From positions 3,485-67,484 of the forward strand of contig WGBD01000008.1 in NCBI GenBank assembly GCA_015494465.1: a stretch of DNA of 64,000 nt. The letters run 5' to 3'. The position numbers were made by a program, and so were the translations under genes. Under the pieces are notes generated by a model. The model was not told where the DNA came from. It was given only the letters and a program-made list of their open reading frames with translations, and made no database searches. Within the stretch, counting starts at the first letter, position 1, and each line of letters starts with the position of its first letter. Source of the stretch: Candidatus Omnitrophota bacterium. Its GTDB lineage: Bacteria > Omnitrophota > Gorgyraeia > S143-82. Shown here one piece after another: positions 1-64,000 of this stretch.

Positions 1-818
1 AGACGCCTCTTGGCCTCCTCTAAGGCCTTCTCTGCGGACTCCAGGTCCCCTTTTCGCAATAGGCACCAGGCCTTCGCCTGCAGGGCATACCCACCCAGAT
101 CCGAGTCCTTGTACATCAAGGCCACCTTGTCAAAGTAGGTGATGGCGGTGTCGTAATCGCCCAAGAAGTAGTGGGCCTTACCGAGGTAAAAGTAGGCGCT
201 GGAGAGGTACTCGCTCTCTGGGAAGTCGTAGATAAACTTCTCGAAGAGTTCCTTGGCCCTCTGGTAGTCCTTCCGTTGGTAATAAATCTTGGCCTCTTCG
301 AATCTGGCCACCTGGCGGACCGCCCTGTCCTTGGCGTCCCTGTACTTCTGCACCCACTTCAATGCCTCCTCGTCCTTGCCCTGCTCCAACGACACATCTA
401 CCAGCAAGGCAACGGCCCGTCTCGTACCTTCCGGGCCGAACGATAGGAGCTCTTTGGCCTTTTCCAGGGCGGCATCGTAATCCCCTATGGATTGATAGAG
501 CTGAGCGAGGGCCTCCTTGACCTCTATCCGTGTCTCGGGAGACACATCGGAGGCAGAATCCAGTTCCAAGAGCAGGGTCAAGGCGGACTTGTACTTCTTC
601 TGGGCCATGTACACCTTGGCCAAGAGGAGCTTTGCAGGGATCTCCTCCACGAAGGAGCTCTGGACGATCTTTTTGAGCATGGACTCTGCCACATCGTAAA
701 AGCCATCCGCATAGGCCCTGCGAGCGATCTCCAGATCCGAGGACTGGCCGTAGCCAGCAGGGATAAAAAGGGACAAAGATAGTCCCATCAAGATGAGGGC
801 CTTACCGATCCTTTTCAC
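1..818 (-). CDS. Secreted TPR-repeat protein, 5' part only; the C-terminus runs off the left edge of the window. Likely start is GTG at 818 (VKRIGKALILMGLSLSLFIPAGYGQ...), with an alternative ATG at 788.
   Basis: Minus-strand translation gives a signal-peptide-like N-terminus followed by repeated TPR-type helices (A-Y-x-x-G/A-K motifs, e.g. SSAYFYLGKAHYFLGDYDTAITYFDKV). It is absent from the ORF track because no stop codon lies inside the window. Confidence 0.6.
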   Translation of the reverse strand, partial: MKRIGKALILMGLSLSLFIPAGYGQSSDLEIARRAYADGFYDVAESMLKKIVQSSFVEEIPAKLLLAKVYMAQKKYKSALTLLLELDSASDVSPETRIEVKEALAQLYQSIGDYDAALEKAKELLSFGPEGTRRAVALLVDVSLEQGKDEEALKWVQKYRDAKDRAVRQVARFEEAKIYYQRKDYQRAKELFEKFIYDFPESEYLSSAYFYLGKAHYFLGDYDTAITYFDKVALMYKDSDLGGYALQAKAWCLLRKGDLESAEKALEEAKRR

Positions 819-2292
819 CGAACACCTCAGACTCGGAGAAGACCTCTGCAGTGAAGGAGTAGAGCTCCGCCCCCTTCCAGCCGTCAGGAGGCAGGCCCGC
901 CTTCATGGCCAGATGCTGGAGGAAGGTCACCTTGTCCCAGCCGTACTCTACCGGCACCTGGGGCAGGAGCAATCCGGAATAGAAACCCTTGCGCAGAAGA
1001 AGACCGTGTTTGCCTACCTTTATCTCGTCTATGCTCTCCACCTTCTTGAGCGGGCTCAACACGGAGATCTCTATCTCCACCTCAGGCAGTTCCTCTAACT
1101 TCAAGGCCGGGAATCGGGGATCGCCCACTGCAGCCTGAACCGCCATCTCCGCAACCACCTCACACAAGGGCATGTCGGCAATTATGTGGCCTATGCATCC
1201 CCGCAGCATGCCGTGCTTCTTCAAGGTCACGAAGGCCCCTTTCTCCTTGTAAAGGGCCGGATCGTCTATCTCTAAGTCCTTCAACCTCTGACCAGTGCGC
1301 AGGTAGTGCTCTATACTGCGCCGAGCCAGCCTCAACAGCTTTGCCTTCTGCTCCCGGGTAAACATAGACACCTCCTCGTCTTTTTCTATTATAACCGCTG
1401 ACATGTATCCCACAACCCTGCTTTTGTCCCCGTAAGTGTCCCCGGAATTTGCGTAACGCAGTAATCGAAACTCCACATCCCCCCAGTTTCTGGCGTAGGC
1501 CAAGGCAAAGGCGGTGGGGACCCAACCGCACATCTGATAAATTCCACTGCGCGCCCCCCGGAAGAAGGCGCGAAAGTTCAACTTTCTCAAGGCATCTATC
1601 GTACCCCAGTCTATCCTCACCGCCTCCTGGTAGGGGTGATAATGGGACATGTCGGTGCTGACCAGGAGCAATGCATCCTTTCCGTTTGACCGGAGGCCCT
1701 TTATCAGTTCAAACACCTCTTTTGCGGATCGCTCCAGCTCATCTGCAGACATCTCTCCAAACAGCAACAACACGACCTTGGCCTGAGGCCGGGTGATCTT
1801 TACGAACGGGAGCTGTACCTCCAGACAATGCTCCCTATTGAAAACTCGGTTATCGATCTCTGCGACTTCCACCTTCTGGGCTATCAATCGGGTCAACTCC
1901 CGGTCAAGCCTTACCTCGCCAAGCGGGATCTTATAGACCTCCTCGTCGAGTAGACGAATCCCCCGGAAGGGATAGAAGTGGGAAGGCCCTGCGATCAGGA
2001 AGACATCGACCTTTCTCCTGGACAATAACTTATAGGTATATCCGGCTACACTGCCGGAAAAGATGTACCCCGCGTGGGGGGCAAAGGCAACGATCACCTT
2101 ATCCGGGGAGATGCCCTCGGGAAGACGAGCAGATTCGAGGAACGAGGAGACCTGTTCTTTAAGGGCGTCCGCCCGGGCGGGGTAAAACTGCCCTGCGACA
2201 TTTGGCTCCTTGGCCAATGCCAAAGAAAAAAGGGACAGCAATACCCCACCGACGAGAGGTCCAGCGATCAGTCTCTTTCCACTCCCACCCAT
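802..2292 (-). CDS. Fusion protein with an N-terminal Memo-like (AmmeMemoRadiSam system protein B) domain, a C-terminal AMMECR1 domain, and a predicted N-terminal signal peptide
   Basis: The N-terminal half has Memo hallmarks (VAGQFYPA, APHAGYIFSG, HCLEVQLPF, DMSHYH). The C-terminal half has the AMMECR1 motif (GAFVTLKKHGMLRGCIGHI). The hydrophobic N-terminus LIAGPLVGGVLLSLFSLALA precedes the Memo domain. Confidence 0.75.
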   Translation of the reverse strand: MGGSGKRLIAGPLVGGVLLSLFSLALAKEPNVAGQFYPARADALKEQVSSFLESARLPEGISPDKVIVAFAPHAGYIFSGSVAGYTYKLLSRRKVDVFLIAGPSHFYPFRGIRLLDEEVYKIPLGEVRLDRELTRLIAQKVEVAEIDNRVFNREHCLEVQLPFVKITRPQAKVVLLLFGEMSADELERSAKEVFELIKGLRSNGKDALLLVSTDMSHYHPYQEAVRIDWGTIDALRKLNFRAFFRGARSGIYQMCGWVPTAFALAYARNWGDVEFRLLRYANSGDTYGDKSRVVGYMSAVIIEKDEEVSMFTREQKAKLLRLARRSIEHYLRTGQRLKDLEIDDPALYKEKGAFVTLKKHGMLRGCIGHIIADMPLCEVVAEMAVQAAVGDPRFPALKLEELPEVEIEISVLSPLKKVESIDEIKVGKHGLLLRKGFYSGLLLPQVPVEYGWDKVTFLQHLAMKAGLPPDGWKGAELYSFTAEVFSESEVFGEKDR

Positions 2293-5189
2293 AACCTCGC
2301 CTCCCCTTCTACCCTGTTTCCTCTCAGGCTTTGGGCCACTACTACCACCGTATAGCTCGAAGAATTCACGCTCAGGTACTTCCAGGACCTCTCTAGGGCC
2401 TGATCGTCCATGTGCTCGACTGCCTCACCCAGCCCTAAGAAACCTGAGAATGGGCGGGCGCTCAACAGGGAATTGATCTGTGACCTATCCAATCCGGTGG
2501 CCAACAGTGAGACATCGCTTGCGGTGTTGAGGTTGAGCTTGCAGGGGCAGTGGTACCTAGGGCTGATGTGTATCCCGTAGAGGTGAACCCCTGGAGTGGC
2601 AGACCTTAACCGCATCCTCAACCCCTCCTTGCCTATCTCCATCCAGTTGAGGCTCAGGTATCCCGACTCGTCGCTCCAGAGGGCAGGAGAAAACTCCTCC
2701 CAACCCTGACCCGGACGGTACATCGACAAGGACACCGCCTCCCTCGGGCCAAGCTCCAAGACCAGGTGATAGTATCCAGGGTGCCAATTGGGTCTGGATA
2801 TCCGCAACTCCACCACCTCGTTCTCGCCCCCTGCGACCAACCACCCATTGACCGCCTTCCACCCTGAGACCTGGGCAGAAGCCGGGCTGATGTCGATGTC
2901 GTCCAAGACCAGGCGGGCACACAACCTGGCTATGTCCGACTTGGAGAGGTAGCCTCCCTCCCCATTGGGCACGGACATCAACTCAGCCAAACTCTTAAGG
3001 GGACGATTCAAAAAAATCCCTTCGGGTTGCTCTGCCCAGGCGGGGCTGGGAGAAGAGGCCTTGGGCCAGGCGTCGAAGTTCCCGTTGGCATTGTTGTCGG
3101 TCTCGTCTAAGAGGTTGGTGCGGTGGAGGCTAAGGAAGGCACCTGCCTCCGTCAGATCCACCCCGTCCACCACGAAACCGTTCTCGTCCCTAAGTTCCAG
3201 CGCACCAGCGGAGGGGATCACATCCAGCCCTGGGGACATGTTCACCGAGAAGTCTAGAGGAACGATGCTGGATCGACGCAGATCCGGGAAAGAGCTGGCA
3301 AGGGAGATCCCATTTCTCGCAACGCCGGAGAGCAGGTCAAAACCGTCCACCGCCAGAACCACGCAGGCCCTAGCTGGCAACTTCGTCCCCATGGGGACGA
3401 AGGCAGGCAGTACACTGCTCCCGGGGACCTTTATCGACCATCCTCCTATCTCCACACTCTTATCCGAGAGGTTGCATATCTCCACATACTCGGCATCGGG
3501 CTCCTGGGAGAGGACGATACCGTAGAAGTAACAACTCGTGCCCTCCGTCTCGTTGTTCTGGATCTTTATCCTAAGCGTGCCATCGCTGATGCGGACGGGG
3601 GTATCTAACCAGGTCCCGCTCCTGCAGTGCCTTTTCGAGGTCCAAAAGACATTTACATCACCGACCATCGCATTCTCTCCTGGCCCGAGGACCTGAACAT
3701 AGTAGGTCCCCTTCGGCAGTCCGGTGAACTCCCAGATCCCCTCTCCCTTCTCTCCCCCCCCTGCCACCGCATTTACGAACCCCTCTCCCGAAGGGACCCA
3801 ATCCCCAGTCTCGACGAGGATAGCGGACTTTACCGAGAACTTTTTCTTCGGGGAGGCGTAGACCTCGCTTATCCTCACCGCCTCGATCCCAGTGATCTTC
3901 TTGTTTCCCACCAGACCCTTCTGGACCGGCACCAACTCCACATAAGAAAATCTCGCAACCGACCTGCCCGAGTCCCTGCGAAACCGCAACTTCAGGGACA
4001 GCTTGCCGTCGCTGTCTACATAAACGGTCCTTCCCGCCAGACCGGTCCCAGAGACCACATCCTCCTGTTCCACGCCGTTTATCTGCACATCCCCCACATA
4101 GTCTCCCGGGGCGTGCCCGTAGAAGTAACAGTAGTAACTGCCTTTGGGGACATTATCCCACTCCCAGCCCTGCCAGGTCCCGGTTGGACGCCTGTTCTCC
4201 ATGTAGTTACCCACCATCGACCAGTCTGGGGCCTCTTCCGAGACATAAGGACGATAGGCGTAACTATTAGTGAAGACCTCCGAGCGGGCAAAGTCCGCAT
4301 CGGAGAAGTCCCGCAGGTTTACTGCCTTCTGCCAAGGGCTGGCGAGGCCTACCTTCATCATCTCACTAACCAACTCCACCACCGGAAGGTAGTTCAGGCC
4401 CACCTTGGGCAGGCCGTGGCCGTCCAGTTCCGAGGATGCAGAAAAGGTAGAGAAAAACCGCATCAATACCTGCATCTCCTGAGCAGAGATCGACTCCCCC
4501 AGAGCCAATCGGAGATCTTCCAAGGAGGAAAGCCTGCGATCGTCTCCGTATCCGTACTCTCCCGGATCGTCTATTCCCTCTCCTAGCTCGTCGACCTGTC
4601 CGTCGCGATCGTCGTCGAGGTGGTTCCTCTCCAAGAAGTAGGTGTCGTAGTCGTCGTCCCTGCCTGCTACCCCCCAACCACCGTCTGGCCCTTTTAGGTA
4701 GCTCAATATCTTCTCACAAGCCAAACCAAAACTCTTAGGTAATCTTCGAGAGCTCACCAGATACTCGAACACCCGGCAGGAATCAAGGAGAGGGCAGTTC
4801 AAATTGGTCTTGCCGGTCTCGTCCACCACCTTGACCGCAAATCTGAGATCGTCGTCAACATATATCCAACGGGCATCGTTTTCTCCGTCCCCATCCACAT
4901 CTACATCTGCCCCCCTGAAAACTAGGTCCGTCAGGTCCTTGCGGTCACCGTCTATCCCCGGGGTCTCGTCTGCCCGCAAGAGCTCGGTCGCGTACACGAC
5001 TGCGGACTCCGCCAGGTACCTGGCCCGTACGGTGGCCATGAAGTGCCGGGCCTTGAGGGATTCGTAGCGCATCCCGAAGAGGTAAGCCAGGGCTACGAGA
5101 AGGCCGATCCCGACGATGGAGATAACGGTTATGACCGCTACCCCATCTCGGCGAACCAGGCTCAACCTGTGGTGCGGAAAAGGACCCAA
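2268..5189 (-). CDS. Large (973 aa) membrane-anchored protein with a GspK-like pseudopilin N-terminus, Asp/Gly-rich acidic segments, a lamin-tail-domain-like motif and a C-terminal helix-hairpin-helix (ComEA-like) motif
   Basis: The N-terminus RRDGVAVITVISIVGIGLLVALAY resembles a minor-pseudopilin (GspK/PilX) anchor. EYVEICNLSDKSVEIGGWSIKV resembles LTD motifs. LNLNTASDVSLLATGLDRSQINSLL is a ComEA/GspK-type HhH motif. Confidence 0.45.
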   Translation of the reverse strand: MGPFPHHRLSLVRRDGVAVITVISIVGIGLLVALAYLFGMRYESLKARHFMATVRARYLAESAVVYATELLRADETPGIDGDRKDLTDLVFRGADVDVDGDGENDARWIYVDDDLRFAVKVVDETGKTNLNCPLLDSCRVFEYLVSSRRLPKSFGLACEKILSYLKGPDGGWGVAGRDDDYDTYFLERNHLDDDRDGQVDELGEGIDDPGEYGYGDDRRLSSLEDLRLALGESISAQEMQVLMRFFSTFSASSELDGHGLPKVGLNYLPVVELVSEMMKVGLASPWQKAVNLRDFSDADFARSEVFTNSYAYRPYVSEEAPDWSMVGNYMENRRPTGTWQGWEWDNVPKGSYYCYFYGHAPGDYVGDVQINGVEQEDVVSGTGLAGRTVYVDSDGKLSLKLRFRRDSGRSVARFSYVELVPVQKGLVGNKKITGIEAVRISEVYASPKKKFSVKSAILVETGDWVPSGEGFVNAVAGGGEKGEGIWEFTGLPKGTYYVQVLGPGENAMVGDVNVFWTSKRHCRSGTWLDTPVRISDGTLRIKIQNNETEGTSCYFYGIVLSQEPDAEYVEICNLSDKSVEIGGWSIKVPGSSVLPAFVPMGTKLPARACVVLAVDGFDLLSGVARNGISLASSFPDLRRSSIVPLDFSVNMSPGLDVIPSAGALELRDENGFVVDGVDLTEAGAFLSLHRTNLLDETDNNANGNFDAWPKASSPSPAWAEQPEGIFLNRPLKSLAELMSVPNGEGGYLSKSDIARLCARLVLDDIDISPASAQVSGWKAVNGWLVAGGENEVVELRISRPNWHPGYYHLVLELGPREAVSLSMYRPGQGWEEFSPALWSDESGYLSLNWMEIGKEGLRMRLRSATPGVHLYGIHISPRYHCPCKLNLNTASDVSLLATGLDRSQINSLLSARPFSGFLGLGEAVEHMDDQALERSWKYLSVNSSSYTVVVVAQSLRGNRVEGEARLWVGVERD

Positions 5190-5866
5190 TCCCCCTCCTG
5201 GACCTCGTAATCTTTGCCTTCCAACCTCAACTTACCCATCTGCCTCACCGCAGACATGCTCCCCAACTCCGCCAGGACATCGTAAGGAACCACCTCCGCC
5301 CGCACGAATCCCCTAGCGATCTCGGTGTGGATTATGCCCGCACACTCTACCGCAGTCTGACCTATGCGGAACAGCCAGGCCCGGGAATCCTTTGGACCGG
5401 CGGTGAAGAACACCGCCCTGCCAAAGGTGTGCCACCACCTCTCCGGAAGGGCAGACATGTCTGAGTCATCGGGCAGGAAGATCGTCGGCAAGACCGTGAC
5501 CAAGGGATATTCTTTCAGCCTCTTTAGCTCCTCTTCGTCCAGTTCCCCCTCGGAATAGGCGGACCAAAGGAAGCGTTCTCCCTCCAAGATCTGCATGGCC
5601 TTGGCAAATAGCTCCCGGTCCTTAAACTCCCCCCCGGATAGCTTTCTGTCTATAAAGTCCATGTCGTTTACGATTAGGCTGAGCTTTTCGCCCTCCGAGC
5701 ACATTATCCCCTCGCAATCGGAGATCCTATCCGGCCCTAGGAAGAACAGGCTTGCGGGGACGATCTCCTTGGACTTGAATATCCCCTGCAAGACCTTCAA
5801 TCTCGGATCCGGGATCTTCACCTTGTTTCTAGGGAAGTTCTCCAAACCTACGACAGCTATGTTCAT
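5162..5866 (-). CDS. YchF/Ola1-like protein with a degenerate P-loop (pseudo-GTPase) and an intact C-terminal TGS/DUF933 domain
   Basis: The C-terminus HTEIARGFVRAEVVPYDVLAELGS...GKLRLEGKDYEVQEGDWVLFR is almost the YchF consensus. The N-terminus MNIAVVGLENFPRNKV occupies the position of G1 (GLPNVGKST) but lacks the Walker-A GKS/T. The protein is 234 aa, against about 360 aa for YchF. Confidence 0.6.
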   Translation of the reverse strand: MNIAVVGLENFPRNKVKIPDPRLKVLQGIFKSKEIVPASLFFLGPDRISDCEGIMCSEGEKLSLIVNDMDFIDRKLSGGEFKDRELFAKAMQILEGERFLWSAYSEGELDEEELKRLKEYPLVTVLPTIFLPDDSDMSALPERWWHTFGRAVFFTAGPKDSRAWLFRIGQTAVECAGIIHTEIARGFVRAEVVPYDVLAELGSMSAVRQMGKLRLEGKDYEVQEGDWVLFRTTG

Positions 5867-5984
5867 GAGACATCCTCCATTGACGAGAAAAGGGCGTTAC
5901 AGTCTCAGGAATCCGCTCCCTAAATTATACCTGAAAAAGCGCACCCGCGCACCAGCGTTGCTGTGAGGGAACAAAATTGATATT

Positions 5985-7286
5985 ATGGTAAACTGGCGCA
6001 TCCTTAAAGAGGAGTCGATAATGGGATCCCTGGAGGAACTGAAACGGCCCGTGATCCACGGCCTCATCTACACGGTAGCCACCGGCGTATCAGGGGTGGT
6101 GGGGCTGATCGTGTTCCCGATATTGGCCCACCTCCTTCCGGTAGCGGACATAGGAAAGTACGACTTCTTCCTCTTTCTCCTCTTTAGCGGTGTTCCCATA
6201 GCGAGCTTGGGGTTCGAATACGGGATAGGGGCCTTTGCCCACGAGCTGGCGACGGAAGACATCAATGCGGTGCTAAGACCGGTCCTCGCGATCTCTTTGC
6301 TGGTGGCCATGCTGGAGAGCGGGATACTGCTGGCCCTGAAGATAAGCGGGGTCTTCCAGAGCTTTTCCTACTTTCAGATAGGGCTGTTCGCGGTATCTCT
6401 GGCCTCCCTGGCCTTCACCTACATATTCAAGTCCATCTTGGTCTGGAAACAGCACCCGATCCGGGCCAGCGTAGTGATGCGGGGGGAATGGCTCCTGGCA
6501 TCTGGCCTTGGGCTGGTGTGCGTGCTAATTTGTGGATTGTCCATCACCAACTACCTCGTAGGGTTCAGCCTCGCCTTCGTGATCACCGTATTCCTCGCCC
6601 TGGCCATGTGGCCGTTTAAGGCAGAGTCCTCAAGGCCGGTTTCCGTTGGCCCCTTGATAAATCGGATAATACCGGTTGCCATCCCTTACGGAATAACCAC
6701 CGCCACCTGGATGATATCCCTGGGGGTAGAGAAGGCCCTCATACTGAAAGAGCTCGGGCCCGCCGAGCTGGGCATATACGCCCTGGCCCACAAGATAGGT
6801 AGTATCCCTCAACTGTTGGCTACCAACTTCTTGTTGGGGTTCCTCCCCGAGCTGGTGAAGCCCAAGCGCAACCACCTACTCTACAGGGCCTTGGTCTGGA
6901 CATACCTCGCCTACAGCCTAATCCTGCTGGGAGCGGTGAGCTGGTTATCAAGGCCAATTGTGCTCATCTTCGGCGGAGAAAGGTACCTGCCCTCCGCCCA
7001 GCTCCTGCCTTGGACTACCCTTGCAGGACTGCTCGCCTTGATCCCCATCTCCATAAATCCGATTCTCCTCAAGAGGAAAAACACCACTCCCGTCCTCCTC
7101 ACCGGCACGGTGTCTTCCATCGTCACCGTGGCCCTGGGACACATCCTCATCAAAACCAGCGGACTACTCGGGGCAACCATGGCAGTTATAATAGCCAGGC
7201 TGATAGGTATAGGGATACTGGGGGCGATCGTTTACCGCTGGGTGGCCCACGATCGATGGAGAAGCGGGAGAGCTGGTACCGCCTAG
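5985..7286 (+). CDS. Polytopic membrane protein, probably a Wzx/MurJ-type oligosaccharide flippase (polysaccharide biosynthesis protein family). An alternative start is at 6021 (MGSLEEL).
   Basis: About 12 predicted TM helices across 433 aa, with charged loops typical of the MOP flippase superfamily. No closer motif was recognised. Confidence 0.5.
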   Translation: MVNWRILKEESIMGSLEELKRPVIHGLIYTVATGVSGVVGLIVFPILAHLLPVADIGKYDFFLFLLFSGVPIASLGFEYGIGAFAHELATEDINAVLRPVLAISLLVAMLESGILLALKISGVFQSFSYFQIGLFAVSLASLAFTYIFKSILVWKQHPIRASVVMRGEWLLASGLGLVCVLICGLSITNYLVGFSLAFVITVFLALAMWPFKAESSRPVSVGPLINRIIPVAIPYGITTATWMISLGVEKALILKELGPAELGIYALAHKIGSIPQLLATNFLLGFLPELVKPKRNHLLYRALVWTYLAYSLILLGAVSWLSRPIVLIFGGERYLPSAQLLPWTTLAGLLALIPISINPILLKRKNTTPVLLTGTVSSIVTVALGHILIKTSGLLGATMAVIIARLIGIGILGAIVYRWVAHDRWRSGRAGTA

Positions 7287-7287
7287 C

Positions 7288-10017
7288 TCACTGGGAAAAG
7301 GCTATGCCAAATCTGTTCTGGTGATCCTCTTTAAGTGAATGGGCCAGGTAGACCCTCACCTGCCCCAGGCCGAGGTTGGACAAGAAAGACAAGTGGAGCC
7401 TTAGCCCCACACCCACCTCTGCGTACTCCTCCCCCTCGGAATAGCTCGAGTCCCATCCCGACCCTAAGGTGAAGAAGGCGTTGAGGTCCACCCTATCCAG
7501 ATCCACCCAGCCAGTCCTATAGCCATCCGCAGACGAATTCCACAACGGATAGAAGAGATCCAGTCCCGCCCAGGCCTGGTTGGCGTACTCCAGGCTCTCC
7601 TTCCGATAGCTCCTCATCGCCTCTTTACCTCCCAAGTAGAACATCGGATGATCCTCTTCGTCGGAAAGGCCGAGACATCCCCTAATACCCAACTCTAAAG
7701 GACCAAAGCGATAAGCAGAATCCAACCTCACCCAACCCCGGAGAAAGTCGGTCTCCCCAGATAAGAAGTGTCCACCTTTCTCGATACCTAATTGCCACCT
7801 CACCGGTCCAACCTCCTTCTCCAGGGCCAACCCCAGGTAGGCAAAGTCCTGTTCGGAGTAATAGACCCCCGAGTAGGGCTTCTGCCTCCACTCCCTGCCC
7901 AGGTAGAGGCGCAGGTTATCCCCCCGTTTGAAGGGATTGGCGGGAGGGAGTCCTAGATCCAGTTTTAGGTAGAGGTTCAGCTTGCGATGGAGGATGTCCG
8001 ACTCGTATATGTCGTCGTAAACATAGTTCAGTCCCAGCTCCAGCCACTTGCCGAAGAGGGCGGGCTTGCTAAAGTCAAAAAGATACGCCCTTTCACCCCC
8101 CGAGGGATCGTTTACCACTCCAGCAGACATCTTGAACTCGGTGGACGGGTTTACATAACTCAGCTTTCCTCCCACGCCCATCTGGTTGGCATAGGCACCC
8201 AAGCGCAGGGTGGCAGAGGGGTTGACCACTGGCAGGGAGTAGAGGAAGTGGTTCAACAAGGAGACCTTCTTCTCCACTGCCTTCCAGCGAGGATAGGTGT
8301 TGTCGTCCTCGTTTACCTCTAGGACCTCGTCGTCGGGATCCAGGACCGCCAGATCTACATCCTCCACTGGCAGAGAAAGGCCCTCACCATTCGAGATCCT
8401 CTTATCGATCACACCCCTCGAGTAGGTCTTCACCTTTACCTTCACCCCTCCCGGAGGCTCTGGGCCTTCCCTTACCAGGAGCAACCTTCCGTCCTCCCGT
8501 CTCCAGGAGTAATTCACCGCCTTATCCGAGAGGTAAAAATCCAGCGTACGGACCGCCTCATCCCCAAGGGACTGTCTTAGCAAGGCCCTGAAGTCCTTCA
8601 GGTGGGCGATCTTGCCTCGATAGGTGGAAAAGTACCTGCGCATCAGCTCGTGGAGCCTATCCCTGCCGAACCTCCGAGCCAGGATCTCCAAGGCCCGCTC
8701 TCCTTTACCGTAGGCGATGGCGAAGATCAACGAGGGCTCCTTGAACTTCCCGATCTCCCCCACTGCGGAGATTCGCTTGCCTCTCAGGGTCAGGTACCGC
8801 CACTTGTATATCCCCGACTGGGAGAAGGTGAAGTTGGGCATCACCCAGGACAACGGCTTGGGCAGGACCAACACCTCCGGATCTGGACCGTAGCGCCAGC
8901 GCAGGTACTGGCTCACCCAGTAGGAGTTTATCCCCTCGTCCATCCAGGTCTCTTTGTACTCGTCGGATCCAACCTGGTTATACCACCACTGGTGGCCTAG
9001 CTCGTGAACGACCAGGAATTCCTGATAGCGCTGGAGGACGAAGGGAAGGTCGTACACCCGCCGGTCCAACATTATCCCACAGCTGGTCTCGTTGCCTCCG
9101 TATCCGAGGTAGATGGGGATAACCGACAATTGAGGATAGGGATAAGGTCCTATCTCCCCAGAGAAGAATTCTAACCCCCGCTTGACTATCTGGGCGATCC
9201 CTTTCGCCTTCTCCAGCCTGTTCCCGATGTAATACACCAGGATCTTTACCCCGTCGTAGGCATCCTCGTAGACCCGGTACTTACTGGAAAACGCCAAATA
9301 AAAGTCCCGCAGGTAGCCTTCACCGGAGAAGTGCCAGGTAACCGATGCAGGATCCTCTCCCTCCTCTGGTCTGCTCGGCAAAGAGCCGGCAGGGACAAAC
9401 GATTTCGGCAGGCTCACCTTCACATCGTAGTGGGCCCACTGGCTTATGTAGGGCTGGTGGACCTTCAGGTCGGGATAGTCCAGGTACTTCCCGTTTTCGT
9501 AGACCGAAAGGATAGGGTAGAAACGGTAAAGGCTGTAGATCCCGTCCATCCTGCCGAATCGCCCCACCCTCCTGGGGATGTAGCACCAGAAGCGGATCTT
9601 TATCCGAATCCGTTCCGCAGGCAGGGCCCTGGTCTTCAAGACGAGGACGGTCTCGTCCTCCCCCCGGAACTCGAACGGGACCGCCTCCCCGTTTACCCGG
9701 ACCTCCTCTATCCCCGCCCGATTGGGATCGAACTTACCCCCAAAGGGATCCTCCACCGCAAAGTACTCTGCGTACCTGCGGTAGGCCTGGATCTCCTCTT
9801 CACTCCAGCGGTGATGGGGATAGAAGTGCAGGTGAACCTCCTTCAAGGTCTCCGCCCCAGGGGAGAAGCTTATGTCTTCCGCACAGTGTATCGCGTTCTC
9901 TTGGGTATCGAACCTGCAGACCAGGCGATAGTCGATGTCCGAGAAGTAGGCCTGGGCAAGAGGACCAATCCAGTTCACCAACAGGAATCCGAGTAGGATT
10001 ACTCCTTTTCTTCCCAT
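7288..10017 (-). CDS. M1-family zinc aminopeptidase domain fused to a C-terminal Omp85/D15-type outer-membrane beta-barrel-like domain, preceded by a signal peptide
   Basis: A gluzincin HEXXH motif (VVHELGHQWWYNQVG) plus a downstream WMDEG glutamate mark an M1 peptidase. The C-terminal 350 aa show alternating amphipathic beta strands and an Omp85-like FYLGGKEAMRSYRKES (GG..S.RGY) motif. The N-terminus MGRKGVILLGFLLVNWIGPLAQA is a signal peptide. Confidence 0.6.
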   Translation of the reverse strand: MGRKGVILLGFLLVNWIGPLAQAYFSDIDYRLVCRFDTQENAIHCAEDISFSPGAETLKEVHLHFYPHHRWSEEEIQAYRRYAEYFAVEDPFGGKFDPNRAGIEEVRVNGEAVPFEFRGEDETVLVLKTRALPAERIRIKIRFWCYIPRRVGRFGRMDGIYSLYRFYPILSVYENGKYLDYPDLKVHQPYISQWAHYDVKVSLPKSFVPAGSLPSRPEEGEDPASVTWHFSGEGYLRDFYLAFSSKYRVYEDAYDGVKILVYYIGNRLEKAKGIAQIVKRGLEFFSGEIGPYPYPQLSVIPIYLGYGGNETSCGIMLDRRVYDLPFVLQRYQEFLVVHELGHQWWYNQVGSDEYKETWMDEGINSYWVSQYLRWRYGPDPEVLVLPKPLSWVMPNFTFSQSGIYKWRYLTLRGKRISAVGEIGKFKEPSLIFAIAYGKGERALEILARRFGRDRLHELMRRYFSTYRGKIAHLKDFRALLRQSLGDEAVRTLDFYLSDKAVNYSWRREDGRLLLVREGPEPPGGVKVKVKTYSRGVIDKRISNGEGLSLPVEDVDLAVLDPDDEVLEVNEDDNTYPRWKAVEKKVSLLNHFLYSLPVVNPSATLRLGAYANQMGVGGKLSYVNPSTEFKMSAGVVNDPSGGERAYLFDFSKPALFGKWLELGLNYVYDDIYESDILHRKLNLYLKLDLGLPPANPFKRGDNLRLYLGREWRQKPYSGVYYSEQDFAYLGLALEKEVGPVRWQLGIEKGGHFLSGETDFLRGWVRLDSAYRFGPLELGIRGCLGLSDEEDHPMFYLGGKEAMRSYRKESLEYANQAWAGLDLFYPLWNSSADGYRTGWVDLDRVDLNAFFTLGSGWDSSYSEGEEYAEVGVGLRLHLSFLSNLGLGQVRVYLAHSLKEDHQNRFGIAFSQ

Positions 10018-11270
10018 AGCTCAGCTCCTAATCCTTTGAGCTTTTCCTTTAGGCGTTCGTATCCCCTTTCCAGGTGGTATATGCGGGATATGTCCGTCCT
10101 GCCCTTGGCGGACAGACCTGCCAAGACCAGGGCTGCCGAGGCCCGCAGGTCGGAGGCCATGACCGGGGCCCCCTTGAGGTGGCGGACCCCCTGGACCACT
10201 GCGTAAGGCCCTTCCCTCTTAATGTTTGCGCCCATGCGGTTGAGCTCCGGGACATGCATAAACCTGTCGGGATAGATCCGCTCGGTGATGACGCTGGTCC
10301 CGTCCGCGATGGACATCATCGCCATGAACTGGGCCTGTAGGTCGGTGGGGAATCCAGGATAAGGCAGGGTAGCTACATTCTGAGAGATTATCCTTCGCTT
10401 GCCCTTTACCCGTATCCTGCCGTCTCTGTACACCTTCAACCCCACACCTGTGCGCTTCAAGAGGTCCAGAACCGCCCCCAGGTGCTGGGGATCGGCTCCC
10501 TTCAGCACCACATCACCCCGGGTCATCGCCCCAGCGATGAGGAATGTACCCGCCTCTATCCTGTCGGGTATGACGGTGTGTTCTGCCCCGGTAAGCCTTT
10601 TTACCCCCTCTATGCGGATCCAAGGCGTGCCAGCCCCCGAGATCTTGGCCCCCATCTTGTTCAAGAATCGGGCGAGGTCCTCTATCTCCGGCTCGCAGGC
10701 AGCGTTCTCTATGATCGTCACCCCATCCGCAAGGGTGCTGGCCATCATCACATTGGCGGTGGCCAAGACCGAAGAACCGAACATACCCCCGAGGTATATC
10801 TTCGCCCCCTTCAGTCCCCGCGTCGAGGCTATCACATACCCGCCCTCAACCTTTATCTGGGCCCCTAGCTCCGCCAGGCCCTTAAGATGCAGGTCCACCG
10901 GCCGGACCCCTATCACGCACCCACCGGGTAGAGAGACCTGTGCCCGCTTGTGTCGGGCCAACAGCGGACCCAACACGCAGAAGGACCCCCGCATGGTCCG
11001 GACTATGGAATAAGGGGCAAGGGTCTTCTTCGCCCTCCTAGGGGTAATGGTCAGGGTCGGGTAGTCCTCCTTCACCTCCATGCCCAAGACCCGCAGGAGC
11101 CGAGCCATGGTCTCTACATCCTTTAATCTGGGAACATTGTGGAGAACGCACCTCTCCTGGGCCAGCAGGGCTCCGGCCATGATGGGTAAGGTCGCGTTCT
11201 TGGAGCCGCTTATCTGGACCTCACCCGAGAGCCTTACCGGACCCACCAGTACCAACTTCCTTATCTTCAT
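9999..11270 (-). CDS. murA: UDP-N-acetylglucosamine 1-carboxyvinyltransferase
   Basis: Full-length similarity to MurA (KLVLVGPVRLSGEVQISGSKNATLPIMAGALL; active-site region around Cys; 423 aa). Confidence 0.93.
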   Translation of the reverse strand: MKIRKLVLVGPVRLSGEVQISGSKNATLPIMAGALLAQERCVLHNVPRLKDVETMARLLRVLGMEVKEDYPTLTITPRRAKKTLAPYSIVRTMRGSFCVLGPLLARHKRAQVSLPGGCVIGVRPVDLHLKGLAELGAQIKVEGGYVIASTRGLKGAKIYLGGMFGSSVLATANVMMASTLADGVTIIENAACEPEIEDLARFLNKMGAKISGAGTPWIRIEGVKRLTGAEHTVIPDRIEAGTFLIAGAMTRGDVVLKGADPQHLGAVLDLLKRTGVGLKVYRDGRIRVKGKRRIISQNVATLPYPGFPTDLQAQFMAMMSIADGTSVITERIYPDRFMHVPELNRMGANIKREGPYAVVQGVRHLKGAPVMASDLRASAALVLAGLSAKGRTDISRIYHLERGYERLKEKLKGLGAELWEEKE

Positions 11271-11797
11271 ATCTCAACCACCACCGGAAACCCTTCTACC
11301 ACGAATTCGTAGATCGCCTCTGGGCCAAGCTCGGGATAGGCAACCACCTGGGCCCTCACCACCCTCTGGGCCAGATAGGCCCCTGCCCCTCCAGGGGCGA
11401 TCAGGTAGCGGATCCCCGCCTTCTTAAAGGTCCTGCCCGCAGACGGCGAACGCTCGCCCTTGCCTATCAGGCCCACCACCCCCAGTTTCTCCATCACATC
11501 CGCGTACTTATCCATTCGATAGGAACTGGTGGGACCGCAAGAGCCCACGACCATCCCCTCAGGCGCAGGGGTTGGCCCGCAGTAGTAGATCACCTTTCCC
11601 CGGAGGTCGATGGGCGGTTCCCCTCGGGACAGATCCTCTCTCAACCTACGATGGGCCTGATCCCGGGCGGTGTACAACGGGCCGTCCAGCAAGAGCAGAT
11701 CTCCCTTTCGCGCGGACCTCAAGGCCTTTATCCCCTCTGGGCTCCTCAGGTCTATCCTCCTCACATCAGCACCTCTCCCCAGCGAGTGGAATGACAA
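11267..11797 (-). CDS. Fe-S hydro-lyase (class I fumarate hydratase / L(+)-tartrate dehydratase family), beta subunit
   Basis: The motif VIYYCGPTPAPEGMVVGSCGPTSSYRMD is typical of the FumB/TtdB beta subunit. It overlaps the alpha-subunit gene in an operon. Confidence 0.85.
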   Translation of the reverse strand: MSFHSLGRGADVRRIDLRSPEGIKALRSARKGDLLLLDGPLYTARDQAHRRLREDLSRGEPPIDLRGKVIYYCGPTPAPEGMVVGSCGPTSSYRMDKYADVMEKLGVVGLIGKGERSPSAGRTFKKAGIRYLIAPGGAGAYLAQRVVRAQVVAYPELGPEAIYEFVVEGFPVVVEI

Positions 11798-12594
11798 CCG
11801 ATGTTTACGCCTACCGGGAGGCCCGCTATGTGGGTGGGGGCAGAGAGGATGTTCACCCCCAACACGGTCGGGCCTTCCCCTAGGCCCAATACGCCTATAC
11901 CCAATCGATTCGCCTTCTCCTTTATATCTCGGGCCAGCTCGGGGTACTCACCCCGGTAAGGCCCGTCTATCCTCAGGCACAGCGCCCTCTTGGCCAGGGA
12001 CATCGCCCTATCCGAGGTCCCGCCTATCCCAACTCCCACCACGAAGGGGGGACAGGCAGAGGCACCCGCAGAGCCTATAGTAGATACCACCGCATCCACT
12101 ATCTCCTCCCTTTTGGCAGTGGGCAGGAGCATGTGGAGGCGAGACTTGTTTTCACTGCCGAAGCCCTTGGCCAGGACCACTATACGGGTGCGTTTGCGCC
12201 TAGTGGGCTCCAGGTGTATCAAGGCAGGCGCCCACCCAGGGGGCGTGCGCTCCACTGGATCCCTCACTACCGACGGGCGCAGGTGGGCGTCCTTGTAGGC
12301 CCTCTCCACTGCCCGATTTACCTCTCCCACCAGATCGCCCTGGATGCAGGTGTCTTTCCCTAATTCAACGAAGACGATTACCAGCCCAGTGTCCTGGCAG
12401 AGCGGAAGTCCGGTCTTGCGGGCTATCCGGGCATTCTCGATGAGGGCGGACAAGAAGACCCGAGCGGATTCGGATCTCACTTCGGCAAGGGCCGACTGCA
12501 ATGCCCTGCGTATGTCGGGCCGGATGCAGGTGTTGACCTTTACGCAAAGCTCGTATACCTTCCCCGCAACATCCTTGGCCCGTAATCGTCTCAT
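11761..12594 (-). CDS. Fe-S hydro-lyase (class I fumarate hydratase / tartrate dehydratase family), alpha subunit
   Basis: LPLCQDTGLVIVFVELG and the Cys ligands match the FumA/TtdA alpha subunit. It lies immediately upstream of, and overlaps, the beta-subunit gene. Confidence 0.85.
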   Translation of the reverse strand: MRRLRAKDVAGKVYELCVKVNTCIRPDIRRALQSALAEVRSESARVFLSALIENARIARKTGLPLCQDTGLVIVFVELGKDTCIQGDLVGEVNRAVERAYKDAHLRPSVVRDPVERTPPGWAPALIHLEPTRRKRTRIVVLAKGFGSENKSRLHMLLPTAKREEIVDAVVSTIGSAGASACPPFVVGVGIGGTSDRAMSLAKRALCLRIDGPYRGEYPELARDIKEKANRLGIGVLGLGEGPTVLGVNILSAPTHIAGLPVGVNIGCHSTRWGEVLM

Positions 12595-12600
12595 CGAAAA

Positions 12601-13746
12601 CTACACGCCTGCCTTTTCCCTCAAGAGCTCCACCTTGTCGGTCCGCTCCCAAGTAAACTCCGGCAGTTCCCTCCCGAAGTGCCCGTAAGCGGAGGTCTTG
12701 TAGTAGATCGGCCTCAACAGGTCCAGGGTCTGGATTATACCCCTGGGAGTGAGGTCGAAGACCTCGTTTATTATCTCGACGATCCTCTCCTCGGGAATCT
12801 TACCCGTGCCGAAGGTGTTAACCATCACCGAAAGGGGCCTGGCCACGCCTATCACATAGGCGAATTGGACCTCACACCTGTCCGCTATCCCCGAAGCGAC
12901 GATGTTCTTGGCGACATATCTGGCCATGTAGGCCCCAGACCGGTCCACCTTCGTGGGGTCCTTGCCAGAAAAGCACCCCCCTCCGTGGCGCCCCATCCCC
13001 CCGTATGTATCCACTATCACCTTGCGCCCGGTGAGACCGGTATCCGCAGCCGGCCCACCGATCTCAAACCTGCCGGTGGCATTGATGTGTATCTCGAGGG
13101 TGGCGGGATCGTACATCTCTCCAGGCAAGACCTGGTAGATGACCTCCCTTTTTATGTCCTCGCGGAGTTGTTCTATGTCGATCCCCGGGGCGTGGTGGGC
13201 ACTGACCACCACATTCACTATCCTAACTGGGCGGTAACCCTCGTACTCTACCGTCACTTGGGTCTTTCCGTCCGGTCGCAGGTAATTTAGAATACCCTGC
13301 TTGCGCACCTCGGTAAGGCGCATGGCCAACCTGTGGGCCAGATATATGGGCATGGGCATGAGCACATCGGTCTCGTTGCAGGCGAAACCGAACATCATAC
13401 CCTGATCTCCCGCCCCACCGGTGTCTACTCCCATCGCGATGTCCGGGGACTGCCTCTGAATTGCCAACACGATCCCAGAGTTGTCCGCAGAGAAACCCGT
13501 CTCCTCAGAGGTGTAACCTATGTCCCGCAAGGCCCCCCTGGCGGTCTCGATTATGTCCACCGTGGCATTGCTGGTGATCTCACCGGCTATTATCCCGAAT
13601 CCTCTGGTCAACAGGACCTCGCAGGCTACCCTGCTGTTGGGGTCCTGGGATATGTATCCGTCCAGGATCGCATCCGATATCTTGTCCGCCACCTTATCCG
13701 GATGCCCCTCAGTAACCGACTCCGAGGTAAAGAGAAACCTGCTCAT
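12601..13746 (-). CDS. metK: S-adenosylmethionine synthetase
   Basis: [42 protein letters not shown] and other MetK signatures; 381 aa. Confidence 0.95.
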
Positions 13747-14489
13747 CGCCCCCTCCTTTTGGTGAAGTAGTCGTTGGCCTCTTCATAGGCCTCTAGCGAA
13801 CCTATGTCAAACCACCTCCCCTTGAACACATAACCGACGACCTCGTCGGTCTCCACCAAGAACTTCAAGAAGTTTCCTATCGCATCCCTTGGCCGGCTCT
13901 CGTCTGCCCAGTAGTCGTAGACCTTGGAGATCTTTCCTTCTGGGAAAAAGTAAAGGCACATCCCTATCAGGGAACTCTTCGGATGGTCAGGCTTTTCTTC
14001 GAAGCCAATCACCCTTCCACCTCCACCAAGCTCCACCACACCAAACGACTTGGCCTTTTCCAGAGAACCTATGTCGTAGACCCCCAGCCCGATGGCAGAC
14101 CTACTCCGGGCAAACTCCACGAAGCCCTTCAGGGAGTCCTCCCAGATGTTGTCTCCACCTGCTACCAAGACCTCCCCCGAGATCTCGCGACTGTCAAGGG
14201 CAAACTTAAGATCCCCGATCGCCCCCAAGCGATCCTCGTTGGTAGTGGAACCGTCGTCGAGGACCACCAATCCGGGATAACTCTTTTCCTCCTGCCAGCG
14301 CAGAAAGTGCTGGTAAAACCTGTGGTTGGCGACCAGCACGACCTCCTCTATGTCCAGGCTGGAATAGAGGTCGTCGAGAAGGTACTCTATTATCGGTCGA
14401 CCCGCCACCGGAAGCAACGGCTTGGGGGTGTTCTCCGTCAAGGGACGCAACCTAGTACCGTATCCTGCGCACAAGAGTATCACCTTCAT
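13743..14489 (-). CDS. Sugar-phosphate nucleotidyltransferase (NTP-transferase family)
   Basis: The N-terminal motif [30 protein letters not shown] is the G-x-G-T-R-L signature of sugar nucleotidyltransferases. The gene is translationally coupled (ATGA) to metK. Confidence 0.8.
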
Positions 14490-14492
14490 GGA

Positions 14493-16301
14493 CTACTTCC
14501 TCTTCTTGAGCCAGGGAGAGACATCCCTCAGCTCACAGACCGTATCCTTTAGACACCGATTCAGGAGGCCATCTAGGGTAGAGGTGAGATACTCCTCCAC
14601 CTCGTCCGCTGAACCCTTGGATAAGGCCTCCTCTGCCACCTTCTTTGCCTCTTCGTAGGTGACATTCCTTATGACATACTTTATCTTAGGCACTGAGATG
14701 GGCGGGGCGCTGAACTCGTCCAGGCCCAGCCCCAACAGCAAGACCACCAACGGCAGTTCGCCTGCCATCTCCCCGCACATACCCACCCATATCCCGTTGG
14801 CGTGGGCGTTGTCTATGGTAAGTTTGATCAGGCGCAGGATGGCCAAGTGGGTGGGACGGTAGAGATAGGCAACCTTCTCGTTCGCTCGATCTACCGCGAG
14901 GGTGTACTGGACCAGATCGTTGGTCCCTATGCTGAAGAAGTCCACCTCCTTGGCCAAGAGGTCCGAGGTAACCGCAGCCGAGGGAACCTCTATCATCGCC
15001 CCTATCTCTATGTCCTTGTCGTAATCGATCTTTTTACGAGAGAGCTCCCGTTTTACCTCTGCCAGGATCTTCTTGGCGGAATGGAGCTCCTCGATGCAAG
15101 ATATCATCGGGAACATCAACTTCACATTACCGTAAGCGCTGGCCCGCAAGATCGCCCTCAACTGGACCTTGAAGATGTCGGGACGGGCCAGACAGAACCT
15201 TATCGCCCGCCATCCCAAAAAGGAGTGCATCTCTTGGGGCATGTCTATCTGGGACAGGAACTTGTCTCCCCCTATGTCCAAGGTCCGTATTATCACTGGA
15301 TTGGGTTTCAGACGCTCTGCGATGTGTCTGTAGACCTCAAACTGTTCTTCCTCTGAGGGCAGGTCCTGACGACCCATGTAGAGGAACTCGGTGCGGAACA
15401 GTCCAACCCCTTCTGCGTGGTGACTGATCACCGATTCCACCTCGGAAGGGAATTCCATGTTTGCGGAAACGGTCACCCTCCTACCGTCGAGGGTCTCCGC
15501 GGGGAGGTCCCCTAACATGCTCTCCAATTGGCGCACGGAGACCAGCGTCTTGTCCTTCTCCTTCTGGTAGCGTTGGAGAGTCTTGGAGTCGGGATTTATT
15601 ATTACCTTCCCTTCGTCACCGTCGACGATGAGGAGGTCCCCCGGTTTTATAACCCGGGTGGCTATCCCCAGACCCACAACCGCGGGTATCTCTAGAGACT
15701 TGGCTATGATTGCGGTGTGGGAGGTCTTACCACCTATGTCAGTGATAAAGGCCAGGAGGTTTTCCTTGGACATGGTGGCGGTATCCGAAGGGGATAGATC
15801 GTGGGCCACAAGAATAGACGGCTCAGGGAGCTCCAAGACATGGCCTTTGTCCTGCTCTAGGAGGTGCTTGAGTATCCTCTTGCCCACATCACTGATGTCC
15901 GCGGTCCTCTCTCGGATGTAGTCGTCTTCCATCTGGGAGAAGGCGTTTATGTACTTCTTAAGGACCTGAGAGAAGATGTATTCCACACAGAGCTTCTTCT
16001 TCTTGAGCTCGTTTATCACCTCCTCTATGAGCATCCTGTCCTCTAAGAGCAAGAGGTGGGCCTCAAATATCTTAGCGGAAGAGGCCCCTTTCTTGGCAAG
16101 GGACTTCTGCAGTTCCATTATCTCCTTGCGGGTCTTTATAAGGGCCTCTTCAAAACGGGCGAGTTCCTTGGGGATGTCTTCCTCTCGGATCTTTCGACGA
16201 TATATAACGAACTCCGGCCTGCCGTAGAGATAGGCAGGACCTATCGCTATCCCGGGCGATGCAGGTATGCCTTCTAAGACTCTATTCTGTTGGGTCTTCA
16301 T
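14493..16301 (-). CDS. ptsI: Phosphoenolpyruvate-protein phosphotransferase (PTS enzyme I)
   Basis: The active-site histidine region GGKTSHTAIIAKSLEIPAVVG and the PEP-utilising C-terminal domain; 602 aa. It overlaps the HPr gene. Confidence 0.92.
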   Translation of the reverse strand: MKTQQNRVLEGIPASPGIAIGPAYLYGRPEFVIYRRKIREEDIPKELARFEEALIKTRKEIMELQKSLAKKGASSAKIFEAHLLLLEDRMLIEEVINELKKKKLCVEYIFSQVLKKYINAFSQMEDDYIRERTADISDVGKRILKHLLEQDKGHVLELPEPSILVAHDLSPSDTATMSKENLLAFITDIGGKTSHTAIIAKSLEIPAVVGLGIATRVIKPGDLLIVDGDEGKVIINPDSKTLQRYQKEKDKTLVSVRQLESMLGDLPAETLDGRRVTVSANMEFPSEVESVISHHAEGVGLFRTEFLYMGRQDLPSEEEQFEVYRHIAERLKPNPVIIRTLDIGGDKFLSQIDMPQEMHSFLGWRAIRFCLARPDIFKVQLRAILRASAYGNVKLMFPMISCIEELHSAKKILAEVKRELSRKKIDYDKDIEIGAMIEVPSAAVTSDLLAKEVDFFSIGTNDLVQYTLAVDRANEKVAYLYRPTHLAILRLIKLTIDNAHANGIWVGMCGEMAGELPLVVLLLGLGLDEFSAPPISVPKIKYVIRNVTYEEAKKVAEEALSKGSADEVEEYLTSTLDGLLNRCLKDTVCELRDVSPWLKKRK

Positions 16302-16551
16302 TTTCCAGTAATTGCTGTATCTCCTCCATCGCAGACTCTGCAGATTCCCCTTCCACGGTCACCCGAACTACCGATCCCTTGCCCGCTTCCAGCATCAGGA
16401 TCCCCATTATAGACTTCCCGTCGACTACGGTATTCCCCTTCTGCAGGGTAACATCTACCCCGTGCTTATTGGCTATCTGCACCAATAAGGCCGCTGGTCG
16501 GGCGTGAAGCCCTTGAGGGTTCTTTATTTTTATGTCCTTTTGTATTTTCAC
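16282..16551 (-). CDS. ptsH: Phosphocarrier protein HPr
   Basis: An 89-aa protein with the HPr fold signature (NPQGLHARPAALLV; active His15 context), immediately upstream of ptsI. Confidence 0.9.
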   Translation of the reverse strand: MKIQKDIKIKNPQGLHARPAALLVQIANKHGVDVTLQKGNTVVDGKSIMGILMLEAGKGSVVRVTVEGESAESAMEEIQQLLENEDPTE

Positions 16552-16576
16552 CGTTAATGGTGTCCTACCTCACTGG

Positions 16577-18475
16577 TCAAGCCAATTCCAGTATAAGGTG
16601 CAACTCGTCGCCATCTAACCGGATAGGCCACAACAAGACTAGACAACTGCCCTGAAAAGTGGCCTCTATCCCCTCTTCGGAGTCGGATACCGTCTGCACC
16701 GGGTAATGGACTACTTTAAAGGGCTTATTAGCAGTATGTAATATATTTATACCATACCATTTATCGTTAAACCAGAATTCTTTGGTCTCTTCAGATATAC
16801 CCGTGCCGGAAGAATACCTTTCGTCGTAAAGGGAGTAATTGAACTCCAGGGCGTAGATCCCTTCACCGGTCCCTGAGGAGAACTTGAGGTCGCATATGAC
16901 CTGTTTATTCCCCACCCGCAGGCGCATCTCACTCAACAGGGCCCCTTCCGCGGTTAGATGCTCCTTCTTGACATAGAGTGCATCCCCCTCTAGACCGCTC
17001 TCTAGAACCCTACCCAGATCCGACTTCAAGTGCTCGTGAGCGAAAAAGTCACTGGGATTTATCCCGTTTGCCAGGTATCCCAGCATAGATGCCCGCGGGT
17101 ACTTGTCGTACTTGAGGATGGACAGGTCTGAGACCTTGGACATGTTCAAGTCGTGTATGCTTACCACCCCTTCCGGAGTGCAGGACTGATTCGTCTTCTG
17201 CCTGAGCTTTTCGTGATAGGGCTCGTACCTGCGGGTGAGGACATTGGATACATTGACCGCCTTATCCGCCAGGTCCCACTCCAAGATGTGCCCAGCATCG
17301 GAGAAGATCACCTTTTGCTGGTCCGAGGATAGGATCCACTCCTGCCTACCGTCGCAATCGTAGTCTAGACCCACCGGAGGGGTCTTGAACCTACCCGCAC
17401 TCACCTCGGCCAGGATGAGGTTGGAGTAGACGGCGGACCTAAGGTGGTTCAGGTAGAGCCCTCCAAAGACCCCGTGCCAATAGCCACAGTTGCACTGGGC
17501 CTTGTAGAGGTGGGTCTTTGCGGGTGCCTCGTCGGGAAGATCCGCTAAAGAGGCGCTCACCAGGAGCATCCTCTTGTGCATGCGGTTGGACTCCGGGTAC
17601 TTCACCAAAAAGTTGCGGAAGTATCCTCCCGACCACTCCAACATCTCCCGGTAGCTCACGCACGGCAGGTATATCAATCCCGAAGGTGGAAAGCGCCTTA
17701 TGTACTCACTAAAGGTCAGGGTCTCTATCCAATCGCAGGATTCGATGGCAGAAAAGAACTTCTCCAACCATCCTTCCTGATAGACCCACTTGTGGGTCCC
17801 GGGCCACATGCCGAACTTCTCACCGTCGTCCCCAAATGTTATCCCTCGAAATCCTGCCTCCAACTTTGAGCGGAGGTAGGTTACGGTTTCCTCTGGTAAC
17901 TTGAACGGCATGTAGTACCTCAGCCTCTCCGAAGTGGGAAAGACGAAGAGGCGTTTGTTCTCGTCCTCAGAGACATAATATCCGTCCAGAGACTCTACAT
18001 CCCTCCCAACCGAGGCGAAGTGACTGTCGTCGACTATAGTAAACTTGACCCCTGCCTGGGAAAGGATGGCGGGGACCTTCGGCTCCCAGATCCTCTCCGC
18101 CAGCCAGGCCCCATTCGGGGAGCAACCGAATCTATCCACCACATACTCGGAGAGCCTCTTCACCTGTGAGAGGGCATCCTGTTCGGGCAGTAAGGTGAGG
18201 ATGGGTTCGTAGAATCCACCAGTAAGGACCTCTACCTGTCCTCGTTCCACCAATGCCCTTATCCGATCCAAGAACTCAGGATGGCGACTCTCTAGCCACT
18301 CCAAGAGCGGACCAGTGTAGTGTAAGGCAAGGCGGATATTTGGATGCCTCTCTAATACATCCAGAAACGGCCTATAGGCTACATCGTAACCGTGAGCAAA
18401 GACGCTTTCGAAGTTCCCCACTGGTTGATGGCAGTGTATCGCCATCAAGAGGTAGATCTTATCCCCCATCGGCAC
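16577..18475 (-). CDS. Glycoside hydrolase family 57 enzyme (4-alpha-glucanotransferase / alpha-amylase type)
   Basis: N-terminal LLMAIHCHQPVGNF and the overall length and composition are typical of GH57 (HQP motif, catalytic Glu/Asp regions). Confidence 0.85.
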   Translation of the reverse strand: MPMGDKIYLLMAIHCHQPVGNFESVFAHGYDVAYRPFLDVLERHPNIRLALHYTGPLLEWLESRHPEFLDRIRALVERGQVEVLTGGFYEPILTLLPEQDALSQVKRLSEYVVDRFGCSPNGAWLAERIWEPKVPAILSQAGVKFTIVDDSHFASVGRDVESLDGYYVSEDENKRLFVFPTSERLRYYMPFKLPEETVTYLRSKLEAGFRGITFGDDGEKFGMWPGTHKWVYQEGWLEKFFSAIESCDWIETLTFSEYIRRFPPSGLIYLPCVSYREMLEWSGGYFRNFLVKYPESNRMHKRMLLVSASLADLPDEAPAKTHLYKAQCNCGYWHGVFGGLYLNHLRSAVYSNLILAEVSAGRFKTPPVGLDYDCDGRQEWILSSDQQKVIFSDAGHILEWDLADKAVNVSNVLTRRYEPYHEKLRQKTNQSCTPEGVVSIHDLNMSKVSDLSILKYDKYPRASMLGYLANGINPSDFFAHEHLKSDLGRVLESGLEGDALYVKKEHLTAEGALLSEMRLRVGNKQVICDLKFSSGTGEGIYALEFNYSLYDERYSSGTGISEETKEFWFNDKWYGINILHTANKPFKVVHYPVQTVSDSEEGIEATFQGSCLVLLWPIRLDGDELHLILELA

Positions 18476-18514
18476 CCCCTAATTGAATAAAGATCCAAGC
18501 CATTGAAGTTACTA

Positions 18515-18548
18515 ATATTATAACGGAAAGATGAGGGATAATCTAACC
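18515..18548 (-). promoter_or_regulatory. Possible sigma70-like promoter (TTAGAT-N18-TATAAT on the minus strand) about 40 nt upstream of the GH57 gene
   Basis: The reverse complement of 18517-18523 is TTATAAT. The reverse complement of 18541-18546 is TTAGAT, at about 18 nt spacing. It sits in the short gap between two minus-strand genes. Confidence 0.25.
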
Positions 18549-18554
18549 AAAAGC

Positions 18555-20732
18555 CTAGAACATGGCCCGCAGTAGGATACCTCCTACCTGGCCTGGTTTA
18601 CGCTGGTAAGCCTTTGTCAGCCCGGGATACACGAGAGAGGAGATGAGCTCACGCACCTTTTGGTCCAGGATAGCTCCCTCGTTCTGCTTTGCCCATCCGG
18701 TAAGCTCGTCCACCGCCTCGTTGGATACATTCCTGCTCACCAGCCAGTCGGCGAGCAAGAAGAGCCGAGCGTCGTCGCTCAGTTCTTTGCGGGAGGATAG
18801 GGCGGATAGAAAGTCCCTTAACTTACTGCGGTACAGCCCTGCCTCTTCTTCGCTAAAGAGGAGCTCGGCCAGGCCATCCACATCCCCTTTAGCGGTCAGC
18901 GTCCGCAGTTCGTCTATCAATTCCTTATTAAAGCCCCTCCCTCCTCTCAATCCCAAGACCCCGATACCTATGCCAGGCAATAACGCTAGGGCAGAGACGA
19001 CTCCAGCGGTGGCGTCCAGGCGGTTCTGGAGAAGCCCTACGAGGTTGGCCACATCGACCGTGCTTTCCACCGGTAGCGTTCCCATCGCCATAGCAGTTGC
19101 GGATAGGCCTGCCAAAAGTCCCAAGGAGGCAATTATCACCGGCAAGAAGTCCCCGTGCCCTCCTATTCGTCTTATCCTACTTAAGGCTATCAACAACCCT
19201 ATCGCTCCTGTAACGACCAGGCCGTTCTCCTTGAAAAAGGCCTTAAGGCTGGAAAGGAGTCCGGGTTGCTGGAGACCTTCTAACGCGTTCCCGTAGTGCT
19301 GGAGTACCGCGTTGGCCAGGAAGGCGTATCGCTCGGTTAGGGGGATGCGAAGTATAGAGATGTTCTCATTTTGGAATATAACCTCTCCGGAATTGAGGAG
19401 GGAAAGAACCTCATCCCTCGCCACTCCGGTCACATGAGATATGTTCGAGGCCAAAGAAGGGATGTCTACATGGGCCTGCAGACCGATGTAGAGCTGATCG
19501 CCGATACTTCCGAAGACGACGGAGTGCTGGGCCAAGGCGGTTTGGATGGCATCCACTATCGCATCTTGCCCCACTCCTAGCGCCACTCCGCCCATTATCG
19601 TGAGCAAACCGCCAACCGCTATAACCGGGACGAGCCAGGATGAGAGTTTTTTGGTGCTCTCTTTGGACAAGCGCCTTTTGCCCTTCTCCACATTTACTTC
19701 CGTGCTCTCCTTTATCCCACTTCTCTCTTCTATCCGAGCCCCTACATCTGGCACCGGATTGTTGCCGGGTTTATCCGGCTCAAAGGCACCAGCAAGGACC
19801 ACACCACCGGTGTAGAACTCCCACCCTTCGCCGTAGTCCTCCCACATACTTCGCTTGTACATGGCGACATACTGCTCGAGATATTCCCTCGGACTCCAGG
19901 GGTGATCCGAACGCAGACCCCCTACCGCGCCACTGTCGACCAGCTGATCGAATACGAAGTCTATACGGTCCTTGGCATACTTCTTATACCACTGGGCAAT
20001 TATGCAGGCCCTGTAGACCTGACGCAGGAGGGCGTACCTGTCGTCGTGATTGACCACATACACCAGCTCCGGAACCAACTGCGACTCTATCAATCCCCGG
20101 GCATAACTCCACACCCTATGGGCAGGTCCGGGGGCCCTTGGCTCCTTTAACTCGAACATCACATCCAGGTCCGCCTTGTCTATGATGATCCCGTTCCGGG
20201 AGAAGTAGGTCGAGATCTCCCCAGGCACTATCCAGAATCTGGGATTGAGCTCGAGGTCAACTCCCTCCGGTGCCACGCTGTAAGAGTAATCCATCACCTG
20301 ACTCCAGAGATCAATCCTCTTGGCCAACCTATCCACATCCTTCTTGAGTTGGACATCGGAGTACATCAGGACTTTGCCTAGGTCGGTGTAGAGGAGCTCG
20401 TGTCCCATCACATTCAGATCGTTGAGGAGGATGTTGAGGTTCACCCAGAGGTGGTCATCGGGTATGGCAAGGGCCAAGAGAAAAAAACGGAGGTTGAATT
20501 CCCGTTCCCGATCGCTTAGGGCCTCGGACTTCCCCGAATCCCAGAGAAAAGAAACCCTATTTCCGTCTATCTCGACCGCCTTAAGGTAGGCACTGGGCAT
20601 GTACCCCAACACCTGCTGGACGGAGGGATAATCCACTACGACCGGGATAGCCCCCCATCCGGTCAACCCATCGAAGATAAGAACGAGCGCCAGCACAAGA
20701 CTAAGCCATCTAAACCGCCGAGCCAAGCTCAT
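18555..20732 (-). CDS. Hypothetical 725-aa membrane protein with a signal/anchor, a roughly 340-aa extracytoplasmic domain, and a Gly/Ala-rich multi-TM C-terminal half
   Basis: Long uninterrupted ORF with a hydrophobic N-terminus (WLSLVLALVLIF) and repeated glycine-rich hydrophobic helices (VPVIAVGGLLTIMGGVALGVG, LLPGIGIGVLGL). No recognised catalytic motif. Confidence 0.55.
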   Translation of the reverse strand: MSLARRFRWLSLVLALVLIFDGLTGWGAIPVVVDYPSVQQVLGYMPSAYLKAVEIDGNRVSFLWDSGKSEALSDREREFNLRFFLLALAIPDDHLWVNLNILLNDLNVMGHELLYTDLGKVLMYSDVQLKKDVDRLAKRIDLWSQVMDYSYSVAPEGVDLELNPRFWIVPGEISTYFSRNGIIIDKADLDVMFELKEPRAPGPAHRVWSYARGLIESQLVPELVYVVNHDDRYALLRQVYRACIIAQWYKKYAKDRIDFVFDQLVDSGAVGGLRSDHPWSPREYLEQYVAMYKRSMWEDYGEGWEFYTGGVVLAGAFEPDKPGNNPVPDVGARIEERSGIKESTEVNVEKGKRRLSKESTKKLSSWLVPVIAVGGLLTIMGGVALGVGQDAIVDAIQTALAQHSVVFGSIGDQLYIGLQAHVDIPSLASNISHVTGVARDEVLSLLNSGEVIFQNENISILRIPLTERYAFLANAVLQHYGNALEGLQQPGLLSSLKAFFKENGLVVTGAIGLLIALSRIRRIGGHGDFLPVIIASLGLLAGLSATAMAMGTLPVESTVDVANLVGLLQNRLDATAGVVSALALLPGIGIGVLGLRGGRGFNKELIDELRTLTAKGDVDGLAELLFSEEEAGLYRSKLRDFLSALSSRKELSDDARLFLLADWLVSRNVSNEAVDELTGWAKQNEGAILDQKVRELISSLVYPGLTKAYQRKPGQVGGILLRAMF

Positions 20733-20807
20733 ACATCCTCCTTAAAGGGCAACACCACCTCCCCCGTTATTCGAAAGTATAACCTAGCCCGAGCGAAAAA
20801 TCAACTT

Positions 20808-21335
20808 GTGCCCCTCGCAAACGACGGGTATCTTAACCTTATGAGGCAAAACCGACTCTACGACCCAATAAGGGCGATCCACTACAGGTGCGGGGAGCTG
20901 GGGCTTTCTCTGGGCTGTGCGGAGTCCATAACCTTGGGCAAACTCACCAGCGCCCTGGGAAGCGTACCCGGTGCCTCCAAGATCCTGAAAGGCGGGATCG
21001 TGGCCTATCAGGATAGCGCTAAAGTGCGGATACTGAGGATAGATCCCGCCCTCCTGCAGACCTTCTCCGCGGTATCACCAGAGGTTTGTGAAGAGATGGC
21101 AAGGAACCTCCTCGAGGTGCTGGACTGCGACATCGCCCTCTCCACCACCGGATACGCAGGGCCTCCGCAAGGAGACGAAGAGGTGGGATTGGTCTATCTC
21201 GGGCTTGCCTCTCGAAATGAGATCGTACCTTTCAGAATAGAGGAACTGCACCTGACCGGCGGTCGGGAAGATATACAGGATAAAACTGTAGTCAGGGCGG
21301 TGGAGATCCTATGGGAGGAGATAAGCAGACTGTGA
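20808..21335 (+). CDS. CinA C-terminal domain protein / nicotinamide-nucleotide amidohydrolase PncC family
   Basis: LSLGCAESITLGKLTSAL, GGIVAYQDSAKV and TGYAGPPQG match the CinA/PncC domain consensus (AESCTGG, GGVVAYSN, TGIAGP). Confidence 0.8.
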   Translation: MPLANDGYLNLMRQNRLYDPIRAIHYRCGELGLSLGCAESITLGKLTSALGSVPGASKILKGGIVAYQDSAKVRILRIDPALLQTFSAVSPEVCEEMARNLLEVLDCDIALSTTGYAGPPQGDEEVGLVYLGLASRNEIVPFRIEELHLTGGREDIQDKTVVRAVEILWEEISRL

Positions 21336-21877
21336 GGCTGTTTATCGCCTTTGCCCTCAAAGAAGAGGCAAAGCGGGAGATATTCTCGCTCTACCGCTCT
21401 CTCTCCCAAGAGAGGCAGATAAAGTGGGTGGAAAAGGAGAACCTCCACGCGACTATCGTCTTCTTGGGCAGTACGCCGGTGAAGAAGGTGGAGAAGATCA
21501 AAAGGATTCTGGACCGGATCCCATTGCCTCAGCCATCACCGATACTGATAGACGAGTTGGGGGGATTCCCCTCTTTATCCCGTCCTCGGGTGATCTGGAT
21601 AGGACCGAGCCATACCCCTCCGTGGACGAGCGAGGTCTTCCAGCGGATAACCGGGGCTCTAAAGCAGGGGCACATAGCCTTCGACGCCAAGCCCAAGTTC
21701 GTCTTCCACATCACCCTGGGCAGAGTCAGACGACCATCGCCCCGCCTTGCTGAGATCACCTCGCGAATAGAGGCCCCAGAGATAGAACTGCTCTGCGATG
21801 AGATCTGCCTGTTCCAGAGCCACCTTTCCCGATCGGGACCGGTCTACGAGGTAATACACTCCCGAAAGATGCCTTAG
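21311..21877 (+). CDS. thpR: RNA 2',3'-cyclic phosphodiesterase (2H phosphoesterase, LigT/ThpR family)
   Basis: Two H-x-T-x motifs (LHATIVFLG and FHITLGR) at the expected spacing in a 188-aa protein. Confidence 0.85.
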   Translation: MGGDKQTVRLFIAFALKEEAKREIFSLYRSLSQERQIKWVEKENLHATIVFLGSTPVKKVEKIKRILDRIPLPQPSPILIDELGGFPSLSRPRVIWIGPSHTPPWTSEVFQRITGALKQGHIAFDAKPKFVFHITLGRVRRPSPRLAEITSRIEAPEIELLCDEICLFQSHLSRSGPVYEVIHSRKMP

Positions 21878-22098
21878 AGATAACTGTCGCAGACGGGACA
21901 CTTTGAGGGGCCTTTTCTGTCTTGGCCGGATTCCAATATCGCCCCGCAATAAGGACAACGACGGTACTCCGGATGGCCCTTTTCAGTTTCAGGAGGGCCC
22001 GAATCCTCGTCAACCGAGGTTGCCCACAGCAACACGAACAACAGGGACACCAACAGTATCCCCAAGGCCATCCACACCGACACCGGCACCGCGACCAT
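21874..22098 (-). CDS. Small membrane-anchored zinc-ribbon protein (74 aa)
   Basis: One TM helix (VWMALGILLVSLLFVLLWA) followed by CPYC...CPVC. It sits at the end of the M42 peptidase operon and its stop overlaps the thpR stop convergently. Confidence 0.45.
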   Translation of the reverse strand: MVAVPVSVWMALGILLVSLLFVLLWATSVDEDSGPPETEKGHPEYRRCPYCGAILESGQDRKGPSKCPVCDSYL

Positions 22099-22104
22099 CG
22101 CCGT

Positions 22105-23181
22105 CTACCACAGGGTCCAGTCCTCTTCACCGGAGATGGCGGAGACGAAGTCCGCTATCAATCGGACGCAGTTCTCCAGATCCCTAAAGTCCGCCATCTC
22201 CACCGGCGTGTGCATGTACCGCAAGGGAATGCTCACCAACCCGGTCGCCACCCCTGCCCGGGTGAGCTGGATGGGATTGGCATCGGTGCCCGTCGCCCGG
22301 GGTATGCCCTCCACCTGATAAGGTATCTCCTGAAGTTCCGCCACCTCCTTTAGGCGCTTGAAGACTATGGGGCTTATGTTTGGGCCCCGGGCTATAACCG
22401 GTCCCTTGCCGAGGGTGATCTCGCCCACCTTTTTCTTCTCCACCCCTGGATAATCGGTGGCAAAGGTGACGTCCACCGCTATGCCCACCTGAGGATCTAT
22501 ACCAAAGGCGCTGGTCTTGGCGCCTCTCAATCCAATCTCCTCCTGCACCGTCGCCACCCCGTAGACCGACACATTCAGATCCCGCTCCGAAAGCACCTCC
22601 AGCACCCGCGCCACCACATAGGCACCACTGCGATCGTCCAATGCCTTGGATACCACCCGGTCGTTTACCTCCCAGAACTCCACCCACGGCACCGCAACGT
22701 CGCCTATTTCCACCATCTTCAAGGCGGATTCCCTATTCTCCGCGCCTATGTCGATGAACAAGGTGTCTATCTTGGGGCACTTCTGAAGTTCCTCCCGCTC
22801 CATCAGGTGGATAGGCTTCTTGCCAATCACACCCTTTACAAACCCGTTTGCGGTCTTTATCTTGACCCGTTGTCCGGGAACGAGGTTGGGATCAATTCCC
22901 CCTATCGGGGAGAAGTACAGAAATCCGTTCTCGTCCACATAGCGTATCATGAATCCTATCTCGTCGATGTGTCCGGTGATGAGCACCTTGACATCGTGCC
23001 CGGGATTGACGCAGGCAATGGCGTTGCCGTGGACATCACCCTTTACATCCGCAAACCTGCTTACATAGTCTTTCCATACGGAGACCGCCTCTTCCTCGTA
23101 GCCCGACGGCCCCACCGCAGAACAGAGATCTTCCAGAAACTTTACCTTCTCCCCGAACTCCTCTATAAGCATAGCGGGCAC
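22105..23181 (-). CDS. M42 family metallo-aminopeptidase (FrvX/CelM/TET-like)
   Basis: VLITGHIDEIGFMIRYVDENGFLYFSPIGGI and the overall architecture are typical of M42 glutamyl aminopeptidases. Confidence 0.85.
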   Translation of the reverse strand: MPAMLIEEFGEKVKFLEDLCSAVGPSGYEEEAVSVWKDYVSRFADVKGDVHGNAIACVNPGHDVKVLITGHIDEIGFMIRYVDENGFLYFSPIGGIDPNLVPGQRVKIKTANGFVKGVIGKKPIHLMEREELQKCPKIDTLFIDIGAENRESALKMVEIGDVAVPWVEFWEVNDRVVSKALDDRSGAYVVARVLEVLSERDLNVSVYGVATVQEEIGLRGAKTSAFGIDPQVGIAVDVTFATDYPGVEKKKVGEITLGKGPVIARGPNISPIVFKRLKEVAELQEIPYQVEGIPRATGTDANPIQLTRAGVATGLVSIPLRYMHTPVEMADFRDLENCVRLIADFVSAISGEEDWTLW

Positions 23182-23186
23182 CTCCG

Positions 23187-26100
23187 TTATCGGGTCTTTA
23201 GGTTATAATAATCCTGAATGCTCCTGACCTCAAGGTTCCCTTCTTTAAGCCTGCGAATCGCCTCTATAGAGGCATAGGCCCCGGCTATGGTGGTAATACA
23301 AGGGACCCCGTGCAGGATGGCGGTGGAGCGGATCTTCACCTCGTCCTTGCGAGGGATCCTCCCCGAAGGGGTGTTGATGATCAACTTCAACTCGCCGTTC
23401 TTTATGTAGTCCAAGGTATTGGGACGGCCCTCTGCCAGCCTCGGAACCATCCTTACCTTCAATCCCTTCCCTGCCAGATAGTTGGCAGTACCCTTGGTGG
23501 ATATAACCTCGAATCCCATTTCCAGAAGGGCCTTCACCACTCCCACCACGCCGGGCTTATCCGCATCCCTCACGCTGACGAATACGAGGCCCTCGGTGGG
23601 GAGGTTCTGTCCTGCAGCTATCTGGGACTTGAGGTAGGCGGTGCCGACATCCTTGTCTATCCCCATCACCTCACCGGTAGAGCGCATCTCCGGACTGAGT
23701 ATTATGTCCACTCCGGGGAATCGGTTGAAGGGGAACACCGACTCCTTCACTGCGTAATAGCCTTTTGGCCAGCGCTCCTCGGTAAAGCCCAGATCCTTCA
23801 ACTTCTCTCCCAGCATCACCTTCGTAGCCAACTTTGCCAAGGGCACACCTATTGCCTTGCTGATAAAGGGTATCGTCCGCGAGGCCCGGGGGTTTACCTC
23901 CAAGACATAGACCTGCCCGTCCTTTATGGCGTACTGGACATTCATAAGGCCAACGATGTGCAGTTCCTCTGCCAGGGCGTAGGTCGCCCGTCTTATCTCC
24001 TCGAGTATATCCTCGTCGAGACTGTGCGGGGGAAGGACCATAGCAGAATCCCCAGAGTGGACACCTGCGTACTCTATGTGCTCCAGTATCCCGCCTATGA
24101 CTGCAGTTTCACCGTCGCTTATGAGGTCAACATCTACCTCTATCGCATCCTCGAGGAACTTGTCTATCAGTACCGGTCGCCTCTCGGAAACATCCACCGC
24201 GGATACCATGTACTTCTCCAGAGAGGCCTCGTCGTAGACTATCTCCATCGCCCGTCCACCTAGTACATACGAGGGTCTCAAGAGAACCGGATATCCGATG
24301 GAGCGGGCAATCTCCTTGGCCTCTTCCACATCGACCGCTATGCCGTTGGGAGGCTGTTTCAGCCCCAACTTCTCCAGAAGGGCCTTGAACTTGTCCCTGT
24401 CCTCTGCCCTGTCTATCGCCTCGGCAGAGGTTCCCAGAATCTTCACACCTGCATCCCGCAGGGGCACGGATATGTTCAGAGGCGTCTGCCCGCCCAACTG
24501 GACGATTACCCCGTAGGGCCTCTCCATCTCTACGATGTTCAACACATCCTCAAAGGTGAGCGGTTCAAAGAACAACTTGTCGGAAGTATCGTAATCAGTG
24601 GAGACGGTCTCGGGATTGGAGTTCACCATTATGGACTGATATCCCATCTCCTTCAGGGCAAATGAGGCGTGGACACAGCAATAGTCGAACTCTATCCCCT
24701 GCCCTATCCTGTTGGGACCACCACCAAGGATGACCACCTTCTTGACATCCTTCACCCGGCTTTCGTCTTCCCTGTCGTAGCAGGAGTAGAAGTAAGGGGT
24801 GTAGGCCTCAAACTCCGCGGAGCAGGTGTCCACCAGTTTGTAGGTGGGCCTCACCTCCAAGGCCTTGCGCTTATCCCTCAACTCCGTCTCCTTTATCCCC
24901 CACTTGTAGGCCAGATATCGGTCGGAGAATCCCATCTCCTTGGCTTGACGCAGGGTCTCAAGGTCTACCTCCAGGAAGGACATGTTGCTCAACCTCTGAT
25001 CGAACTCCACTATCTGCCTTATGTTGTCGAGAAACCAGGGGTCTATAGAAGTAATCTCGTAAATCTCCTCTACCGAGACGCCCTTGTTTATGGCCTCGGC
25101 TATCTGGAATATCCTCTCCGGGGTAGGCCGGCTCATGGCGATGCGCAGTTCCTCCACATCCATCGCCTTTATCTTCCTGGCCATAGGGGATCCGTCGTCG
25201 AGCAGACCGAACCTGCCTATCTCCAGCGATCGAATCGCCTTCTGCAGGGCCTCCTTAAAGGTCCTGCCGATGGCCATCACCTCGCCCACCGACTTCATGG
25301 AGGTGGTCAAGACCGGCTCACTCCCCGGGAACTTCTCAAAGGCCCACCGCGGGAACTTCACCACGCAGTAGTCCAGCACCGGCTCAAAAGAGGCGGGCGT
25401 CTCGCGGGTGATGTCGTTGGGAATCTCGTCCAGTGTGTATCCCACCGCCAGCTTGGCAGCGATACGGGCTATAGGGAAGCCCGTCGCCTTGGAGGCAAGG
25501 GCAGAGGAACGCGAGACCCGGGGGTTCATCTCTATAACCACCATTCGCCCGTCCTTAGGGTTCACCGCAAACTGGATGTTGCTTCCCCCGGTGTCCACGC
25601 CTATCTCCCGTATCACCTTTATCGCTGCGGTGCGCATACGCTGGTACTCCTTATCGGTAAGGGTCTGGGCGGGAGCAACGGTGATGCTGTCGCCGGTGTG
25701 GATGCCCATAGGATCCAGGTTCTCTATCGAACAGATGATCACCACATTGTCGTTCTTGTCCCGCATCACCTCCAACTCGAATTCCTTCCAGCCCTCTACG
25801 GACTCTTCAATTAGTATCTCGTTTATCATACTGTATTCAAGGCCCCGGTTGGCTATCTCCTCGAACTCCTCCACATTGTAGGCCACCCCACCTCCCGTAC
25901 CGCCGAGGGTAAAACTGGGACGGATTATCACCGGGAAGCCTATCTCCTTCACCACCTTCCAGGCCTCTTCCATACTGCGGGCAAAACCGCTCCTCGGCAG
26001 GTCGAGGCCTATCCTCTGCATCGCCTCCTTGAAGAGCTCCCTGTCCTCCGCCTTCTTTATCGCGGTGGGATTGGCACCGATCATCTCAACGCCGTATCTG

Positions 26101-26426
26101 TCCAAAACCCCGCGCTCGTGGAGTTGAATTGCCACATTCAAGGCGGTCTGTCCCCCGAGCGTGGGCAGGAGGGCGTCCGGTCTTTCCTTGGCGATTATCT
26201 TCTCCACGAATTCCGCAGTTATCGGCTCTATGTAGGTGGCATCCGCAAACTCGGGATCGGTCATGATGGTGGCAGGGTTGGAGTTCACCAATACTACCTT
26301 ATACCCCTCTTCCTTGAGTGCCTTGCAGGCCTGAGTGCCCGAATAGTCAAATTCGCAGGCCTGCCCTATCACGATCGGGCCGGATCCTATAATCAGTATC
26401 TTCTTTATGTCCGTGCGCTTAGGCAT
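23187..26426 (-). CDS. carB: Carbamoyl-phosphate synthase large subunit
   Basis: A 1079-aa protein with duplicated ATP-grasp halves, oligomerisation and MGS-like C-terminal domains, and many CarB signatures. Confidence 0.96.
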
Positions 26427-27504
26427 CTATCGTCTCCTTGAAGCGGGTGAATATGTATCGAGCGTCGAACGGTCCCGGACCTGCCTCAGGATGGAACTGC
26501 ACCGACATAACCCTGTACTTTTTGCTAAATATCCCTTCAAGGGTGCCGTCGTAGAGGTTCTTGTGGGTGATCTGGACCTGAGCAGATGCAAGTGAATCGA
26601 CATCTACGCAGAAGTTGTGGTTCTGGGCAGTGATGTCTATCCGCCCGGTGGCGAGGTCCTTGACCGGATGGTTACCCCCGTGATGTCCAAACTTAAGTTT
26701 ATAGGTCCTCCCTCCCATGGCGATGCCCAATATCTGATGGCCGAGGCATATCCCCCACAACGGGAGTTTGCCCAGAAGGTCTCGGGCCAAAGCTATCGTC
26801 TCCTCCACCGCGGAAGGATCACCCGGTCCGTTGGAGAACAACACCGCATCCGGACCCCAGGCAAGGATCTCCTTTGCGCTGGCGTCCCAAGGGAAAACCC
26901 GTACCTGACGCACCTCCTCGCAGAGGTACTTGAGTATGCTCTTCTTCACCCCGCAATCCACCACCGCAACCCGGAACCTTTCACCGGATCCCTTAAGGTC
27001 GTAGGGCTCGTCGGTGCTGGTGTCCCGAGCGATGTTCCGACCTTCCAGATGGGGACTGTCCTTGATCCTCTTCACCCAGGCCTCTATCCCGTCCATCTCC
27101 GACTCAGGGACTATTGCCCCCTGCATCGCCCCCTGAAGGCGGATGTGCCGGGTAAGGGCCCGGGTATCCACACCGGTTATACCCACGATGTCGTTCTGGC
27201 GCAGGTACTCCTCCAAGGACTGGGTTGCCCGCCAGTTGGAGTACATCTGGGACAACTCCTTTACCACGAACCCGGAAAGCCATATCCTATCCGACTCCAC
27301 ATCCTCGGGATTCACCCCGTAATTCCCGATTAATGGATAGGTCATGGTCACGATCTGGCCGTAGTAGGAGGGATCGGTGAGGATCTCCTGATAGCCGGTC
27401 ATCGAGGTGTTGAAGACGACCTCACCAATGGAGGACCTGACCGCGCCGAAGATCCGCCCGGTCAGATAGAATCCGTCCTCCAGTATCAGAAAACCCGATT
27501 CCAT
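26419..27504 (-). CDS. carA: Carbamoyl-phosphate synthase small subunit (glutamine amidotransferase)
   Basis: CarA N-terminal domain plus a class-I GATase with the catalytic Cys (GICLGHQ). It overlaps the carB start. Confidence 0.95.
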
Positions 27505-27516
27505 CAGGCAGATATT

Positions 27517-28392
27517 TTACTTGATAAGCCCGTAAGAGCGAAGGACTTTCTTCAACCGCTCGAGGTTATCCTTGGACATCTCGCAAAGTGGCAGACGCAG
27601 TTCGGGATTTATCATCCCCATCAGACCCATAGCGGTCTTCACCGGTATCGGATTGGTCTCCAAAAACATCGCCTTCACTAAGGGCATCAGCTCAAAATAT
27701 ATGTCCCTTGCCCTCTCGATCTCCCGATTATCCCAGGCGCTTATCATCTGCACCACCTTATCCGGGACGATGTTGGCAACGACCGAGATGACCCCTTCCC
27801 CTCCTATCGACAGCACCGGCAAGGTGAGGGCGTCGTCTCCGGAAAGGAGGGTCAACTTGTCCCCGCACACCCGCTTTATCTCCGCCATCTGGGACAGATT
27901 CCCACTTGCCTCTTTTATGGCAACGATGTTCTTTATCTCAGCTAAACGGGCGATGGTCTCCACCGACATGTTTACTCCGGTACGGGAAGGGATGTTGTAG
28001 AGGATTATCGGTATGTCCACCTCCTCGGCGATCGTCTTGAAGTGGCGATATAGACCCTCTTGTGTAGGCTTGTTGTAATAGGGACAGACCTGAAGCGAGC
28101 CATCCGCACCTGCCTTCTTGGCGTGCTTGGTCAATTCTATCGCCTCCCGGGTGTTGTTCGCCCCGGTGCCGGCGATAACCGGGATCCTCCCTGCTGCGGC
28201 GCTTACCACCGCCTCTACTACATCTGCGTGCTCCTCCATAGACAAGGTTGCGGATTCACCAGTCGTCCCACAGGGCAGGATAGCGTGCGTGCCCATCTTG
28301 ACATGGAAGTCCACCAGCTTCTGGATAGCCTTATAGTCCACCTTTCCCTTCTTGAACGGCGTCACCAACGCAACGATCGAACCCCGAAACAT
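27517..28392 (-). CDS. dapA: 4-hydroxy-tetrahydrodipicolinate synthase
   Basis: GSIVALVTPF, LPCGTTGESATLS and the active-site Lys region; 291 aa. Confidence 0.93.
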   Translation of the reverse strand: MFRGSIVALVTPFKKGKVDYKAIQKLVDFHVKMGTHAILPCGTTGESATLSMEEHADVVEAVVSAAAGRIPVIAGTGANNTREAIELTKHAKKAGADGSLQVCPYYNKPTQEGLYRHFKTIAEEVDIPIILYNIPSRTGVNMSVETIARLAEIKNIVAIKEASGNLSQMAEIKRVCGDKLTLLSGDDALTLPVLSIGGEGVISVVANIVPDKVVQMISAWDNREIERARDIYFELMPLVKAMFLETNPIPVKTAMGLMGMINPELRLPLCEMSKDNLERLKKVLRSYGLIK

Positions 28393-28688
28393 ACCTTCCT
28401 CCCTTGCAATTGAACCTTCCCTATAAGACTGCGTTCACTATTAAACTTCAAAAAGAAGGCCTTATCAACCCAAAAATCCCGGTTTGTAACCCCCAAGCAG
28501 AACCAATATTGGGCCTGCAAGGGCCCTATGCCAGAGAGATACCGTCCTATCATTAACTGTGCAAATCAGATTTGCGTTGCTGAGGGGAAATGCGTATTGT
28601 ATGATTTTCTAGTGCGGTATGACGCTGGGCTCGTGTCTCCAATCCCAACTAGACAAACTTAAATCCGTTTACTTGGAGAAAAGAAGGC

Positions 28689-29408
28689 ATGAAGTACATA
28701 TTCTTGAGAGACGACGATGTATTCTCATTCCAAGAGCCATCCTTCAGGTGGTTTTGGAAAATAGCGGAATCTATGGATATACCTGTAATGTACGCGGTTA
28801 TCCCCGGCAAACTGGACGAGGACACCGCAAAAGTATTACTAGATAAAAAACGAGCCTCCCCGTCTAAGATCGACATAGCACAGCACGGTTACATGCACAT
28901 AAATCACAACCCGGATATATACCCAAAGTATGAGTTCGGTCCTTCGAGAAGCAAGGGTGCACAAAAAAGAGACCTTCTCGAAGGAATGAAGATAATGGAG
29001 CTTTCCTTTGGGCCTGACCTACCCCGTATATTCGTTCCTCCTTTCGACGGTTTTGACATAGTGACCTTAGAAGTGGCAGAAGAGCTGGGGATAGAGATCT
29101 TTTCTGCGGACAGTTACATCATAGGACAGAAATACAAATTTTTAAATCTACCCTACAGATTCGCAATAAACGACTACGCAGAAGATGGGACCCCGATCCC
29201 GGTTAGTTTTGAAACCATGTTGAAGAGGTACAGGCTCTACTACCTCTCAAATTACAAAGTAATTGGCATACTCCTCCACCACCAAGCATATCAAGATCCA
29301 TCTTCAAGAAGGGATCTGGCCTTATTTCTGAAATTCCTCGTGAAGGAAGAAACCAAAGGAGCAATCAAACTAATAACCGCCTCAAAGCTTCTCCAGTATA
29401 AGAGATAG
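28689..29408 (+). CDS. DUF2334 / polysaccharide-deacetylase-like family protein
   Basis: N-terminal FLRDDDV and QHGYMH motifs are characteristic of the DUF2334 deacetylase-like fold. Confidence 0.55.
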   Translation: MKYIFLRDDDVFSFQEPSFRWFWKIAESMDIPVMYAVIPGKLDEDTAKVLLDKKRASPSKIDIAQHGYMHINHNPDIYPKYEFGPSRSKGAQKRDLLEGMKIMELSFGPDLPRIFVPPFDGFDIVTLEVAEELGIEIFSADSYIIGQKYKFLNLPYRFAINDYAEDGTPIPVSFETMLKRYRLYYLSNYKVIGILLHHQAYQDPSSRRDLALFLKFLVKEETKGAIKLITASKLLQYKR

Positions 29409-30533
29409 CATCTTCTCGGCTCCCTTTAACTCAATCGAAGGGAATTCCCTCTGGTCTAAGTTCTTTAACTTTTCCATAAATCCTATTATCCTTGGCAGAA
29501 GTTCCTCCTCCTTGACAAAGATGAACACATTTGGGGCGGTATGGGTCAAAAACTCTGCCCGCACCCTCTGTTCGTTCAGACCAGGATAGGCATCGGTCCC
29601 CTCGAAAGGAACGAATACAGCAGGTACTCGATGCTTTATAATCTTCACAGCAGTGTTGTAAGAGGAAGTACAAATCGCCACTTTGGCCTTCCCTAAAAGC
29701 CCATCTATATCCCGAGCGTAAGGTATTACAACCACATTATCCGGGGCTTTTATATCACCCACATCCATCCTACTCGCAGGCCCTAACACAACTACAAACT
29801 TCTCTTGAGGCAACACCCTTGCTACCCCTATCGTGGCCCTCACGAGGCGGTCCATCACTATGCCCGATCCTCTCAACAGTAGGACATAGTCTTGACACGC
29901 AATATCCGTACGCCCACCTTGCTTGAAGGGCAAAGGCTCAGCGTCGATGTACCCAGTTAGGGAATACTTGCCGACGAACTCCTTTAGGAGAGTTCCCAAC
30001 AGAGGATTCTTCCTCATCCAAAACCTCAATTCCTCCTTCGAACAATGGAAAAACACATGGTCGACTACATCCATCCCCTTTTTTACTCTCTCCAGGTGCC
30101 TGTAATTCAGGATGGGGTAGCCCACACTGGAAAACACCTTAATCCCTCTTTTCCTAAGGGCCTTTGCCAATGCCATCATCTCTTTGAATATCTGGAATCT
30201 GCCGAAAGGGAAATACTCGAGGATGACGAAAGCATCGTCTTTAACGCGATCGAACAACCACCTGACCCTGCTGAGATCCACCAACTCCTTAGAGTAGGAA
30301 GGATCAAAAAAGGTCCTTTCTCCAAACACGGGGTAAGGCGAGAATAAAATAGGAAGATTAAGTGCGGTATAATCCAGGTACTCCTGAGCGGGAGATAAAC
30401 TAACTATCCTCAACCCTGCCCTGCTCGCGATAGCAAAAACCCTGGATGTATGGCCAAGACAGCCATAATGAGAAAAGACTATACTACCTTGACGGGCGCC
30501 TTTCAGATTGAGACGACTTTTATTCTCCCACAT
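29382..30533 (-). CDS. Putative GT-B fold glycosyltransferase, paralog 1
   Basis: A glycine/His N-terminal motif (GCLGHTSR) like GT1/GT28 donor-binding N-termini and a Rossmann-like C-terminal half. It is a paralog of 34597..35763, sharing the EYFP(F/L)G motif. Confidence 0.5.
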   Translation of the reverse strand: MWENKSRLNLKGARQGSIVFSHYGCLGHTSRVFAIASRAGLRIVSLSPAQEYLDYTALNLPILFSPYPVFGERTFFDPSYSKELVDLSRVRWLFDRVKDDAFVILEYFPFGRFQIFKEMMALAKALRKRGIKVFSSVGYPILNYRHLERVKKGMDVVDHVFFHCSKEELRFWMRKNPLLGTLLKEFVGKYSLTGYIDAEPLPFKQGGRTDIACQDYVLLLRGSGIVMDRLVRATIGVARVLPQEKFVVVLGPASRMDVGDIKAPDNVVVIPYARDIDGLLGKAKVAICTSSYNTAVKIIKHRVPAVFVPFEGTDAYPGLNEQRVRAEFLTHTAPNVFIFVKEEELLPRIIGFMEKLKNLDQREFPSIELKGAEKMLSLILEKL

Positions 30534-30536
30534 AGA

Positions 30537-31481
30537 TCATACAAAATTCCACCACTGCAAATAGCCGTGATAGGCCAGACACTTGGGGCAATCTCCCGCG
30601 TTAGCCCTTTTTATGACCGAAAAAAGTTTGTCTTCGTCTATTCCCGACACTATGTTTCCAACCGGCTCCATGTACAAACAAGGGAAGATGCTCCCATCGA
30701 CGGTGACGAAGAAACTGCAGGCGGGAGTGCGACAGGTAGTTATGAAGTCCATGTTCTCAGATTCCAGATAGCTGATAATGGGCTCCAGATAGGTAGAATA
30801 GATGAGATAATCAGATTCGCCGTACAAGTCCCTGTATTCCTTAGCTATTTCTTTCAAACTAGATCTGATCAGCCCAAAATCAGGCAGGAGTTCCTTTATG
30901 TCTATTGAATAGTTCCTGTGGTAATAGGAAGGCACCCTCTCAACCACCTTGAAGTACACTGGAATTTTCAGAGCTTTTCCAAGTTGCCAAACCCTGTGTA
31001 TCTGATGTTGATTAATTGAGGTGATCACCATCTTTAGGCTTAATGACATCCCCGGAGCCACCCTCCTCACAAACCTCACATTGTCTATCAGACTGCGGAA
31101 GGCACCATTATAACCGCGTTGCACATCGTGATACTTGCCTATACCATCTAGACTAAAGGTCATTTCCAGCCACCTAGCGTAGGGAGCAAACTTCACGACT
31201 AACTCTCGTATCTCCGGGCAAGTCCCATTCGAGGATATGTGTATACCCGTTATCTCATTCCTGAGCGCCCTTTTGAGGCAGTATTTGAGCAACCTGTAAA
31301 GATCTTCGTAAAGGAAAGGTTCACCACCCGTTATGGAAATGGAAAAGTTTTCGTACTTATCGAGAAAGGAGGTTATTCGACCGTAATCGATAGATGCAGG
31401 ACTCCTCCACAAAGAACACATCTTACACCTTAAATTGCATCTACTAGTTACCTCAAGCGTTATGTTAGAAACAGATCCCAT
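30537..31481 (-). CDS. Radical SAM enzyme with a C-terminal Cys cluster (SPASM/twitch-like)
   Basis: N-terminal CNLRCKMC (CxxxCxxC), the glycine motif SITGGEPF, and a C-terminal CRTPAC...C...CPKC cluster. Confidence 0.8.
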   Translation of the reverse strand: MGSVSNITLEVTSRCNLRCKMCSLWRSPASIDYGRITSFLDKYENFSISITGGEPFLYEDLYRLLKYCLKRALRNEITGIHISSNGTCPEIRELVVKFAPYARWLEMTFSLDGIGKYHDVQRGYNGAFRSLIDNVRFVRRVAPGMSLSLKMVITSINQHQIHRVWQLGKALKIPVYFKVVERVPSYYHRNYSIDIKELLPDFGLIRSSLKEIAKEYRDLYGESDYLIYSTYLEPIISYLESENMDFITTCRTPACSFFVTVDGSIFPCLYMEPVGNIVSGIDEDKLFSVIKRANAGDCPKCLAYHGYLQWWNFV

Positions 31482-31488
31482 ATCTCGA

Positions 31489-32439
31489 TTACACCAGAAA
31501 TTCCTCTAAATCCAGATCGACTGCGGTTATGAACTCCACATCTGAAATCCTCTCGGGAAAACTCATAACCCTGGAAGCCTTGCTTACGATAAAACCGTTA
31601 GCTATAAAAAGATCGACATAGGGTGCAGAGACGAGTACGCTAATCTTGTCAACTTTGGGATAGAATATCCCAATACCATCCAACAAGACAGACAGAGTCC
31701 AATCCGTTATCTCACCTGCAAAGTGCCAATCGATCAAATAAGCCGTGTCGTGGGAGTAACAGTCCTGCCTGATCAACAGACTCCCTATGTGTTTGTGGTC
31801 ATAAAAAACCTTAACGGCCCTATAGAAATCCCTAACTGGTTCCCTGTTAATCCTCTTCTCCCAAATACCACGCGACTTGTAAAAACGCCTAGGAGCAAAT
31901 GCGAGAAGCGAATCTACATATTCGCCAATGCCTATCTCCGTAACATCTATACGCCGATCCCGGGATCCTCTCGAGATCTTACCGTCTAATACATATACCC
32001 TACTGCACTCCTTCCAATTCATCTTGAAGTAAATCCTTTCCATATTATAATTGGGAACCGTGAGAAAGACATACTTCTTTGAAAGCAAATCCAAGTCCCT
32101 TCTGTATTCTAATAATCCTTTGGTTGCCATAACCTTGGCATTGTCCTTCTCTCCTTTGGTCCGAATGAAGTCAACACACCAGGCCAACTTTTTCTGCCCA
32201 CAAAGTTCGTTGGACAACAGAACAGCGCCAAATACTACGCACCCTGCTTCATCCCAATACAGATAAGTCTTGGTCTTATCCCCAAGGGAATACTTCCACT
32301 TGGCAACATCGACGAACTCTTTAGAACAGATAAAGTTTCGGGAAATAACTTCTTCTTGCTCCTGTAGATAAATTAGGCGGGACCAGTCGAGATCAAGGTT
32401 CTCCCTAAAACCTATAGAGGCCTCTTCACTCCAAAACAT
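31489..32439 (-). CDS. Hypothetical protein (316 aa) within the tailoring cluster
   Basis: Long ORF with island-like composition, tightly spaced between the rSAM and aminotransferase genes. No recognised motif. Confidence 0.5.
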   Translation of the reverse strand: MFWSEEASIGFRENLDLDWSRLIYLQEQEEVISRNFICSKEFVDVAKWKYSLGDKTKTYLYWDEAGCVVFGAVLLSNELCGQKKLAWCVDFIRTKGEKDNAKVMATKGLLEYRRDLDLLSKKYVFLTVPNYNMERIYFKMNWKECSRVYVLDGKISRGSRDRRIDVTEIGIGEYVDSLLAFAPRRFYKSRGIWEKRINREPVRDFYRAVKVFYDHKHIGSLLIRQDCYSHDTAYLIDWHFAGEITDWTLSVLLDGIGIFYPKVDKISVLVSAPYVDLFIANGFIVSKASRVMSFPERISDVEFITAVDLDLEEFLV

Positions 32440-32448
32440 AGCCCCTTT

Positions 32449-33555
32449 CTAATCCCCTTCCACGGAAGCTAGGGTTTCCACGACATACTTTATCTCATCT
32501 TCTTTGATAAAAGAAAAGAGCGGTAGATGGACGATCCTTTTACGATAGACTTCGGAATGTTCGCACTTGCCAAGAGAATACCTTGCAAATACCTTCCTCT
32601 CGTGTAAGGGCACATAGGGCCTGAGGGCATATACCCCCTTCGCTTCCAGTTTCGACAAAACATCATCGGAATCCGACACGAATACCGGGAAATTCTGCAA
32701 CACGACGAATTCCTCTTCGCGTTCTTTTAAGTAATCGATGTGGTAGTCGTCGCACAACTTCTCATACAGTCTTTTAGCGCTCCTACGGGATTTTATTATG
32801 TGGTTTATGTACCTGAACTTCACATTAATCGATACATAGTCCATCAAGTACATGGATGCAAATCTCTTGTTAAGACCTGTCAATCCGTAGTCGTCTCTCC
32901 AGATCTGGGTATAATCTCTTATCCTATTAAACCTCTCGTCGTCAAAGCAGATCATCCCACCTCCACCCCCGCAAGAAGAAATGGGCTTATAGTAGGAAAA
33001 GGAAAAACACGCGATGTCGAAAAAGGAACCCAAGTAGCGGTCTTTATACTTAGAACTCTCGGCCTGGCACACATCTTCTATAATAGCTACACCATACTTC
33101 TCCTTTATTCGCCTTATGCCTTCAATATCTGCCGGGAAGCCGAACATGTGAGGCACGATAATGGCCTTTATAGTTTCCCCATACTCATTGACTGCCTTTT
33201 CTATTTCTTGGAGGGATATAGAAAATCTCTCCGGCTCTACATCGACGATCACGGGCTCCGCTCCGGAATACAACACTGCGTAGCCTACTGCGGAATATGT
33301 GACGGAAGGCACGATGACCCTATCTCCCTTTCCTATACCTAGGGCGTAAAGGGACAGTTGAAGGGCATCGGTCCCGGAGTTTACCGCCACTGCAAACTTC
33401 CTTCCGATGTAACCCGCAAACCTTGCTTCGAACTCTTTTAACAATGTTTCTATGTCCGATAAACCATTCACACATGACAAAACTCGAGATAATTCCTCAG
33501 CATACTTAGATGCCAGAGACTTGTCCACCCTCATGGATTCATACCTAACCTTCAT
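32449..33555 (-). CDS. DegT/DnrJ/EryC1/StrS-family PLP-dependent sugar aminotransferase. The start is revised to the ATG at 33555, which overlaps the upstream rSAM stop as ATGA.
   Basis: AVAVNSGTDALQLSL, the spacing of Asp/Lys, and overall length match DegT-family aminotransferases. The 29-codon extension in the ORF track overlaps the upstream gene. Confidence 0.8.
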   Translation of the reverse strand: MKVRYESMRVDKSLASKYAEELSRVLSCVNGLSDIETLLKEFEARFAGYIGRKFAVAVNSGTDALQLSLYALGIGKGDRVIVPSVTYSAVGYAVLYSGAEPVIVDVEPERFSISLQEIEKAVNEYGETIKAIIVPHMFGFPADIEGIRRIKEKYGVAIIEDVCQAESSKYKDRYLGSFFDIACFSFSYYKPISSCGGGGGMICFDDERFNRIRDYTQIWRDDYGLTGLNKRFASMYLMDYVSINVKFRYINHIIKSRRSAKRLYEKLCDDYHIDYLKEREEEFVVLQNFPVFVSDSDDVLSKLEAKGVYALRPYVPLHERKVFARYSLGKCEHSEVYRKRIVHLPLFSFIKEDEIKYVVETLASVEGD

Positions 33556-34607
33556 ATATTCCCCTTCCGGAGCTCTAACCCGGGGATCTTCCTCTCGATC
33601 TTCACGATCTGCTCGGTCAGATGCCGATAGGCCTGAAACCAATTATTGTGATCTCGATCCATATACCTTATAGCCAACCCAGCATTGAAATTACTAAACT
33701 CCCTGTAGGACGCAGTGGGATTCTTCTTGAAAAAGTCCAATAACTTCCTTAAGTAGTCTATCACCACCCGTTGATTGATGACAATTCCATCGTCTTTTAT
33801 GTGGAAGAGAGTAAATTTATCCCGAATATTCTCTGGGAACGACAACAAGGTCCAATTGGGGAGGACTTTCCCATTAGGCTGAATCACCAGATCCATCCCA
33901 TATCCCATAGAAAGAGAATACATTTTTCCTATGAAGCCCTCTCCTCTGATACGCCTATATCTAGTCTTAAGCTCCCATGTCAACAAACGCTTGTAGCGTT
34001 CCAGAAATTTTCGCGCGCTCTCACTATCCCACGGAGCCAAAAAGGCCGGGTGCACTTCTATGTCGTAAAAGCCCAACCTTATCAATTCGAAAAAATTATC
34101 TTCCATAAAATCAACCTCATCTGGATGCACGGTCATCGTGGGATTTATGTCAACACCGCGATTGATGAGCTCGGCGACATTCCTTACATATACATCATAG
34201 GTAGCACCCGTTATCCCTAGCCGATGTCTTTGGTTTGAAGGCAATTCCCCGTCCAAGCCTGGCTCCACGGATATCCTGTTCTCCAAAACAAACCTAATGT
34301 GATCCTCCTGCCAATAGTACATGTTACTCTGAATGCTACAATCCCTATACGGAAATAACCCAAACACTCTATTGAATATGTACTTAACCTTATCCCAGAC
34401 GATTAAGGGCTCTCCTCCGGAGACAACGACATTGTGCCTTTTCATTCTCGGTAGTGCGGACAACAAAGTATCTATCTGGGCATAACTTAATTCCGTGGAA
34501 TTGGTCCTATACCTGAAGAAACAATAATCGCAATTCAGATTGCATTTATCCGTGACGAAAATCCAGAGATTTTTAAGAGGGACTTCTGCAAGTATCTTAG
34601 TTACCAT
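33552..34607 (-). CDS. Radical SAM enzyme (no obvious SPASM cluster)
   Basis: N-terminal FVTDKCNLNCDYCFF (CxxxCxxC) and VVSGGEPL; 351 aa. Confidence 0.8.
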   Translation of the reverse strand: MVTKILAEVPLKNLWIFVTDKCNLNCDYCFFRYRTNSTELSYAQIDTLLSALPRMKRHNVVVSGGEPLIVWDKVKYIFNRVFGLFPYRDCSIQSNMYYWQEDHIRFVLENRISVEPGLDGELPSNQRHRLGITGATYDVYVRNVAELINRGVDINPTMTVHPDEVDFMEDNFFELIRLGFYDIEVHPAFLAPWDSESARKFLERYKRLLTWELKTRYRRIRGEGFIGKMYSLSMGYGMDLVIQPNGKVLPNWTLLSFPENIRDKFTLFHIKDDGIVINQRVVIDYLRKLLDFFKKNPTASYREFSNFNAGLAIRYMDRDHNNWFQAYRHLTEQIVKIERKIPGLELRKGNI

Positions 34608-35763
34608 CAGTTACATCATTTAGTATTTCCCTTAAAAACACGGACTCTCCCTTAAAGTCCTCTTCTCTCAAGCAATGCGTTGGGGTTTCATCGCCCAACT
34701 CCCTTATCCATCCCGCTACCGTATTAACGGGCATCCTAGGACCTTCTATGACTCGAGCCGGAATAAACCTGCCTACGACAGAGGCCCTTGCTAATTGTTC
34801 CACGGCATCTAACGGGTATATAACGGTAGGCTTACGCCAATAAATCAATTTGGTGATAGTGTTATAGCCCGCCATGTTAATACTTAGTCTACACTTGCTT
34901 AACAAAAAGTTAAACTTCTCAAGCGGAAGAGATTCGTAAATCGTAACATTATCCGGTGCAACTTTGCGGACCTCCTCTACGAGATCATCCCTAGAAGAAG
35001 GCCCCAACACGAGAACGAACCTATCGTTTGGCATCCTCTTCGCCAAGACGATGGCCAAGGATATGATCCTATCGTTTATCACACCACCTCCCCGTGAAAC
35101 CATAACAAAATCCTTAGGGATGTCGAGAGGGGAAGTCTTTGTGTCTATGACGAAACCGGTGTACACGATCCTATCGCGATACCTATCCAGAATAGCCAAG
35201 AGGTCCTGCACCCCTCTAGAGATCTCGGCCATTTCCCGTAGATAGAGCCTTAAAAAGTCCTCCGTACTATGTATGAAAATTTTATCGTAGTACCTGCCTA
35301 TTATAGCATCTGCGCCTCTTACATGGCTCACATATCCACAAGAGCAATATATCCTCCTCACCTTAGGGCGTATCGCCTCCAGCACCGTGTAAAGCTCCTC
35401 CGTCCAAAAGGCGTCACCCAAGGGGAAGTATTCGGTAATGAAGACATCCGGAGAAAAGCTCTCTATCTCGGAGAGGATAACCGATATCCTCTCGCTCATG
35501 GCCTTCCTACCCCAAGGGCTGGACAAAACTTTAGAATGAAGGGGATCAAACCTGTCCACAAACATACCTTTTTTTGCGTACGAATGCGGTAATAAGATCA
35601 CTTTCCCCAATCTGCCAAAATCCAACAACCGCTGTCTCTTACCTCCTTGAAGGATCAGCAATTCGACATCCAAATTGGCCTTTAGGTAGGATAGTAAATT
35701 ATAGGTTCTCAGACTGTGGCCGAAGCTATTATAATGATTGTAATACAAACATATCTTAATCAT
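34597..35763 (-). CDS. Putative GT-B fold glycosyltransferase, paralog 2
   Basis: NSFGHSLRTYNLLS and EYFPLGDAF parallel GCLGHTSRVFAIAS and EYFPFGRFQ in 29382..30533. Confidence 0.5.
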   Translation of the reverse strand: MIKICLYYNHYNSFGHSLRTYNLLSYLKANLDVELLILQGGKRQRLLDFGRLGKVILLPHSYAKKGMFVDRFDPLHSKVLSSPWGRKAMSERISVILSEIESFSPDVFITEYFPLGDAFWTEELYTVLEAIRPKVRRIYCSCGYVSHVRGADAIIGRYYDKIFIHSTEDFLRLYLREMAEISRGVQDLLAILDRYRDRIVYTGFVIDTKTSPLDIPKDFVMVSRGGGVINDRIISLAIVLAKRMPNDRFVLVLGPSSRDDLVEEVRKVAPDNVTIYESLPLEKFNFLLSKCRLSINMAGYNTITKLIYWRKPTVIYPLDAVEQLARASVVGRFIPARVIEGPRMPVNTVAGWIRELGDETPTHCLREEDFKGESVFLREILNDVTDGN

Positions 35764-35780
35764 ACAGACCGATCGACATC

Positions 35781-36620
35781 ATGAATATTTACATTATTCT
35801 AAACCTCGCGATTGCCTTGTTCTTCTCTAGAACCGACTTATTATACAAAAGGATACCAAACATTCCCATTGCTATCGTCATTTTAATGGGCACGGGTCTC
35901 AATGCATATCTATTTCCAAACCGCATTCACATGATGATCCTAAATACGCTCCTTGCGACAGCCATAGCCTTCATCCTATTCTGGTTCGACATCTGGAAAG
36001 CAGGTGACGGTAAACTCCTTATTGCATTTACGGCTTTGACACCACCTTTTTTTATCGCCAACATAATTCCCCCACCTATTATCCTGACTTCCTTAGCTTT
36101 TGTACTAGGGCTAGGGGTATCCCTTCCGCCGATGGCCTTCTCTCTTTGGAAGACAGTGAGGAAAGATCCTCCAAAGATAATGGAAATAGCCTCTGATCTG
36201 GCGGAAAAGATAGCGATAGCCATTAGCACGATATGGATCATCCGGATATTTCTAAGGAACACCGTGAAGAACAACATGATCATGTACCTCCTAGCCTATG
36301 CTATAATCTCTAGCCTAAAAACGAATTGGCTTTCTAGACAAAATAAAACCTTGGTCCGAGGGATAACGGTGCTGGGATTGACAGGTCTGCTCGTGGCCTC
36401 CCGCTACCTTAGATACTTCGATGTGAAGTCCTATCTATTGATTACCACGGTCTACATCTCCATCTATTCCGCAATCGACTTGCTTTTAAAACACATTCCT
36501 GAGGAAGCAGCCAAAAAGCGCATACCTCTGGCCCCATTGATGGCCTGTGCTCAGATGCTAATAATATCAGCGCCTCCTCAGACAATGCAGTACATCTTTC
36601 GGATGCTACGGATAATATGA
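35781..36620 (+). CDS. A24-family aspartic peptidase (prepilin/preflagellin peptidase-like, TadV/CpaA type)
   Basis: Polytopic membrane protein with both catalytic Asp contexts: TDLLYKRIPN (first Asp plus the RIPN motif) and WKAGDGKLLIAF (the GxGDxKL motif). Confidence 0.7.
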   Translation: MNIYIILNLAIALFFSRTDLLYKRIPNIPIAIVILMGTGLNAYLFPNRIHMMILNTLLATAIAFILFWFDIWKAGDGKLLIAFTALTPPFFIANIIPPPIILTSLAFVLGLGVSLPPMAFSLWKTVRKDPPKIMEIASDLAEKIAIAISTIWIIRIFLRNTVKNNMIMYLLAYAIISSLKTNWLSRQNKTLVRGITVLGLTGLLVASRYLRYFDVKSYLLITTVYISIYSAIDLLLKHIPEEAAKKRIPLAPLMACAQMLIISAPPQTMQYIFRMLRII

Positions 36621-37819
36621 GAAGATCCCCGCCAATAACATCCATTAAGATAGACAAGATATCTCCCTATCAGTTAAAGAAACTCAAGAACATAATCCAG
36701 AATAGGCACCCCTTTCCACTACTGATATACAATGTCCCTTACTGTCTATTCCCAAAAGTGCCCCACTGGATAGTGGCTGAATACGACGACGGAGACAAAA
36801 CAGAACAGTGTCAACGATGCGCCTGGAACTTACTCTGTCCTGGCTTTCCTTTTGACAGAGTAAGATCTACTACGCCAACCCCCATTGAGGACAAACCAAA
36901 TGAGGTGGTCATAGAGATATGTGGAAAGTGCCAACTATCGTGTGAATTCTGTAGATTTAGCAACAGCTCAACTGTAATAATAGAAACCTCCCAGATCTTT
37001 TCCATAATAGACGAGGCCCATATGATGGGGGTATCAACCATAAGGTTGACCGGGGGAGAACCCCTGCTCCACCCGGAAATCGACATAATCGTAGGCTACA
37101 TCGAAGAAAAGGGTATGAATTGCATCGTAAATACGAACGGATTATCGAGAAGGATCGTTGAACTTGCCAAACGGCATAATAACTTACAAAATGTATTGGT
37201 TTCTATACAATATAAAGACCTGTTCAACAAAAAACTCATCATCCAAAAGTTAAACAATCTAGCCCTACTAAAGGCCCATACAGCTATCGTAAGGATCGGA
37301 ACCGTAATACCACAACGAGTGAACTATCGGCAATTCGTTTTTCGGATGGCAAAGGTCATATACAAATTGCCTGTATTCCTGTGGGAGTTGTACAGGCCAT
37401 TCTCTCCTGAATGTAGACCGATAACGATCGATAGGCAAGGCTGGGAATCCATAACTAAAGGAATAACCGAACTCAAAAAGAGAGGTTTTCCTCACAAACT
37501 GGGGATAGCCAACAGCGTTCCGTTCTGTTACATGGACGAGCTGTCCAAATTATTGCTGGGCAACTTTACCGACGATGGACATACTCGAATAGTCTTCTCA
37601 GCACAGTACGAAGAATTTATCCCGTCCTACTTCTCCAACTTACTACTTGGCAAGTCCCTGATGAAAGCGTGGGACAACCCTGTCCTTCGAGCAAGGAGAA
37701 ACCTGGGGTGTTTGCCCAAACAATGCGACAGCTGTACATTAAGAAATATCTGCAGAGGAGGGTCTTACTCTATGTGGCCCCAGGAAGACCCAATGATACC
37801 TAAAAATACCTCTTTTTAA
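36617..37819 (+). CDS. Radical SAM / SPASM-like enzyme with an N-terminal Cys-containing extension
   Basis: ICGKCQLSCEFC (CxxxCxxC) about 100 aa in, LTGGEPL, and a C-terminal CDSCTLRNICRGG cluster. Its start overlaps the A24 peptidase stop (ATGA). Confidence 0.8.
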   Translation: MRRSPPITSIKIDKISPYQLKKLKNIIQNRHPFPLLIYNVPYCLFPKVPHWIVAEYDDGDKTEQCQRCAWNLLCPGFPFDRVRSTTPTPIEDKPNEVVIEICGKCQLSCEFCRFSNSSTVIIETSQIFSIIDEAHMMGVSTIRLTGGEPLLHPEIDIIVGYIEEKGMNCIVNTNGLSRRIVELAKRHNNLQNVLVSIQYKDLFNKKLIIQKLNNLALLKAHTAIVRIGTVIPQRVNYRQFVFRMAKVIYKLPVFLWELYRPFSPECRPITIDRQGWESITKGITELKKRGFPHKLGIANSVPFCYMDELSKLLLGNFTDDGHTRIVFSAQYEEFIPSYFSNLLLGKSLMKAWDNPVLRARRNLGCLPKQCDSCTLRNICRGGSYSMWPQEDPMIPKNTSF

Positions 37820-38489
37820 ACTCGAGATAATCTCTATACCCAAAGGTGGTTACGGCGGAATAAAAGTAGCTTAATCCAGAAAGTTCCTTGGCCTTGCCTC
37901 TTCCCGATAACACCTTGCCCAACAATCGAAAGGCCTTTTCCATGTATTCCTTGGCCTTACAACCGCAGTAATCCAAGGTCAAGAATTGGAGGATGTACAC
38001 CGCAAGCAAGTCCCTCTCTGTATACGGCAATAACCCTTCTACCCCACTTTTGTAATATTGATACAAGTAGAAAAACAATTTCAGATCTTCCTCTGTAGCT
38101 ACTCGATCTTCCATAAGCTCGTCTTCGATGAGGTAAGAAAAGGACATAAATTTTTCCAAGTCGTTCCCGGTCAAAGCATCGCACAAGGACCTAAATTCGC
38201 GATTAGTGAGACCACCGCAGGCATCAGAAGAGACCGCCTGGATAAAACTAACCATATCAGAAGGAATCTCGTCATAATAGGCAAGGATAAAACCTGCCTT
38301 ACCCAACGCCAAGGCCCGGGGAGCCAGCATCACCTCAACATAGTCAACGACATCTTCCTTTCCAGCATAAGGGACGACTGAATCCTTTACATATGCCAAT
38401 AACTCGTCCAATCTAAGAGGGATATCCGCAGAGAAGGCGTAACCACCAATACCTAGGGTACAGAGCAAGATAACAAGCCACTTCATCAT
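37800..38489 (-). CDS. Secreted hypothetical protein (signal peptide MMKWLVILLCTLGIGGYAFSA). The start is revised to the ATG at 38489, behind a strong AGGGGAAGGGG Shine-Dalgarno sequence.
   Basis: Signal peptide followed by 200 aa with no recognised motif. It lies 10 nt downstream of precursor peptide 2. Confidence 0.55.
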   Translation of the reverse strand: MMKWLVILLCTLGIGGYAFSADIPLRLDELLAYVKDSVVPYAGKEDVVDYVEVMLAPRALALGKAGFILAYYDEIPSDMVSFIQAVSSDACGGLTNREFRSLCDALTGNDLEKFMSFSYLIEDELMEDRVATEEDLKLFFYLYQYYKSGVEGLLPYTERDLLAVYILQFLTLDYCGCKAKEYMEKAFRLLGKVLSGRGKAKELSGLSYFYSAVTTFGYRDYLEFKKRYF

Positions 38490-38499
38490 CCCCTTCCCC

Positions 38500-38835
38500 T
38501 TAGTAACAATGGGCATTGTGCGTGGTCAACCTGTTCTCATTGTGGTGAGATACCTTACAAGAGGCCTGCGTCGGCAACTCGTTCACATGAGACAAGTGAT
38601 AATTACCGTTTATGTGACGCGGGTGCTCTTTGGTTATAAGGCATCCGCTCTTTCCTAGATGCTCCGGGACGGTTCCATTGAAATGGGAAGTGTGACTACA
38701 AGAAGCATACCCTAGCTCGGCGATAGCTGACAAAAACCCCGAACACAAAATCCCGGCCTTTACGATCTCGTCCCGCCTCACAAAACCGGATTCGTCCGCT
38801 AAGAAGTCGTACAACTTACGAGTTATCCTGTTCAT
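38500..38835 (-). CDS. Precursor-like peptide 2 (111 aa): Flp-prepilin-like leader MNRITRKLYDFLADESG plus a His/Ser/Cys/Asn-rich C-terminal region ending ...NAHCY
   Basis: A perfect AGGAGG Shine-Dalgarno 3 nt upstream. It is a paralog of the upstream peptide, sharing DFLxDESGFVxRDxxVxxGI. The C-terminal half (SCSHTSHFNGT...HPRHINGNYHLSHVNE...SCKVSHHNENRLTTHNAHCY) is low-complexity and metal-ligand-rich. Confidence 0.6.
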   Translation of the reverse strand: MNRITRKLYDFLADESGFVRRDEIVKAGILCSGFLSAIAELGYASCSHTSHFNGTVPEHLGKSGCLITKEHPRHINGNYHLSHVNELPTQASCKVSHHNENRLTTHNAHCY

Positions 38836-38844
38836 ACCCCTCCT

Positions 38845-39090
38845 TCAGTAAGTACAGTACGAACTATGGGTAACATTCTTGTTCACATGATGCCAACTAC
38901 ATCCAGCCATTCCACTGGTGTGAACCGAACCATGGCTGGAGGTGTGGTTACAATGAGCTGAGGCCTCCAGGGTAGAAACCAATGACACCGCGGAAAGGAT
39001 GGCCATACCTTTTATTCCCGACCTAACCAGCGAATCCCGGGAAACAAAACCAGATTCGTCCATCAAAAAATCGCCTATCTTCTTTATCAC
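38845..39090 (-). CDS. Precursor-like peptide 1 (81 aa, GTG start): leader (M)IKKIGDFLMDESG plus core ...AHCNHTSSHGSVHTSGMAGCSWHHVNKNVTHSSYCTY containing His-Xaa-Ser triplets
   Basis: The GTG start at 39090 overlaps the TGA stop of the rSAM/SPASM gene (GTGA), with an AAGGA upstream. The 134-aa version in the ORF track would overlap the rSAM gene. The leader aligns with peptide 2. The core has HTS/HGS/HTS/HSS repeats and 4 Cys. Confidence 0.6.
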   Translation of the reverse strand: MIKKIGDFLMDESGFVSRDSLVRSGIKGMAILSAVSLVSTLEASAHCNHTSSHGSVHTSGMAGCSWHHVNKNVTHSSYCTY

Positions 39091-40454
39091 CCTATCCTTT
39101 GCATTCCCCACGCCTGAAGCTCCTCCTCGTACTCTTCGTAAAGACAAAAGAACAAGCGTATAACCGCGTTGTGGAATTCCAACATCGAAGAATGGCCAAG
39201 TATAGAGCCCGTCTCCTGGTAGGTGTACACAGGGCAGGTCCCCGTCCACGCTATAAAGGGATTACTTGGATCCACGATGTCCAGACAACTCGCAGTGGCC
39301 ATCCCTATAACGGTATCGTGGGCCAAGACATCTTTGTAGTCGTCTTTTAAGACATTACCGATGCGGAACATATCCCTATCTTCGAGCATCCTAGCCTCGT
39401 CGCAGGTGTAAACATCTCCGTTAGGCATGTAAGCAAGGACATTCCTCCCCGCACCACACGGACAACACATGTCCACATAACTGGGATCGGAATAATACAA
39501 TATCTTTTGGGCGACATTGGACATCATCCTCTCTTTAATTGTAATTCCCGACCTGTTCAGATTCAACATATATCTCACAGCTTTCTCGTAGACGCTCATA
39601 AATTCATCCAGAGAATAACCTATTTTCTGCCATGTCTCCGGATCCACATTGATCTTACTAAGGGGTCTAAAGGCTATAGTCTTGATGCCCATATCCACAT
39701 AAGAGTCTATTATCTCCTTCCAATACTTAAGGCTTTCCCTGCTTATGGTCGTGATCAACGAAACAGAAGCCGACCGTCTTTGCAATAGATCAATTGCCTT
39801 CCGCACTACATCGTGGGTAGGCCTTCCGTCGACATAACGGCGATTGAAGTCGTGGACCTGACTTGGCCCATCGTAAGACACGCAAATCCCAACGCCTTTT
39901 TCTTTCAAGAAATCCACCTTCTCTTCGTCAAGCAGAGAACCATTGGTCACCAAAGATATCTCCAGATCCTTCGTTCCGTTATTCCACTCCCTTGCCTTTT
40001 CAACCATAAACTTTAGGGTCTCCCAATTCAAAAGAGGCTCGCCTCCTTGAAATTCCAAGGAGACGCTGTACCTTCTACTATCAAACAAAAACTTCAAGAT
40101 GTGGGCAGCCACCTCCAAACCCATTCTCCTTTTTTCATTACTCCTAGCCTGGCAATACACACAATCGAAATTACATTCCGTGGTAAGGACCGCGATGTGA
40201 AGACCAACATCCGAAAAGAGATGGCTATTCAACGACCTGAAACGGCCCGTTATGTCGTCCAAATTAGCCTCTGAAATGACGATCCCTCGTCTTTCCAATT
40301 TCTCTAGCAGAAAGGGATCTAACTGATCGATGTCTCCCAATCGAAACTGAGAGATGTCATCTAAGAGGGTCCATCCCCCAAACCTATTAGAGATCAAGTA
40401 CTTACCCGTCTTCTCAAAGTATTGCACATAAAAAGGCAGAAATACCCGTTTCAT
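39087..40454 (-). CDS. Radical SAM/SPASM-domain peptide-maturase-like enzyme with an N-terminal RRE-like (PqqD-like) extension
   Basis: About 90 aa precede TECNFDCVYCQ (CxxxCxxC). The glycine motif is EFQGGEPLL. The C-terminal Cys-rich region (MCCPCGAGRN...YTCDEA...ASCLD...CPVYTY) is SPASM-like. The gene is translationally coupled to the precursor peptide. Confidence 0.8.
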   Translation of the reverse strand: MKRVFLPFYVQYFEKTGKYLISNRFGGWTLLDDISQFRLGDIDQLDPFLLEKLERRGIVISEANLDDITGRFRSLNSHLFSDVGLHIAVLTTECNFDCVYCQARSNEKRRMGLEVAAHILKFLFDSRRYSVSLEFQGGEPLLNWETLKFMVEKAREWNNGTKDLEISLVTNGSLLDEEKVDFLKEKGVGICVSYDGPSQVHDFNRRYVDGRPTHDVVRKAIDLLQRRSASVSLITTISRESLKYWKEIIDSYVDMGIKTIAFRPLSKINVDPETWQKIGYSLDEFMSVYEKAVRYMLNLNRSGITIKERMMSNVAQKILYYSDPSYVDMCCPCGAGRNVLAYMPNGDVYTCDEARMLEDRDMFRIGNVLKDDYKDVLAHDTVIGMATASCLDIVDPSNPFIAWTGTCPVYTYQETGSILGHSSMLEFHNAVIRLFFCLYEEYEEELQAWGMQRIG

Positions 40455-40666
40455 CGGTTAAAATCCCTACTGACAATTAACAACTCCATCAAGGCCTCTT
40501 CTATATCGTCGCCTTGAAACTGCACTTCCCACCTATTGCCATACGGCTTTATCGAAACCAGATTGTACCTGTTCAACACCTCGGAAGGCATCTTATCCAA
40601 GGGATAAACGCTCCTGGATAGAAACACGCGAGCATCTCCGTTTAGCAAGGGCAGGGTATCACTCAT
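40451..40666 (-). CDS. Small protein (71 aa) coupled (ATGA) to the rSAM/SPASM gene; a possible stand-alone peptide-binding (PqqD/RRE-like) or accessory protein
   Basis: ORF in tight operon context (overlaps on both sides). No motif was confidently recognised. Confidence 0.4.
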   Translation of the reverse strand: MSDTLPLLNGDARVFLSRSVYPLDKMPSEVLNRYNLVSIKPYGNRWEVQFQGDDIEEALMELLIVSRDFNR

Positions 40667-41033
40667 CCTCTGCTTCTAACTCTTTTATGAGCTCTTCTAT
40701 CTCCTTTTCTTCCGCTTCCTGAATAAATTTCGGAGACGAAGAGAACAGCGCCCGCTGTATGATCAACTTAGCTACTTCATTATTCTCCTTCAGCGAGGCA
40801 AAGTATCTCTCGTAATTTATAAGCTGGTTACCAAATTCCAGCTCGATGTCATCTATAGAAGCACCTCCCTTTGACTTCACATAAGCAATGTAATACTTTT
40901 CATCTTCGTCTATCACGATGTATGCCTTGCCCAAGAATGTATACGCTGCGTTGTAGATGGCCTGCAGGGAATAGAGGTTCTTATTGATCTTTATGGCCTT
41001 CCACCCCCCTTTATAAACAGCCATTCCTACCAC
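40659..41033 (-). CDS. Small acidic-tailed protein (124 aa), possibly an HxsD-like accessory protein
   Basis: Operon position directly upstream of the rSAM cassette. An internal ...QLINYERYFASLKE... segment loosely resembles the LLNDYxLRE signature recalled for HxsD. The C-terminal poly-Glu tail is EEKEIEELIKELEAEDE. Confidence 0.4.
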   Translation of the reverse strand: MVGMAVYKGGWKAIKINKNLYSLQAIYNAAYTFLGKAYIVIDEDEKYYIAYVKSKGGASIDDIELEFGNQLINYERYFASLKENNEVAKLIIQRALFSSSPKFIQEAEEKEIEELIKELEAEDE

Positions 41034-41549
41034 CTACCCTCCACAATAATATATCCTTCCATTGACCCTTAGGTCGTGATCAACCGTGAGGTTGTTCTCC
41101 ACTCGCAGATTCCCTTTAACTCTATCCTGAATCGTCAATGTATTCACCTGCAAATGACCTGCTACCGTACCATTACCTGTGACCTCCAAGTTACCGGTAA
41201 CTGTGACCTTGCCATTCGAAGGATCAATAGTTACCGCAGCCCTAGCAGGGTCACCTATGACGACCTTGCCCGTTGCTGTTATGTACAAAGAGCCATCGGT
41301 TGGATCGAAGGTTACCCTGGCTACATTTGAAGTGATATCCTTAAAAAATATCTCTTTCTGCAAAACAATAACCCCGTCCTCAAGGGCTTCACCCATGAGA
41401 CTGCTCCCCACCGAGAGCTTATAAGTCCTCAACTCTTCGTACTCGCCGTAAGGGGACGGATAATAGACGGAAATGGTTTTATGGCTCTCTGACCACCCAA
41501 AGACAGGGATCACCAAGGATAAAAGCAGCAACAAAAATGTATTCTTCAT
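41034..41549 (-). CDS. Secreted protein (171 aa) with a conserved VYYPSPYGEYEELR N-terminal module and bactofilin-like beta-helix repeats
   Basis: The signal peptide is MKNTFLLLLLSLVIPVFGW. The module is shared with 55831..57393. Repeats (GNLEVTGNGTVAGHLQVNTLTIQDRVKGNLRVENNLTVDHDLRVNG) resemble bactofilin/beta-helix repeats. It is the first gene of the rSAM operon. Confidence 0.55.
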   Translation of the reverse strand: MKNTFLLLLLSLVIPVFGWSESHKTISVYYPSPYGEYEELRTYKLSVGSSLMGEALEDGVIVLQKEIFFKDITSNVARVTFDPTDGSLYITATGKVVIGDPARAAVTIDPSNGKVTVTGNLEVTGNGTVAGHLQVNTLTIQDRVKGNLRVENNLTVDHDLRVNGRIYYCGG

Positions 41550-41717
41550 GGTTTATCCTAACTTCTTCCAACCACATCAAATATTAACACGCAAGCGTCA
41601 ATCAGGTCAAGGACTGCACGACATTGAGACCAGCGATTCAGCACACACCATTGCAAAAAATTGGCCACTGGGCAAGATTAGAAGGATCGCTCGCAGAGAC
41701 GAAACCCGTTCTCGCGC

Positions 41718-44534
41718 CTACCTTCCCAAGATCCGGCGCAGGAACTGGCCGGTGTAGGACCTCGGATTCTTCGCTACCTCCTCGACCGGGCCTTCTGCAA
41801 CTATCCTGCCCCCTTCTTCCCCACCCTCTGGGCCGAGGTCTATTATCCAGTCTGCGGTCTTTATCACATCCAAATTGTGCTCTATCACTACTACGGTATT
41901 GCCCATGTCCACCAATCGGTGCAGGACCTTCAGAAGCTTTTCTTCGTCGGCAAAGTGCAGACCGGTGGTGGGCTCGTCGAGTATGTAAAGGGTATTTCCA
42001 GTATCCTTGCGGGCAAGTTCGCTCGCCAGTTTTACCCTCTGGGCCTCGCCCCCGGACAGGGTGGTCGCAGGTTGACCCAGTTTTATGTACCCCAAACCCA
42101 CATCGTAAAGGGTATCAAGTATTCTCTTTATAGTGGGGATGTTGGAGAACAGCTCCCGGGCGGATTCCACGCTCATCTCCAGGACATCCGCTATGGAATA
42201 GCCCTTGTACTTGACCTGCAGGGTCTGCTGGTTGTAGCGTCTGCCCTTGCACACCTCACAGGGGACATACACATCGGGTAAAAAGTGCATCTCTATCTTT
42301 ATGACTCCCTCTCCCTTACAGGCCTCGCACCTGCCCCCTTTCACATTGAAACTGAACCTTCCGGGTTTGAATCCACGCACCTTGGCAGAGGGCAGTTGAG
42401 CAAACAGCCTGCGGATGTGGGTGAACACATCGGTGTAAGTGGCAGGATTGGAACGCGGGGTCTTGCCTATGGGATCCTGATCCACCATTATAACCTTGTC
42501 TACGGACTGCCAACCGATGATGGACCTGTGGGCTCCGGGCCTCTCCTTGCTCTTGTACAACTTCCGCCTCAAGGCCTTGTAGAGGATGTCGTAGACGAGG
42601 GTGGACTTCCCCGAACCCGACACACCGGTAACGCAGACGAAAACACCCAAGGGGATCTTGACATCTATGTTCTTCAAGTTGTGCTCCCGGGCACCCTTTA
42701 TCCACAACCAACCCTTGGGCTCTCGTTTGGACTTGGAGACCTCTATCTTCAGATCCCCCCGCAGGTACTTTGCGGTTAATGAGCGTTTGTCTCTCAACAG
42801 GTCCTTCACCGGCCCACAGAATACCACCTCTCCGCCGTGCTCCCCTGCACCGGGCCCCATGTCCACCACATAGTCGGCTGACAAGATGGTTTCCGCGTCG
42901 TGTTCCACGACCACCAAGGTGTTGCCGGCCGACTTGAGGGCGAGCAGGGAGTCTATCAGCATCCGGTTGTCCCGGGGGTGCAGTCCGATGCTCGGCTCGT
43001 CGAGCACATACAAGACACCGGTGAGGCCGGATCCTATCTGGGTGGCAAGGCGTATCCTCTGTGCCTCCCCACCTGAGAGTGTCGAACTCAAGCGGTTCAA
43101 TTGCAGGTACCCCACTCCGGTCCTCTCGCAGAACTCCAGTTTCTTTACCGCCTCCCGGAGTATGTGTCTGGCGATCTCCTCCTCTCTCTCGCTGAAGTGC
43201 AGGCCCTTTAGGAACCGGAGGGCAGAGGATATGTCCATCTGGCAGACATCCCATATGTTCTTGCCCCCGACGAACACGCTCAGGGCCTCCTTCCTCAACC
43301 GGGCCCCTCCGCAGGCAGGACAGGGCTTCTCGGACATGTAGCGGGATATCTCTGCCTTTAGTTCCTCGCTGTCGGTCTCCCGGAAGAGGCGCAAGAGGTG
43401 AGGGATAAGCCCCTCAAATGGCTTGCCCCAGACCTCCTCGTCACTGCCGTAGAGGAGTTCCCGCTTCTGCCAGGCGGGGAGTTCCCGAAACGGACGGTGC
43501 ATGTCTATCCCCCGCAGATAGCAGAACTCTCGCAAAAGGGACTTGTAATACATTATGTACCCCCGCCCGCCCTTCCTCCACGGCTCCAGTGCACCCTCCT
43601 CCAGGGACTTATCGGGGTCGGGGATTACCTTGTCCTTGTCCACCTCAAAACTTATCCCCAGGCCATTGCAGACCGGACAGGCCCCGTAAGGGCTGTTAAA
43701 AGAGAAGAGACGCGGTTCTATCTCGGGATAACTTATCCCGCAGTAGGGGCAGGCGAGCTTCTCGCTGAACAGGACCTCCTCCTCTTTCCCTTCCTTATAG
43801 AAGACCACGCTCATCAGGCCGTTCCCCGCCTTCAGGGCGGTCTCTACTGCCTCAGTTATCCTTACCCGGGAACTGGCCTGCACCACCACCCGGTCCACCA
43901 CCAGATCTATGTCGTGGATACGGTACCTGTCCAAGGGCGGGACCTGATCCACCGGATAGACCTGCCCGTCCACCCGCACCCTAGCAAATCCCTGTCTCTG
44001 GATTTCCTTGAACAGGTCCTCGTATCGACCCTTCTTGCCCCTGATTATCGGAGCAAGTATCATCGCCCGGAGTCCCTCGTTATCCGACTTGAGTATTGAA
44101 TTCACGATTTCCTCAGCGCTCTGTCCCCGCATAGGCCGGCCACAGGAGTAGCACCTGACCTCCCCCAACCGGGCAAACAGGAGGCGGAGGTAGTCGTAGA
44201 CCTCGGTCTGGGTGGCGACGATGGAACGGGGGTTGTGGGACAACTTCCTCTGCTCTATCGCTATCGCCGGGGAAAGCCCCTCTATGTAATCCACATCCGG
44301 TTTCTGCAACTGCTGGAGGAACTGCCGGGCGTAGGCAGAGAGGCTTTCCACATACCTTCGCTGTCCCTCGGCATAAAGGGTATCAAAGGCAAGCGAGGAC
44401 TTACCCGACCCGCTTAACCCGGTAATGACCGTAAAGGCCTGAGCGGGTATCTCCAAGGTTATGTTCTTTAGGTTGTGCTCTCTTGCACCTACGACCCTGA
44501 TCTTCCTCATAGCCTCAGAATAAGAGTATACCAC
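41718..44534 (-). CDS. uvrA: Excinuclease ABC subunit A
   Basis: Two ABC ATPase modules with Walker A (GLSGSGKSSL and GVSGSGKSTL), zinc-finger Cys clusters, and 938 aa. Confidence 0.96.
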   Translation of the reverse strand: MVYSYSEAMRKIRVVGAREHNLKNITLEIPAQAFTVITGLSGSGKSSLAFDTLYAEGQRRYVESLSAYARQFLQQLQKPDVDYIEGLSPAIAIEQRKLSHNPRSIVATQTEVYDYLRLLFARLGEVRCYSCGRPMRGQSAEEIVNSILKSDNEGLRAMILAPIIRGKKGRYEDLFKEIQRQGFARVRVDGQVYPVDQVPPLDRYRIHDIDLVVDRVVVQASSRVRITEAVETALKAGNGLMSVVFYKEGKEEEVLFSEKLACPYCGISYPEIEPRLFSFNSPYGACPVCNGLGISFEVDKDKVIPDPDKSLEEGALEPWRKGGRGYIMYYKSLLREFCYLRGIDMHRPFRELPAWQKRELLYGSDEEVWGKPFEGLIPHLLRLFRETDSEELKAEISRYMSEKPCPACGGARLRKEALSVFVGGKNIWDVCQMDISSALRFLKGLHFSEREEEIARHILREAVKKLEFCERTGVGYLQLNRLSSTLSGGEAQRIRLATQIGSGLTGVLYVLDEPSIGLHPRDNRMLIDSLLALKSAGNTLVVVEHDAETILSADYVVDMGPGAGEHGGEVVFCGPVKDLLRDKRSLTAKYLRGDLKIEVSKSKREPKGWLWIKGAREHNLKNIDVKIPLGVFVCVTGVSGSGKSTLVYDILYKALRRKLYKSKERPGAHRSIIGWQSVDKVIMVDQDPIGKTPRSNPATYTDVFTHIRRLFAQLPSAKVRGFKPGRFSFNVKGGRCEACKGEGVIKIEMHFLPDVYVPCEVCKGRRYNQQTLQVKYKGYSIADVLEMSVESARELFSNIPTIKRILDTLYDVGLGYIKLGQPATTLSGGEAQRVKLASELARKDTGNTLYILDEPTTGLHFADEEKLLKVLHRLVDMGNTVVVIEHNLDVIKTADWIIDLGPEGGEEGGRIVAEGPVEEVAKNPRSYTGQFLRRILGR

Positions 44535-47500
44535 CCGCCTTTTCCGGGGGCCTGCTCGGGGGACCTTCGGGAGGTATCAGGGAGGAAAGGAACTCCAATG
44601 ACTCACCCTCCATTATGAGCTGTCCGAGACCGAATCTCAGGAACTGATCCCCCTCCTGGAGGAGGTTGTGCTTCTCCAGTACGACCCCCACGGCAACCAA
44701 CCACTGGCCCAGACTCCACTTTTCATCCTCTGCCACTCGGGACACCGACCTCATCTCTGCAATTGCCTCGTCCACCGCCTGCTCCATCTCTTCGGGATAG
44801 AGGTCTGCCAAGGTAGATCTTATCTCCTCCCACTCGTTTCTCTCAAGCAGATCCCTCCAAGGGAACTCCATCTTAAGCCACCTCTTCAAGGAATCCCTGC
44901 CCTCTACGATGTCGTCCAGCAGGGTCTTTATCTCGTACAGACCCGCAGAGGCCCTATTGCGGAACCGCTCGTAGAGATCCGTCGCCTCCCTCTGTAAGGC
45001 GACTATCCGCTCCCCGACCGGCAGTATACGCTCTACACCAAAGATGTCCTTCAACTTCCCTGCCATGTCCTGCGGATCGTACACAAGCCTCCACTGCCTC
45101 TGTCCGGGCAGTCTTGCCTCCGTCTCCATCCACTTCACCGCCACCCGTCTTACATCCAACCTCTTCTCCCAGAACCTGCGGGCAGACGGGGAAGAAAACC
45201 GCATAAGCCCGTAGACCGCCTTCCCGCTTACCGACACCCCAGCCTGCCCCAGAGAGACCCTTGCCTGAGGTAATATCTCCTTAGGAATGTATGTCTTCTC
45301 GTCGGGAATCACTATCGTGGACACCAAATCGGTCAACTCGTAATCCCCGGGAAGGCCTTCGGCCAACAGGCCCAATAACCCGTCTACATCCCATCCGTAG
45401 GTCTCGTTGTCCTGCCCTGCAGGCAGGACCAATACCACCTCCCTGCCCTCCGCCATCGCCTGCCTGAGAAACTCCAACACCGACCGCATCTTAAAAAACG
45501 GAAGGATTGAGGTGAAGAAACTGCCCGGTCCGATGACTATTGGGCCGCCTCTCTCACCGGCAAGGAGCTCCACATCCTTACCCATAATCAGATTCCTCAC
45601 CCCCTCCTCGCTGGCAAGGGCAAAGAGCTTCTTGGGGTCCTTGCTCTCCACCTCTAGAAAACCTAAAGAAACTATTGGAAGCTGGGAAAACCACTCGGTA
45701 ATACCCGTCTGGGTGATGACCACCTCCCCGCTGATGTAGACCTTCCAAGGGCCGACCACCGCAACCGGCTCGTCCTCCTCCGTTGCCTCTGCGCCCCTCC
45801 TCCTACCGCTACCGTCCCTGGCCAGATAGACCCTTTTGCCCTCCACCTCAACAGCGGGATCAAAACCACCTCCCTCCACGAGACGAATCCCCCCAACGAT
45901 CGGGACATCGCCCTCGAGTGATACCACCAGACCTTCTGCCAGAGCAATCTCGCTTCCCGGGGAGAGATCGTAGACCTCCTGCCTGCCCCCTTTCAGCACC
46001 TTCACCTTCCATCCCTCTCCAGCGCGATAGAGCCCTGCGTAGACGGTCCCCTGCTGGGACTGCAGACGAACGGTCCAGCCCCTCCTGCGGGCGAATAAGG
46101 TATAAGGGCGCTCTTGGGAGAAGGCTATCCTCTTGTTGTCCAGGCCCAAGAGCATAACCGAGGAATCCAGGACCTCCTGGGCATCGGACCTCGCTACACC
46201 AAACTGGAGTCGCATTATCGCATACAACAGGGCGTTCCTGAGGGACATCCGATCCTCCTCCAAGACCTCAGGAAGGTGCGATCTGCGGATCCTGTACATA
46301 AGGTAAAGGAGTCTGGTCAGGTCGTCTTCCTCTTCTTCGGGAAGGGCCTCGTTCTTTTGCCTTAGATAGCGGACTACCGACGAAAGGGTCTTAACGAGGA
46401 CCTCTTCTTTTTTCGTCCGTTTGTCGTCGGTAAAGAGATGATACTTCCAGCCCTTGAGAAAACCGGTCAGGGCGTTTGCAGCATCCCCCAGAGGAATGGG
46501 ATCCCTGCGTCCCTCCTCTTCCATCGCCAACATAAACCTCAGGGAGCTCCCTCCGTCGTCTAAGTTGTGCACCAGATAGATGGCGGAGGGATCTCCAAAG
46601 GCATCCATTACATCCCTCCAGAGGTACCTCACCGATGTACCACCGCCCAGAAAGACCACATCGAACGGTTGCAACGCGAACCCCGTCTCCCGAGTCCAGG
46701 TCAAAAATCCCATCACATCCCGGGTGCGAGCCTCCAAAAATCCTTCCAAGGCGGGCAGGATGCGGGAGATTAACTCCTCCAGATCCGCCTCTGGCCAGGC
46801 GGTCAGGGCGTTCACTACCCCCGCGAGGTTGCCTTCCTCCAGTCTCTTAGTCAAGGCAGAGGCCTCAAACTCCATCCACCGGTTATAACGCCGATTGGCA
46901 TAGGCAAGGACATGTAGAACCTGTCTGCTCGCCTCCATCTCACCCTTTACCCACAGGGTGCCTTCCCGGAACTGGTCCCCCACATTGACCACTTGCCCCA
47001 CCCTGCCAATTACCACCACATCGTTCCCGTCCGGACCAAACCCGTCCCCGAGATAGACGACCTGGCCTGGATCCACCCCGAAGACATCCCTGAGTTTCTC
47101 TATCCCTATCCCCTTGCCCCCGGGCAGGGTGATGTCTATACTGAAAGTACCTGCAAGGGCAACCTTAAGATCCACGCCCAGGTCTCCAAGGGCAGACCCT
47201 ATCTCATCTGCCAATGCCTCCCTTACCTGCCGGGACCTCTCCGGGTCTATCTCCTGCTCGAGGCGCCTCCTCTCCTCCCGGGTAAAACCATAGCCCCAAG
47301 GACAAAACACTATAGACGACTCCCTCACCAGGAGCACATCCCCCCGCACGGGCCTTAGATTATGCCTATCTGCTATCTCCCGCAGGGTCATTATCAGCGA
47401 CTGCAATTTCTCCTGCCCCAACACATTCACTAGTCTGATGCAATAGACCTGTCGCATCTCGCCTGCCTCCACCCGCCAGGCGACTGCACCGCTCTCTCCC

Positions 47501-48561
47501 ATCATCACCAGGTTTTTAAGGAGGTAACTCTTTCCCCTCTCTCGGGCAAGGTTAAGGAGCGGGCGGAAGAACAACTTCTCTATCTTTTCCCTCCCCGCAC
47601 CGGTGAGGACGAAGAACCTGCCTCCGCTATGGAGGAACTCCAATATAGCAAGGCCCACATCCTCCGGCAGAGGGGCATTGGCCAGCAGGGTGTAGTCCAT
47701 GTCCGAGACGACGGTCGCCCTGCCGTGCTTAAATACCTTAAAGAGGTCCTCGGCCCATACCGGCAGGCGTTCCAGTTCGGTAATGACCTCGGGAGGTGTC
47801 TCCCCTCCCGCCTCCTGCACCTCGTATCGGTCTATCTCTATCCCCCCACCCACGACGGAATCGTCCAGAAAGGCACCCACATACTTCCTCGTCACTTTCC
47901 TCAACTCAAAGCGCGGGGATACAAGCGATACCAAAACCTCCTCTTCCCCGTGGGCGAGGAGGTAGCGAGCCAAGACCACCGAAGAGATCGCCAACCGCAG
48001 ATCCCTGTACTGGGCAGAGGTGGCAATAATCCCCTTTAGATTGGCCTTCAATCTATGAATCACCTCCTCGAGGGCAAGACTGCCATCCACCTCCACATCC
48101 AGATCCACGGAGTCCACCCAGAAGGCATCCCCCTCGTGAAGCACCTTGACCCGGATGGGCCTTACCCATACCCTAAACAGCCCGCCCTCAGGGGAGAGGT
48201 CATCGGATACCCCAGTCAAGGCCTCCTGAACCGCCTCCTTTATCAGGAGGTCCGAAGAGACCAACGCCTCGCCCAACGCACTTCCGCGCAGGTAAGCAGG
48301 AAGGAGACCTTCCTCCCTCTCCAAGGGATTCAGGTTCACCCAGACCGGTCTTTCCCCCACCTCCAAGGCAGAGGCAAGGAGGGGGGCAAACCTATAGGCG
48401 TTGTCTTCCCCTTCGGTCAGTAGCGTAAGGCCCTCGTCTGGCCTTTTGGGAATCCGCACCCCTACCCTTTCCCAAGCAAATACCCCAAACGGGAAGACCA
48501 ATAAGAAGGTCAAGAAGAGGACGACCCCAGGGAAGGTAGATCTCCGCAACGGACCCATCAC
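44515..48561 (-). CDS. Large (1348 aa) membrane-anchored multidomain protein containing an HAD-like phosphatase domain and a CofD/YvcK (UPF0052)-like domain
   Basis: The N-terminal anchor is VVLFLTFLLVFPFGVFA. HAD motif I is VVSDMDYTLL, with a later GDGFGPDGNDV. FLGGGTSVRYL and LDDGGSS match the CofD/YvcK family glycine-rich and DDGGSSG motifs. Confidence 0.5.
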   Translation of the reverse strand: MMGPLRRSTFPGVVLFLTFLLVFPFGVFAWERVGVRIPKRPDEGLTLLTEGEDNAYRFAPLLASALEVGERPVWVNLNPLEREEGLLPAYLRGSALGEALVSSDLLIKEAVQEALTGVSDDLSPEGGLFRVWVRPIRVKVLHEGDAFWVDSVDLDVEVDGSLALEEVIHRLKANLKGIIATSAQYRDLRLAISSVVLARYLLAHGEEEVLVSLVSPRFELRKVTRKYVGAFLDDSVVGGGIEIDRYEVQEAGGETPPEVITELERLPVWAEDLFKVFKHGRATVVSDMDYTLLANAPLPEDVGLAILEFLHSGGRFFVLTGAGREKIEKLFFRPLLNLARERGKSYLLKNLVMMGESGAVAWRVEAGEMRQVYCIRLVNVLGQEKLQSLIMTLREIADRHNLRPVRGDVLLVRESSIVFCPWGYGFTREERRRLEQEIDPERSRQVREALADEIGSALGDLGVDLKVALAGTFSIDITLPGGKGIGIEKLRDVFGVDPGQVVYLGDGFGPDGNDVVVIGRVGQVVNVGDQFREGTLWVKGEMEASRQVLHVLAYANRRYNRWMEFEASALTKRLEEGNLAGVVNALTAWPEADLEELISRILPALEGFLEARTRDVMGFLTWTRETGFALQPFDVVFLGGGTSVRYLWRDVMDAFGDPSAIYLVHNLDDGGSSLRFMLAMEEEGRRDPIPLGDAANALTGFLKGWKYHLFTDDKRTKKEEVLVKTLSSVVRYLRQKNEALPEEEEDDLTRLLYLMYRIRRSHLPEVLEEDRMSLRNALLYAIMRLQFGVARSDAQEVLDSSVMLLGLDNKRIAFSQERPYTLFARRRGWTVRLQSQQGTVYAGLYRAGEGWKVKVLKGGRQEVYDLSPGSEIALAEGLVVSLEGDVPIVGGIRLVEGGGFDPAVEVEGKRVYLARDGSGRRRGAEATEEDEPVAVVGPWKVYISGEVVITQTGITEWFSQLPIVSLGFLEVESKDPKKLFALASEEGVRNLIMGKDVELLAGERGGPIVIGPGSFFTSILPFFKMRSVLEFLRQAMAEGREVVLVLPAGQDNETYGWDVDGLLGLLAEGLPGDYELTDLVSTIVIPDEKTYIPKEILPQARVSLGQAGVSVSGKAVYGLMRFSSPSARRFWEKRLDVRRVAVKWMETEARLPGQRQWRLVYDPQDMAGKLKDIFGVERILPVGERIVALQREATDLYERFRNRASAGLYEIKTLLDDIVEGRDSLKRWLKMEFPWRDLLERNEWEEIRSTLADLYPEEMEQAVDEAIAEMRSVSRVAEDEKWSLGQWLVAVGVVLEKHNLLQEGDQFLRFGLGQLIMEGESLEFLSSLIPPEGPPSRPPEKAGGILLF

Positions 48562-49043
48562 CCTTTCTTTTGGCAGAGTTTGGCCTTCATTGCCTCCTCT
48601 ACGAAGTCGGGCACGAAGCGCTTTACATCCCCTCCCAAGGCAGCAATCTCCTTGATAATGCGCGAGGAGATGTAGAAGTAATCCTCGGAGGGCATGAGGA
48701 AGAGGGTCTCTATGTCCTCGGCAAACCCTCGGTTGGTTATCGCCATCTGGAACTCGTAATCGAAATCGGAGACCATCCTTAATCCCCGCAGGAGCACCTT
48801 TATCCCCATCTTCCGGGCGAAGTCCACGACCAGTCCCTCAAACCAGACCACCTCAACCCGCTCCATCCCCTCAAGGGCCCGACGGGCCAGTTCAACCCGC
48901 TCCTCTATGGAGAATAGCGGGGACTTGCCTACATTCACCGCCACGGCCACCACGACCTTATCGAATATCTTCACCGCCCGGCGGATGAGGTCTATGTGTC
49001 CGTAGGTGATGGGGTCAAAGCTGCCGGCGTAAAGTGCGATCAT
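48558..49043 (-). CDS. coaD: Phosphopantetheine adenylyltransferase
   Basis: ALYAGSFDPITYGHIDLI (the H/T-x-G-H nucleotidyltransferase motif) and ISSRIIKE; 161 aa. Confidence 0.93.
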   Translation of the reverse strand: MIALYAGSFDPITYGHIDLIRRAVKIFDKVVVAVAVNVGKSPLFSIEERVELARRALEGMERVEVVWFEGLVVDFARKMGIKVLLRGLRMVSDFDYEFQMAITNRGFAEDIETLFLMPSEDYFYISSRIIKEIAALGGDVKRFVPDFVEEAMKAKLCQKKG

Positions 49044-49285
49044 TCCTCCAGCGCCTCCACCTCTGCCAATACCATATCCTCACCCACCAGATCGCCTTTC
49101 TTCTTCAATATCCTCAGCAGGCGCAACCTGAACGGGGCAGGTATCACGAAGGTCGCCTTGTCGGTGATGATTTCAACCACATCCGCATCTTTTTCCACGA
49201 TCTCCCCCTCCTTCACGAACCACTCCAAGACCTTCGCGGAGGAGAAGTCGTCTCCCAGATTGGGCACCTTGAGGTACTCCGCCAT
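49040..49285 (-). CDS. Stand-alone biotin/lipoyl-attachment-domain protein (81 aa)
   Basis: EGEIVEKDADVVEIITDKATFVIPAP matches the lipoyl/biotinyl domain (E-x-D-K-A). The gene is coupled to coaD (ATGA). Confidence 0.55.
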   Translation of the reverse strand: MAEYLKVPNLGDDFSSAKVLEWFVKEGEIVEKDADVVEIITDKATFVIPAPFRLRLLRILKKKGDLVGEDMVLAEVEALEE

Positions 49286-49298
49286 AATTCACCCCGCA

Positions 49299-50291
49299 TC
49301 AAATATTATACATGTCCACCTTATAGGCGCGAAGGTTTCCCCGGAACCAATCTATCGTCCGCCTAAGCCCTTCTTCTATGTCAACCTGAGGGGACCATCC
49401 GGTGCGGAATCTTAGTTTCTCTGCCGAGCAGAGAAGGAGTCTTACCTCGCTCTTTGCAGGACGGATGCGCGAGGGATCTACCTCTACCCGCAACTCCTTC
49501 CCCACTATCCGTCCCACCACATCCACTATCTCGGCAATGGTGTAACTCTTGCCCGAACCGACGTTGACCTCCTCCCCAACGAAAGCGTCCTCCAGTCCTG
49601 CCATCACCATCCCCCTGACCGTATCCTCAACATAATTGAAGTCGCGGGCGGTAGAGGTATCGCCGAGCAATAACCTGTCAGATGTAAGGGCCTGAATGAT
49701 AATCGTCGGGATCACCGCCCGGGCCGACTGACGGGGGCCGTAGGTGTTGAACGGACGCACGACCACCACCGGAAGATCAAAGGACATGTAAAACGAAAGG
49801 GCGAGTTTATCCGCACCCAGTTTGGTAGCAGCGTAAGGTGATTGGGGATTGAGGGGATGGTCTTCGGTGATAGGAACTTTTTGGGCGGTGCCGTAGACCT
49901 CGCTGGTGGAGGTGTGGACGAAGCGCTTTACCCCCGCCCGCCTCGCAGACAGGAGGAGGTTGAGCGTGCCTTCCACATTGGTGCGCACATAGGAATGCGG
50001 TGCGATGTAGGAATAAGGGATGGGGATAAGGGCTGCGAGGTGAAAGACGACCTCCACCCCGTCGCATATCCGTCGGCAGACCTCCGGATCCCGTATGTCA
50101 CCGGTAACTACCTCCAGACGATCCCGATCCCAATCCCGATAAAATTCCTCCAGGTGCCCCCAGTAGTTGAACGAATTGTAATAGGACAGGGCCCTTACCG
50201 AATAGCCCTGATTCAAAAGGTACTCCACCAGATGGGAACCTATAAACCCGTCCGCCCCGGTTACCAGTATCCTGCCTTTTACCTGCATCAC
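49299..50291 (-). CDS. NAD-dependent epimerase/dehydratase family protein (SDR; GalE/RmlB-like)
   Basis: N-terminal ILVTGADGFIGSHLV (the GxxGxxG Rossmann motif), a catalytic YxxxK (SPYAATK), and 330 aa. Confidence 0.85.
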   Translation of the reverse strand: MMQVKGRILVTGADGFIGSHLVEYLLNQGYSVRALSYYNSFNYWGHLEEFYRDWDRDRLEVVTGDIRDPEVCRRICDGVEVVFHLAALIPIPYSYIAPHSYVRTNVEGTLNLLLSARRAGVKRFVHTSTSEVYGTAQKVPITEDHPLNPQSPYAATKLGADKLALSFYMSFDLPVVVVRPFNTYGPRQSARAVIPTIIIQALTSDRLLLGDTSTARDFNYVEDTVRGMVMAGLEDAFVGEEVNVGSGKSYTIAEIVDVVGRIVGKELRVEVDPSRIRPAKSEVRLLLCSAEKLRFRTGWSPQVDIEEGLRRTIDWFRGNLRAYKVDMYNI

Positions 50292-50899
50292 CTTCTCCTG
50301 TATATCTCCTCCAAGACCTGCTCCACCGAATCAAACCTCTTCCCAAGGCCCTTGACCTTCTCTATCATCGCCTTGGCCTCGGACTTGCGGTACTGCAGTT
50401 GGAGAAGGACTTCCAGGGCCTCTTCAAAGACATCCGGAGCTTCTTCGGTCTGCGCTCCTTCCCTACCCTCGTCCTTTATCAGGACGAACTTGGCTATCTT
50501 GTCCTGAAGCCTGGCGATTATCTGCCGGGCCCTCTGCCGGCCAATCCCGGGCATTGAGCACAACAGGTTCTGGTCGCCCTCGCTTATAGCCTTGGCTATC
50601 ACACTAACCGGCAGGGTAAACGACTTTATCGCAGCCTTCGGCCCAATACCGGATACGGTGATGAACAACTCAAAAAACTCCCGCTCTACGGGTGAAGAGA
50701 ATCCAACCAGCGTCAGGAATCCACGGGAAGGTTCGTTCTGGAAGTACATGTAGGTGTGGAGTTCCACTTCCTCGTTTGGGGAAAGCTCCTTTAAGAAGAC
50801 CGGTGCAACCAGCACCCGATAACAGAGTCCACAATCGGTCAGGATCTCAACCGATTCCCTGTCCCTACTTACTATCTTCCCTCTGACCCTGCTTATCAT
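50288..50899 (-). CDS. ruvA: Holliday junction branch-migration complex subunit RuvA
   Basis: The N-terminal OB domain (ISRVRGKIV), helix-hairpin-helix pairs (ITVSGIGPKAAIKSF, SMPGIGRQRARQII), and a C-terminal domain III. Confidence 0.85.
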   Translation of the reverse strand: MISRVRGKIVSRDRESVEILTDCGLCYRVLVAPVFLKELSPNEEVELHTYMYFQNEPSRGFLTLVGFSSPVEREFFELFITVSGIGPKAAIKSFTLPVSVIAKAISEGDQNLLCSMPGIGRQRARQIIARLQDKIAKFVLIKDEGREGAQTEEAPDVFEEALEVLLQLQYRKSEAKAMIEKVKGLGKRFDSVEQVLEEIYRRR

Positions 50900-51608
50900 C
50901 CAATATCCCCGATTCGTAAAAGAACCTACCCACTACTACTCCAAATAGATTCTGCCTAACCTGCGAGAGGGCCTTCAACCTCTCCACATCCTCCCAGCTC
51001 TTCACCCCACCCGAGGCGATTACATTCCCACGAAAGGCAGAGGAAACCTCATCGTAGAGGTTGGCATTTACGCCCTGCATGCTCCCGTCCCGGGATATGT
51101 CCGTGCACAGGAGCCACCTCAGACCCAGTTGATTAAACCTCGCCAACGCGCCGTTCACATCGTCTCCGGATGGGACCTCCCAGCCCTTCACCATTACCCT
51201 CCCCTCGCGTATGTCCATCCCCACGACGATCCTATCCCTGCCGAACCTCTCCAAGGCCAAAGGCAAGAATTCCTCATCTACGAAGGCCTTAGTCCCCACT
51301 ATCACCCGCTTTGCCCCAGCGGACAATAGCGCCTCTACCTCGTCCAACTCCCTCACCCCTCCTCCCACCTGCACCTCGAGCCCAAGCGAGGAAATGCCCT
51401 TCACCAGATCCAGGACATTGGCGATACCTCCACTGCGGGCACCCGAGAGATTGATCAGGTGTATCAGGTCATATCCAGCCTCCTTGAACCTGCGGGCCAC
51501 ATCGACGGGATCGTCAAAATAACGGGTCACCTCGTCGTAACGGCCCTGAAGGAGCCTGACTACCTGCCCGTCTAAGACATCTATTGCGGGTATAACCCTG
51601 AAAGACAT
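50865..51608 (-). CDS. hisA: 1-(5-phosphoribosyl)-5-[(5-phosphoribosylamino)methylideneamino]imidazole-4-carboxamide isomerase
   Basis: VIPAIDVLDGQVVRLLQGRY and GGGVR...SGG motifs of the HisA TIM barrel. Confidence 0.85.
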   Translation of the reverse strand: MSFRVIPAIDVLDGQVVRLLQGRYDEVTRYFDDPVDVARRFKEAGYDLIHLINLSGARSGGIANVLDLVKGISSLGLEVQVGGGVRELDEVEALLSAGAKRVIVGTKAFVDEEFLPLALERFGRDRIVVGMDIREGRVMVKGWEVPSGDDVNGALARFNQLGLRWLLCTDISRDGSMQGVNANLYDEVSSAFRGNVIASGGVKSWEDVERLKALSQVRQNLFGVVVGRFFYESGILDDKQGQREDSK

Positions 51609-51611
51609 ACC

Positions 51612-52097
51612 TCAATAACTTATCTTCATACGCTTGTCCTCTTCCGGGGTCGTGAGGACTATCCCGTCTTCCTTGTACTTCTTCAGCATGAAGTGGGTGC
51701 GGGTCCCCTGCACCGATTCCATCGGGGAAAGTTTCTCCGCCACGAAGTTGGCAACGGTGTGGATGTCCTGACCTTCCACTATCAGGAGCAGGTCGTAGTC
51801 CCCGGAGACGAGGTAGCAACTCTTTACCTCGTCAAAGGCGTATATCCGGCGGGCCACCCGGTCAAATCCCACATCCTTTTCCGGAGTGACCTTTACCTCT
51901 ATCAGGGCAATCACCTTATCCCGTATGAGGCCGAGGGCCTCCTTGTTTATCACCGCCTTGTATCCCAGGATGATACCCTTCTCCTCGTATTCTACGATCT
52001 TTCTACGCACCTCTTCAGGGTCCCTATTAAGCATCCGGGCGATCTCCTCAGGGGTGGTACGGGCGTCCTTTTCCAGTATCTCCAGTATCTCGTCCAT
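51612..52097 (-). CDS. Lrp/AsnC family transcriptional regulator
   Basis: An HTH N-terminal domain (LDEILEILEKDARTTPEEIARML) plus a RAM/ASNC C-terminal domain; 161 aa. Confidence 0.85.
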   Translation of the reverse strand: MDEILEILEKDARTTPEEIARMLNRDPEEVRRKIVEYEEKGIILGYKAVINKEALGLIRDKVIALIEVKVTPEKDVGFDRVARRIYAFDEVKSCYLVSGDYDLLLIVEGQDIHTVANFVAEKLSPMESVQGTRTHFMLKKYKEDGIVLTTPEEDKRMKISY

Positions 52098-52118
52098 AAT
52101 CCGCCTCCGATCCGGTTT

Positions 52119-54869
52119 TCACACAAACCTACCACAGCACTTTTTGTACTTCTTCCCGCTTCCACATGGGCAGGGGGCATTCCTTGGGATCTTCTCCCCC
52201 GGTTTGGGCACATACTTGGGGCCTTCCTGCGAGAGCTGATCCCCAGAGAAGGGATGGACCGCCCTCTGGGGCACCCTCTCGAACACCGACCTTGCCCTCT
52301 TGCTTACATCTATCTTTACATTGAATATAAACGCTACCAACTCGTTCTTTATGCTGTCCATCAGGATGGAGAACATGTTGAAGGCCTCCTGCTTGTACTC
52401 GACGATGGGATCCATGTTCCCGTAGGCACGCAGGTCTATGGACTCCTTCAATAGGTCCATAGAATGCAGGTGCTCCTTCCAGTGCTTGTCTATCACCTGC
52501 AGGAATACCATCCGCATAAACTCGGTGAAGGCCTCGGGATCCGGCACCTGAGCGATCTTATCATCCAAGGCCTTCTCTATCGCGTCAAAGACGAGGTCCT
52601 TTATTTCATCCCTGTCCTTACCCTTCAGGTCCTCTTCGGAGATGCTCAGGGCAAAGTTGTGATTGAGGAAGGCGAGGAATCCGTCTATGTCCCAGTCCTT
52701 GGGGCTTATCCCTGCAGGGAGGAAGTGCTCCACCGCATTCTCCAAGACCTCCCAAGCGACATCCAATATCATCTCCCTTATGGTCTTGGCGTCCGCAAAA
52801 AGGACCTCCCGACGCCAGGTGTATATCACCTCCCGCTGTTTGTTCATCACATCGTCCAGTTCTAGGAGGTTCTTCCTTATCTCGAAGTGGTGGTTCTCCA
52901 CCCGCTTCTGGGCCATCTCAATGGACTTGGATATCAGGGGATGCTCCAGCCTCTCACCTTCCTCCATCCCCAACTTCTCCATCAGACCCTTTATCCGGTC
53001 CGATCCAAAGAGGCGCATCAGGTCGTCTTCCAAGGACACATAAAACCGGGAAGATCCGGGATCTCCTTGCCTTCCTGCCCTACCCCTCAACTGGTTGTCT
53101 ATCCGGCGGGACTCGTGGCGCTCGGTCCCTATCACGTGCAATCCGCCCAGTTCCACCACCTTTTTGTGCTCTTCTTCTGCCTGGGCGTAGAGTTTTTTGC
53201 GCATCTCCTCCTCTATCTGCTTGCGCTTCTCAGGGTCCTTTTCCTCCACCGTCGCCAGATAACTTTTGAGGAGATATTCGGGGTTGCCACCCAGCAATAT
53301 GTCAGTTCCCCTTCCCGCCATGTTGGTGGCAATGGTAACGGCCTTGTACCGTCCCGCCTGGGCGACGATGTAGGCCTCCCTCTCGTGGTACTTGGCGTTG
53401 AGGACCTGATGGGGGATACCCCGCAGTTTCAGTAGGTTGCTGAGGTACTCGGACTTTTCTATGGAAGTGGTGCCCACCAGCACCGGCCTGCCCTTCTTGT
53501 AGAGCTCCTCTATCTCCTCAACCACCGCGTTGAACTTCTCCCTCTGGGTGCGGAAGACCAGATCCGGATAGTTTATCCTGCGCAACGGCCGGTTCGTCGG
53601 TATTACCACCACATCCAAGCCGTATATCTTGCGGAACTCCGCGGCCTCGGTGGCAGCCGTTCCGGTCATCCCGGCGAGTTTACGATACATACGGAAGTAG
53701 TTTTGTAGGGTTATAGTGGCCAGGGTCTGGTTCTCCCTCTCTATCCGCAGTCCCTCCTTGGCCTCTATCGCCTGGTGCAGGCCGTCTGACCAGCGCCTGC
53801 CCGGCATGAGCCTGCCGGTGAACTCGTCCACTATAATCACCTTCCCGTCCTTGACCACATAATCCACATCCCGCTTGAATAGGTAGTGGGCCTTGAGGGC
53901 CTGATTCACGTGATGCTTCAACTCCATCGTGTCTATGTCGTGGAGGTTGTCCACCCCGAGGAGTCTGGCGACCTTCTCCTCCCCCTGCTCGGTCAGATAG
54001 GCAGTGCGGGCCTTTTCGTCCACTATGAAGTCTCCGGTCTCCTCCTTGGTCTCTTCGTTCCGCTCACCCCTCTCCAGAAGGGGGATTATCTTGTCTATCT
54101 TGTAGTACAATTCGGTGGACTCCTCTGCAGGTCCGGAGATGATAAGCGGTGTACGGGCCTCGTCTATCAATATGCTGTCCACCTCGTCCACTATCGCGTA
54201 GTGCAGTTCCCTCTGGACCATGTCCTCTTTGTGGACGACCATGTTGTCCCGCAGATAATCGAATCCAAACTCGTTGTTAGTGCCGTAGACGATGTCGCAG
54301 GCGTAGACCTTCTTCCTGTCCCAAGGGGGCATGTCGTGCTGGAGGACACCAACCGTCAGGCCCAAGAACTCGTAAATGGGACCCATCCACTCCCTGTCTC
54401 TGCGGGCGAGGTAGTCGTTGACCGTAACGATGTGCACGCCCCTTCCGGTAAGGGCGTTCAGATAGGCGGGCAGCGTCGCCACCAGAGTCTTACCCTCCCC
54501 GGTGGCCATCTCCGCAATCTTGCCCTCGTGCAGGACCAGACCACCGATGAGTTGGACATCAAAGTGGCGCATGTTAAGGAGCCTGCGGGCGGTCTCCCTG
54601 ACCACCGCAAAGGCCTCGGGAAGTATCTCGTTCAGGGCCTTCTGCTCTATCCTGAACTTGAGGTCCTCGTCCGCCTCCTTGGGGAGGTGCCGTTTGAGAT
54701 AGGCATCTATCCTCTCCCGAAACTCGTCGGTCTTGGCCCTTAGTTGGCTATCCGAAAGGGCCCGCATCTCGGGCTCGAGGGCATTTATCTTCTCTACCAC
54801 CTTCATCGCTCGCTTTATCTGGCGCTCGTTGTAGGAGCCTATCAACTTGTTTATCAAAAAATTAAGCAT
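52119..54869 (-). CDS. secA: Preprotein translocase ATPase SecA
   Basis: DEAD-like motor motifs and a C-terminal zinc-binding tail ([14 protein letters not shown]); 916 aa. Confidence 0.96.
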
Positions 54870-54925
54870 TACGAATCCCTCCTTTTCCCTCGGCAGGAAG
54901 TATTGCGTTATTCCCTATTTTATTC

Positions 54926-55828
54926 CTATGCAGGGCTGGACTCAAGTTTTGCCTTCATACGGCAGACCGCGCACAAATCTCCTGCAGAGGTGGGATACCC
55001 GCAATTGCGGCATGGAGACAGGCCCTGTCTCTCCTCCTCAGGGAAGGTGATCTGCTTCCTTGCAGAGTAAAAGCCCTTAAGGAACCTAATAATCGTCCCG
55101 GGCATGTCCTCTTCAAGGGCCAATAGGTGGCGCTTGAAGACCCTGCTCGTGGCCCCTTTGGACAAAGGGCAGGGGGACTCAACATAATCTATCCCCTGAA
55201 AGAAACAGTACATAGCGGTCTCCCTTTCGGTCACGAATACCAAAGGTTTGACCTTCCTCGCAAATCCCTCCTCCTCGGATAACTTCGGGCTCTGTCGGGA
55301 CAAATAGCTCACCTTCCACTGCAAGACATTGGCAAGCAAAGTCCCCGCCTCGTCGAACATCGTATGCCCGGTGGCCAAGACCTTTCCTAAGGCGAACCTG
55401 TTCATGTAATAGCGCTTCAGGGTGCCACAGAGAGAACAGGCAGGACGCCTCAACCTGCGGGCCACCTCGGGGATGGGCCAGCCGAATACATCCACCAGAG
55501 ACTCTATGTGCACCGGAATAGCGAACCTCTTGGAAAACCCTTCTATCACCCGCTTCGCCACATCTGAGGCGCCCTCTATTCCTAGGTCTAAAAAGTAGCC
55601 GGATACATTCCAGCCCAGATCGTGAAGGATGTGCAATAGACCAAGGCTGTCCTTCCCTCCGGAGACCGCCACGACGACCTCTTCACCCTCCCGGAAGAGG
55701 CGAAACTTCTCAATCGCATAGGAAACTCGCTTCTTTACGAACGAGACGAAGTCCGCCCTGCACAGACGCAGGTTGTACATCCGCAGGTGGACTTCGACAT
55801 CTTTAGAACCACAGAACCTACAGCGCAT
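54926..55828 (-). CDS. TtuA/TtcA-family PP-loop tRNA 2-thiolation protein
   Basis: An N-terminal CxxC zinc finger (CRFCGS), the PP-loop SGGKDS, and a C-terminal CRNC...CAVC zinc finger. Confidence 0.75.
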   Translation of the reverse strand: MRCRFCGSKDVEVHLRMYNLRLCRADFVSFVKKRVSYAIEKFRLFREGEEVVVAVSGGKDSLGLLHILHDLGWNVSGYFLDLGIEGASDVAKRVIEGFSKRFAIPVHIESLVDVFGWPIPEVARRLRRPACSLCGTLKRYYMNRFALGKVLATGHTMFDEAGTLLANVLQWKVSYLSRQSPKLSEEEGFARKVKPLVFVTERETAMYCFFQGIDYVESPCPLSKGATSRVFKRHLLALEEDMPGTIIRFLKGFYSARKQITFPEEERQGLSPCRNCGYPTSAGDLCAVCRMKAKLESSPA

Positions 55829-55830
55829 GA

Positions 55831-57393
55831 TTACTTAAGCCGACAACATCTCATTTTCATCTTTTTGGTCCCGCATCCCCCAGTGCAGTCAAATCCTACA
55901 GCTACATATCCTCCGGGACAATTGCCCCACTTGGAGTCAGGCGTATACACACAATCGTTGTAATCTATGTGCACCGGATTCAGCATCTTACTTGCCCAAT
56001 CGGGGTGTACCCCCGGCTTTTTGGGATTAGCTATATAGATGTCCTTTACTACCACATAGCCATTCACATCCAGCCTAGTCTTCTCTCCACCAACCGTCCT
56101 GGTCCCTGAGGCCCCTAAACTACCTATCGCCATTCCCCCGTCAGCAAAGACCTGCACTCCTGACGATCCATTTCCAGCAGATAAGACCCTACCGTTGTGG
56201 TTGCCTTGCACGGTCAAAAGGGCTCGAGGAGTGGCGCTGCCACCCACCACTACCGCACCACTTGGTCCCACCCTCAGGTGATACGGAGTTCCAACCACAT
56301 CCAACAACTGACCGCTCCCTTTGCTGGTAACGGTAAGACTTGCGTTCAACGAGCCAAAGGACACCGTACCGATTACGACTCTACCACCTGAATCGATACC
56401 CAGTGCAGGTACCCCTCGAGGTGAAAGGATAATGTTCTCTCCGCTCCCTCCGGAGATGGAGCCAAACTCAGCGGCAGAAAGGCCTTGATTGTAACCGAGA
56501 TAGCCTATCCCGTTCATGCCGGGATCCAACCAATACAATGCCGATCTGCTGTTGCCCACTCCGGCTATGTAAAAGACCGCCCTGTCTCCGTATCCACTAG
56601 GGTCGTACATGTCTGGCTGCGGGTGGAGAGGATCCAATACCATCTGACTAGCGTACACCTGCAACGGAACGGGGCTCATCAGCTGATGGTCTACGACGCC
56701 TATCTGTAATGGTTTTTGGGAGTATATGGAATTCTTTTTCCCTCCCGAAGTCTGTTCCGCAACCCAGATCCCCACCCGGTTGTCTCCACTGCCTGCCCAG
56801 ATCCCTCCCTTCTGGCTCCCATCCGTACCAAGCCCCACCAGATAGTTCCCAGCAGAGTCACCGATAACCAGCCCGGATATATTGCCACCTCTACAGACGA
56901 ATTCCGGCTGAAGGCCAAAGTGCCCTATACCTAGCTCCAACTCCGGATGCTGCCCGTCTCCCTCCTTTCTAACATACACACTCACATCCTGAAAATCCCC
57001 GGAAAGAGTAGAAACCGGACCTATAGTCAATACCCCACCATCGGTGTAGGTCAGGGCATCGTTGCCTGCGTTTATCATCGCTTCAGGCCCGGCAACTACC
57101 CGCAACTTCGCATTCCCTGCACCGCTAATCGTGGGCACTGCATCCGTACCGACACCATCGTACTCGCCAATTACCACCGCCCGCTTTACATAGGCCACGC
57201 CTTCGTGTGCATATACCGCATTGGCATCTATGTAATCCGGGACATTTCTGTCCCCGACCACCAAAGAAACCGCCCGCAATTCTACATACTCTCCATAGGG
57301 CGAAGGATAGTAGACCGACACCTTTGATCGCGCCCAGCCCAAGGTAAACACGCCAAACACCAGCCCTACTAATGCTAGAAAACACTTCTTCAT
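55831..57393 (-). CDS. Secreted 520-aa protein with the N-terminal VYYPSPYGEYVELR module and a Cys-rich C-terminus
   Basis: The signal peptide is MKKCFLALVGLVFGVFTLGWA. The module is shared with 41034..41549. Gly/Thr/Val-rich beta-rich repeats follow, and the protein ends CTGGCGTKKMKMRCCRLK. Confidence 0.55.
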   Translation of the reverse strand: MKKCFLALVGLVFGVFTLGWARSKVSVYYPSPYGEYVELRAVSLVVGDRNVPDYIDANAVYAHEGVAYVKRAVVIGEYDGVGTDAVPTISGAGNAKLRVVAGPEAMINAGNDALTYTDGGVLTIGPVSTLSGDFQDVSVYVRKEGDGQHPELELGIGHFGLQPEFVCRGGNISGLVIGDSAGNYLVGLGTDGSQKGGIWAGSGDNRVGIWVAEQTSGGKKNSIYSQKPLQIGVVDHQLMSPVPLQVYASQMVLDPLHPQPDMYDPSGYGDRAVFYIAGVGNSRSALYWLDPGMNGIGYLGYNQGLSAAEFGSISGGSGENIILSPRGVPALGIDSGGRVVIGTVSFGSLNASLTVTSKGSGQLLDVVGTPYHLRVGPSGAVVVGGSATPRALLTVQGNHNGRVLSAGNGSSGVQVFADGGMAIGSLGASGTRTVGGEKTRLDVNGYVVVKDIYIANPKKPGVHPDWASKMLNPVHIDYNDCVYTPDSKWGNCPGGYVAVGFDCTGGCGTKKMKMRCCRLK

Positions 57394-57401
57394 GGCACCT
57401 C

Positions 57402-57602
57402 CTATCCCCTAGAAAGGACCCTCCTTACCTCCCAATCCGAATCCTCGGTTATACGGGGGTTTACTATCAATCTATTGGACTTCTTATCTATACAAATCAC
57501 CTCTTCGTAAAAAACACCCCTCTCCCGCAGGACATCCCACAGTCTCCTCCCCACCATATCTTGATCGAATATGTCCTTACCGTCCAACAACAACCGCCCC
57601 AT
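57402..57602 (-). CDS. Small hypothetical protein (66 aa) between the PagL-like gene and the secreted-protein gene
   Basis: An ORF that fills the gap in the operon, with 3-nt and 8-nt spacings. No motif recognised. Confidence 0.35.
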   Translation of the reverse strand: MGRLLLDGKDIFDQDMVGRRLWDVLRERGVFYEEVICIDKKSNRLIVNPRITEDSDWEVRRVLSRG

Positions 57603-57605
57603 ACA

Positions 57606-58172
57606 TCAAAACCTGCCCTTTACCCCTGCTACTACACCTTGGGTGTTCACTCCCTTGTTAGGTTCCTCTAAGCCCGCGTTGGAGAAGTGCCTTATTCTGT
57701 ACTCAATGGACATACTCCACCTCTTATCCACCTTCCACTCTACCCCAGCCCCCGCAAACGAGAAGAAGTTCCATTGACTGCCCTGCTCGTTGGTGTGCTG
57801 GGTGGTGTAACCGGGCCCAGTCCCCCCCCTCAAGTAAGGGGACAATCTTTTATCCTTCCCAAATGGATGCCAGACGAGGTTGAAACTCAACCCGAACTCC
57901 ACATTGGTCTCCGGCCCGATCACCGGGTTGACAAAGGGCTCCAACTCAAAGTCCCACTTATCGTTCAGGGCCCTGCCTATTGCCACATATATGGGGGTGA
58001 TCTCGTAATCGTCCTTGTCAGCCAATTCGTCGTCCACCATGTAGCCGGAACTCACCCAGACATAATCCCAGGCCAACAACCTCCCCACGGCACACACAAC
58101 TAATAAGGAGAATAGACAAACCGCCACCTTGCTCCTCATACCAACGCCCCCCTGTTTATTCAGGCCACACAC
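57606..58172 (-). CDS. PagL-like lipid A deacylase / acyloxyacyl hydrolase family outer-membrane beta-barrel protein
   Basis: A signal peptide (MRSKVAVCLFSLLVVCAV), a small beta-barrel length, and the catalytic HFSNAG (H-x-S-N-G) motif near the C-terminus, which ends in F. Confidence 0.5.
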   Translation of the reverse strand: MCGLNKQGGVGMRSKVAVCLFSLLVVCAVGRLLAWDYVWVSSGYMVDDELADKDDYEITPIYVAIGRALNDKWDFELEPFVNPVIGPETNVEFGLSFNLVWHPFGKDKRLSPYLRGGTGPGYTTQHTNEQGSQWNFFSFAGAGVEWKVDKRWSMSIEYRIRHFSNAGLEEPNKGVNTQGVVAGVKGRF

Positions 58173-59452
58173 AACACGAATCCGCTCCTCACCTTGGGAT
58201 AGAAGTAAGTGGACTTCTGGGGCATCCGCTCACCCTTCAGGGCCACCTCGTAGACCCTATCCAGAGATGTGGGCCTCACCACAAAACCCGCCTGTCCGGG
58301 CAAGGGGTTCAGGACCTTCTCCAGCGACTTCTCGTAGGAGAAGTTGCCCTCCTCCTGACGCACCTTCAACAACGGCATAAGCAGGTTGTGCAACACCACG
58401 ATGTGCAACCTGCGATACTCCTTGGAGAAAGACGGGAGGCTCTCTTCTAAGAGATCCGCAGGATCCAGATCCTTTTTAAGCGACACCTTGAATGTCCCGA
58501 AACTGCAGATCAAACCGTACTCGTACTCTCCCCGCTCACCTCGGGATATGGCCTCCATCTCGCTGGCCTTGGAGACCTCCACGGAGAAGACATTGCCCAA
58601 GGAGTTCAACAACTCCTCTTCACCGTTGATGGAAAACTCCTTCACCCTGCGGTGGATGGGGAGGATGGTTATGTTCTCGGGATTCATCGGGGCGAAGTAG
58701 ACCATTATGTAGTTATACCAGGCCTCCGGATCGTAGTCCCCGCTCTCCTTCATGTGATCCCGATACCTCAAGGCCACCTCAAAGCGGTGGTGGCCGTCGG
58801 CTATCAACGCCCGCTTGTCAAACACCAAGGTCTTGAGTTTCTCAATCCAATCCCTATCCACGACCCTGCCGACGGAGTGCAGTCCCTGATCGTCCTTAGC
58901 AGTCACCTCCTCTATCACCTCCGCACCGCGCAGGTGATCGAGTATGAGCTTGTCCTTATCCGGGAGGAGGAAGAAGACCGGCTCCAGGATGGCGCGGGTC
59001 TGTTTCAACAGATCGAACCGATCTTCTTTGGGGCCGGAGTGGGTGTTCTCGTGAGGCAATACCCATCCGGGTTCTTCGGGCAGTCTGAATAGGGCAACGA
59101 ACCCCCAACGCTCCCTCTCCCTACCAGCGTAGGAGTAAGTCTGGCGATAAAGATAGATACTGTCCTCTCGGTCCTGCACCAGCACCCCGCTGGAAAGCCA
59201 GGTATCAATAAGTGTGCGCACCGGGGAGTAATCCCGCACTTCCATCCCTATGGATTCAGAGAGGGGCTTGCTGAGGACTACCTGAACGAAGTTGTAATCC
59301 GAGAGGTTCAGGAGGTCCTCCCTCTCAAGGTCGTCTATGACGTCGTAAGGCGGGCAGGTGAGATCAGTCCAGTCCCTACCGAACCTATCGGGATTGTAGC
59401 GCACCCCCTTAAAGGATCTTATTTCTAATCCCATCCAACCACTCCCTCTCAA
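58160..59452 (-). CDS. DUF1015 family protein
   Basis: PHENTHSGPKEDR and ADGHHR signatures of DUF1015. Confidence 0.75.
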   Translation of the reverse strand: MRGSGWMGLEIRSFKGVRYNPDRFGRDWTDLTCPPYDVIDDLEREDLLNLSDYNFVQVVLSKPLSESIGMEVRDYSPVRTLIDTWLSSGVLVQDREDSIYLYRQTYSYAGRERERWGFVALFRLPEEPGWVLPHENTHSGPKEDRFDLLKQTRAILEPVFFLLPDKDKLILDHLRGAEVIEEVTAKDDQGLHSVGRVVDRDWIEKLKTLVFDKRALIADGHHRFEVALRYRDHMKESGDYDPEAWYNYIMVYFAPMNPENITILPIHRRVKEFSINGEEELLNSLGNVFSVEVSKASEMEAISRGERGEYEYGLICSFGTFKVSLKKDLDPADLLEESLPSFSKEYRRLHIVVLHNLLMPLLKVRQEEGNFSYEKSLEKVLNPLPGQAGFVVRPTSLDRVYEVALKGERMPQKSTYFYPKVRSGFVLCVA

Positions 59453-59834
59453 ATACCACCGCGAATATCCAGACCCCTAAAAAGGCGCCGATCAGATCCG
59501 CCATCACATCTACCACCGACGGCGTGCGCATGGGAATCGCCACCTGATATATCTCGTTCACGATTCCCACCGCCACCGAAAACGAGATAACCGGGTAGGG
59601 ATAAAAACCCTCGTAGCGAAGAAAGACAAGATAGGAGACCAGAAAAGAGAGCAGGGCGTACTCAACTATGTGGGCGATGTAATCCATCCCCGAAGGGAGG
59701 TAGAGTTTATCCCCGGGGATTGAGGAAAGCAGGAAGATAATAACGATGTAAAGCAGGGTGAGGAAACCTACAAACGCCCGATTAAGGATTCTCTTTCCCT
59801 GTAGTGCCCTGCTGAGAGGCGTCTTTGGAACCAT
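59409..59834 (-). CDS. VanZ-like family membrane protein
   Basis: Four TM helices and the NEIYQ...DVMADLIGAFLG VanZ signature. Confidence 0.7.
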   Translation of the reverse strand: MVPKTPLSRALQGKRILNRAFVGFLTLLYIVIIFLLSSIPGDKLYLPSGMDYIAHIVEYALLSFLVSYLVFLRYEGFYPYPVISFSVAVGIVNEIYQVAIPMRTPSVVDVMADLIGAFLGVWIFAVVFEREWLDGIRNKIL

Positions 59835-60057
59835 CCGAGGATCCCTTTTCTTTCCCTCCTGAAGGGGCGGACTTCCTCTTGTAATCGGTCTCGTAAAAAC
59901 CGCTCCCCTTGAATATAATCCCCATCCCCGTACCGATTAATCTCCGAAGACTATTTTTACCACACTTCGGACACTTTTGCAAAGGAGGTTCGGACATACT
60001 CTGGAATTCCTCAAACGTATGATCACAGGCCTGGCATTGATATTCGTAAGTCGGCAT
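59782..60057 (-). CDS. FmdB-family zinc-ribbon regulatory protein
   Basis: MPTYEYQCQACDHTFEE...CPKCG is the canonical FmdB zinc ribbon, followed by a low-complexity tail. Confidence 0.8.
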   Translation of the reverse strand: MPTYEYQCQACDHTFEEFQSMSEPPLQKCPKCGKNSLRRLIGTGMGIIFKGSGFYETDYKRKSAPSGGKEKGSSDGSKDASQQGTTGKENP

Positions 60058-60074
60058 GTCCCATCACCTCTCCG

Positions 60075-61214
60075 CTAGAACTTCCAAAATCCTGCCTTTT
60101 CTAACACCCGCTCTCCCCTCAACCGGGCTATTTCTCTGAGTAGTTCCTCCTCCTTACCCGATACCGATCTGGGGATCTCCACCTGCACCTCCACATACTG
60201 ATCACCAACCCCACGCCCCCTTACATCGGGCATACCCTTGCCCTTAAGCCTGAGTTTTGCGCCCGGCTGGGTGCCCGGCGGGACCTTGACCTTGGCCTTG
60301 CCCGAGAGGGTAGGCACCTCTATCTCGGTGCCAAGGGCTGCTTGATACATAGATATCTTGTGCCTGACATATATGTCCCGTCCCCGGCGCTCGAATACCG
60401 GATGGGGCGCTATCCTCACCAGGACATACAGGTCTCCTGGCCTCCCCCCGGCAACCTGCTCACCTTCTCCTGCAAGCCTCAAGTGCGTCCCGTCCTCTAT
60501 CCCTGCCGGGACCTTGACCTTTATCCTGCGGGAGACCAAGGCGTACCCCGATCCACCGCAATTAGAACAGGGTTTAGTTATCACCTGACCGCTTCCGCCA
60601 CAGCGGGGACAGGTGGTCTGCATGGTGAAAAATCCCGCAGACCGGCTCACCACCCCCTTCCCCCTGCACTGAGGGCAGACCGTGGGTGCGGTCCCCGGAC
60701 TGGCACCACTTCCGTTACAGACACCGCAGGTCTCGTACCTCTGTACGGTTATCGTCTTTTCTGTACCTCTGTAAGCCTCCTCCAAGGAAATCGTTATCTG
60801 GACCTCCTGATCCCGCCCCTTTCGCCTCTTGGCACCACGCCTACCAGCAGTGCGGTATTCAAACACATCGCCAAAACCAAAACTCCTCAGGAGGTCGTCC
60901 AACCCGAAGTCGCCAAATATGTCCTGAAGGTCGTCGAAGTGAGTGAAGTTGGACCACTGAAACCCTCCTGCACCGAAGGACTGCCTGGCAGCGTCGTAAC
61001 CGTAGGTGTCGTATATCTTACGCTTTTCGGGGTCGCTCAGGACCTCGTAGGCCTCGGAGATCTCCTTGAACTTCTCCTCGGCCTCTTTCTTGTTGTCGGG
61101 ATTCCTGTCGGGATGCCACTTCAGGGCAAGCTTCCTGTAGGCCTGCTTTATCTCCTCCTGAGTGGCATCCCGACTCACGCCCAGTATCTGGTAATAGTCC
61201 TTCTGCTGAGCCAT
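60075..61214 (-). CDS. dnaJ: Molecular chaperone DnaJ
   Basis: A J-domain with HPD, a G/F region, and four CxxCxGxG zinc-finger repeats; 379 aa. Confidence 0.95.
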
Positions 61215-61223
61215 CCCGATAGT

Positions 61224-63116
61224 TTACTCCTCCTTGAACTCCGCGTCTATCACATCGTCTCCGCCTTTATCCGAAGAGCCTCCCTGAGCAGAAGACCCTC
61301 CTGAAGAGGCCTCTCCTCCAGCGGATCCAGCTGCACCGGCACTGGCGCCTGCCTCGCCACTGGCCTGGGCCTTCTTGTACATCTCCTCGGCCAGTTTGTG
61401 CGAGGCCTGCACCAAGGTCTCCATCTTCTGCTTTATCTGATCAATACTACCCTCCTTTATGGCGTTCTTGAGCTCGAGGAGATGGCCCTCTATCTTGGCC
61501 TTCTCCTGGGGATCTATCTTGTCCCCGACCTCCTTCAGGGCGCGCTCGGTGGTATAGACCAACTGATCCGCCTGATTGCGCAGTTCCACCTCTTCCCTGC
61601 GCTTCCTGTCCTGCTCCGCAAACTGCTCTGCCTCCTTTATCATCCTGTCTATCTCCTCACGGGAGAGCTTATTCGGAGCAGTTATCTTTATGGCCTGCTC
61701 CTTGCCGGTGGCAAGGTCCTTGGCGGAGACATGCAGGATACCGTCCGCGTCGATGTCAAAGGTGACCTCTATCTTCGGGACACCCCGCGGTGCAGGAGGT
61801 ATCCCGACGAGGTCAAATCGCCCGAGCTCCACATTGTCGTCGGCCATGGGCCTCTCTCCCTGAAGGACCCTTATGGTCACCGCGCTCTGGTTGTCTTCCG
61901 CGGTGGTGAATATCTGGCTCTTACGGGTGGGTATAGTGGTGTTGCGCTCTATTATCTTGGTGAATACCCCACCCAGGGTCTCTATACCGAGGGAAAGAGG
62001 AGTTACATCCAGAAGGAGCACATCCTTGACCTCCCCTTTAAGGACCGCTGCCTGTATCGCAGCGCCGATAGCCACGCACTCCATAGGATCTATACCGCGT
62101 TCTATCTTCTTGCCGATGTACTCCTCCACCGTGCGCTGGACGATGGGCATACGGGTCGGTCCACCGACCATGATTATCTTGTCTATCTGATTCGGGGTGA
62201 GGTTGGCGTCCTTAAGGGCCTGCTCTATCGGCCCCTTACACCTCTCCACGATGGGCCTGACCAGTTCCTCCAACTTGGCCCGGTTGATGGTCATAGTCAG
62301 GTGCTTGGGGCCAGAGGCATCGGCGGTGATGAACGGCAGATTGATGTCCGTCTCCAAGACGGAAGACAACTCTATCTTGGCCTTCTCCGCTGCCTCTACT
62401 ATCCTCTGCCAGGCCATCTTGTCCTGCTTCAGGTCAATACCCTCCTTCTTCTTAAACTCCTCAACGATGTACTCCGCAAGAGCCAGATCCATGTCCGTAC
62501 CACCGAGCTGGGTATCACCACTGGTGGCAAGGACCTCAAACACCCCGTTGGACATGTCCATTATGGTTACATCCAAAGTACCACCACCCAGGTCGAAGAC
62601 GAGTATCTTGAGGTTCTGGTTCAACTTGTCCAGACCGAACGCAAGACAAGCAGCGGTTGGCTCGTTGATGATGCGCAGGACCTTAAGCCCTGCGATCTCA
62701 CCCGCGTCCTTCGTCGCCTGACGCTGGTTGTCGTTGAAGTAGGCAGGAACGGTTATGACCGCCTCGGTAACCGGCTCACCCAAGAAGGCCTCCGCGTCCC
62801 TCTTTATCTTCTGGAGGATAAACGCGGAGATCTGCTGAGGGGTGTACTCTTTCCCGTATACGACGAACTTGTGGTTCGTACCCATGTACCTCTTCACCCG
62901 GGTAATGGTGCCTTCGGGGTTGATGGCCGCCTGCCTGCGGGCAGGTTCACCCACCAACAGTTGCCCATCCTTGGTGAAGGCCACCACCGACGGGAAGGCC
63001 TTTCCCCCTCCCACGGTAGTACCCTCAGCAGAAGGGATAATCTTTGCCTGTCCTCCCTCGTACACCGCAGCAGCGGAGTTGGAAGTCCCCAGATCTATCC
63101 CTATTGCCTTTGCCAT
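61224..63116 (-). CDS. dnaK: Molecular chaperone DnaK (Hsp70)
   Basis: [18 protein letters not shown] and other Hsp70 signatures; 630 aa. Confidence 0.97.
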
Positions 63117-63128
63117 AGTATCACCTCC

Positions 63129-63761
63129 CTATTTTTCGTCGTTGTCTCCTTCTTCGTCGTTCTTCTTTTCTTCTTTAACCTTCCCCTTGCTCACCTTGAC
63201 CCTAGCGGGTCTCAGGACCTTGTCGTGGAGCATGTATCCTTTTTGCAAGACCTCGATCACCGTGTTCTCCGGCACATCCTCCCGCTCCTCTTGGAGCAGG
63301 GCCTCGTGGTAGTCGGGATCAAAGGCCTTGCCCTCTGCCTCTATCTCCTGCACACCGTACTTGCGCAGGAGAGAGTAGAGGTCCTTGCCTATCATCTCCA
63401 GCCCCTGGATCAGCTTGTCAATGTCCGGGGTCGCTTTGGCGGAGTGATAGGCGCGCTCAAAGTCGTCCAGGACCGACAGGAAATCCTTTATCAGGTTGTA
63501 CTGAGCAAACTTTATAAACTCCTCCCGCTCCTTGTCCAGCCGTTTGCGGGCGTTCTCGTAATCCGCCTTTATTCGCAGGCACATCTCGTAGTACTCCTTT
63601 GCCTTCTGGGCCTGCTCTTTGAGTCTTTCGTATTCTTCTTTAGCCACGGAAACCACTTCCTCTCCCTGATCAGAGGCCTTCACCCCCTGATCGGAATCTC
63701 CCCTCCTTTCTCTCAACTCCTCTCTGTCCTTGAGGTCTTTCTCCCTTTCCATATCCATCAC
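63129..63761 (-). CDS. grpE: Nucleotide exchange factor GrpE
   Basis: A coiled-coil N-terminus and the GrpE C-terminal beta domain (DPDYHEALLQE...VLQKGYMLHDKVLRPARV). Confidence 0.9.
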   Translation of the reverse strand: MMDMEREKDLKDREELRERRGDSDQGVKASDQGEEVVSVAKEEYERLKEQAQKAKEYYEMCLRIKADYENARKRLDKEREEFIKFAQYNLIKDFLSVLDDFERAYHSAKATPDIDKLIQGLEMIGKDLYSLLRKYGVQEIEAEGKAFDPDYHEALLQEEREDVPENTVIEVLQKGYMLHDKVLRPARVKVSKGKVKEEKKNDEEGDNDEK

Positions 63762-64000
63762 CTATCCCAACCTCCTCCACAGGTCCTCCAACTCTCGGGA
63801 GACCTCCTCCAGCAACGCGATGTTGCGGGCGTAGTCCATGCGCATAGGTCCCAAGAGACCCAATCGGGCCTCTCTACCCTCGACCTTTCCGCAGTAGGAG
63901 ATCAAGAGTGCACAATCGCGGGTCTCGGGCATCCCTATTTCTTCACCGATGAAGACATCCACCCGATCCCGCAGATCCCTCCAGAACAGCTCGTACAACA
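63762..64000 (-). CDS. hrcA: Heat-inducible transcription repressor HrcA, 3' end only; the gene continues beyond the right edge of the window
   Basis: The C-terminal HrcA segment (LLGPMRMDYARNIALLEEV) sits immediately upstream of grpE-dnaK-dnaJ. The ORF-track Met at 63998 is internal. Confidence 0.75.
   Translation of the reverse strand, partial: LYELFWRDLRDRVDVFIGEEIGMPETRDCALLISYCGKVEGREARLGLLGPMRMDYARNIALLEEVSRELEDLWRRLG

Follow-up and report, generated by a model that had tools for sequence, protein, structure and literature searches.

A 13-kb low-GC accessory island beside dapA in an Omnitrophota genome, carrying a candidate relative of the His-Xaa-Ser radical-SAM system

Introduction

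Between dapA and uvrA, a genome of Candidatus Omnitrophota carries about 13 kb of DNA visibly poorer in GC than its surroundings. Is this block a genuine island, what would its genes make together, and from where did it come? The first-pass annotation had described a compositionally distinct set of miscellaneous genes inserted between these two housekeeping genes. We addressed these questions in the 64-kb window, i.e. the whole stretch of 64,000 nucleotides surrounding the block; the labels L081 to L142 designate the loci or genomes of relatives compared with it.

Composition and borders

A two-breakpoint likelihood fit gives the block a GC of 0.450 against 0.559 outside (log-likelihood gain 250), with the steps at 28385 and 41680, close to the limits first proposed (28393-41717). 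In 1-kb windows GC is 0.434-0.474 from 29 to 41 kb and 0.50-0.605 in the remainder; the richest inside window still lies 4.2 SD under the outside mean (0.559, SD 0.020, n=50). The flanks, at about 56%, are less GC-rich than the 60% initially estimated. All 16 genes of the block have a GC3 of 0.50-0.59, whereas 33 of 34 flank genes are at 0.65-0.76 (around 0.70 for the flanks), the exception being the gene at 55831-57393 (0.55). Tetranucleotide usage correlates with that of the flanks at 0.854, against 0.933-0.960 for flank chunks of equal size, with a dinucleotide delta* of 41 where the chunks give 18-24. GC, GC3 and k-mer signature all bear out the first description on this point: the low-GC block, of 16 genes rather than the 17 ORFs counted at first, is a real accessory island.

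On the left, a non-coding spacer (28393..28688) separates the start of dapA from the first island gene; GC starts dropping there, and the spacer contains a GC-rich hairpin followed by a T-run (28526-28511, minus strand). On the right, host-level GC is regained in the spacer (41550..41717) that separates the island from the stop codon of uvrA. A search for tRNA or tmRNA found none, no Rfam family was matched, left border included, and the longest word common to both borders is 8 nt, as expected from shuffled sequence. Domain searches revealed no integrase or transposase anywhere in the window. The lack of mobility genes, tRNAs and border direct repeats, already noticed at first reading, is confirmed.

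The source is evidently a metagenome-assembled genome, and the uvrA-side junction is found in one assembly alone, the independent L085 contig stopping at the equivalent of 41613, within about 100 bp of it. One might then suspect that a low-GC fragment of another organism was mis-joined during assembly or binning. We consider such a chimera very improbable. The sister genome L093 (ENA ERZ23491094 scaffold_561), assembled independently from another sample, is 84% identical in nucleotides to the window and collinear with it over the whole island, the left junction at dapA and 9 kb of flank, the GC step there being the same (0.450 versus 0.557); besides, the sign of the GC skew is unchanged across both borders. 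As both genomes have the island at the same dapA junction, it is older than their split.

Gene content

The genes are non-housekeeping and of the types first listed. On the sugar/peptidase side (28689-37819), the gene at 28689..29408 (plus strand) encodes a DUF2334, polysaccharide-deacetylase-like protein of 239 aa (PF10096, 35 bits, over cutoff; dN/dS 0.046), 90% identical in L093, 60% in L081 and 48-53% in L082 and L084. Two GT-B-like glycosyltransferases are encoded on the minus strand. The first (29382..30533, ORF of 383 aa; dN/dS 0.17) shows weak similarity to Glyco_tran_28_C and macrolide glycosyltransferases; its public gene call is 343 aa with a start near 30413 (P0242, 100% identical), and PF04101 is present in the versions of relatives. 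The second (34597..35763, 388 aa; dN/dS 0.10), weakly similar to Glyco_trans_1_3 and MJ1255, is 50-54% identical in L081, L082 and L094. The PLP sugar aminotransferase of the DegT/DnrJ/EryC1 family (32449..33555, minus; PF01041, 232 bits; dN/dS 0.064) is 368 aa long if started as in L093, within an ORF that extends to 33642; its NCBIfam matches, of LegC, PseC and DesI type, all remain under the equivalog cutoffs.

Three radical-SAM (rSAM) proteins with PF04055 are found on this side. The one of 314 aa (rSAM314; 30537..31481, minus; 47 bits) has CNLRCKMC at residue 15 and a SPASM/twitch-like C-terminal cluster with five Cys beyond residue 250; SkfB is its sole PDB match. We rejected it as an HxsC, its best HxsC score being 48 bits for a cutoff of 268. 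The one of 351 aa (rSAM351; 33552..34607, minus; 61 bits) has CNLNCDYC at residue 22, no auxiliary-cluster cysteines, just four Cys in total, and 5wgg as best PDB match. The third, of 400 aa (rSAM400; 36617..37819, plus; 52 bits), has an N-terminal extension, CQLSCEFC at residue 105 and a C-terminal cluster with six Cys beyond residue 260; homologues occur in 31 of 80 metagenome loci. A polytopic membrane aspartyl peptidase of the A24 (prepilin-peptidase) type (35781..36620, plus, 279 aa; PF01478, 26.9 bits for a cutoff of 26.5) has about seven hydrophobic segments, and its catalytic-Asp motifs, D19...IPN and AGDGK, are invariant in five homologues; it is restricted to the window's sub-family of clusters. 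The last gene of this side (31489..32439, minus; dN/dS 0.14) encodes a cluster-specific orphan of 316 aa which matched nothing in Pfam, NCBIfam or PDB and has three relatives among 1.84 billion representatives, namely the L093, L081 and L082 copies; a single-sequence structure model (pLDDT 33) gave no usable fold.

The peptide side (37800-41549) is a minus-strand operon. Its first gene (41034..41549) encodes a secreted beta-helix protein of 171 aa, bactofilin-like or DUF7305-like (PF04519, 34 bits), with a signal peptide at residues 1-22. The N-terminal motif of this protein, SVYYPSPYGEY, is also found in the host gene at 55831-57393. An HxsD-like protein follows (40659..41033, 124 aa; TIGR03976, 47.7 bits for a cutoff of 50; NF038315, 29.9 bits), whose orthologues in relatives bear PF27806 HxsD. 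Then comes a small conserved protein of 71 aa (40451..40666; 58-78 aa in relatives), which keeps this position between HxsD and HxsB in L081, L082, L084 and L085; domain searches gave it no family, and a comparison with HxsC-like proteins found it unrelated to them. The HxsB-like rSAM/SPASM peptide maturase (39087..40454, 455 aa) matches TIGR03978 over its full length (315.9 bits, under the cutoff of 370), with the CNFDCVYC motif and the SPASM cysteines; its identity is 57-59% with P0002-P0005 and does not exceed 46% with over 100 HxsBs of Omnitrophota.

Two putative precursor peptides are encoded downstream, recognized from their translation and leader motif. A1 (38845..39111, 88 aa) has a GTG start with GAGGAGGAG just ahead of it; A2 (38500..38835) is of 111 aa. 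They share a leader composed of a basic N-terminus, the motif DESG|FV and a hydrophobic helix, a leader motif family found, for A2, in more than 25 loci. The core of A1 is rich in His, Ser, Thr and Cys and ends in CTY; that of A2, rich in His, Asn, Thr, Ser and Cys (11 His in 66 aa), ends in HCY. Both score under the HxsA3 cutoff of 65 (24.6 bits for A1, 18.5 for A2), with dN/dS of 0.038 and 0.085 respectively. The last gene (37800..38516) encodes a secreted protein of 229-238 aa with an N-terminal hydrophobic signal (residues 10-32) and no family match, 81% identical in L093 and 28-30% in L081 and L082.

Surface-polysaccharide loci typically contain DegT, GT-B glycosyltransferases and a deacetylase-like protein, and the two sides, which lie on different transcription units, differ in relative position between the window and L082 or L084; they might therefore be unrelated neighbours, an HXS-like peptide module (37800-41549) next to a sugar or cell-surface glycan module (28689-37819). 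We judge this improbable. The window's gene set is found, with its modules shuffled, in L081, L082, L084 and L094, together with HxsB and HxsD, and in looser versions in many metagenome loci. In long metagenome loci ranging from 0.27 to 0.53 in GC, homologues of rSAM400, the glycosyltransferases, rSAM351, DegT and DUF2334 lie recurrently within 10 kb of HxsB. Furthermore, domain searches of the island found neither a flippase nor a polymerase, and no initiating transferase or nucleotide-sugar synthase, and both halves share a single composition. Rather than a miscellany, the genes belong together in a single conserved cluster, of the His-Xaa-Ser (HXS) radical-SAM type.

Relation to known systems and possible product

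The canonical HXS system (HxsD-HxsB-HxsC-HxsA; NCBIfam models TIGR03976-03979) blocks phage DNA entry in E. coli; its effector is rSAM-modified, N-terminally processed and periplasmic, HxsC is essential there and is the partner of HxsD, and 99.7% of HxsA are found in Pseudomonadota (Li et al., Nat Commun 2026, PMC13128918). HxsB, HxsD and HxsA3 are the top-scoring models for the peptide-side genes, all curated HXS models scoring under their cutoffs on island proteins; a PADLOC scan returned nothing beyond generic viperin-type rSAM matches. Like the canonical system, the island has an HxsD-like gene immediately upstream of the maturase, whose identity to an annotated plasmid HxsB is 30% across 91-95% of its length, and next come substrates rich in His-x-Ser/Thr/Asn that bear a segment for export or processing at the N-terminus; both are accessory loci of patchy distribution. 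Unlike it, the island lacks HxsC and a canonical HxsA, and belongs to an Omnitrophota host. Its two substrates are short (88 and 111 aa), devoid of a peptidoglycan-binding domain and poor in basic residues, with HxS motifs scattered instead of tandem, conserved Cys and a C-terminal C(x)Y. About ten additional conserved genes accompany them: the three rSAMs, two glycosyltransferases, DegT, DUF2334, the A24 peptidase, two secreted proteins and the orphan.

Other counterparts are the HxsB loci of Omnitrophota and metagenomes (PGAP 'HxsB'; HxsA3 NF038309), which share HxsD, HxsB and the precursor leader family (K/R-rich, [DE][DE][ST]G|F[VI], hydrophobic helix, then a His-rich core) and frequently have neighbours homologous to rSAM400, the glycosyltransferases, rSAM351, DegT, DUF2334 and rSAM314. 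However their HxsBs are 35-46% identical to that of the window, many have, in the place that the 71-aa gene occupies in the window, an HxsC-like rSAM of 306-321 aa flanked by HxsD and HxsB, and they lack the A24 peptidase, the orphan and the two secreted proteins (238 and 171 aa).

These comparisons suggest that the cluster is an HxsC-less, expanded relative of the HXS system, an idea that we favour slightly, jointly with its acquisition by transfer discussed below. The His/Ser/Asn/Cys-rich cores of the two ribosomal precursors would be modified by the HxsB-like maturase in concert with the 71-aa protein and HxsD; the three other rSAMs would probably modify them too. The two glycosyltransferases would next attach a sugar to the modified peptide, an amino sugar made or tailored by DegT, the DUF2334 protein and possibly one of the rSAMs. 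The leader would then be cut off, possibly at G|F by the A24-type peptidase, and the product would be sent out to the periplasm or the cell surface. If canonical HXS is a guide, the envelope may be where it works against the entry of phage DNA. Several features speak against such a function, besides the HXS scores under cutoff and the generic PADLOC matches: the partner of HxsD, essential in E. coli, is missing; the DNA-binding mechanism proposed for HxsA rests on a peptidoglycan-binding domain and a basic tandem HxS array (PMC13128918), neither of which the precursors have; and the wider family lacks the A24 peptidase while conserving the G|F motif.

A cluster of the same origin could alternatively yield a secreted natural product of RiPP type, a glycosylated, cross-linked His/Cys-rich peptide, metal-binding or antimicrobial, instead of an antiphage effector of the envelope. 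This is possible although doubtful to us. In rSAM/SPASM RiPP clusters (ranthipeptide PapB, SCIFF, sactipeptide, cyclophane) the SPASM maturase, extended at its N-terminus, likewise adjoins short precursors whose leader is conserved and whose core varies, and several island rSAMs are nearest to peptide-modifying families or structures (PapB, SCIFF, CteB-like 5wgg, SkfB), with no member-level assignment to these maturase types since every match is far under the equivalog cutoff. The cores are rich in typical metal ligands (7-11 His, 3-4 Cys, Ser, Thr, Asn), the absence of a peptidoglycan-binding domain would suit a RiPP, and the electrostatic DNA-binding idea fits poorly because the cores have few basic residues. 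Conversely, RiPP clusters do not usually include glycosylation genes or an A24 peptidase, domain searches turned up neither an ABC exporter nor genes for immunity or TonB-type uptake in the cluster, an Ala-x-Ala after the hydrophobic segment suggests Sec export and residence in the envelope, and the sole relative characterised by experiment works in defence (PMC13128918).

Relatives, age and origin

The synteny analysis lends no support to an insertion between dapA and uvrA: in no relative compared was dapA found adjoining uvrA, and synteny past dapA-carAB is scrambled in this clade. L086 (DapA 90%, CarB 85% identical) has dapF-dapA-carAB and no cluster; L087 and L088 (DapA 92%) have none at dapA either. 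L090 (DapA 92%, CarB 89%) carries, directly upstream of dapA-carAB, a divergent version of host-like composition, with an HxsB just 58% identical to that of the window, the DUF2334-glycosyltransferase pair at the opposite end, an additional rSAM beside that pair, and an APH and two rSAMs that the window cluster does not have. Because of L090, the dapA side may not be a fresh insertion point but a site that is ancestral or recurrently used. Integrase-less islands, such as surface-polysaccharide loci and defence hotspots, likewise show a sharp compositional step between housekeeping genes, variants on the same side in relatives and neither mobility genes nor repeats; a clean hotspot with a conserved gene on each side is not borne out, however, as the far flank differs (uvrA in the window, Lyase_1 in L090) and no empty site turned up in the relatives compared.

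Elsewhere the orthologous clusters match the GC of their own host, so that the family is not intrinsically AT-rich: cluster and flank GC3 are 0.55/0.55 in L090, 0.51/0.52 in L082, 0.39/0.39 in L081 and 0.36/0.39 in L084, and GC is flat across the cluster in L116 and L130 (0.52-0.53) and in L103 (0.27). Neither uniform composition nor the same block with host-like codon usage in all relatives was found. Between the window and L093, dS is 0.90 in the island and 0.53 in the flank. The 13 island genes compared are all under purifying selection (dN/dS 0.038-0.17), in keeping with a functional unit, with a dN about 3.6 times that of the flanks. If the substitution process of the flanks applied, back-calculation places the island GC4 at 0.34-0.39 at the split, the present level of L081, L084 and L094. 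The guess of an old, ameliorating island fits these values and the conservation in L093.

We are inclined, by a little more than even chances for transfer and HXS-like function taken as one explanation, to the following history. Before the L093 split, the ancestor of the cluster would have entered the lineage horizontally, out of an Omnitrophota-like donor of lower GC (about 37-47%); it would have been integrated without site-specific integrase, probably by recombination at or beside the dapA-carAB block, and would have kept a donor-like, partly ameliorated composition. The sharp step in GC, GC3 and k-mers, when orthologous clusters fit their hosts, supports this transfer, as does the patchy presence of the cluster among close relatives. 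The island GC1 (0.46) also trails the 0.495 that the cluster has in L082 at a similar GC3, which speaks for amelioration. Against it stand the lack of integrase, tRNA, repeat or empty dapA-uvrA site, the homologous cluster on the same side of dapA in L090, and a GC3 of 0.53 in both sister lineages, which suits stationarity as well as parallel amelioration. No candidate donor more than 59% identical was found among 5.8 billion proteins.

These objections might be turned into another history, in which the cluster is not foreign: resident upstream of dapA since before the window/L093 lineage and L090 separated, it would have been left behind when the host GC rose from about 48-51% to 56%, being exempt from the GC-raising force, for example GC-biased gene conversion restricted to population-recombining regions, or codon-usage selection. 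Host GC is clearly moving, since it ranges from 0.38 to 0.56 in the clade while DapA remains at least 87% identical. The island GC1/GC2/GC3 (0.46/0.36/0.53) is near the values of the cluster in L082 (0.495/0.355/0.54), a genome of 47% GC with which that cluster is in equilibrium; and both lineages, window and L093, show an identical deficit in GC3 after a dS of 0.5-0.9. The position of the L090 cluster would be explained, and its 58% HxsB identity could reflect vertical divergence because island genes evolve about 3.6 times faster, a ratio sufficient to stretch the 8-19% divergence of housekeeping genes to about 40%.

Long residence nevertheless seems unlikely to us, and we still lean to transfer before the L093 split. 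A purely mutational shift in GC would also have moved the island, and even weakly constrained flank genes, LigT and CinA, have reached a GC3 of 0.65-0.70. Module order and content differ from L090, as does the far border, and L086 and L087 are without the cluster at dapA. Most window cluster genes are as near or nearer to the L081 copies than to those of L082, and the HxsBs of L082 and L084 are 73% identical despite flank genes at 70-79%. Besides the window and L093, the GC step is also present in L142.

Compositional step and island borders

Measured in 1-kb windows, the GC content lies between 0.434 and 0.474 from 29 to 41 kb and between 0.50 and 0.605 in the rest of the window; the windows outside average 0.559 (SD 0.020) and all those inside are more than 4 SD lower. 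A two-breakpoint likelihood fit sets the borders at 28385 and 41680 (GC 0.450 inside and 0.559 outside, log-likelihood gain 250), in agreement with the position of the GC drop in the first-pass annotation. GC3 is 0.50–0.59 in all 16 island genes and 0.65–0.76 in the flank genes, apart from one outlier (55831–57393). Tetranucleotide usage in the island correlates with that of the flanks at 0.854, size-matched chunks of flank giving 0.93–0.96, and the dinucleotide delta* is 41 versus 18–24. The GC step, the GC3 deficit and the k-mer profile all set the island apart: its compositional deviation from the host chromosome is confirmed, and it is sharp.

The borders were said to show no obvious repeats, and indeed the longest word common to both is 8 nt, a length reached by 74% of shuffles. 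The window holds no tRNA or tmRNA, no match to an Rfam family, borders included, and no integrase, transposase or other mobility gene anywhere; outside the island it is made of housekeeping genes (DnaK, DnaJ, GrpE, SecA, RuvA, UvrA, DapA, CarAB, PtsI, MetK, AroA, fumarase and others). As an island per se, it is thus an ordinary integrase-less, low-GC accessory block.

Two features lie next to dapA and uvrA. A GC-rich palindrome or hairpin (28492–28526; GGGCCCTTGCAGGCCC on the minus strand, then a T-rich tail) is found in the spacer that separates the island from the start of dapA; it matches no Rfam family and could be a terminator insulating dapA or a regulatory element. On the other side, a 1348-aa protein (44515–48561, minus strand) overlaps the start of uvrA; its composition is host-like and its residues 1008–1088 give a weak, sub-threshold CofD-like match.

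Gene content of the cluster

The first minus-strand operon, from 41549 to 37800, begins with a secreted bactofilin-like beta-helix protein (41034–41549). Then come an HxsD-like protein (47.7 bits with TIGR03976, cutoff 50), a 71-aa protein that is conserved, an HxsB-like radical-SAM (rSAM)/SPASM maturase (315.9 bits with TIGR03978, cutoff 370), two precursors best matched by the HxsA3 model, and finally a secreted 238-aa protein. A divergent pair on the plus strand consists of the genes for an A24-type peptidase and for an rSAM enzyme of 400 aa. The second minus-strand operon starts with a GT-B-like glycosyltransferase and ends with a second one; between them lie, in this order, an rSAM enzyme of 351 aa, a DegT aminotransferase, an orphan of 316 aa and an rSAM/SPASM-twitch enzyme of 314 aa. 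A convergent DUF2334 gene stands at the island end. All four rSAM enzymes have the CX3CX2C motif; C-terminal Cys clusters are found in HxsB and in the 314-aa and 400-aa enzymes and are absent from the 351-aa one.

These genes were first taken for a miscellany, a view that does not survive the comparison with relatives: the same set, with its modules reordered, recurs at four of their loci (L081, L082/L083, L084 and L094), so that the island genes constitute one functional unit. The initial reading of the composition stands, and its interpretation stands in part only. Looser versions were found at many of 80 metagenome loci, with HxsD in 63, an rSAM like the 400-aa enzyme in 31, glycosyltransferases in 21–23, and DegT, DUF2334 and an rSAM like the 314-aa enzyme in 10–12 each; these counts are lower bounds, as most of the 80 loci are short.

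A search of 1.84 billion representative proteins yields no more than three relatives of the 316-aa orphan, which matches no Pfam or PDB profile and whose single-sequence structure model (pLDDT 33) is unusable. Family searches detected no ABC exporter in the island, and PADLOC returned nothing beyond generic viperin-type rSAM similarity. The viral and plasmid collections contain no close relative of the island, only HxsB homologues about 30% identical, of which those from plasmids are annotated hxsB.

Some other proteins deserve a remark. In L081, from GCA_053987035.1, a 2249-aa protein without Pfam match (147–6896) and, after it, a Pel9A-like beta-helix protein are found immediately upstream of the cluster. 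In the window, the sole flank gene of island-like GC3 (0.55), at 55831–57393 on the minus strand, encodes a 520-aa protein without Pfam match, whose N-terminus is 58% identical over 50 aa to that of the first island gene (41034–41549). The common N-terminus consists of a signal peptide and then (I/V)SVYYPSPYGEY.ELR, and it is also found at the head of the clusters in L081, L082, L084 and the sister locus L085. This motif may serve to sort or anchor the secreted proteins of Omnitrophota that share it; alternatively, the gene at 55831–57393 may be a second foreign gene.

Relation to the canonical HXS system

The function of the His-Xaa-Ser (HXS) rSAM system was defined only in 2026, when the canonical form was reported to defend E. 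coli against 110 of the 113 phages, DNA entry being blocked (PMC13128918). HxsB, HxsC and HxsD mature HxsA, which is processed at its N-terminus and altered by +8 Da in an SHRSS motif, and the mature HxsA is a periplasmic protein that has a peptidoglycan-binding domain as well as five basic HxS repeats (PMC13128918). In these E. coli experiments HxsC binds HxsD and all four genes are essential; the canonical gene order is HxsD-HxsB-HxsC-HxsA, and 99.7% of HxsA proteins belong to Pseudomonadota (PMC13128918).

The island has an HxsD-like protein and an HxsB-like maturase. The latter aligns end to end with TIGR03978 (6–440 of 455), by a wide margin its best model, with a score below the curated cutoff, and is 30% identical to the annotated HxsB of an Aeromonas plasmid. 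HxsD, just below its own cutoff, is weakly similar to the HxsD of the Aeromonas plasmid; precomputed annotation assigns its orthologues in L081, L082, L084 and L085 to PF27806 (HxsD), and its position upstream of HxsB is conserved.

By contrast, the island has neither HxsC nor an HxsA-type effector, for which a signal peptide, about five tandem basic HxS repeats and a peptidoglycan-binding domain are expected. The best island rSAM scores 48 bits with the HxsC model (TIGR03977, cutoff 268 bits), the BLASTP match of Aeromonas HxsC (28% identity) is with the 314-aa enzyme and is restricted to its generic rSAM core, and the HxsC-like proteins of Omnitrophota have no counterpart in the island; on these grounds we rejected the idea that any island rSAM is a displaced HxsC. 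The 71-aa gene, which occupies the slot between HxsD and HxsB, was also considered as an HxsC remnant and discarded (profile-profile probability of 0.14%). Aeromonas HxsA gives no BLASTP match in the island, the peptidoglycan-binding domain is absent from both window precursors, and these reach 24.6 and 18.5 bits with HxsA3, whose cutoff is 65. The island is below every curated HXS cutoff. From its gene content we predict that it works like an HXS-type peptide-maturation system, standing outside the canonical one on account of HxsC and HxsA.

The absence of HxsC is not general among related loci. Many metagenome loci of the Omnitrophota type carry a 306–321-aa HxsC-like gene between HxsD and HxsB, i.e. 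in the order D-C-B and not the canonical D-B-C-A; the sub-family of the window is without it. In seven HxsB loci (L098, L099, L101, L105, L106, L118 and L124) this HxsC-like rSAM lies about 0.9–1 kb upstream of HxsB, and its motif Cx[NL]DC[RL]FC is found near residue 33. With the island, HXS-like rSAM systems are extended to Omnitrophota, in a strongly remodelled form without HxsC and with glycosylation genes, a form that the curated annotation thresholds miss.

Precursor peptides and their putative processing

The two window precursors (88 and 111 aa) stand next to the maturase and combine a conserved leader with a variable core, which is a feature of RiPP clusters. Their design is common to more than 25 loci: a K/R-rich N-terminus, the motif [DE][DE][ST]-G-F-[VI]-[ST]-[KR]-[DE], a moderately hydrophobic helix, often with an Ala-x-Ala end, and a core. 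The cores, of 35–65 aa, are rich in His, Ser, Thr, Asn and Cys, contain H-x-[STN] motifs and end with C(x)Y or SY. In those of the window, His occurs 7 and 11 times and Cys 3 and 4 times; basic residues are very few (0–2 Arg), and each precursor has six scattered H-x-[STN] motifs.

The leader recalls a class III signal peptide by its basic residues, its G|F and the acidic residue at +5; positions +2 to +10 are nevertheless polar, the hydrophobic stretch starting only at about +11, and the island contains no pilus assembly ATPase or platform gene. The pairing of a class III signal peptide with pilus assembly genes, proper to type IV pilins, is therefore not found here. The A24 peptidase itself (PF01478, 26.9 bits for a cutoff of 26.5) has its two catalytic Asp motifs intact, D19...IPN and AGDGK being invariant in five homologues. 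We rejected the idea that it generally accompanies the G|F leader motif, since it is confined to this sub-family and the motif also occurs in loci devoid of the peptidase.

A maturation pathway can be proposed from the predicted functions of the genes. HxsB, HxsD and the 71-aa protein would recognise the conserved leader and modify the His-rich core, the additional rSAM enzymes introducing further cross-links or taking part in sugar tailoring. The glycosyltransferases would attach a sugar, which DegT might aminate and DUF2334 deacetylate. The leader would then be removed, and the A24 peptidase might make this cut, after the invariant Gly; the hydrophobic segment would direct export. By analogy with HXS the product might serve in envelope defence, a role that we put forward with low confidence; it might be, instead, a metal-binding or an antimicrobial RiPP, and this too is a doubtful proposal.

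A bolder reading of the whole, put forward with low confidence, is that of an undescribed HXS-type branch where other enzymes would have replaced HxsC. Its small, His/Cys-rich peptides might be multiply rSAM-modified, glycosylated with a tailored amino sugar and processed by a prepilin-peptidase-like protease, yielding an envelope peptide with a defence or other surface role in ultra-small Omnitrophota. The two short precursors and the four rSAM enzymes offer a concrete target for expression and mass spectrometry.

The island in a sister genome

According to its DapA relatives, the host belongs to Candidatus Omnitrophota. The protein database contains DapA 89–92% identical, from several new NCBI assemblies; in a scan of the genome collection the closest among the matches listed is 87% identical and in a non-syntenic context.

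The most informative relative is the sister-lineage scaffold ERZ23491094 scaffold_561 (L085/L093), collinear with the window at 84% nucleotide identity over the entire island and through dapA-carA-carB-M42-LigT-CinA. It displays the same GC step (island 0.450, flank 0.557; GC3 about 0.52 versus 0.73). This independently confirms the left junction and makes the island older than the split between the two lineages. Between them, dS and dN are 0.53 and 0.025 for the flank genes, 0.90 and 0.090 for the island genes, and dN/dS is 0.04–0.17 in all 13 island genes compared: the island genes are functional, and their evolution is about 3.6-fold faster than that of the housekeeping flanks.

The independent sister contig starts at the equivalent of window position 41613, about 100 bp inside the right border, so that the uvrA-side junction rests solely on the window's own assembly. 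Such an assembly break right at the compositional boundary may reflect strain variation at the right border.

The dapA locus in other relatives

Beyond the sister genome, where it is present, the cluster is patchy among close relatives. It is absent from the dapF-dapA-carA-carB locus of L086 (DapA 90%, CarB 85%, GC 0.38); in L087 and L088 (DapA 92%) the downstream context is different and no cluster is seen within the at most 1.7 kb of contig upstream of dapA. L090 and L082, both from one contig of GCA_054035575.1 (DapA 92%, CarB 89%), have a homologous cluster directly upstream of dapA-carAB. This variant is divergent and rearranged: its HxsB is 58% identical to that of the window, the DUF2334-glycosyltransferase pair and the adjoining extra rSAM lie at the opposite end, an APH and two rSAM genes are additional, and the far border is Lyase_1 and Flavin_Reduct, not uvrA.

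The island was originally described as inserted between dapA and uvrA. Insertion is not demonstrated, since in none of the relatives examined is dapA beside uvrA, the synteny being scrambled, and the flank genes of L086 and L082 (dapF, Lyase_1, Flavin_Reduct and others tested) have no match in the window. One exception is an LTD protein, matched in the window 23 kb away and rearranged; as it alone matches, we rejected the presence in the window of remnants of these flank genes. On the dapA side, the cluster family seems to occupy a position that is either recurrent or ancestral.

Possible origins: transfer or ancestral residence

In the other genomes that show cluster and flank together, the cluster has the composition of its host: GC3 of cluster and flank is 0.550/0.552 in L090, 0.514/0.516 in L082, 0.390/0.394 in L081 and 0.355/0.391 in L084, and three metagenome loci are flat in GC, at 0.52–0.53 for L116 and L130 and at 0.27 for L103. 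Hence AT-richness is not intrinsic to the family, which equilibrates with its host.

At 4-fold sites, the island GC4 is 0.53 in both sister genomes for 0.73–0.76 in the flank. If the island has followed the substitution process of the flank since the split, its GC4 at that time is back-calculated at about 0.34–0.39, by a two-state model without outgroup, which does not separate parallel amelioration from stationarity. Today the orthologous clusters of L081, L084 and L094 have this very value. Besides, GC1 of the island (0.46) is lower than that of the L082 cluster (0.495), which has a similar GC3. The back-calculated GC4 and the lagging GC1 fit a donor of about 37–47% GC, and we somewhat favour an old transfer from such a donor followed by a partial, parallel amelioration. 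The search for a donor gave nothing closer than 59% identity; in a plausible donor group (L081, L082, L084, L090, L116, L130 and L103) the composition of these genes is that of their surroundings.

Alternatively, the cluster could have stood at dapA already in the common ancestor with L090, without following the later rise of the host GC. The genomic GC of the clade indeed varies from 0.38 to 0.56 while DapA remains at least 87% identical, and the 3.6-fold rate excess measured against the sister could explain the 58% identity between the HxsBs of the window and L090. However, L082 and L084 have HxsBs 73% identical for flank genes at 70–79%, which suggests that 58% is too low for vertical descent. 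The calibration by divergence of this HxsB pair is ambiguous, and we consider the ancestral residence rather unlikely.

In another reading, of low confidence, the 20-point GC3 deficit, unchanged across speciation, would be that of a non-recombining accessory locus exempt from GC-biased gene conversion. The sister pair with its identical step provides a dated case (dS 0.5–0.9) for the speed at which foreign DNA ameliorates; it may also serve to ask whether accessory loci escape the force raising the host GC.

This Omnitrophota clade shows an unusually rapid evolution of base composition. Genomes with DapA 87–92% identical (CarB 85–89% where seen) span 38–56% GC (L086, L087, L001, L090, L093 and the window), and GC3 of dapA and carAB across these and the window flanks is 0.33, 0.61 and 0.72–0.74. 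Among the other loci examined, a step comparable to that of the window was found only in the HxsB locus L142 (1–21362): its GC is about 0.46–0.54 in the first 9 kb and 0.35–0.41 from 13 kb on, the step spanning the extended part of the cluster. L142 may thus be a second compositionally foreign copy.

What the first reader, a model, noticed from the sequence alone, without database searches (positions are those of the whole stretch)
28689..35763. Sugar-tailoring-like sub-cluster: three additional rSAMs, two paralogous GT-B glycosyltransferases, a DegT aminotransferase and a deacetylase-like protein
The block reads: DUF2334/deacetylase-like (+); GT paralog 1; rSAM with a C-terminal Cys cluster; a 316-aa hypothetical; DegT-family PLP aminotransferase (ATGA-coupled to the next gene); rSAM without SPASM; GT paralog 2. 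The combination of DegT with radical SAMs resembles pathways making unusual amino/deoxy sugars. Two glycosyltransferases sit next to a RiPP-like cassette. Together these suggest either glycosylation of the modified peptide (glycocin-like, but with a different GT family) or a surface-glycan module travelling with it. Either would be unusual.
Basis: inference. Interest (0 to 1): 0.6.

Follow-up and report, generated by a model that had tools for sequence, protein, structure and literature searches.

The report
Sugar-tailoring genes beside His-Xaa-Ser peptide cassette
A real, undescribed set of glycosyltransferase, amino-sugar and radical-SAM genes is fused here to a divergent His-Xaa-Ser peptide system (a family recently shown to block phage DNA entry), and it probably decorates a secreted peptide with amino sugars, though no product has been seen.

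Summary
The seven genes exist as described, with two corrections. Only two radical SAM (rSAM) genes lie inside the coordinates; the third is at 36617-37819. DegT starts at 33555.

They form half of a 13-kb low-GC island between dapA and uvrA.

What each gene looks like:
- The two glycosyltransferases (GTs) are ancient paralogs of a small GT-B family. Its nearest structures are GT1 natural-product GTs, not the GT2 enzymes of glycocins.
- DegT, the DUF2334 (NodB-like) protein and both rSAMs keep their catalytic residues.
- The 316-aa orphan is tentatively a tandem GNAT.

Comparative genomics over 46 GT-anchored and 80 HxsB-anchored loci, mostly Candidatus Omnitrophota, shows two separable blocks:
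- an Hxs block that often carries its own GT;
- a DUF2334-GT-rSAM-DegT-rSAM block.

They are fused in the window's lineage and a few others. Elsewhere they are apart, sometimes in one genome. When apart, the sugar-like block sits beside Cys-rich pilin-like proteins and type IV pilus genes, never beside wzx/wzy/wzz.

Best reading (about 0.4): amino-sugar glycosylation of a secreted, rSAM-modified peptide. This is a new variant of a known kind. The chemistry is untested.

The parts
28689..29408 (+). DUF2334 / NodB-like (CE4-type) putative metal-dependent de-N-acetylase. It is convergent with GT-a.
   Evidence: PF10096 scores 35.2 bits (cutoff 26); PF01522 scores 17.2, below its cutoff. In a 20-sequence family alignment D9, D10, H66 and H70 are invariant and H197 and H198 are nearly invariant (at least 90%). 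This fits an Asp-His-His metal triad plus catalytic residues. There is a faint NodB-domain match in the PDB. It lies next to a GT in 24 of 40 loci.
29382..30533 (-). GT-a: a GT-B glycosyltransferase-like protein, the paralog lineage that sits next to DUF2334.
   Evidence: 28% identical to GT-b, E = 6e-30. It aligns with the conserved GH..R, GGG and GYNT..P..EQ..R motifs. Its own orthologs in L002, L003, L006 and L007 are each adjacent to DUF2334. Only sub-threshold matches to PF04101 and TIGR01426.
30537..31481 (-). rSAM314: a radical SAM enzyme with a C-terminal auxiliary-cluster (twitch/SPASM-like) Cys motif.
   Evidence: PF04055 scores 47 bits; SPASM scores 17.3, below cutoff. Best NCBIfam match is N_Twi_rSAM at 71 bits; HxsC scores only 48 bits against a cutoff of 267.9. 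C250, C268, C298 and C301 are invariant and C15, C19 and C22 are at least 90% conserved across 31 homologs. Best PDB sequence match is SkfB.
31489..32439 (-). hyp316: an orphan protein, tentatively a tandem-GNAT N-acyltransferase.
   Evidence: No Pfam, NCBIfam, PADLOC or PDB sequence match. Only 4 hits among 1.84 billion representative proteins. The AF2 model is poor (pLDDT 53; residues 150-290 are acceptable). The leading Foldseek hits are GNAT or tandem-GNAT acyltransferases (VipF, Eis, GlcN N-acetyltransferase, MshD, FemX), with E between 1e-6 and 1e-4.
32449..33555 (-). DegT/DnrJ/EryC1-family PLP aminotransferase. Its start is ATGA-coupled to the rSAM351 stop.
   Evidence: PF01041 scores 231.6 bits. 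Best NCBIfam matches are LegC-family at 163 bits and PseC at 156 bits, both far below their cutoffs. Best PDB match is 7b0d at 183 bits, followed by the sugar aminotransferases QdtB, WbpE, NtdA, ArnB and BtrS. K190 and Q164 are invariant and D161 is at least 90% conserved across 29 homologs. The ATGA overlap is seen directly in the sequence.
33552..34607 (-). rSAM351: a radical SAM enzyme with a single cluster and no SPASM or twitch domain.
   Evidence: PF04055 scores 61 bits. Best NCBIfam matches are PapB ranthipeptide maturase at 73 bits, then CXXX-repeat maturase and HxsB. Best PDB match is CteB (5wgg). Only C22, C26 and C29 are conserved Cys across 37 homologs.
34597..35763 (-). GT-b: a GT-B glycosyltransferase-like protein, the paralog lineage that sits next to A24/rSAM400 and rSAM351.
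   Evidence: AF2 model with pLDDT 87.9 and pTM 0.88. Top Foldseek matches in the PDB are GT1 natural-product GTs (YojK, CalG1, OleD, UrdGT2, SpnG, GtfB), with E between 1e-12 and 1e-10 and TM about 0.6. The family profile matches GT1 and MurG sequences in the PDB at E about 1e-8. The invariant motifs are listed.
35781..36620 (+). Context: a membrane protein like an A24 prepilin peptidase.
   Evidence: PF01478 scores 26.9 bits (cutoff 26.5). D19 and G75-D76-x-K78 are invariant in 18 homologs. It is paired with rSAM400 in 14 of 40 GT-anchored loci and is present in 19 of 78 HxsB-anchored loci.
36617..37819 (+). Context: rSAM400, a radical SAM enzyme with a C-terminal Cys cluster.
   Evidence: PF04055 scores 52 bits. 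C105, C109 and C112 plus C304, C370, C373 and C379 are invariant.
37800..38516 (-). Context: a 238-aa protein with an N-terminal hydrophobic, signal-like segment. It follows the peptide genes.
   Evidence: No family match. A protein in this position is conserved after the peptide in related loci (clusters C17 and C14).
38500..38835 (-). Context: precursor-like peptide pep111 (HxsA3-like).
   Evidence: NF038309 HxsA3 scores 18.5 bits, below cutoff. It has the leader motif FLADESGFVRRD, a hydrophobic helix and a His/Ser/Cys-rich core ending in HCY.
38845..39111 (-). Context: precursor-like peptide pep88 (HxsA3-like).
   Evidence: NF038309 scores 24.6 bits, below cutoff. It is called as an 88-aa gene on the source contig. 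The core ends in YCTY.
39087..40454 (-). Context: HxsB-like rSAM/SPASM maturase.
   Evidence: TIGR03978 scores 315.9 bits against a cutoff of 370.
40451..40666 (-). Context: a conserved 71-aa ORF between HxsD and HxsB.
   Evidence: A 65-88 aa ORF occupies the same position in most related cassettes.
40659..41033 (-). Context: HxsD-like protein.
   Evidence: TIGR03976 scores 47.7 bits against a cutoff of 50. The source contig carries a precomputed PF27806 HxsD hit.
41034..41549 (-). Context: a bactofilin-domain protein with an N-terminal hydrophobic, signal-like segment, at the head of the cassette.
   Evidence: PF04519 scores 34.4 bits. It is conserved at this position in 6 loci.
28400..41650 (.). 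A compositionally distinct island that contains all of the above.
   Evidence: G+C is 0.451 against 0.558 and 0.571 in the flanks. The flanks are dapA and uvrA. Island proteins are 28-59% identical to L002 while the flanking proteins are 82-93% identical. There are no tRNA genes, flanking repeats or integrase.

Best explanation
The seven genes are the accessory glycosyl / amino-sugar tailoring half of one functional island. The other half makes a secreted His-Xaa-Ser-type peptide modified by radical SAM enzymes.

Proposed working (inferred, not shown):
1. The two small precursors have a Lys-rich leader with a conserved F-L-x-D-E-S-G-F-V-x-R-D motif, a hydrophobic helix and a His/Ser/Thr/Cys-rich core ending in Tyr. 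HxsB and the other rSAMs modify them.
2. A soluble GT1-like GT-B enzyme transfers a hexose or HexNAc from a nucleotide sugar onto the core.
3. The NodB-like DUF2334 protein removes the N-acetyl group.
4. A carbonyl is made on the sugar. It could come from an rSAM acting as a dehydrogenase, or at the nucleotide-sugar level from a host 4,6-dehydratase. DegT converts it to an amine.
5. The tandem-GNAT-like protein re-acylates an amine, and the second GT adds a further sugar.
6. The A24-like peptidase and export finish the product.

Shown here: gene content, folds, conserved catalytic residues and gene linkage. Inferred: acceptor, donor, order of steps and product.
For: - Tight operon. GT-b, rSAM351, DegT, hyp316, rSAM314 and GT-a are separated by -11, -4 (ATGA), +9, +7 and +3 nt.
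- The whole island, from HxsD to DUF2334, is conserved as a unit with different flanks and internal rearrangement in L002, L003-5, L006 and L007.
- GTs of this rare family sit directly inside Hxs cassettes that lack any other sugar gene (L032, L033, L040, L041, L045, L046, L058). In L058 the order is HxsD-HxsB-peptide-secreted protein-GT; elsewhere the GT follows HxsB or the secreted protein directly. In those loci the only acceptor encoded nearby is the peptide or its partner protein.
- 14 of 40 species-level GT loci have Hxs genes within the flanks held. The GT family gave only 11 hits among 5.8 billion proteins in the word-indexed search.
- The GT fold is closest to GT1 enzymes that glycosylate natural-product aglycones, including peptide-derived ones, with soluble NDP-sugars. 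The donor-binding motif and an N-terminal His are conserved.
- DegT keeps K190, D161 and Q164. DUF2334 keeps the Asp-His-His pattern. rSAM314 keeps an auxiliary-cluster motif.
- hyp316 resembles tandem-GNAT amine acyltransferases such as MshD and a glucosamine N-acetyltransferase.
- Established knowledge (mine, not tested here): the sequence 'GT, then deacetylase, then N-acyltransferase' is used in mycothiol and aminoglycoside pathways. The pair 'rSAM dehydrogenase plus DegT-type aminotransferase' is used by BtrN/BtrS in butirosin biosynthesis.
Against: - No product or activity data exist.
- The link is facultative. 14 of 40 loci have the DUF2334+DegT+rSAM314 core without Hxs genes in the flanks held, and only 3 of 78 HxsB-anchored loci have the GT.
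- The island has no nucleotide-sugar 4,6-dehydratase or nucleotidyltransferase. The nearest ones are 7.6 kb and 14 kb outside it, among housekeeping genes.
- The nearest relatives of both rSAMs are peptide maturases, not sugar rSAMs.
- The GTs reach no curated family threshold.
- The hyp316 assignment rests on a low-confidence model.
- Gene maps for related loci come from my own ORF caller and BLAST labels, with flanks of at most 10 kb.
Confidence: 0.4

Rival explanations
1. The block is a self-standing system that builds or tailors a cell-surface glycoconjugate, for example by glycosylating pilin-like surface proteins or a lipid-linked sugar. It lies beside the Hxs cassette only because both belong to a fast-evolving surface/defence island.
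For: - The DUF2334-GT-rSAM314-DegT-rSAM351 core occurs without Hxs genes in the flanks held in 14 loci.
- Two genomes carry the two blocks at separate loci: L019 with L045, and L044 with L046.
- When alone, the core sits next to Cys-rich proteins with a prepilin-type signal (KRG|QSIIEY), a T2SSE ATPase, PilM, PMT_2 membrane glycosyltransferases, a GT2 and sulfotransferases.
- The island diverges far faster than its flanks, as surface-antigen loci do.
Against: - GTs of the same family are embedded in Hxs cassettes that lack the rest of the block.
- No wzx, wzy, wzz, polyprenyl-phosphate transferase or oligosaccharyltransferase is in the window's island.
- The window's island has no pilin-like Cys-rich protein, so the only candidate substrates encoded there are the Hxs-type peptides.
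Confidence: 0.28
2. The island makes a small molecule derived from the peptide, in the manner of mycofactocin. rSAMs modify the conserved C-terminal H-x-S-(C/S)-Y end, a peptidase releases it, DegT and the GNAT remodel it, and the GTs glycosylate the released fragment.
For: - 23 of 45 distinct related peptides end in Tyr and 5 end in Trp.
- Several rSAMs, a peptidase and GTs are encoded together.
- From my own knowledge, not tested here: mycofactocin combines a C-terminal Tyr precursor, an rSAM, a peptidase and a glycosyltransferase.
Against: - Related HxsA3 proteins carry up to 52 His-Xaa-Ser repeats or large C-terminal domains. These look like polypeptide products.
- The E. coli HxsA acts as a processed protein (PMC13128918).
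- No mycofactocin-family model matches above cutoff.
Confidence: 0.12
3. DegT and the rSAMs act directly on peptide side chains without any sugar. For example, an rSAM oxidises a Ser to an aldehyde or ketone and DegT converts it to an amine. The GTs would then have a separate role.
For: - Both rSAMs are closest to peptide maturases, and HxsB is related to anaerobic sulfatase-maturing enzymes that oxidise Ser or Cys.
- A PLP aminotransferase acts on a ribosomal-peptide ketone in daptides (PMC10036551).
Against: - The daptide enzyme is a class III aminotransferase (PF00202), not a DegT.
- Apart from the top hit 7b0d (annotated only as glutamine--scyllo-inositol transaminase), the close solved relatives of this DegT whose molecule names identify a substrate act on nucleotide sugars, sugar phosphates or inososes.
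- DegT co-occurs with the DUF2334-GT pair far more often than with HxsB.
Confidence: 0.08

Closest known systems
His-Xaa-Ser (HXS) system: HxsA, HxsB, HxsC and HxsD. It is an antiphage defence system that blocks phage DNA entry (Li et al., Nat Commun 2026, PMC13128918).
   Same: HxsD-like and HxsB-like genes lead a cassette that is followed by His-Xaa-Ser-type secreted peptides. Sugar-free relatives such as L125 pass the curated cutoffs for HxsB, HxsC and HxsA3.
   Different: - In the window, HxsB (316 against 370), HxsD (47.7 against 50) and HxsA3 (at most 24.6 against 65) all fall below cutoff, and there is no HxsC.
- The peptides are 88-111 aa with only about 2 HxS motifs plus Cys residues, and they lack a peptidoglycan-binding domain.
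- The cassette carries an A24-like peptidase, three extra rSAMs, two GTs, DegT, DUF2334 and a GNAT-like protein.
- The paper reports four-gene systems, 99.7% of them in Pseudomonadota. The relatives here are mostly Omnitrophota.
Glycocins (sublancin, glycocin F, thurandacin) and their SunS/ThuS-type glycosyltransferases.
   Same: The concept is the same: a ribosomal peptide glycosylated by a dedicated GT encoded next to it.
   Different: From my own knowledge, glycocin GTs are GT2 (GT-A fold). These GTs are GT-B with GT1/GT28 as nearest relatives. No amino-sugar tailoring genes are known in glycocin clusters.
GT1-family natural-product glycosyltransferases (OleD, CalG1-4, GtfB, SpnG, YojK).
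   Same: They are the best structural matches. The fold, the C-terminal NDP-sugar motif and an N-terminal His are shared.
   Different: Sequence identity is only 12-15%. No curated GT1 model reaches its threshold; TIGR01426 scores 16 bits against 260. The genomic context is a ribosomal-peptide cassette rather than a PKS or NRPS cluster.
Mycothiol and aminoglycoside (butirosin/neomycin) pathway logic: GT, then deacetylase, then amine acylation; and rSAM dehydrogenase (BtrN) plus DegT-type aminotransferase (BtrS).
   Same: The same kinds of enzyme are encoded together: GT-B, a deacetylase-like protein, DegT, a tandem-GNAT-like protein resembling MshD and Eis, and an rSAM with an auxiliary cluster. 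Wider relatives add B12-rSAMs and APH-type kinases.
   Different: - There is no 2-deoxy-scyllo-inosose synthase or inositol-phosphate synthase.
- The deacetylase is DUF2334/NodB-like, not LmbE-like.
- The rSAMs do not match BtrN.
- The resemblance to these pathways is recalled from knowledge, not tested.
Serine-rich-repeat adhesin glycosylation (GtfA/GtfB) and pilin or flagellin O-glycosylation with DegT-derived amino sugars.
   Same: In those systems, cytoplasmic GT-B enzymes or amino-sugar pathways decorate Ser/Thr-rich secreted proteins (my own knowledge). Here the candidate substrates are Ser/Thr/His-rich secreted peptides, and in relatives they are pilin-like proteins next to type IV pilus genes.
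   Different: The GT family is different. There is no accessory Sec system and no oligosaccharyltransferase. Several rSAM enzymes are integral to this system.

Membership tests
GT-B glycosyltransferase (GT1/GT28-like) | A fold of two Rossmann-like domains. | tested here: met
   AF2 model with pLDDT 87.9. The 50 best Foldseek hits are GT-B enzymes, with E down to 3e-12.
GT-B glycosyltransferase (GT1/GT28-like) | A C-terminal nucleotide-sugar binding motif (G-x-N-[ST] ... P ... [DE]-Q) and an N-terminal catalytic His. | tested here: met
   Y300, N301, T302, P317, Q323 and R326 are invariant; G15, H16, R19, G299 and E322 are at least 90% conserved across the 12-sequence alignment that includes both paralogs.
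GT-B glycosyltransferase (GT1/GT28-like) | Reaches a curated family threshold (Pfam PF04101 or PF13528; NCBIfam MGT or MJ1255). | tested here: not met
   Scores of 16.5 against 22, 16 against 25, 16.4 against 260 and 17.9 against 195.9 bits. CAZy/dbCAN assignment could not be run.
GT-B glycosyltransferase (GT1/GT28-like) | Glycosyl transfer activity and the identity of donor and acceptor. | not testable with these tools
   Needs enzyme assays.
DegT/DnrJ/EryC1/StrS aminotransferase | Pfam PF01041 above threshold. | tested here: met
   231.6 bits against a cutoff of 19.8.
DegT/DnrJ/EryC1/StrS aminotransferase | A PLP Schiff-base Lys and the Asp/Gln of the cofactor pocket. | tested here: met
   K190 and Q164 are invariant and D161 is at least 90% conserved across 29 homologs.
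DegT/DnrJ/EryC1/StrS aminotransferase | Membership of a named equivalog (LegC, PseC, WecE, ArnB, DesI). | tested here: not met
   The best matches are LegC-family at 163 against 420 and PseC at 156 against 423.5.
DUF2334 / NodB-type (CE4) deacetylase | Pfam DUF2334 above threshold. | tested here: met
   35.2 bits against 26.
DUF2334 / NodB-type (CE4) deacetylase | Pfam Polysacc_deac_1 above threshold. | tested here: not met
   17.2 bits against 23.1. The only PDB match is a faint NodB-domain hit, E = 0.029.
DUF2334 / NodB-type (CE4) deacetylase | An Asp-His-His metal triad and catalytic Asp and His. | tested here: inconclusive
   D9, D10, H66 and H70 are invariant and H197 and H198 are at least 90% conserved. 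Their equivalence to the CE4 motifs is by pattern, not by structural superposition.
His-Xaa-Ser (Hxs) system | HxsB, HxsC, HxsD and HxsA each above the curated NCBIfam cutoff. | tested here: not met
   HxsB 315.9 against 370. HxsD 47.7 against 50. HxsA3 at most 24.6 against 65. The best HxsC-like score is 48 against 267.9. A precomputed Pfam PF27806 HxsD hit is on record.
His-Xaa-Ser (Hxs) system | Gene order with HxsD and HxsB next to a His-Xaa-Ser repeat protein. | tested here: met
   The order is HxsD-71aa-HxsB-pep88-pep111. The same order occurs in bona fide Hxs loci from the metagenome scan.
His-Xaa-Ser (Hxs) system | Antiphage activity. | not testable with these tools
   It is shown only for the E. 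coli system (PMC13128918). No PADLOC model matches except generic viperin-type rSAM hits.
Glycocin cluster | A GT2 (SunS-type) glycosyltransferase. | tested here: not met
   Both GTs are GT-B, and the island has no GT2 domain.
O-antigen / S-layer glycan cluster | wzx/wzy/wzz, or an initiating polyprenyl-phosphate transferase, linked to the block. | tested here: not met
   No island protein matches such a family. None was found among the neighbours sampled in Hxs-free relatives. A weak Polysacc_synt ORF lies 21 kb away in native-GC DNA.
Radical SAM peptide maturase (SPASM/twitch) | A CxxxCxxC radical SAM core. | tested here: met
   PF04055 scores 47 and 61 bits. The motif is invariant in rSAM351 and at least 90% conserved in rSAM314.
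Radical SAM peptide maturase (SPASM/twitch) | An auxiliary Fe-S cluster domain. | tested here: inconclusive
   rSAM314 has four invariant C-terminal Cys, but SPASM scores 17.3 against 21.5. rSAM351 has none.
Radical SAM peptide maturase (SPASM/twitch) | Acts on a peptide substrate. | not testable with these tools
   The nearest relatives are SkfB, CteB and PapB, at low scores of 29-73 bits.
GNAT (tandem) N-acyltransferase, for hyp316 | The GNAT fold. | tested here: inconclusive
   The leading Foldseek hits are GNAT or tandem-GNAT proteins, but the model has pLDDT 53 and there is no sequence-level match.

The most novel reading that the evidence does not exclude
The island turns a secreted His-Xaa-Ser-type peptide into a glycopeptide carrying free-amine (cationic) sugars. 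That would be an amino-sugar-decorated version of the Hxs effector. The E. coli effector is proposed to stop phage DNA entry through its positive charge. Here the HxS repeats have shrunk to about two per peptide, and sugar amines made by the deacetylase and DegT would supply the charge instead.

If true, this would be the first glycosylated Hxs product. It would also be a ribosomal peptide modified both by rSAM enzymes and by on-peptide amino-sugar tailoring. It would be widespread in Omnitrophota and also found in single Saccharibacteria and archaeal (including Woesearchaeota) MAGs.
Probability: 0.25. Interest if true: 0.8.

Novelty: new variant of a known kind. Interest (0 to 1): 0.55.

Why it matters
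The Hxs family was linked to a function only in 2026, as a periplasmic block to phage DNA entry, and the chemistry its rSAM enzymes install is still unsolved. This locus and its relatives show three things:
- Outside Proteobacteria the family has much larger versions.
- Those versions recruit a prepilin-type peptidase, extra rSAMs, a rare GT1-like glycosyltransferase family and an amino-sugar toolkit.
- The same toolkit also partners with Cys-rich pilin-like proteins.

If the peptides are glycosylated, this would be a new type of glycosylated ribosomal peptide. It would also give a route into the surface and defence biology of the uncultured, host-dependent Omnitrophota. The island diverges much faster than its flanks, which fits a locus under arms-race pressure.

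Tried and rejected
- **Sugar-modifying rSAMs (BtrN/DesII-like).** Rejected as the closest relatives. The best NCBIfam and PDB matches are peptide maturases, at low scores.
- **An adjacent legionaminic-acid or WbuXYZ-type sugar cluster that could supply DegT.** The LegB-like dehydratase at 49299-50291 looked promising. Its neighbours, however, are RuvA, HisA and a TtuA-like tRNA sulfurtransferase, so there is no sugar operon there.
- **Classical type IV prepilin cleavage site in the peptides.** The Gly is conserved, but the +1 residue varies (F, K, N...) and about 10 polar residues come before the hydrophobic helix. I keep only the weaker statement that an active-looking A24 peptidase co-occurs with these peptides.
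- **Mobile element.** No tRNA, integrase or flanking direct repeats.
- **Regulatory RNA.** No Rfam match in the window.
- **Promoter and terminator scans.** Not above shuffled expectation in a useful way.
- **Known defence-system models.** PADLOC gives only generic viperin-type rSAM matches.
- **First genome scan.** The scan with the 12-sequence alignment failed for lack of conserved stretches. It was repeated with a tighter alignment.
- **Literature.** No paper describes this cluster in Omnitrophota. A search for the identity of PDB 7b0d found nothing.
- **Source names.** None of the seven proteins carries a name in public sources.

Full report
**Observation.**
The window has a sharply bounded low-GC island at about 28400-41650. 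Its G+C is 0.451 against 0.558 and 0.571 in the flanks. It lies between dapA (27517-28392; TIGR00674 at 401 bits) and uvrA (41718-44534).

The seven ORFs of the finding are all there:
- DUF2334 at 28689-29408 (+), PF10096 35.2 bits against a cutoff of 26.
- GT-like A at 29382-30533 (-).
- An rSAM at 30537-31481 (-).
- A 316-aa protein with no family match at 31489-32439 (-).
- DegT, PF01041 at 231.6 bits.
- An rSAM at 33552-34607 (-).
- GT-like B at 34597-35763 (-).

The two GT-like proteins are 28% identical over 354 residues, E = 6e-30. The stop codon of rSAM351 overlaps the DegT start as ATGA, so DegT runs 32449-33555. The six minus-strand genes are packed with spacings of -11, -4, +9, +7 and +3 nt. 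Only two rSAM genes lie inside the given coordinates. The third (36617-37819) is next door.

**What the neighbouring "RiPP-like cassette" is.**
Genes 38500-41033 encode the following:
- An HxsD-like protein (TIGR03976 47.7 bits against 50, plus a precomputed PF27806 hit).
- A conserved 71-aa ORF.
- An HxsB-like rSAM/SPASM enzyme (TIGR03978 316 against 370).
- Two small peptides with weak HxsA3 matches.

The His-Xaa-Ser system was shown in 2026 to be an antiphage defence system in E. coli. There, HxsB and HxsC mature a periplasmic HxsA effector that blocks phage DNA entry. That paper reports 99.7% of systems in Pseudomonadota and more than 99.8% with just four genes (PMC13128918).

The window's version falls below every curated cutoff and has no HxsC. 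It also carries an A24 prepilin-peptidase-like membrane protein with both catalytic Asp motifs conserved, and another rSAM.

**The proteins of the block.**
- **GT-b.** It gave a confident AF2 model (pLDDT 87.9). The best PDB neighbours are GT1 natural-product glycosyltransferases (YojK, CalG1, OleD, UrdGT2, SpnG, GtfB), with MurG further down. A family profile matches GT1 and MurG sequences at E about 1e-8. The family keeps an N-terminal GH..R, a GGG loop and GYNT..P..EQ..R. No curated GT model reaches its threshold.
- **DegT.** K190 and Q164 are invariant and D161 is at least 90% conserved. Among solved structures it is closest to 7b0d and then to nucleotide-sugar, sugar-phosphate and inosose aminotransferases. 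It fits no named equivalog.
- **DUF2334.** D9, D10, H66 and H70 are invariant and H197 and H198 nearly so. This is a NodB-like pattern.
- **rSAM314.** It has four invariant C-terminal Cys. rSAM351 has none.
- **Relatives of the rSAMs.** Their nearest relatives are peptide maturases (SkfB, CteB, PapB-type), all at low scores.
- **The 316-aa protein.** It is an orphan, with 4 hits among 1.84 billion representative proteins. Its model is poor (pLDDT 53). The leading structural matches are GNAT or tandem-GNAT acyltransferases (VipF, Eis, a glucosamine N-acetyltransferase, MshD, FemX). I treat this as tentative.

**Conservation.**
The word-indexed protein search found only 11 GT-b relatives among 5.8 billion proteins. 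Their long contigs all carry the whole island, from HxsD to DUF2334. The flanks differ, and in L002 the DUF2334/GT-a end has moved to the other side and extra rSAMs and a kinase have been added.

A profile scan of one genome per species found 40 loci. Most are in Candidatus Omnitrophota, including Velamenicoccus archaeovorus. Others are in MAGs labelled Planctomycetales or Planctomycetia, one Saccharibacteria MAG and two archaeal MAGs.

My ORF calling, BLAST labelling and clustering resolve two recurrent blocks:
- **Block i:** HxsD, small ORF, HxsB, peptide, secreted protein, then rSAM400 and A24 on the other strand, then a GT.
- **Block ii:** an rSAM/SPASM, DUF2334, GT, rSAM314, often another rSAM, DegT and rSAM351 (often twice). 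Many loci add a PaaK-like adenylating enzyme, an ApbA-type reductase, B12-rSAMs, a methyltransferase, an Asn-synthase-like PP-loop enzyme and an APH-type kinase.

Counts, for the 40 GT-anchored loci:

| Content | Loci |
|---|---|
| Hxs genes present | 14 |
| DUF2334+DegT+rSAM314 core present | 19 |
| Both | 5 |
| Core without Hxs genes in the flanks held | 14 |
| Hxs genes plus the GT, but no DegT or DUF2334 | 6 |

Two genomes carry the two blocks on different contigs (L019 with L045; L044 with L046).

In the reverse test, an HxsB profile scan of metagenome contigs returned 80 loci. After removing duplicates of genome loci, only 3 of 78 have the GT, which is 3 of the 33 loci of at least 12 kb. 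The sugar-free ones are bona fide Hxs systems (L125: HxsC 309, HxsB 513 and HxsA3 104 bits, all above cutoff).

An unbootstrapped NJ tree places the window's GT-a and GT-b in separate clades, each with its own orthologs in L002, L003, L006 and L007. GT-a orthologs lie next to DUF2334, and GT-b orthologs next to A24 or rSAM351.

Where block ii stands alone, its neighbours are as follows:
- Cys-rich proteins with a prepilin-type signal (KRG|QSIIEY).
- A T2SSE ATPase and PilM.
- PMT_2 membrane glycosyltransferases and a GT2.
- Sulfotransferases and signalling genes.

No wzx, wzy or wzz was found there or in the island. So the block is separable from the Hxs cassette, but it is not an O-antigen or S-layer module.

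**The peptides.**
Across these loci the peptides share a Lys-rich leader with a conserved F-(L)-x-x-E-E-G-(K/N/F)-(I/V)-S-(K/R) motif. A hydrophobic helix follows, often with an AxA-like site, and then 2 to 52 His-Xaa-Ser/Thr motifs. Of 45 distinct sequences, 23 end in Tyr and 5 in Trp. The window's two peptides have few repeats and several Cys, and they end in CTY and HCY.

**Evolution of the island.**
Between the window and L002, the flanking CarB, CarA and DapA proteins are 93, 82 and 92% identical. The island proteins are only 28-59% identical. Against L006 the figures are 96-99% for the flanks and 76-91% for the island. The island is lower in G+C than its flanks in each lineage examined. 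There are no tRNA genes, integrase or flanking repeats. This is the pattern of a hypervariable surface or defence locus.

**Interpretation.**
The most economical reading is that GTs of this family glycosylate secreted polypeptides that are modified by rSAM enzymes, and that block ii elaborates the sugar through deacetylation, amination and re-acylation. The window's lineage has fused both blocks.

The strongest support is that the GT is embedded in Hxs cassettes that have no other sugar gene. The GT1-like fold, typical of soluble enzymes acting on natural-product aglycones, points the same way.

The main weaknesses are these:
- The linkage is facultative.
- The island has no sugar-nucleotide dehydratase or nucleotidyltransferase. 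The nearest are a LegB-like enzyme at 49299-50291 and an NTP_transferase at 13743-14489, both among housekeeping genes.
- There are no chemical data at all.

I put this reading at 0.40, a stand-alone surface or pilin glycoconjugate module at 0.28, a mycofactocin-like peptide-derived small molecule at 0.12, and direct peptide transamination without sugars at 0.08. The last has a daptide precedent, but with a different aminotransferase class. The remainder covers no functional link.

**Novelty.**
No paper in the searchable library describes this arrangement, and none of the proteins carries a name in public sources. It is best filed as a new, much enlarged variant of the Hxs kind. It is built from known enzyme superfamilies, with one rare GT family and one orphan protein.

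**Caveats.**
- Gene maps of related loci come from my own ORF caller and BLAST labels.
- Flanks are at most 10 kb.
- MAG taxonomy is taken from record titles.
- The window's own taxon is inferred only from the relatives of the island genes.

Noticed in passing
window 28400-41650: The whole 13-kb island is about 11 points lower in G+C than its flanks. It also diverges much faster. Against L002 the flanking CarB, CarA and DapA proteins are 82-93% identical while island proteins are 28-59% identical. This pattern is typical of hypervariable surface or defence loci. No mobility genes, tRNA genes or flanking repeats were found.
   Followed up: partly
window 38500-39111 (pep111, pep88) and peptides in L003-L126: HxsA3-type peptides share a conserved leader motif F-L-x-(D/E)-E-(S/E)-G-(F/K/N)-(V/I)-S-(K/R)-(D/E), a hydrophobic helix and often an AxA-like site. 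They carry 2 to 52 HxS/T repeats. 23 of 45 end in Tyr and 5 in Trp. The meaning of the conserved C-terminal aromatic residue is unexplained.
   Followed up: partly
window 35781-36620; also L125:7856-8881 and L108:7850-8881: An A24 prepilin-peptidase-like membrane protein with both catalytic Asp motifs conserved (D19; G75-D76-x-K78) recurs in HxsA3-type cassettes, in 19 of 78 HxsB-anchored loci. The four-gene E. coli HXS system is not described as having one. It may be the leader peptidase for these peptides.
   Followed up: partly
window 35763-35781: Only 17 bp separate the divergent start codons of GT-b and the A24-like gene. Any promoters must therefore lie inside coding sequence. The consensus promoter scan was uninformative.
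   Followed up: no
window 29382-30533 and 30537-31481: Public gene calls for these two genes are shorter (343 and 294 aa). They start downstream of the conserved GH..R motif of the GT and the CxxxCxxC motif of the rSAM, so they are probably mis-called starts.
   Followed up: yes
L012, L014, L016, L019, L035, L036 (e.g. L019:2042-3070): Cys-rich proteins of 340-414 aa (27-37 Cys) with a prepilin-type N-terminus (KRG|QSIIEY plus a hydrophobic helix) sit beside the DUF2334-GT-DegT block and an APH-type kinase. A T2SSE ATPase or PilM lies nearby. They are candidate substrates where no Hxs peptide is present.
   Followed up: partly
window 41034-41549: A 171-aa protein with an N-terminal hydrophobic, signal-like segment and a bactofilin-type domain (PF04519, 34.4 bits) heads the cassette. 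It is conserved at that position in 6 loci. Bactofilins are normally cytoplasmic polymers, so a secreted one would be odd.
   Followed up: no
window 44515-48561; L005:10576-14191: A 1348-aa protein with weak CofD and PMM matches lies just beyond uvrA. A 1390-aa PGM/PMM-domain protein flanks the island in L005. Whether they are orthologs, or linked to the island's sugar chemistry, was not tested.
   Followed up: no
window 49299-50291: A LegB-like NAD-dependent 4,6-dehydratase (TIGR04180 428 bits against a cutoff of 475) stands alone among housekeeping genes (RuvA, HisA, a TtuA-like protein, SecA). It could supply a 4-keto sugar to DegT, but it is not part of the island.
   Followed up: yes
L086:5434-6864, L115:3697-5166, L119:1618-3138, L082:2749-3516: Some HxsA-like proteins fuse the leader and a long HxS repeat array (28-52 repeats) to a C-terminal domain of about 300 aa with no assigned function.
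   Followed up: no
window 2268-5189 and 5985-7286: A 973-aa protein has a weak GspK-type pseudopilin match at its C-terminus. A 433-aa protein has a borderline Polysacc_synt (Wzx-like) match (28.4 bits against 28.2). Both lie in native-GC DNA more than 20 kb from the island.
   Followed up: no

What the first reader, a model, noticed from the sequence alone, without database searches (positions are those of the whole stretch)
35781..36620. A24 prepilin-peptidase-like protease embedded in the rSAM cluster: candidate leader peptidase for the FLxDESG leaders
A polytopic membrane protein carries both catalytic-Asp contexts of TadV/CpaA-type A24 peptidases (TDLLYKRIPN and WKAGDGKLLIAF). No pilus assembly genes (CpaF/TadA ATPase, secretin, TadBC) are present anywhere in the island. 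The only class-III-like signal peptides nearby are the two precursor peptides 2 kb away. Using a prepilin peptidase as a RiPP leader protease would be a novel pairing. Its stop overlaps the start of a second rSAM/SPASM gene (ATGA), tying it to the maturation machinery.
Basis: partly seen in the sequence, partly recalled or inferred. Interest (0 to 1): 0.75.

Follow-up and report, generated by a model that had tools for sequence, protein, structure and literature searches.

The report
Prepilin-type peptidase dedicated to rSAM peptides
A membrane protease of the kind that normally trims pilus subunits is built into a radical-SAM peptide-maturation (His-Xaa-Ser-type) gene cassette whose small precursor proteins carry a pilin-style leader, and the pairing recurs across many bacterial and archaeal lineages, so it is very probably the enzyme that cuts off their leaders.

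Summary

The surrounding low-GC island is a divergent His-Xaa-Ser (Hxs) system: HxsD-like, HxsB-like and two HxsA3-like precursors.

- Of 71 dereplicated A24 relatives found by A24 similarity alone, 50 sit beside HxsB, HxsD or precursor genes.
- Of 22 metagenome loci found by precursor similarity alone, with at least 4 kb of flank, 20 carry the A24 gene. It is almost always translationally coupled to a homologue of the 400-aa rSAM gene.
- No pilus genes occur in any locus.

The FLxDESG motif is the Flp prepilin leader (RFLKDESG|ATAIEYG), in the same register. What follows the Gly looks like an ordinary Sec signal peptide. Canonical HxsA proteins, whose clusters lack an A24, lack this leader.

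Best reading: a dedicated leader peptidase cutting after the FLxDESG glycine. No experiment supports this yet, and the exact cut site is inferred. I found no published description.

The parts
35781..36620 (+). A24 (GxGD) membrane aspartyl peptidase, 279 aa. It has no N-terminal methyltransferase domain. The predicted catalytic residues are D19 (codon 35835-35837) and D76 (codon 36006-36008). The C-terminal R-I-P-L-A-P motif corresponds to the PilD-family xPFxP motif.
36617..37819 (+). Radical SAM enzyme, 400 aa, translationally coupled to the A24 gene (ATGA overlap). It is not an HxsC orthologue and is probably the second maturase of this variant.
   Evidence: Pfam Radical_SAM 52 bits; all NCBIfam hits far below cutoff. 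Overlap verified. Homologues lie immediately downstream of the A24 gene in 16 genome loci and 31 metagenome loci, with gaps of -78 to +14 nt.
37800..38516 (-). Conserved 238-aa protein with a Sec-type signal peptide, function unknown, located between the precursors and the rSAM gene.
   Evidence: No Pfam or NCBIfam hit. A positional homologue cluster of about 266 aa occurs in 7 loci, and 215-228-aa genes occupy the same position in L147 and L150.
38500..38835 (-). Precursor 1 (111 aa). Flp-like leader M1-G17 (MNRITRKLYDFLADESG, 38785-38835), spacer F18-G28, h-region I29-A44 ending in GYA, then a His/Ser/Cys-rich core ending in C-Y.
   Evidence: Translation. Weak NF038309 HxsA3 hit, 18.5 bits. 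Member of a 44-sequence precursor family.
38845..39111 (-). Precursor 2 (88 aa, GTG start). Flp-like leader residues 1-21 (VGNAKDRVIKKIGDFLMDESG, 39049-39111), spacer F22-G32, h-region I33-A52 ending in ASA, then a core ending in C-T-Y.
   Evidence: Gene call in the identical contig L001. Translation. NF038309 HxsA3 24.6 bits. Alignment A1.
39087..40454 (-). HxsB-like radical SAM/SPASM peptide maturase, 455 aa.
   Evidence: TIGR03978 HxsB is the top hit at 315.9 bits, E 4e-94, below the 370 cutoff. Pfam Radical_SAM, Fer4_12 and a weak SPASM hit.
40451..40666 (-). Small 71-aa protein between HxsD and HxsB. It is conserved only in close relatives and its function is unknown.
   Evidence: Genes of 65 and 78 aa occupy the same position in L147 and L150.
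40659..41033 (-). HxsD-like protein (121-124 aa), the presumed precursor-binding partner of the maturase.
   Evidence: TIGR03976 HxsD 47.7 bits against a cutoff of 50. Pfam PF27806 HxsD is on record for the identical gene in L001.
41034..41549 (-). Secreted bactofilin-like beta-helix protein, 171 aa, first gene of the Hxs operon.
   Evidence: Pfam Bactofilin 34.4 bits. Homologues occupy the same position in L017, L033, L038, L039, L077, L084, L094 and L102.
28689..35763 (.). Accessory operon of the island: DUF2334, two GT-like proteins, two further rSAM enzymes, a DegT-type aminotransferase and an unknown 316-aa protein. It is co-conserved with the A24-rSAM pair in bacterial relatives and may glycosylate the peptide (inferred).

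Best explanation
The 279-aa protein is an active A24/GxGD aspartyl peptidase recruited as the dedicated leader peptidase of a variant His-Xaa-Ser (Hxs) peptide-maturation system.

The two precursors are tripartite:
- an N-terminal basic segment ending in the Flp-prepilin leader motif F-L-x-D-E-S-G;
- a segment that looks like a complete Sec signal peptide (charged n-region, 14-18-residue h-region, AxA);
- a His/Ser/Cys-rich core ending in an aromatic residue.

Proposed sequence of events:
1. The core is modified in the cytoplasm by the HxsB-like rSAM enzyme with HxsD, and by the A24-coupled 400-aa rSAM enzyme.
2. The h-region inserts into the membrane with the N-terminus in the cytoplasm.
3. 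The A24 enzyme, whose two Asp residues sit at the cytoplasmic membrane face, cuts after the invariant Gly of FLxDESG. That is G17 of the 111-aa precursor and G21 of the 88-aa precursor, the position where TadV/CpaA cut Flp prepilin.
4. The remainder is exported, then either released at AxA by signal peptidase I or kept as a membrane-anchored surface peptide.

Shown here: family, fold and conserved active site of the protease; the Hxs identity of the cluster; two-way conserved gene linkage; the Flp-type leader; and the absence of that leader in Hxs systems that lack an A24.

Inferred: that cleavage occurs at all, the exact bond, the order of steps and the biological role. By analogy with the E. 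coli HXS system the role may be an envelope-located anti-phage effector.

For: 2. Cluster identity. HxsB 316 bits, HxsD 47.7 bits, precursors matching HxsA3.

3. Forward linkage. 73 genome loci were retrieved by A24 similarity only. Of these, 40 have HxsD-like and 38 have HxsB-like genes, usually directly adjacent in the order A24-HxsD-HxsB-precursor in archaea. After dereplication at 60% identity, 50 of 71 A24 clusters are Hxs-linked. The nearest relatives, at 83%, 38% and 29% identity, sit in fully syntenic cassettes.

4. Reverse linkage. 67 metagenome loci were retrieved by the precursor only. Of the 22 with at least 4 kb downstream, 20 have the A24 gene, representing 14 distinct 60% clusters. 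It is coupled to the rSAM400 homologue.

5. Leader. In 44 precursors F(-6) is 43/44, E(-2) 44/44 and G(0) 44/44. In 55 distinct Flp pilins the leader is R-F-L-K-D-E-S-G|ATAIEY in the same register. A 13-residue HMM built only from Flp leaders ranks Hxs precursors as its top 23 hits among 8409 ORFs. TadV/CpaA remove the Flp leader at GXXXXEY (PMC10934763).

6. Covariation. Canonical HxsA from the Aeromonas plasmid and a short HxS peptide from Novosphingobium have clusters with HxsC and no A24. Both have plain Sec signal peptides and no FLxxExG extension. E. coli HxsA likewise has a 22-residue signal peptide (PMC13128918).

7. Pilus machinery. No conserved pilus ATPase, platform or secretin cluster appears in the loci.
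Against: - There is no biochemical evidence of cleavage.
- The Pfam score is marginal for this particular sequence, and sequence search alone does not reach FlaK.
- The proposed cut site lies 11 residues from the hydrophobic segment. In every characterised A24 substrate the scissile bond abuts the hydrophobic segment.
- A second conserved Gly (K-x-G, 40/44) does abut the h-region.
- The invariant F/E/G positions could instead be the HxsB/HxsD recognition motif.
- About a fifth of the A24 relatives sit at the end of tandem rSAM arrays with no Flp-leader ORF nearby. The subfamily's substrate may therefore be broader than these peptides, or different.
- One precursor locus with long flanks, seen twice as L132 and L134, has no A24 within 9 kb.
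- The rest of the source genome could not be inspected for a tad locus.
Confidence: 0.65

Rival explanations
1. The enzyme and substrates are the same, but the cut is after the second conserved glycine (K-x-G|h-region: G28 of the 111-aa precursor, G32 of the 88-aa one). The peptides would then behave as true class III signal peptides. The product would keep its hydrophobic helix as an N-terminal anchor, and FLxDESG would be only the recognition motif for HxsB/HxsD.
For: The G at +11 is conserved in 40/44 precursors, with S in 3 and A in 1. It is preceded by K at -3 and followed directly by the hydrophobic stretch. This is the geometry of all known A24 substrates. The catalytic Asp residues are predicted at the cytoplasmic membrane face from the helix boundaries and the positive-inside rule.
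Against: The h-region is short (14-18 residues), rich in Ala, Ser and Gly, and followed by an AxA site. That is typical of a cleavable Sec signal rather than a pilin-type anchor. The FLxDESG motif matches the Flp cleavage context in exact register. Hxs systems without an A24 lack precisely the part upstream of the first Gly and keep the signal-peptide-like part.
Confidence: 0.2
2. The gene is an ordinary TadV/CpaA-type prepilin peptidase serving a Flp/Tad pilus encoded elsewhere in the genome, and its position in the island is incidental.
For: It belongs to the same Pfam family. Its short form, lacking a methyltransferase domain, resembles TadV/CpaA. Only 64 kb of the genome can be inspected.
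Against: Linkage to Hxs genes is conserved in both directions across phyla and domains. The gene is translationally coupled to an rSAM gene. No tad, cpa or pil genes occur in the window or in about 140 related loci. The family is rare, with 17 representatives at E below 1e-3 among 1.8 billion proteins, and has a 165-residue C-terminal extension that is conserved across the family.
Confidence: 0.04
3. The A24-like protein acts on something other than the HxsA3-like peptides. Candidates are another membrane or secreted product of rSAM-rich clusters, or a role as a membrane scaffold or export partner for the coupled rSAM enzyme.
For: Relatives in CPR bacteria, Omnitrophota and a Gammaproteobacteria MAG close arrays of 5-10 tandem rSAM genes where no Flp-leader peptide was found. 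Coupling to the rSAM400 gene is tighter than linkage to the precursors.
Against: Strict conservation of both Asp residues and of the GD-x-K motif argues for catalysis. The precursors carry the cognate Flp leader. In archaea the A24 gene directly precedes HxsD-HxsB-precursor without an rSAM400 gene. The other secreted proteins of the island have plain Sec signals.
Confidence: 0.1

Closest known systems
TadV / CpaA / FppA prepilin peptidases acting on Flp prepilins (type IVc / Tad pili)
   Same: Both belong to the A24 GxGD aspartyl protease family and lack an N-terminal methyltransferase domain. The substrate leader ends in the same F-L-K/x-D-E-S-G motif.
   Different: No Tad/Cpa assembly genes are linked. 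The substrate has no G|XXXXEY hydrophobic pilin N-terminus and no Pfam Flp_Fap hit. The enzyme carries a conserved extension of about 165 residues with extra helices. It is encoded within an rSAM maturation cassette.
FlaK / PibD / EppA archaeal class III signal peptidases
   Same: FlaK (3S0X) is the only strong structural match. The archaeal members of this Hxs-linked clade carry the Arc_PepC C-terminal domain. PibD is known, from my own knowledge, to process non-pilin substrates such as sugar-binding proteins, which is a precedent for A24 use outside pili.
   Different: These are housekeeping enzymes for archaellins and pilins. They are not known to be paired with peptide-modifying rSAM enzymes. 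Their cleavage site directly abuts the hydrophobic segment.
His-Xaa-Ser (HXS) system HxsABCD, an anti-phage defence in E. coli (PMC13128918)
   Same: HxsB-like and HxsD-like proteins and a His/Ser-rich exported substrate that needs N-terminal processing (PMC13128918).
   Different: There is no HxsC orthologue; an unrelated 400-aa rSAM enzyme is present instead. The precursors are short HxsA3-like peptides without a peptidoglycan-binding domain. They have an extra Flp-type leader. A dedicated A24 peptidase is present, and in bacteria a co-conserved glycosyltransferase/aminotransferase operon as well. In E. coli HXS no protease was identified.
RiPP leader peptidases (C39 peptidase-containing ABC transporters, LanP subtilisins, S8/M16 proteases)
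   Same: The logic is the same: a dedicated protease encoded in the cluster removes an N-terminal leader ending in a small residue after modification.
   Different: The catalytic class is different (an intramembrane-type aspartyl GxGD protease), and the leader is borrowed from Flp prepilins. I found no report of an A24 enzyme in this role.

Membership tests
Peptidase family A24 (GxGD prepilin-type aspartyl peptidases) | Significant match to the family profile (Pfam PF01478) | tested here: met
   26.9 bits against a gathering cutoff of 26.5, E 7e-6. This is marginal. Relatives score up to 43.7 bits.
Peptidase family A24 (GxGD prepilin-type aspartyl peptidases) | Two catalytic aspartates, the second within a G-x-G-D / x-G-D-x-K motif | tested here: met
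   D19, and A74-G75-D76-G77-K78. D19 is 93/93 and G75, D76, K78 are each 97/97 in relatives.
Peptidase family A24 (GxGD prepilin-type aspartyl peptidases) | Polytopic membrane fold of FlaK | tested here: met
Peptidase family A24 (GxGD prepilin-type aspartyl peptidases) | Endoproteolytic removal of an N-terminal leader after Gly | not testable with these tools
   Requires co-expression or an in vitro assay.
TadV/CpaA role (Flp pilus prepilin peptidase) | Encoded with, or serving, a Flp/Tad pilus assembly system | tested here: not met
   No tad, cpa or pil genes in the island, in the window, or in about 140 related loci. The rest of the genome was not inspected.
Flp prepilin (Pfam PF04964) | Leader ending in F-L-K-D-E-S-G | tested here: met
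   DFLADESG and DFLMDESG, compared with RFLKDESG in 55 Flp pilins. The Flp-leader HMM ranks the precursors on top.
Flp prepilin (Pfam PF04964) | Mature N-terminus xxxxEY followed directly by a hydrophobic helix, with a Pfam Flp_Fap match | tested here: not met
   FVRRDEIVKAG and FVSRDSLVRSG follow the Gly. There is no Flp_Fap hit at E <= 0.01.
His-Xaa-Ser system (NCBIfam HxsA-D) | HxsB radical SAM maturase (TIGR03978) | tested here: inconclusive
   Top hit at 315.9 bits, E 4e-94, but below the equivalog cutoff of 370. It is a divergent homologue.
His-Xaa-Ser system (NCBIfam HxsA-D) | HxsD (TIGR03976 / PF27806) | tested here: inconclusive
   47.7 bits against a cutoff of 50. A Pfam HxsD hit is on record for the identical gene.
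His-Xaa-Ser system (NCBIfam HxsA-D) | HxsC second radical SAM maturase (TIGR03977) | tested here: not met
   The best scores are 48 and 36 bits for two other island rSAM proteins, against a cutoff of 268. HxsC is not among the 25 best hits shown (of 53) for the 400-aa rSAM protein.
His-Xaa-Ser system (NCBIfam HxsA-D) | His-Xaa-Ser repeat substrate (HxsA / A3 / A4 models) | tested here: not met
   HxsA3 scores 24.6 and 18.5 bits against a cutoff of 65. The window peptides have scattered H-x-S/H-x-N motifs rather than tandem repeats. Archaeal relatives do have clear (SHG/SHS)n repeats.
RiPP-like pathway | Short precursor with leader and core, encoded next to a peptide-modifying enzyme | tested here: met
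RiPP-like pathway | Demonstrated post-translational modification of the core | not testable with these tools
   Needs mass spectrometry of the product.

The most novel reading that the evidence does not exclude
A previously undescribed, cross-domain class of rSAM-matured exported peptides (HxsA3/A4-like) uses a Flp-prepilin leader and a dedicated A24 aspartyl peptidase for membrane-coupled leader removal. This would be the first RiPP-type pathway with a prepilin peptidase as leader protease. It would supply a missing processing enzyme for a branch of the HXS anti-phage family that is widespread in DPANN archaea, Omnitrophota and Planctomycetota.
Probability: 0.55. Interest if true: 0.8.

Novelty: new variant of a known kind. 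Interest (0 to 1): 0.72.

Why it matters
If true, it adds a new catalytic class, the GxGD intramembrane-type aspartyl proteases, to the enzymes that remove leaders from ribosomally made, post-translationally modified peptides. It also shows that the Flp prepilin leader has been reused as a portable processing tag outside pilus biology.

It gives an experimentally tractable handle on the Hxs family, which was shown only in 2026 to be an anti-phage system whose effector needs unexplained N-terminal processing (PMC13128918). The handle is one protease, one short substrate and two candidate glycines.

The cassette is common in poorly understood lineages (DPANN archaea, Omnitrophota, Planctomycetota). 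It could therefore be a widespread envelope-level defence or surface-modification system there.

For annotation, these A24 genes should not be read as evidence of pili.

Tried and rejected
- Sequence searches of the PDB with the protein and with the family profile gave nothing relevant. Only fold comparison reached FlaK.
- The word-indexed protein search found just two close homologues. The exhaustive HMMER search was needed.
- PADLOC gave only generic viperin-like rSAM hits.
- Rfam found nothing in the window.
- The first attempt to seed a metagenome scan with all 28 leaders failed for lack of a conserved stretch. I used the bacterial subset instead, so the reverse test covers bacterial-type precursors only.
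- A viral-contig scan with the precursor found nothing.
- Cluster look-ups gave no organism names, so the source taxon remains unknown.
- Haft and Basu 2011 is not held in the library.
- Literature searches for prepilin peptidase combined with radical SAM, RiPP or leader peptide found nothing relevant.
- P0005 and P0008 lie on contigs too short to inform.
- I considered the 400-aa rSAM protein as an HxsC orthologue and rejected it on scores.
- I considered the peptides as genuine Flp pilins and rejected that: no XXXXEY, no Flp_Fap hit, and a Sec-like AxA site.

Full report
**The gene**

Window 35781-36620 (+) is a 279-aa ORF. Pfam assigns residues 7-113 to Peptidase_A24 at 26.9 bits, just above the 26.5 gathering score. 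NCBIfam has no model for it, and sequence search of the PDB finds nothing.

An exhaustive HMMER search of 1.8 billion representatives found only 17 relatives at E < 1e-3. Most are 270-300 aa and match over their full length. In their alignment D19, I25, N27, W72, G75, D76 and K78 are invariant, and a C-terminal R-[IV]-P-F-A-P motif is nearly so. Across 98 relatives gathered later from two independently seeded searches, D19 is 93/93 and G75-D76-x-K78 is 97/97.

The stop codon overlaps the start of the next gene as ATGA.

**The neighbourhood**

The gene lies in a 13-kb island of 44-47% GC, between dapA and uvrA, in a genome of 55-57% GC.

Convergent with the A24-rSAM pair is an operon encoding, in order:
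- a secreted bactofilin-like protein;
- an HxsD-like protein (TIGR03976, 47.7 bits against a cutoff of 50);
- a 71-aa protein;
- an HxsB-like rSAM/SPASM maturase (TIGR03978, 316 bits, E 4e-94, cutoff 370);
- two small proteins of 88 and 111 aa that weakly match HxsA3;
- a secreted 238-aa protein.

Divergent from the A24 gene is an operon with two GT-like proteins, two more rSAM enzymes, a DegT aminotransferase and a DUF2334 protein. No protein reaches the HxsC model.

The island is thus a divergent His-Xaa-Ser (Hxs) system. The canonical HxsABCD system was shown in 2026 to be an anti-phage defence. Its exported effector HxsA needs rSAM-dependent modification and an N-terminal cleavage for which no protease was identified (PMC13128918).

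**Test of co-occurrence, forward direction**

A scan of one genome per GTDB species, using a pattern from the A24 alignment and confirmed by tblastn to the window protein, returned 73 loci. They come from Woesearchaeota and other DPANN archaea, MAGs labelled Methanosarcinales, Omnitrophota, Planctomycetota, Desulfobacteraceae, Firestonebacteria, Margulisiibacteriota and Patescibacteria.

Searching their ORFs with the island proteins showed HxsD-like genes in 40 loci, HxsB-like genes (at least 200 bits) in 38, and precursor homologues in about 32. In archaea the order is A24-HxsD-HxsB-precursor with the genes abutting. In bacteria the A24 gene is immediately followed by a homologue of the 400-aa rSAM gene, and the sugar-type operon is often present as well.

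Dereplicated at 60% identity, 50 of 71 A24 clusters have an Hxs component in the locus. Many of the rest are contig fragments. The nearest relatives of the window protein (83%, 38% and 29% identity) lie in fully syntenic cassettes, two of them again beside dapA.

All-against-all clustering of the ORFs found no conserved pilus ATPase, platform or secretin family.

**Test of co-occurrence, reverse direction**

A metagenome scan seeded only with bacterial-type precursor leaders returned 67 loci. Among the 22 with at least 4 kb downstream of the precursor, 20 contain an A24-like gene, representing 14 distinct 60% clusters. The two exceptions, L132 and L134, are the same sequence.

In 21 of the 23 loci where both genes were found, the A24 gene and the rSAM400 homologue are on the same strand with a gap of -111 to +14 nt, all but one within -78 to +14.

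**The leader**

I aligned 44 precursors on their invariant glycine, called G0. The family consensus is:

L-P-K-[IL]-K-K-K-[IV]-x-x-F-L-x-x-E-x-G0-K-I-S-K-E-x-[LI]-[LIV]-K-x-G-(14-18 hydrophobic residues)-AxA-(His/Ser-rich core ending in Y, W or C)

Conservation is F(-6) 43/44, E(-2) 44/44, G0 44/44, K/R(+4) 44/44 and G(+11) 40/44.

RefSeq-annotated Flp family type IVb pilins read MTKLFTRFLKDESG|ATAIEYGLI.... In 55 distinct Flp pilins the leader is R(-7) F(-6) L(-5) K(-4) D(-3) E(-2) S(-1) G(0). TadV/CpaA remove the Flp leader at this GXXXXEY site (PMC10934763).

The window peptides have DFLADESG|F and DFLMDESG|F. Close relatives have QFLSDESG|F, GFLMDETG|F and SFLSDESG|F.

A 13-residue HMM built only from Flp leaders and run against all 8409 ORFs of the fetched loci returns Hxs precursors as its top 23 hits, and 25 of its 29 hits overall. 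Precursors make up 1.4% of those ORFs.

What follows the glycine is not a pilin N-terminus. It has the length and make-up of a whole Sec signal peptide.

Canonical HxsA from an Aeromonas plasmid, and a short HxS-repeat peptide next to hxsB/hxsC in a Novosphingobium plasmid, come from clusters without an A24 gene. Both start directly with such a signal peptide and lack the FLxxExG extension. The Flp-type leader and the A24 gene therefore appear and disappear together while HxsB and HxsD stay. This argues that the motif serves the peptidase rather than, or as well as, the maturase.

**Mechanism proposed**

The peptides are modified in the cytoplasm by the rSAM enzymes. They insert with the N-terminus in the cytoplasm. 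They lose the Flp-type leader to the A24 enzyme at the cytoplasmic face, after G17 or G21. They are then exported, and either released at AxA or retained in the membrane.

Only the gene-level and sequence-level statements are shown. Cleavage, the bond cut and the order of steps are inferred.

The main uncertainty is the site. The second conserved Gly (K-x-G) directly precedes the h-region, as in every characterised A24 substrate, so it remains a serious alternative.

**Caveats**

- The Pfam hit is marginal for this sequence.
- The genome scan was seeded with a motif of this subfamily.
- The reverse test covers only bacterial-type leaders.
- Metagenome loci are partly redundant.
- About a fifth of the A24 relatives close arrays of 5-10 tandem rSAM genes without any detectable Flp-leader peptide.
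- The source organism is an unnamed MAG, and its remaining genome could hold a tad locus.

**Comparison and novelty**

The enzyme works like TadV/CpaA (same family, same leader motif) and folds like FlaK. It fails the contextual feature of a pilus peptidase.

The cluster works like HXS but lacks HxsC and has sub-threshold HxsA, HxsB and HxsD scores.

Full-text searches found no paper linking prepilin or A24 peptidases with radical SAM or RiPP leader processing. The HXS paper mentions no peptidase. Curated database comments could not be checked.

I rate this a new variant of known kinds, of high interest to RiPP, rSAM, type IV pilus and phage-defence specialists, and directly testable.

Noticed in passing
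L015, L026, L035, L042, L052, L054, L058, L061-L063, L065, L066, L072, L074 (A24 gene at about 9.6-11.3 kb in most): In Patescibacteria (CPR), some Omnitrophota and a Gammaproteobacteria MAG, the A24-like gene closes an array of 5-10 tandem radical SAM genes. No HxsB, HxsD or Flp-leader ORF is detectable there. The substrate and purpose of these arrays are unknown.
   Followed up: partly
L045:19554-20135 (-) and L013:2501-4138 (-): In L045 an HxsD-like domain is fused N-terminally to a precursor-type leader plus h-region, which suggests HxsD acts on or next to the leader. L013 encodes a 545-aa 'giant' precursor with the same leader and a long S/T-rich tail of STT repeats.
   Followed up: no
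window 28400-41700: The whole cassette is a low-GC island (44-47% against 55-57%) between dapA and uvrA. Relatives L002 and L150 also lie next to dapA. No tRNA gene, integrase or terminal repeats were looked for.
   Followed up: partly
window 28689-35763: An operon of two GT-like proteins, a DegT aminotransferase, two extra rSAM enzymes, a DUF2334 protein and an unknown 316-aa protein is co-conserved with the A24-rSAM pair in bacterial relatives (L055, L057, L073, L077, L084, L102, L147, L150). It may build and attach a modified sugar to the Ser-rich peptides.
   Followed up: partly
window 37800-38516 (-) and 41034-41549 (-): Two secreted proteins are conserved parts of the cassette: an unknown 238-aa protein and a bactofilin-like beta-helix protein that also has a weak DUF7305 hit. 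Their roles are unknown.
   Followed up: no
L146:3344-3619 (Novosphingobium plasmid NZ_CP039699.1): A 91-aa peptide with a Sec signal and (SHS/SHA)n repeats ending in SSSY sits upstream of annotated hxsB/hxsC but is annotated only as a hypothetical protein. It is probably an unrecognised short HxsA.
   Followed up: partly
window 35706-35735 (+): The best sigma-70-like promoter match of the region (TTCTCA-18-TATAAT, 10 of 12) lies 46 nt upstream of the A24 start, inside the 5' end of the divergent GT-like ORF. The true start of that ORF may therefore be further downstream, as in the 340-aa call in L002.
   Followed up: no
window 44515-48561 (-): A 1348-aa ORF overlapping the uvrA start carries only weak PMM and CofD Pfam hits in the precomputed table for the identical contig L001. 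This is an unusual large fusion and was not examined.
   Followed up: no
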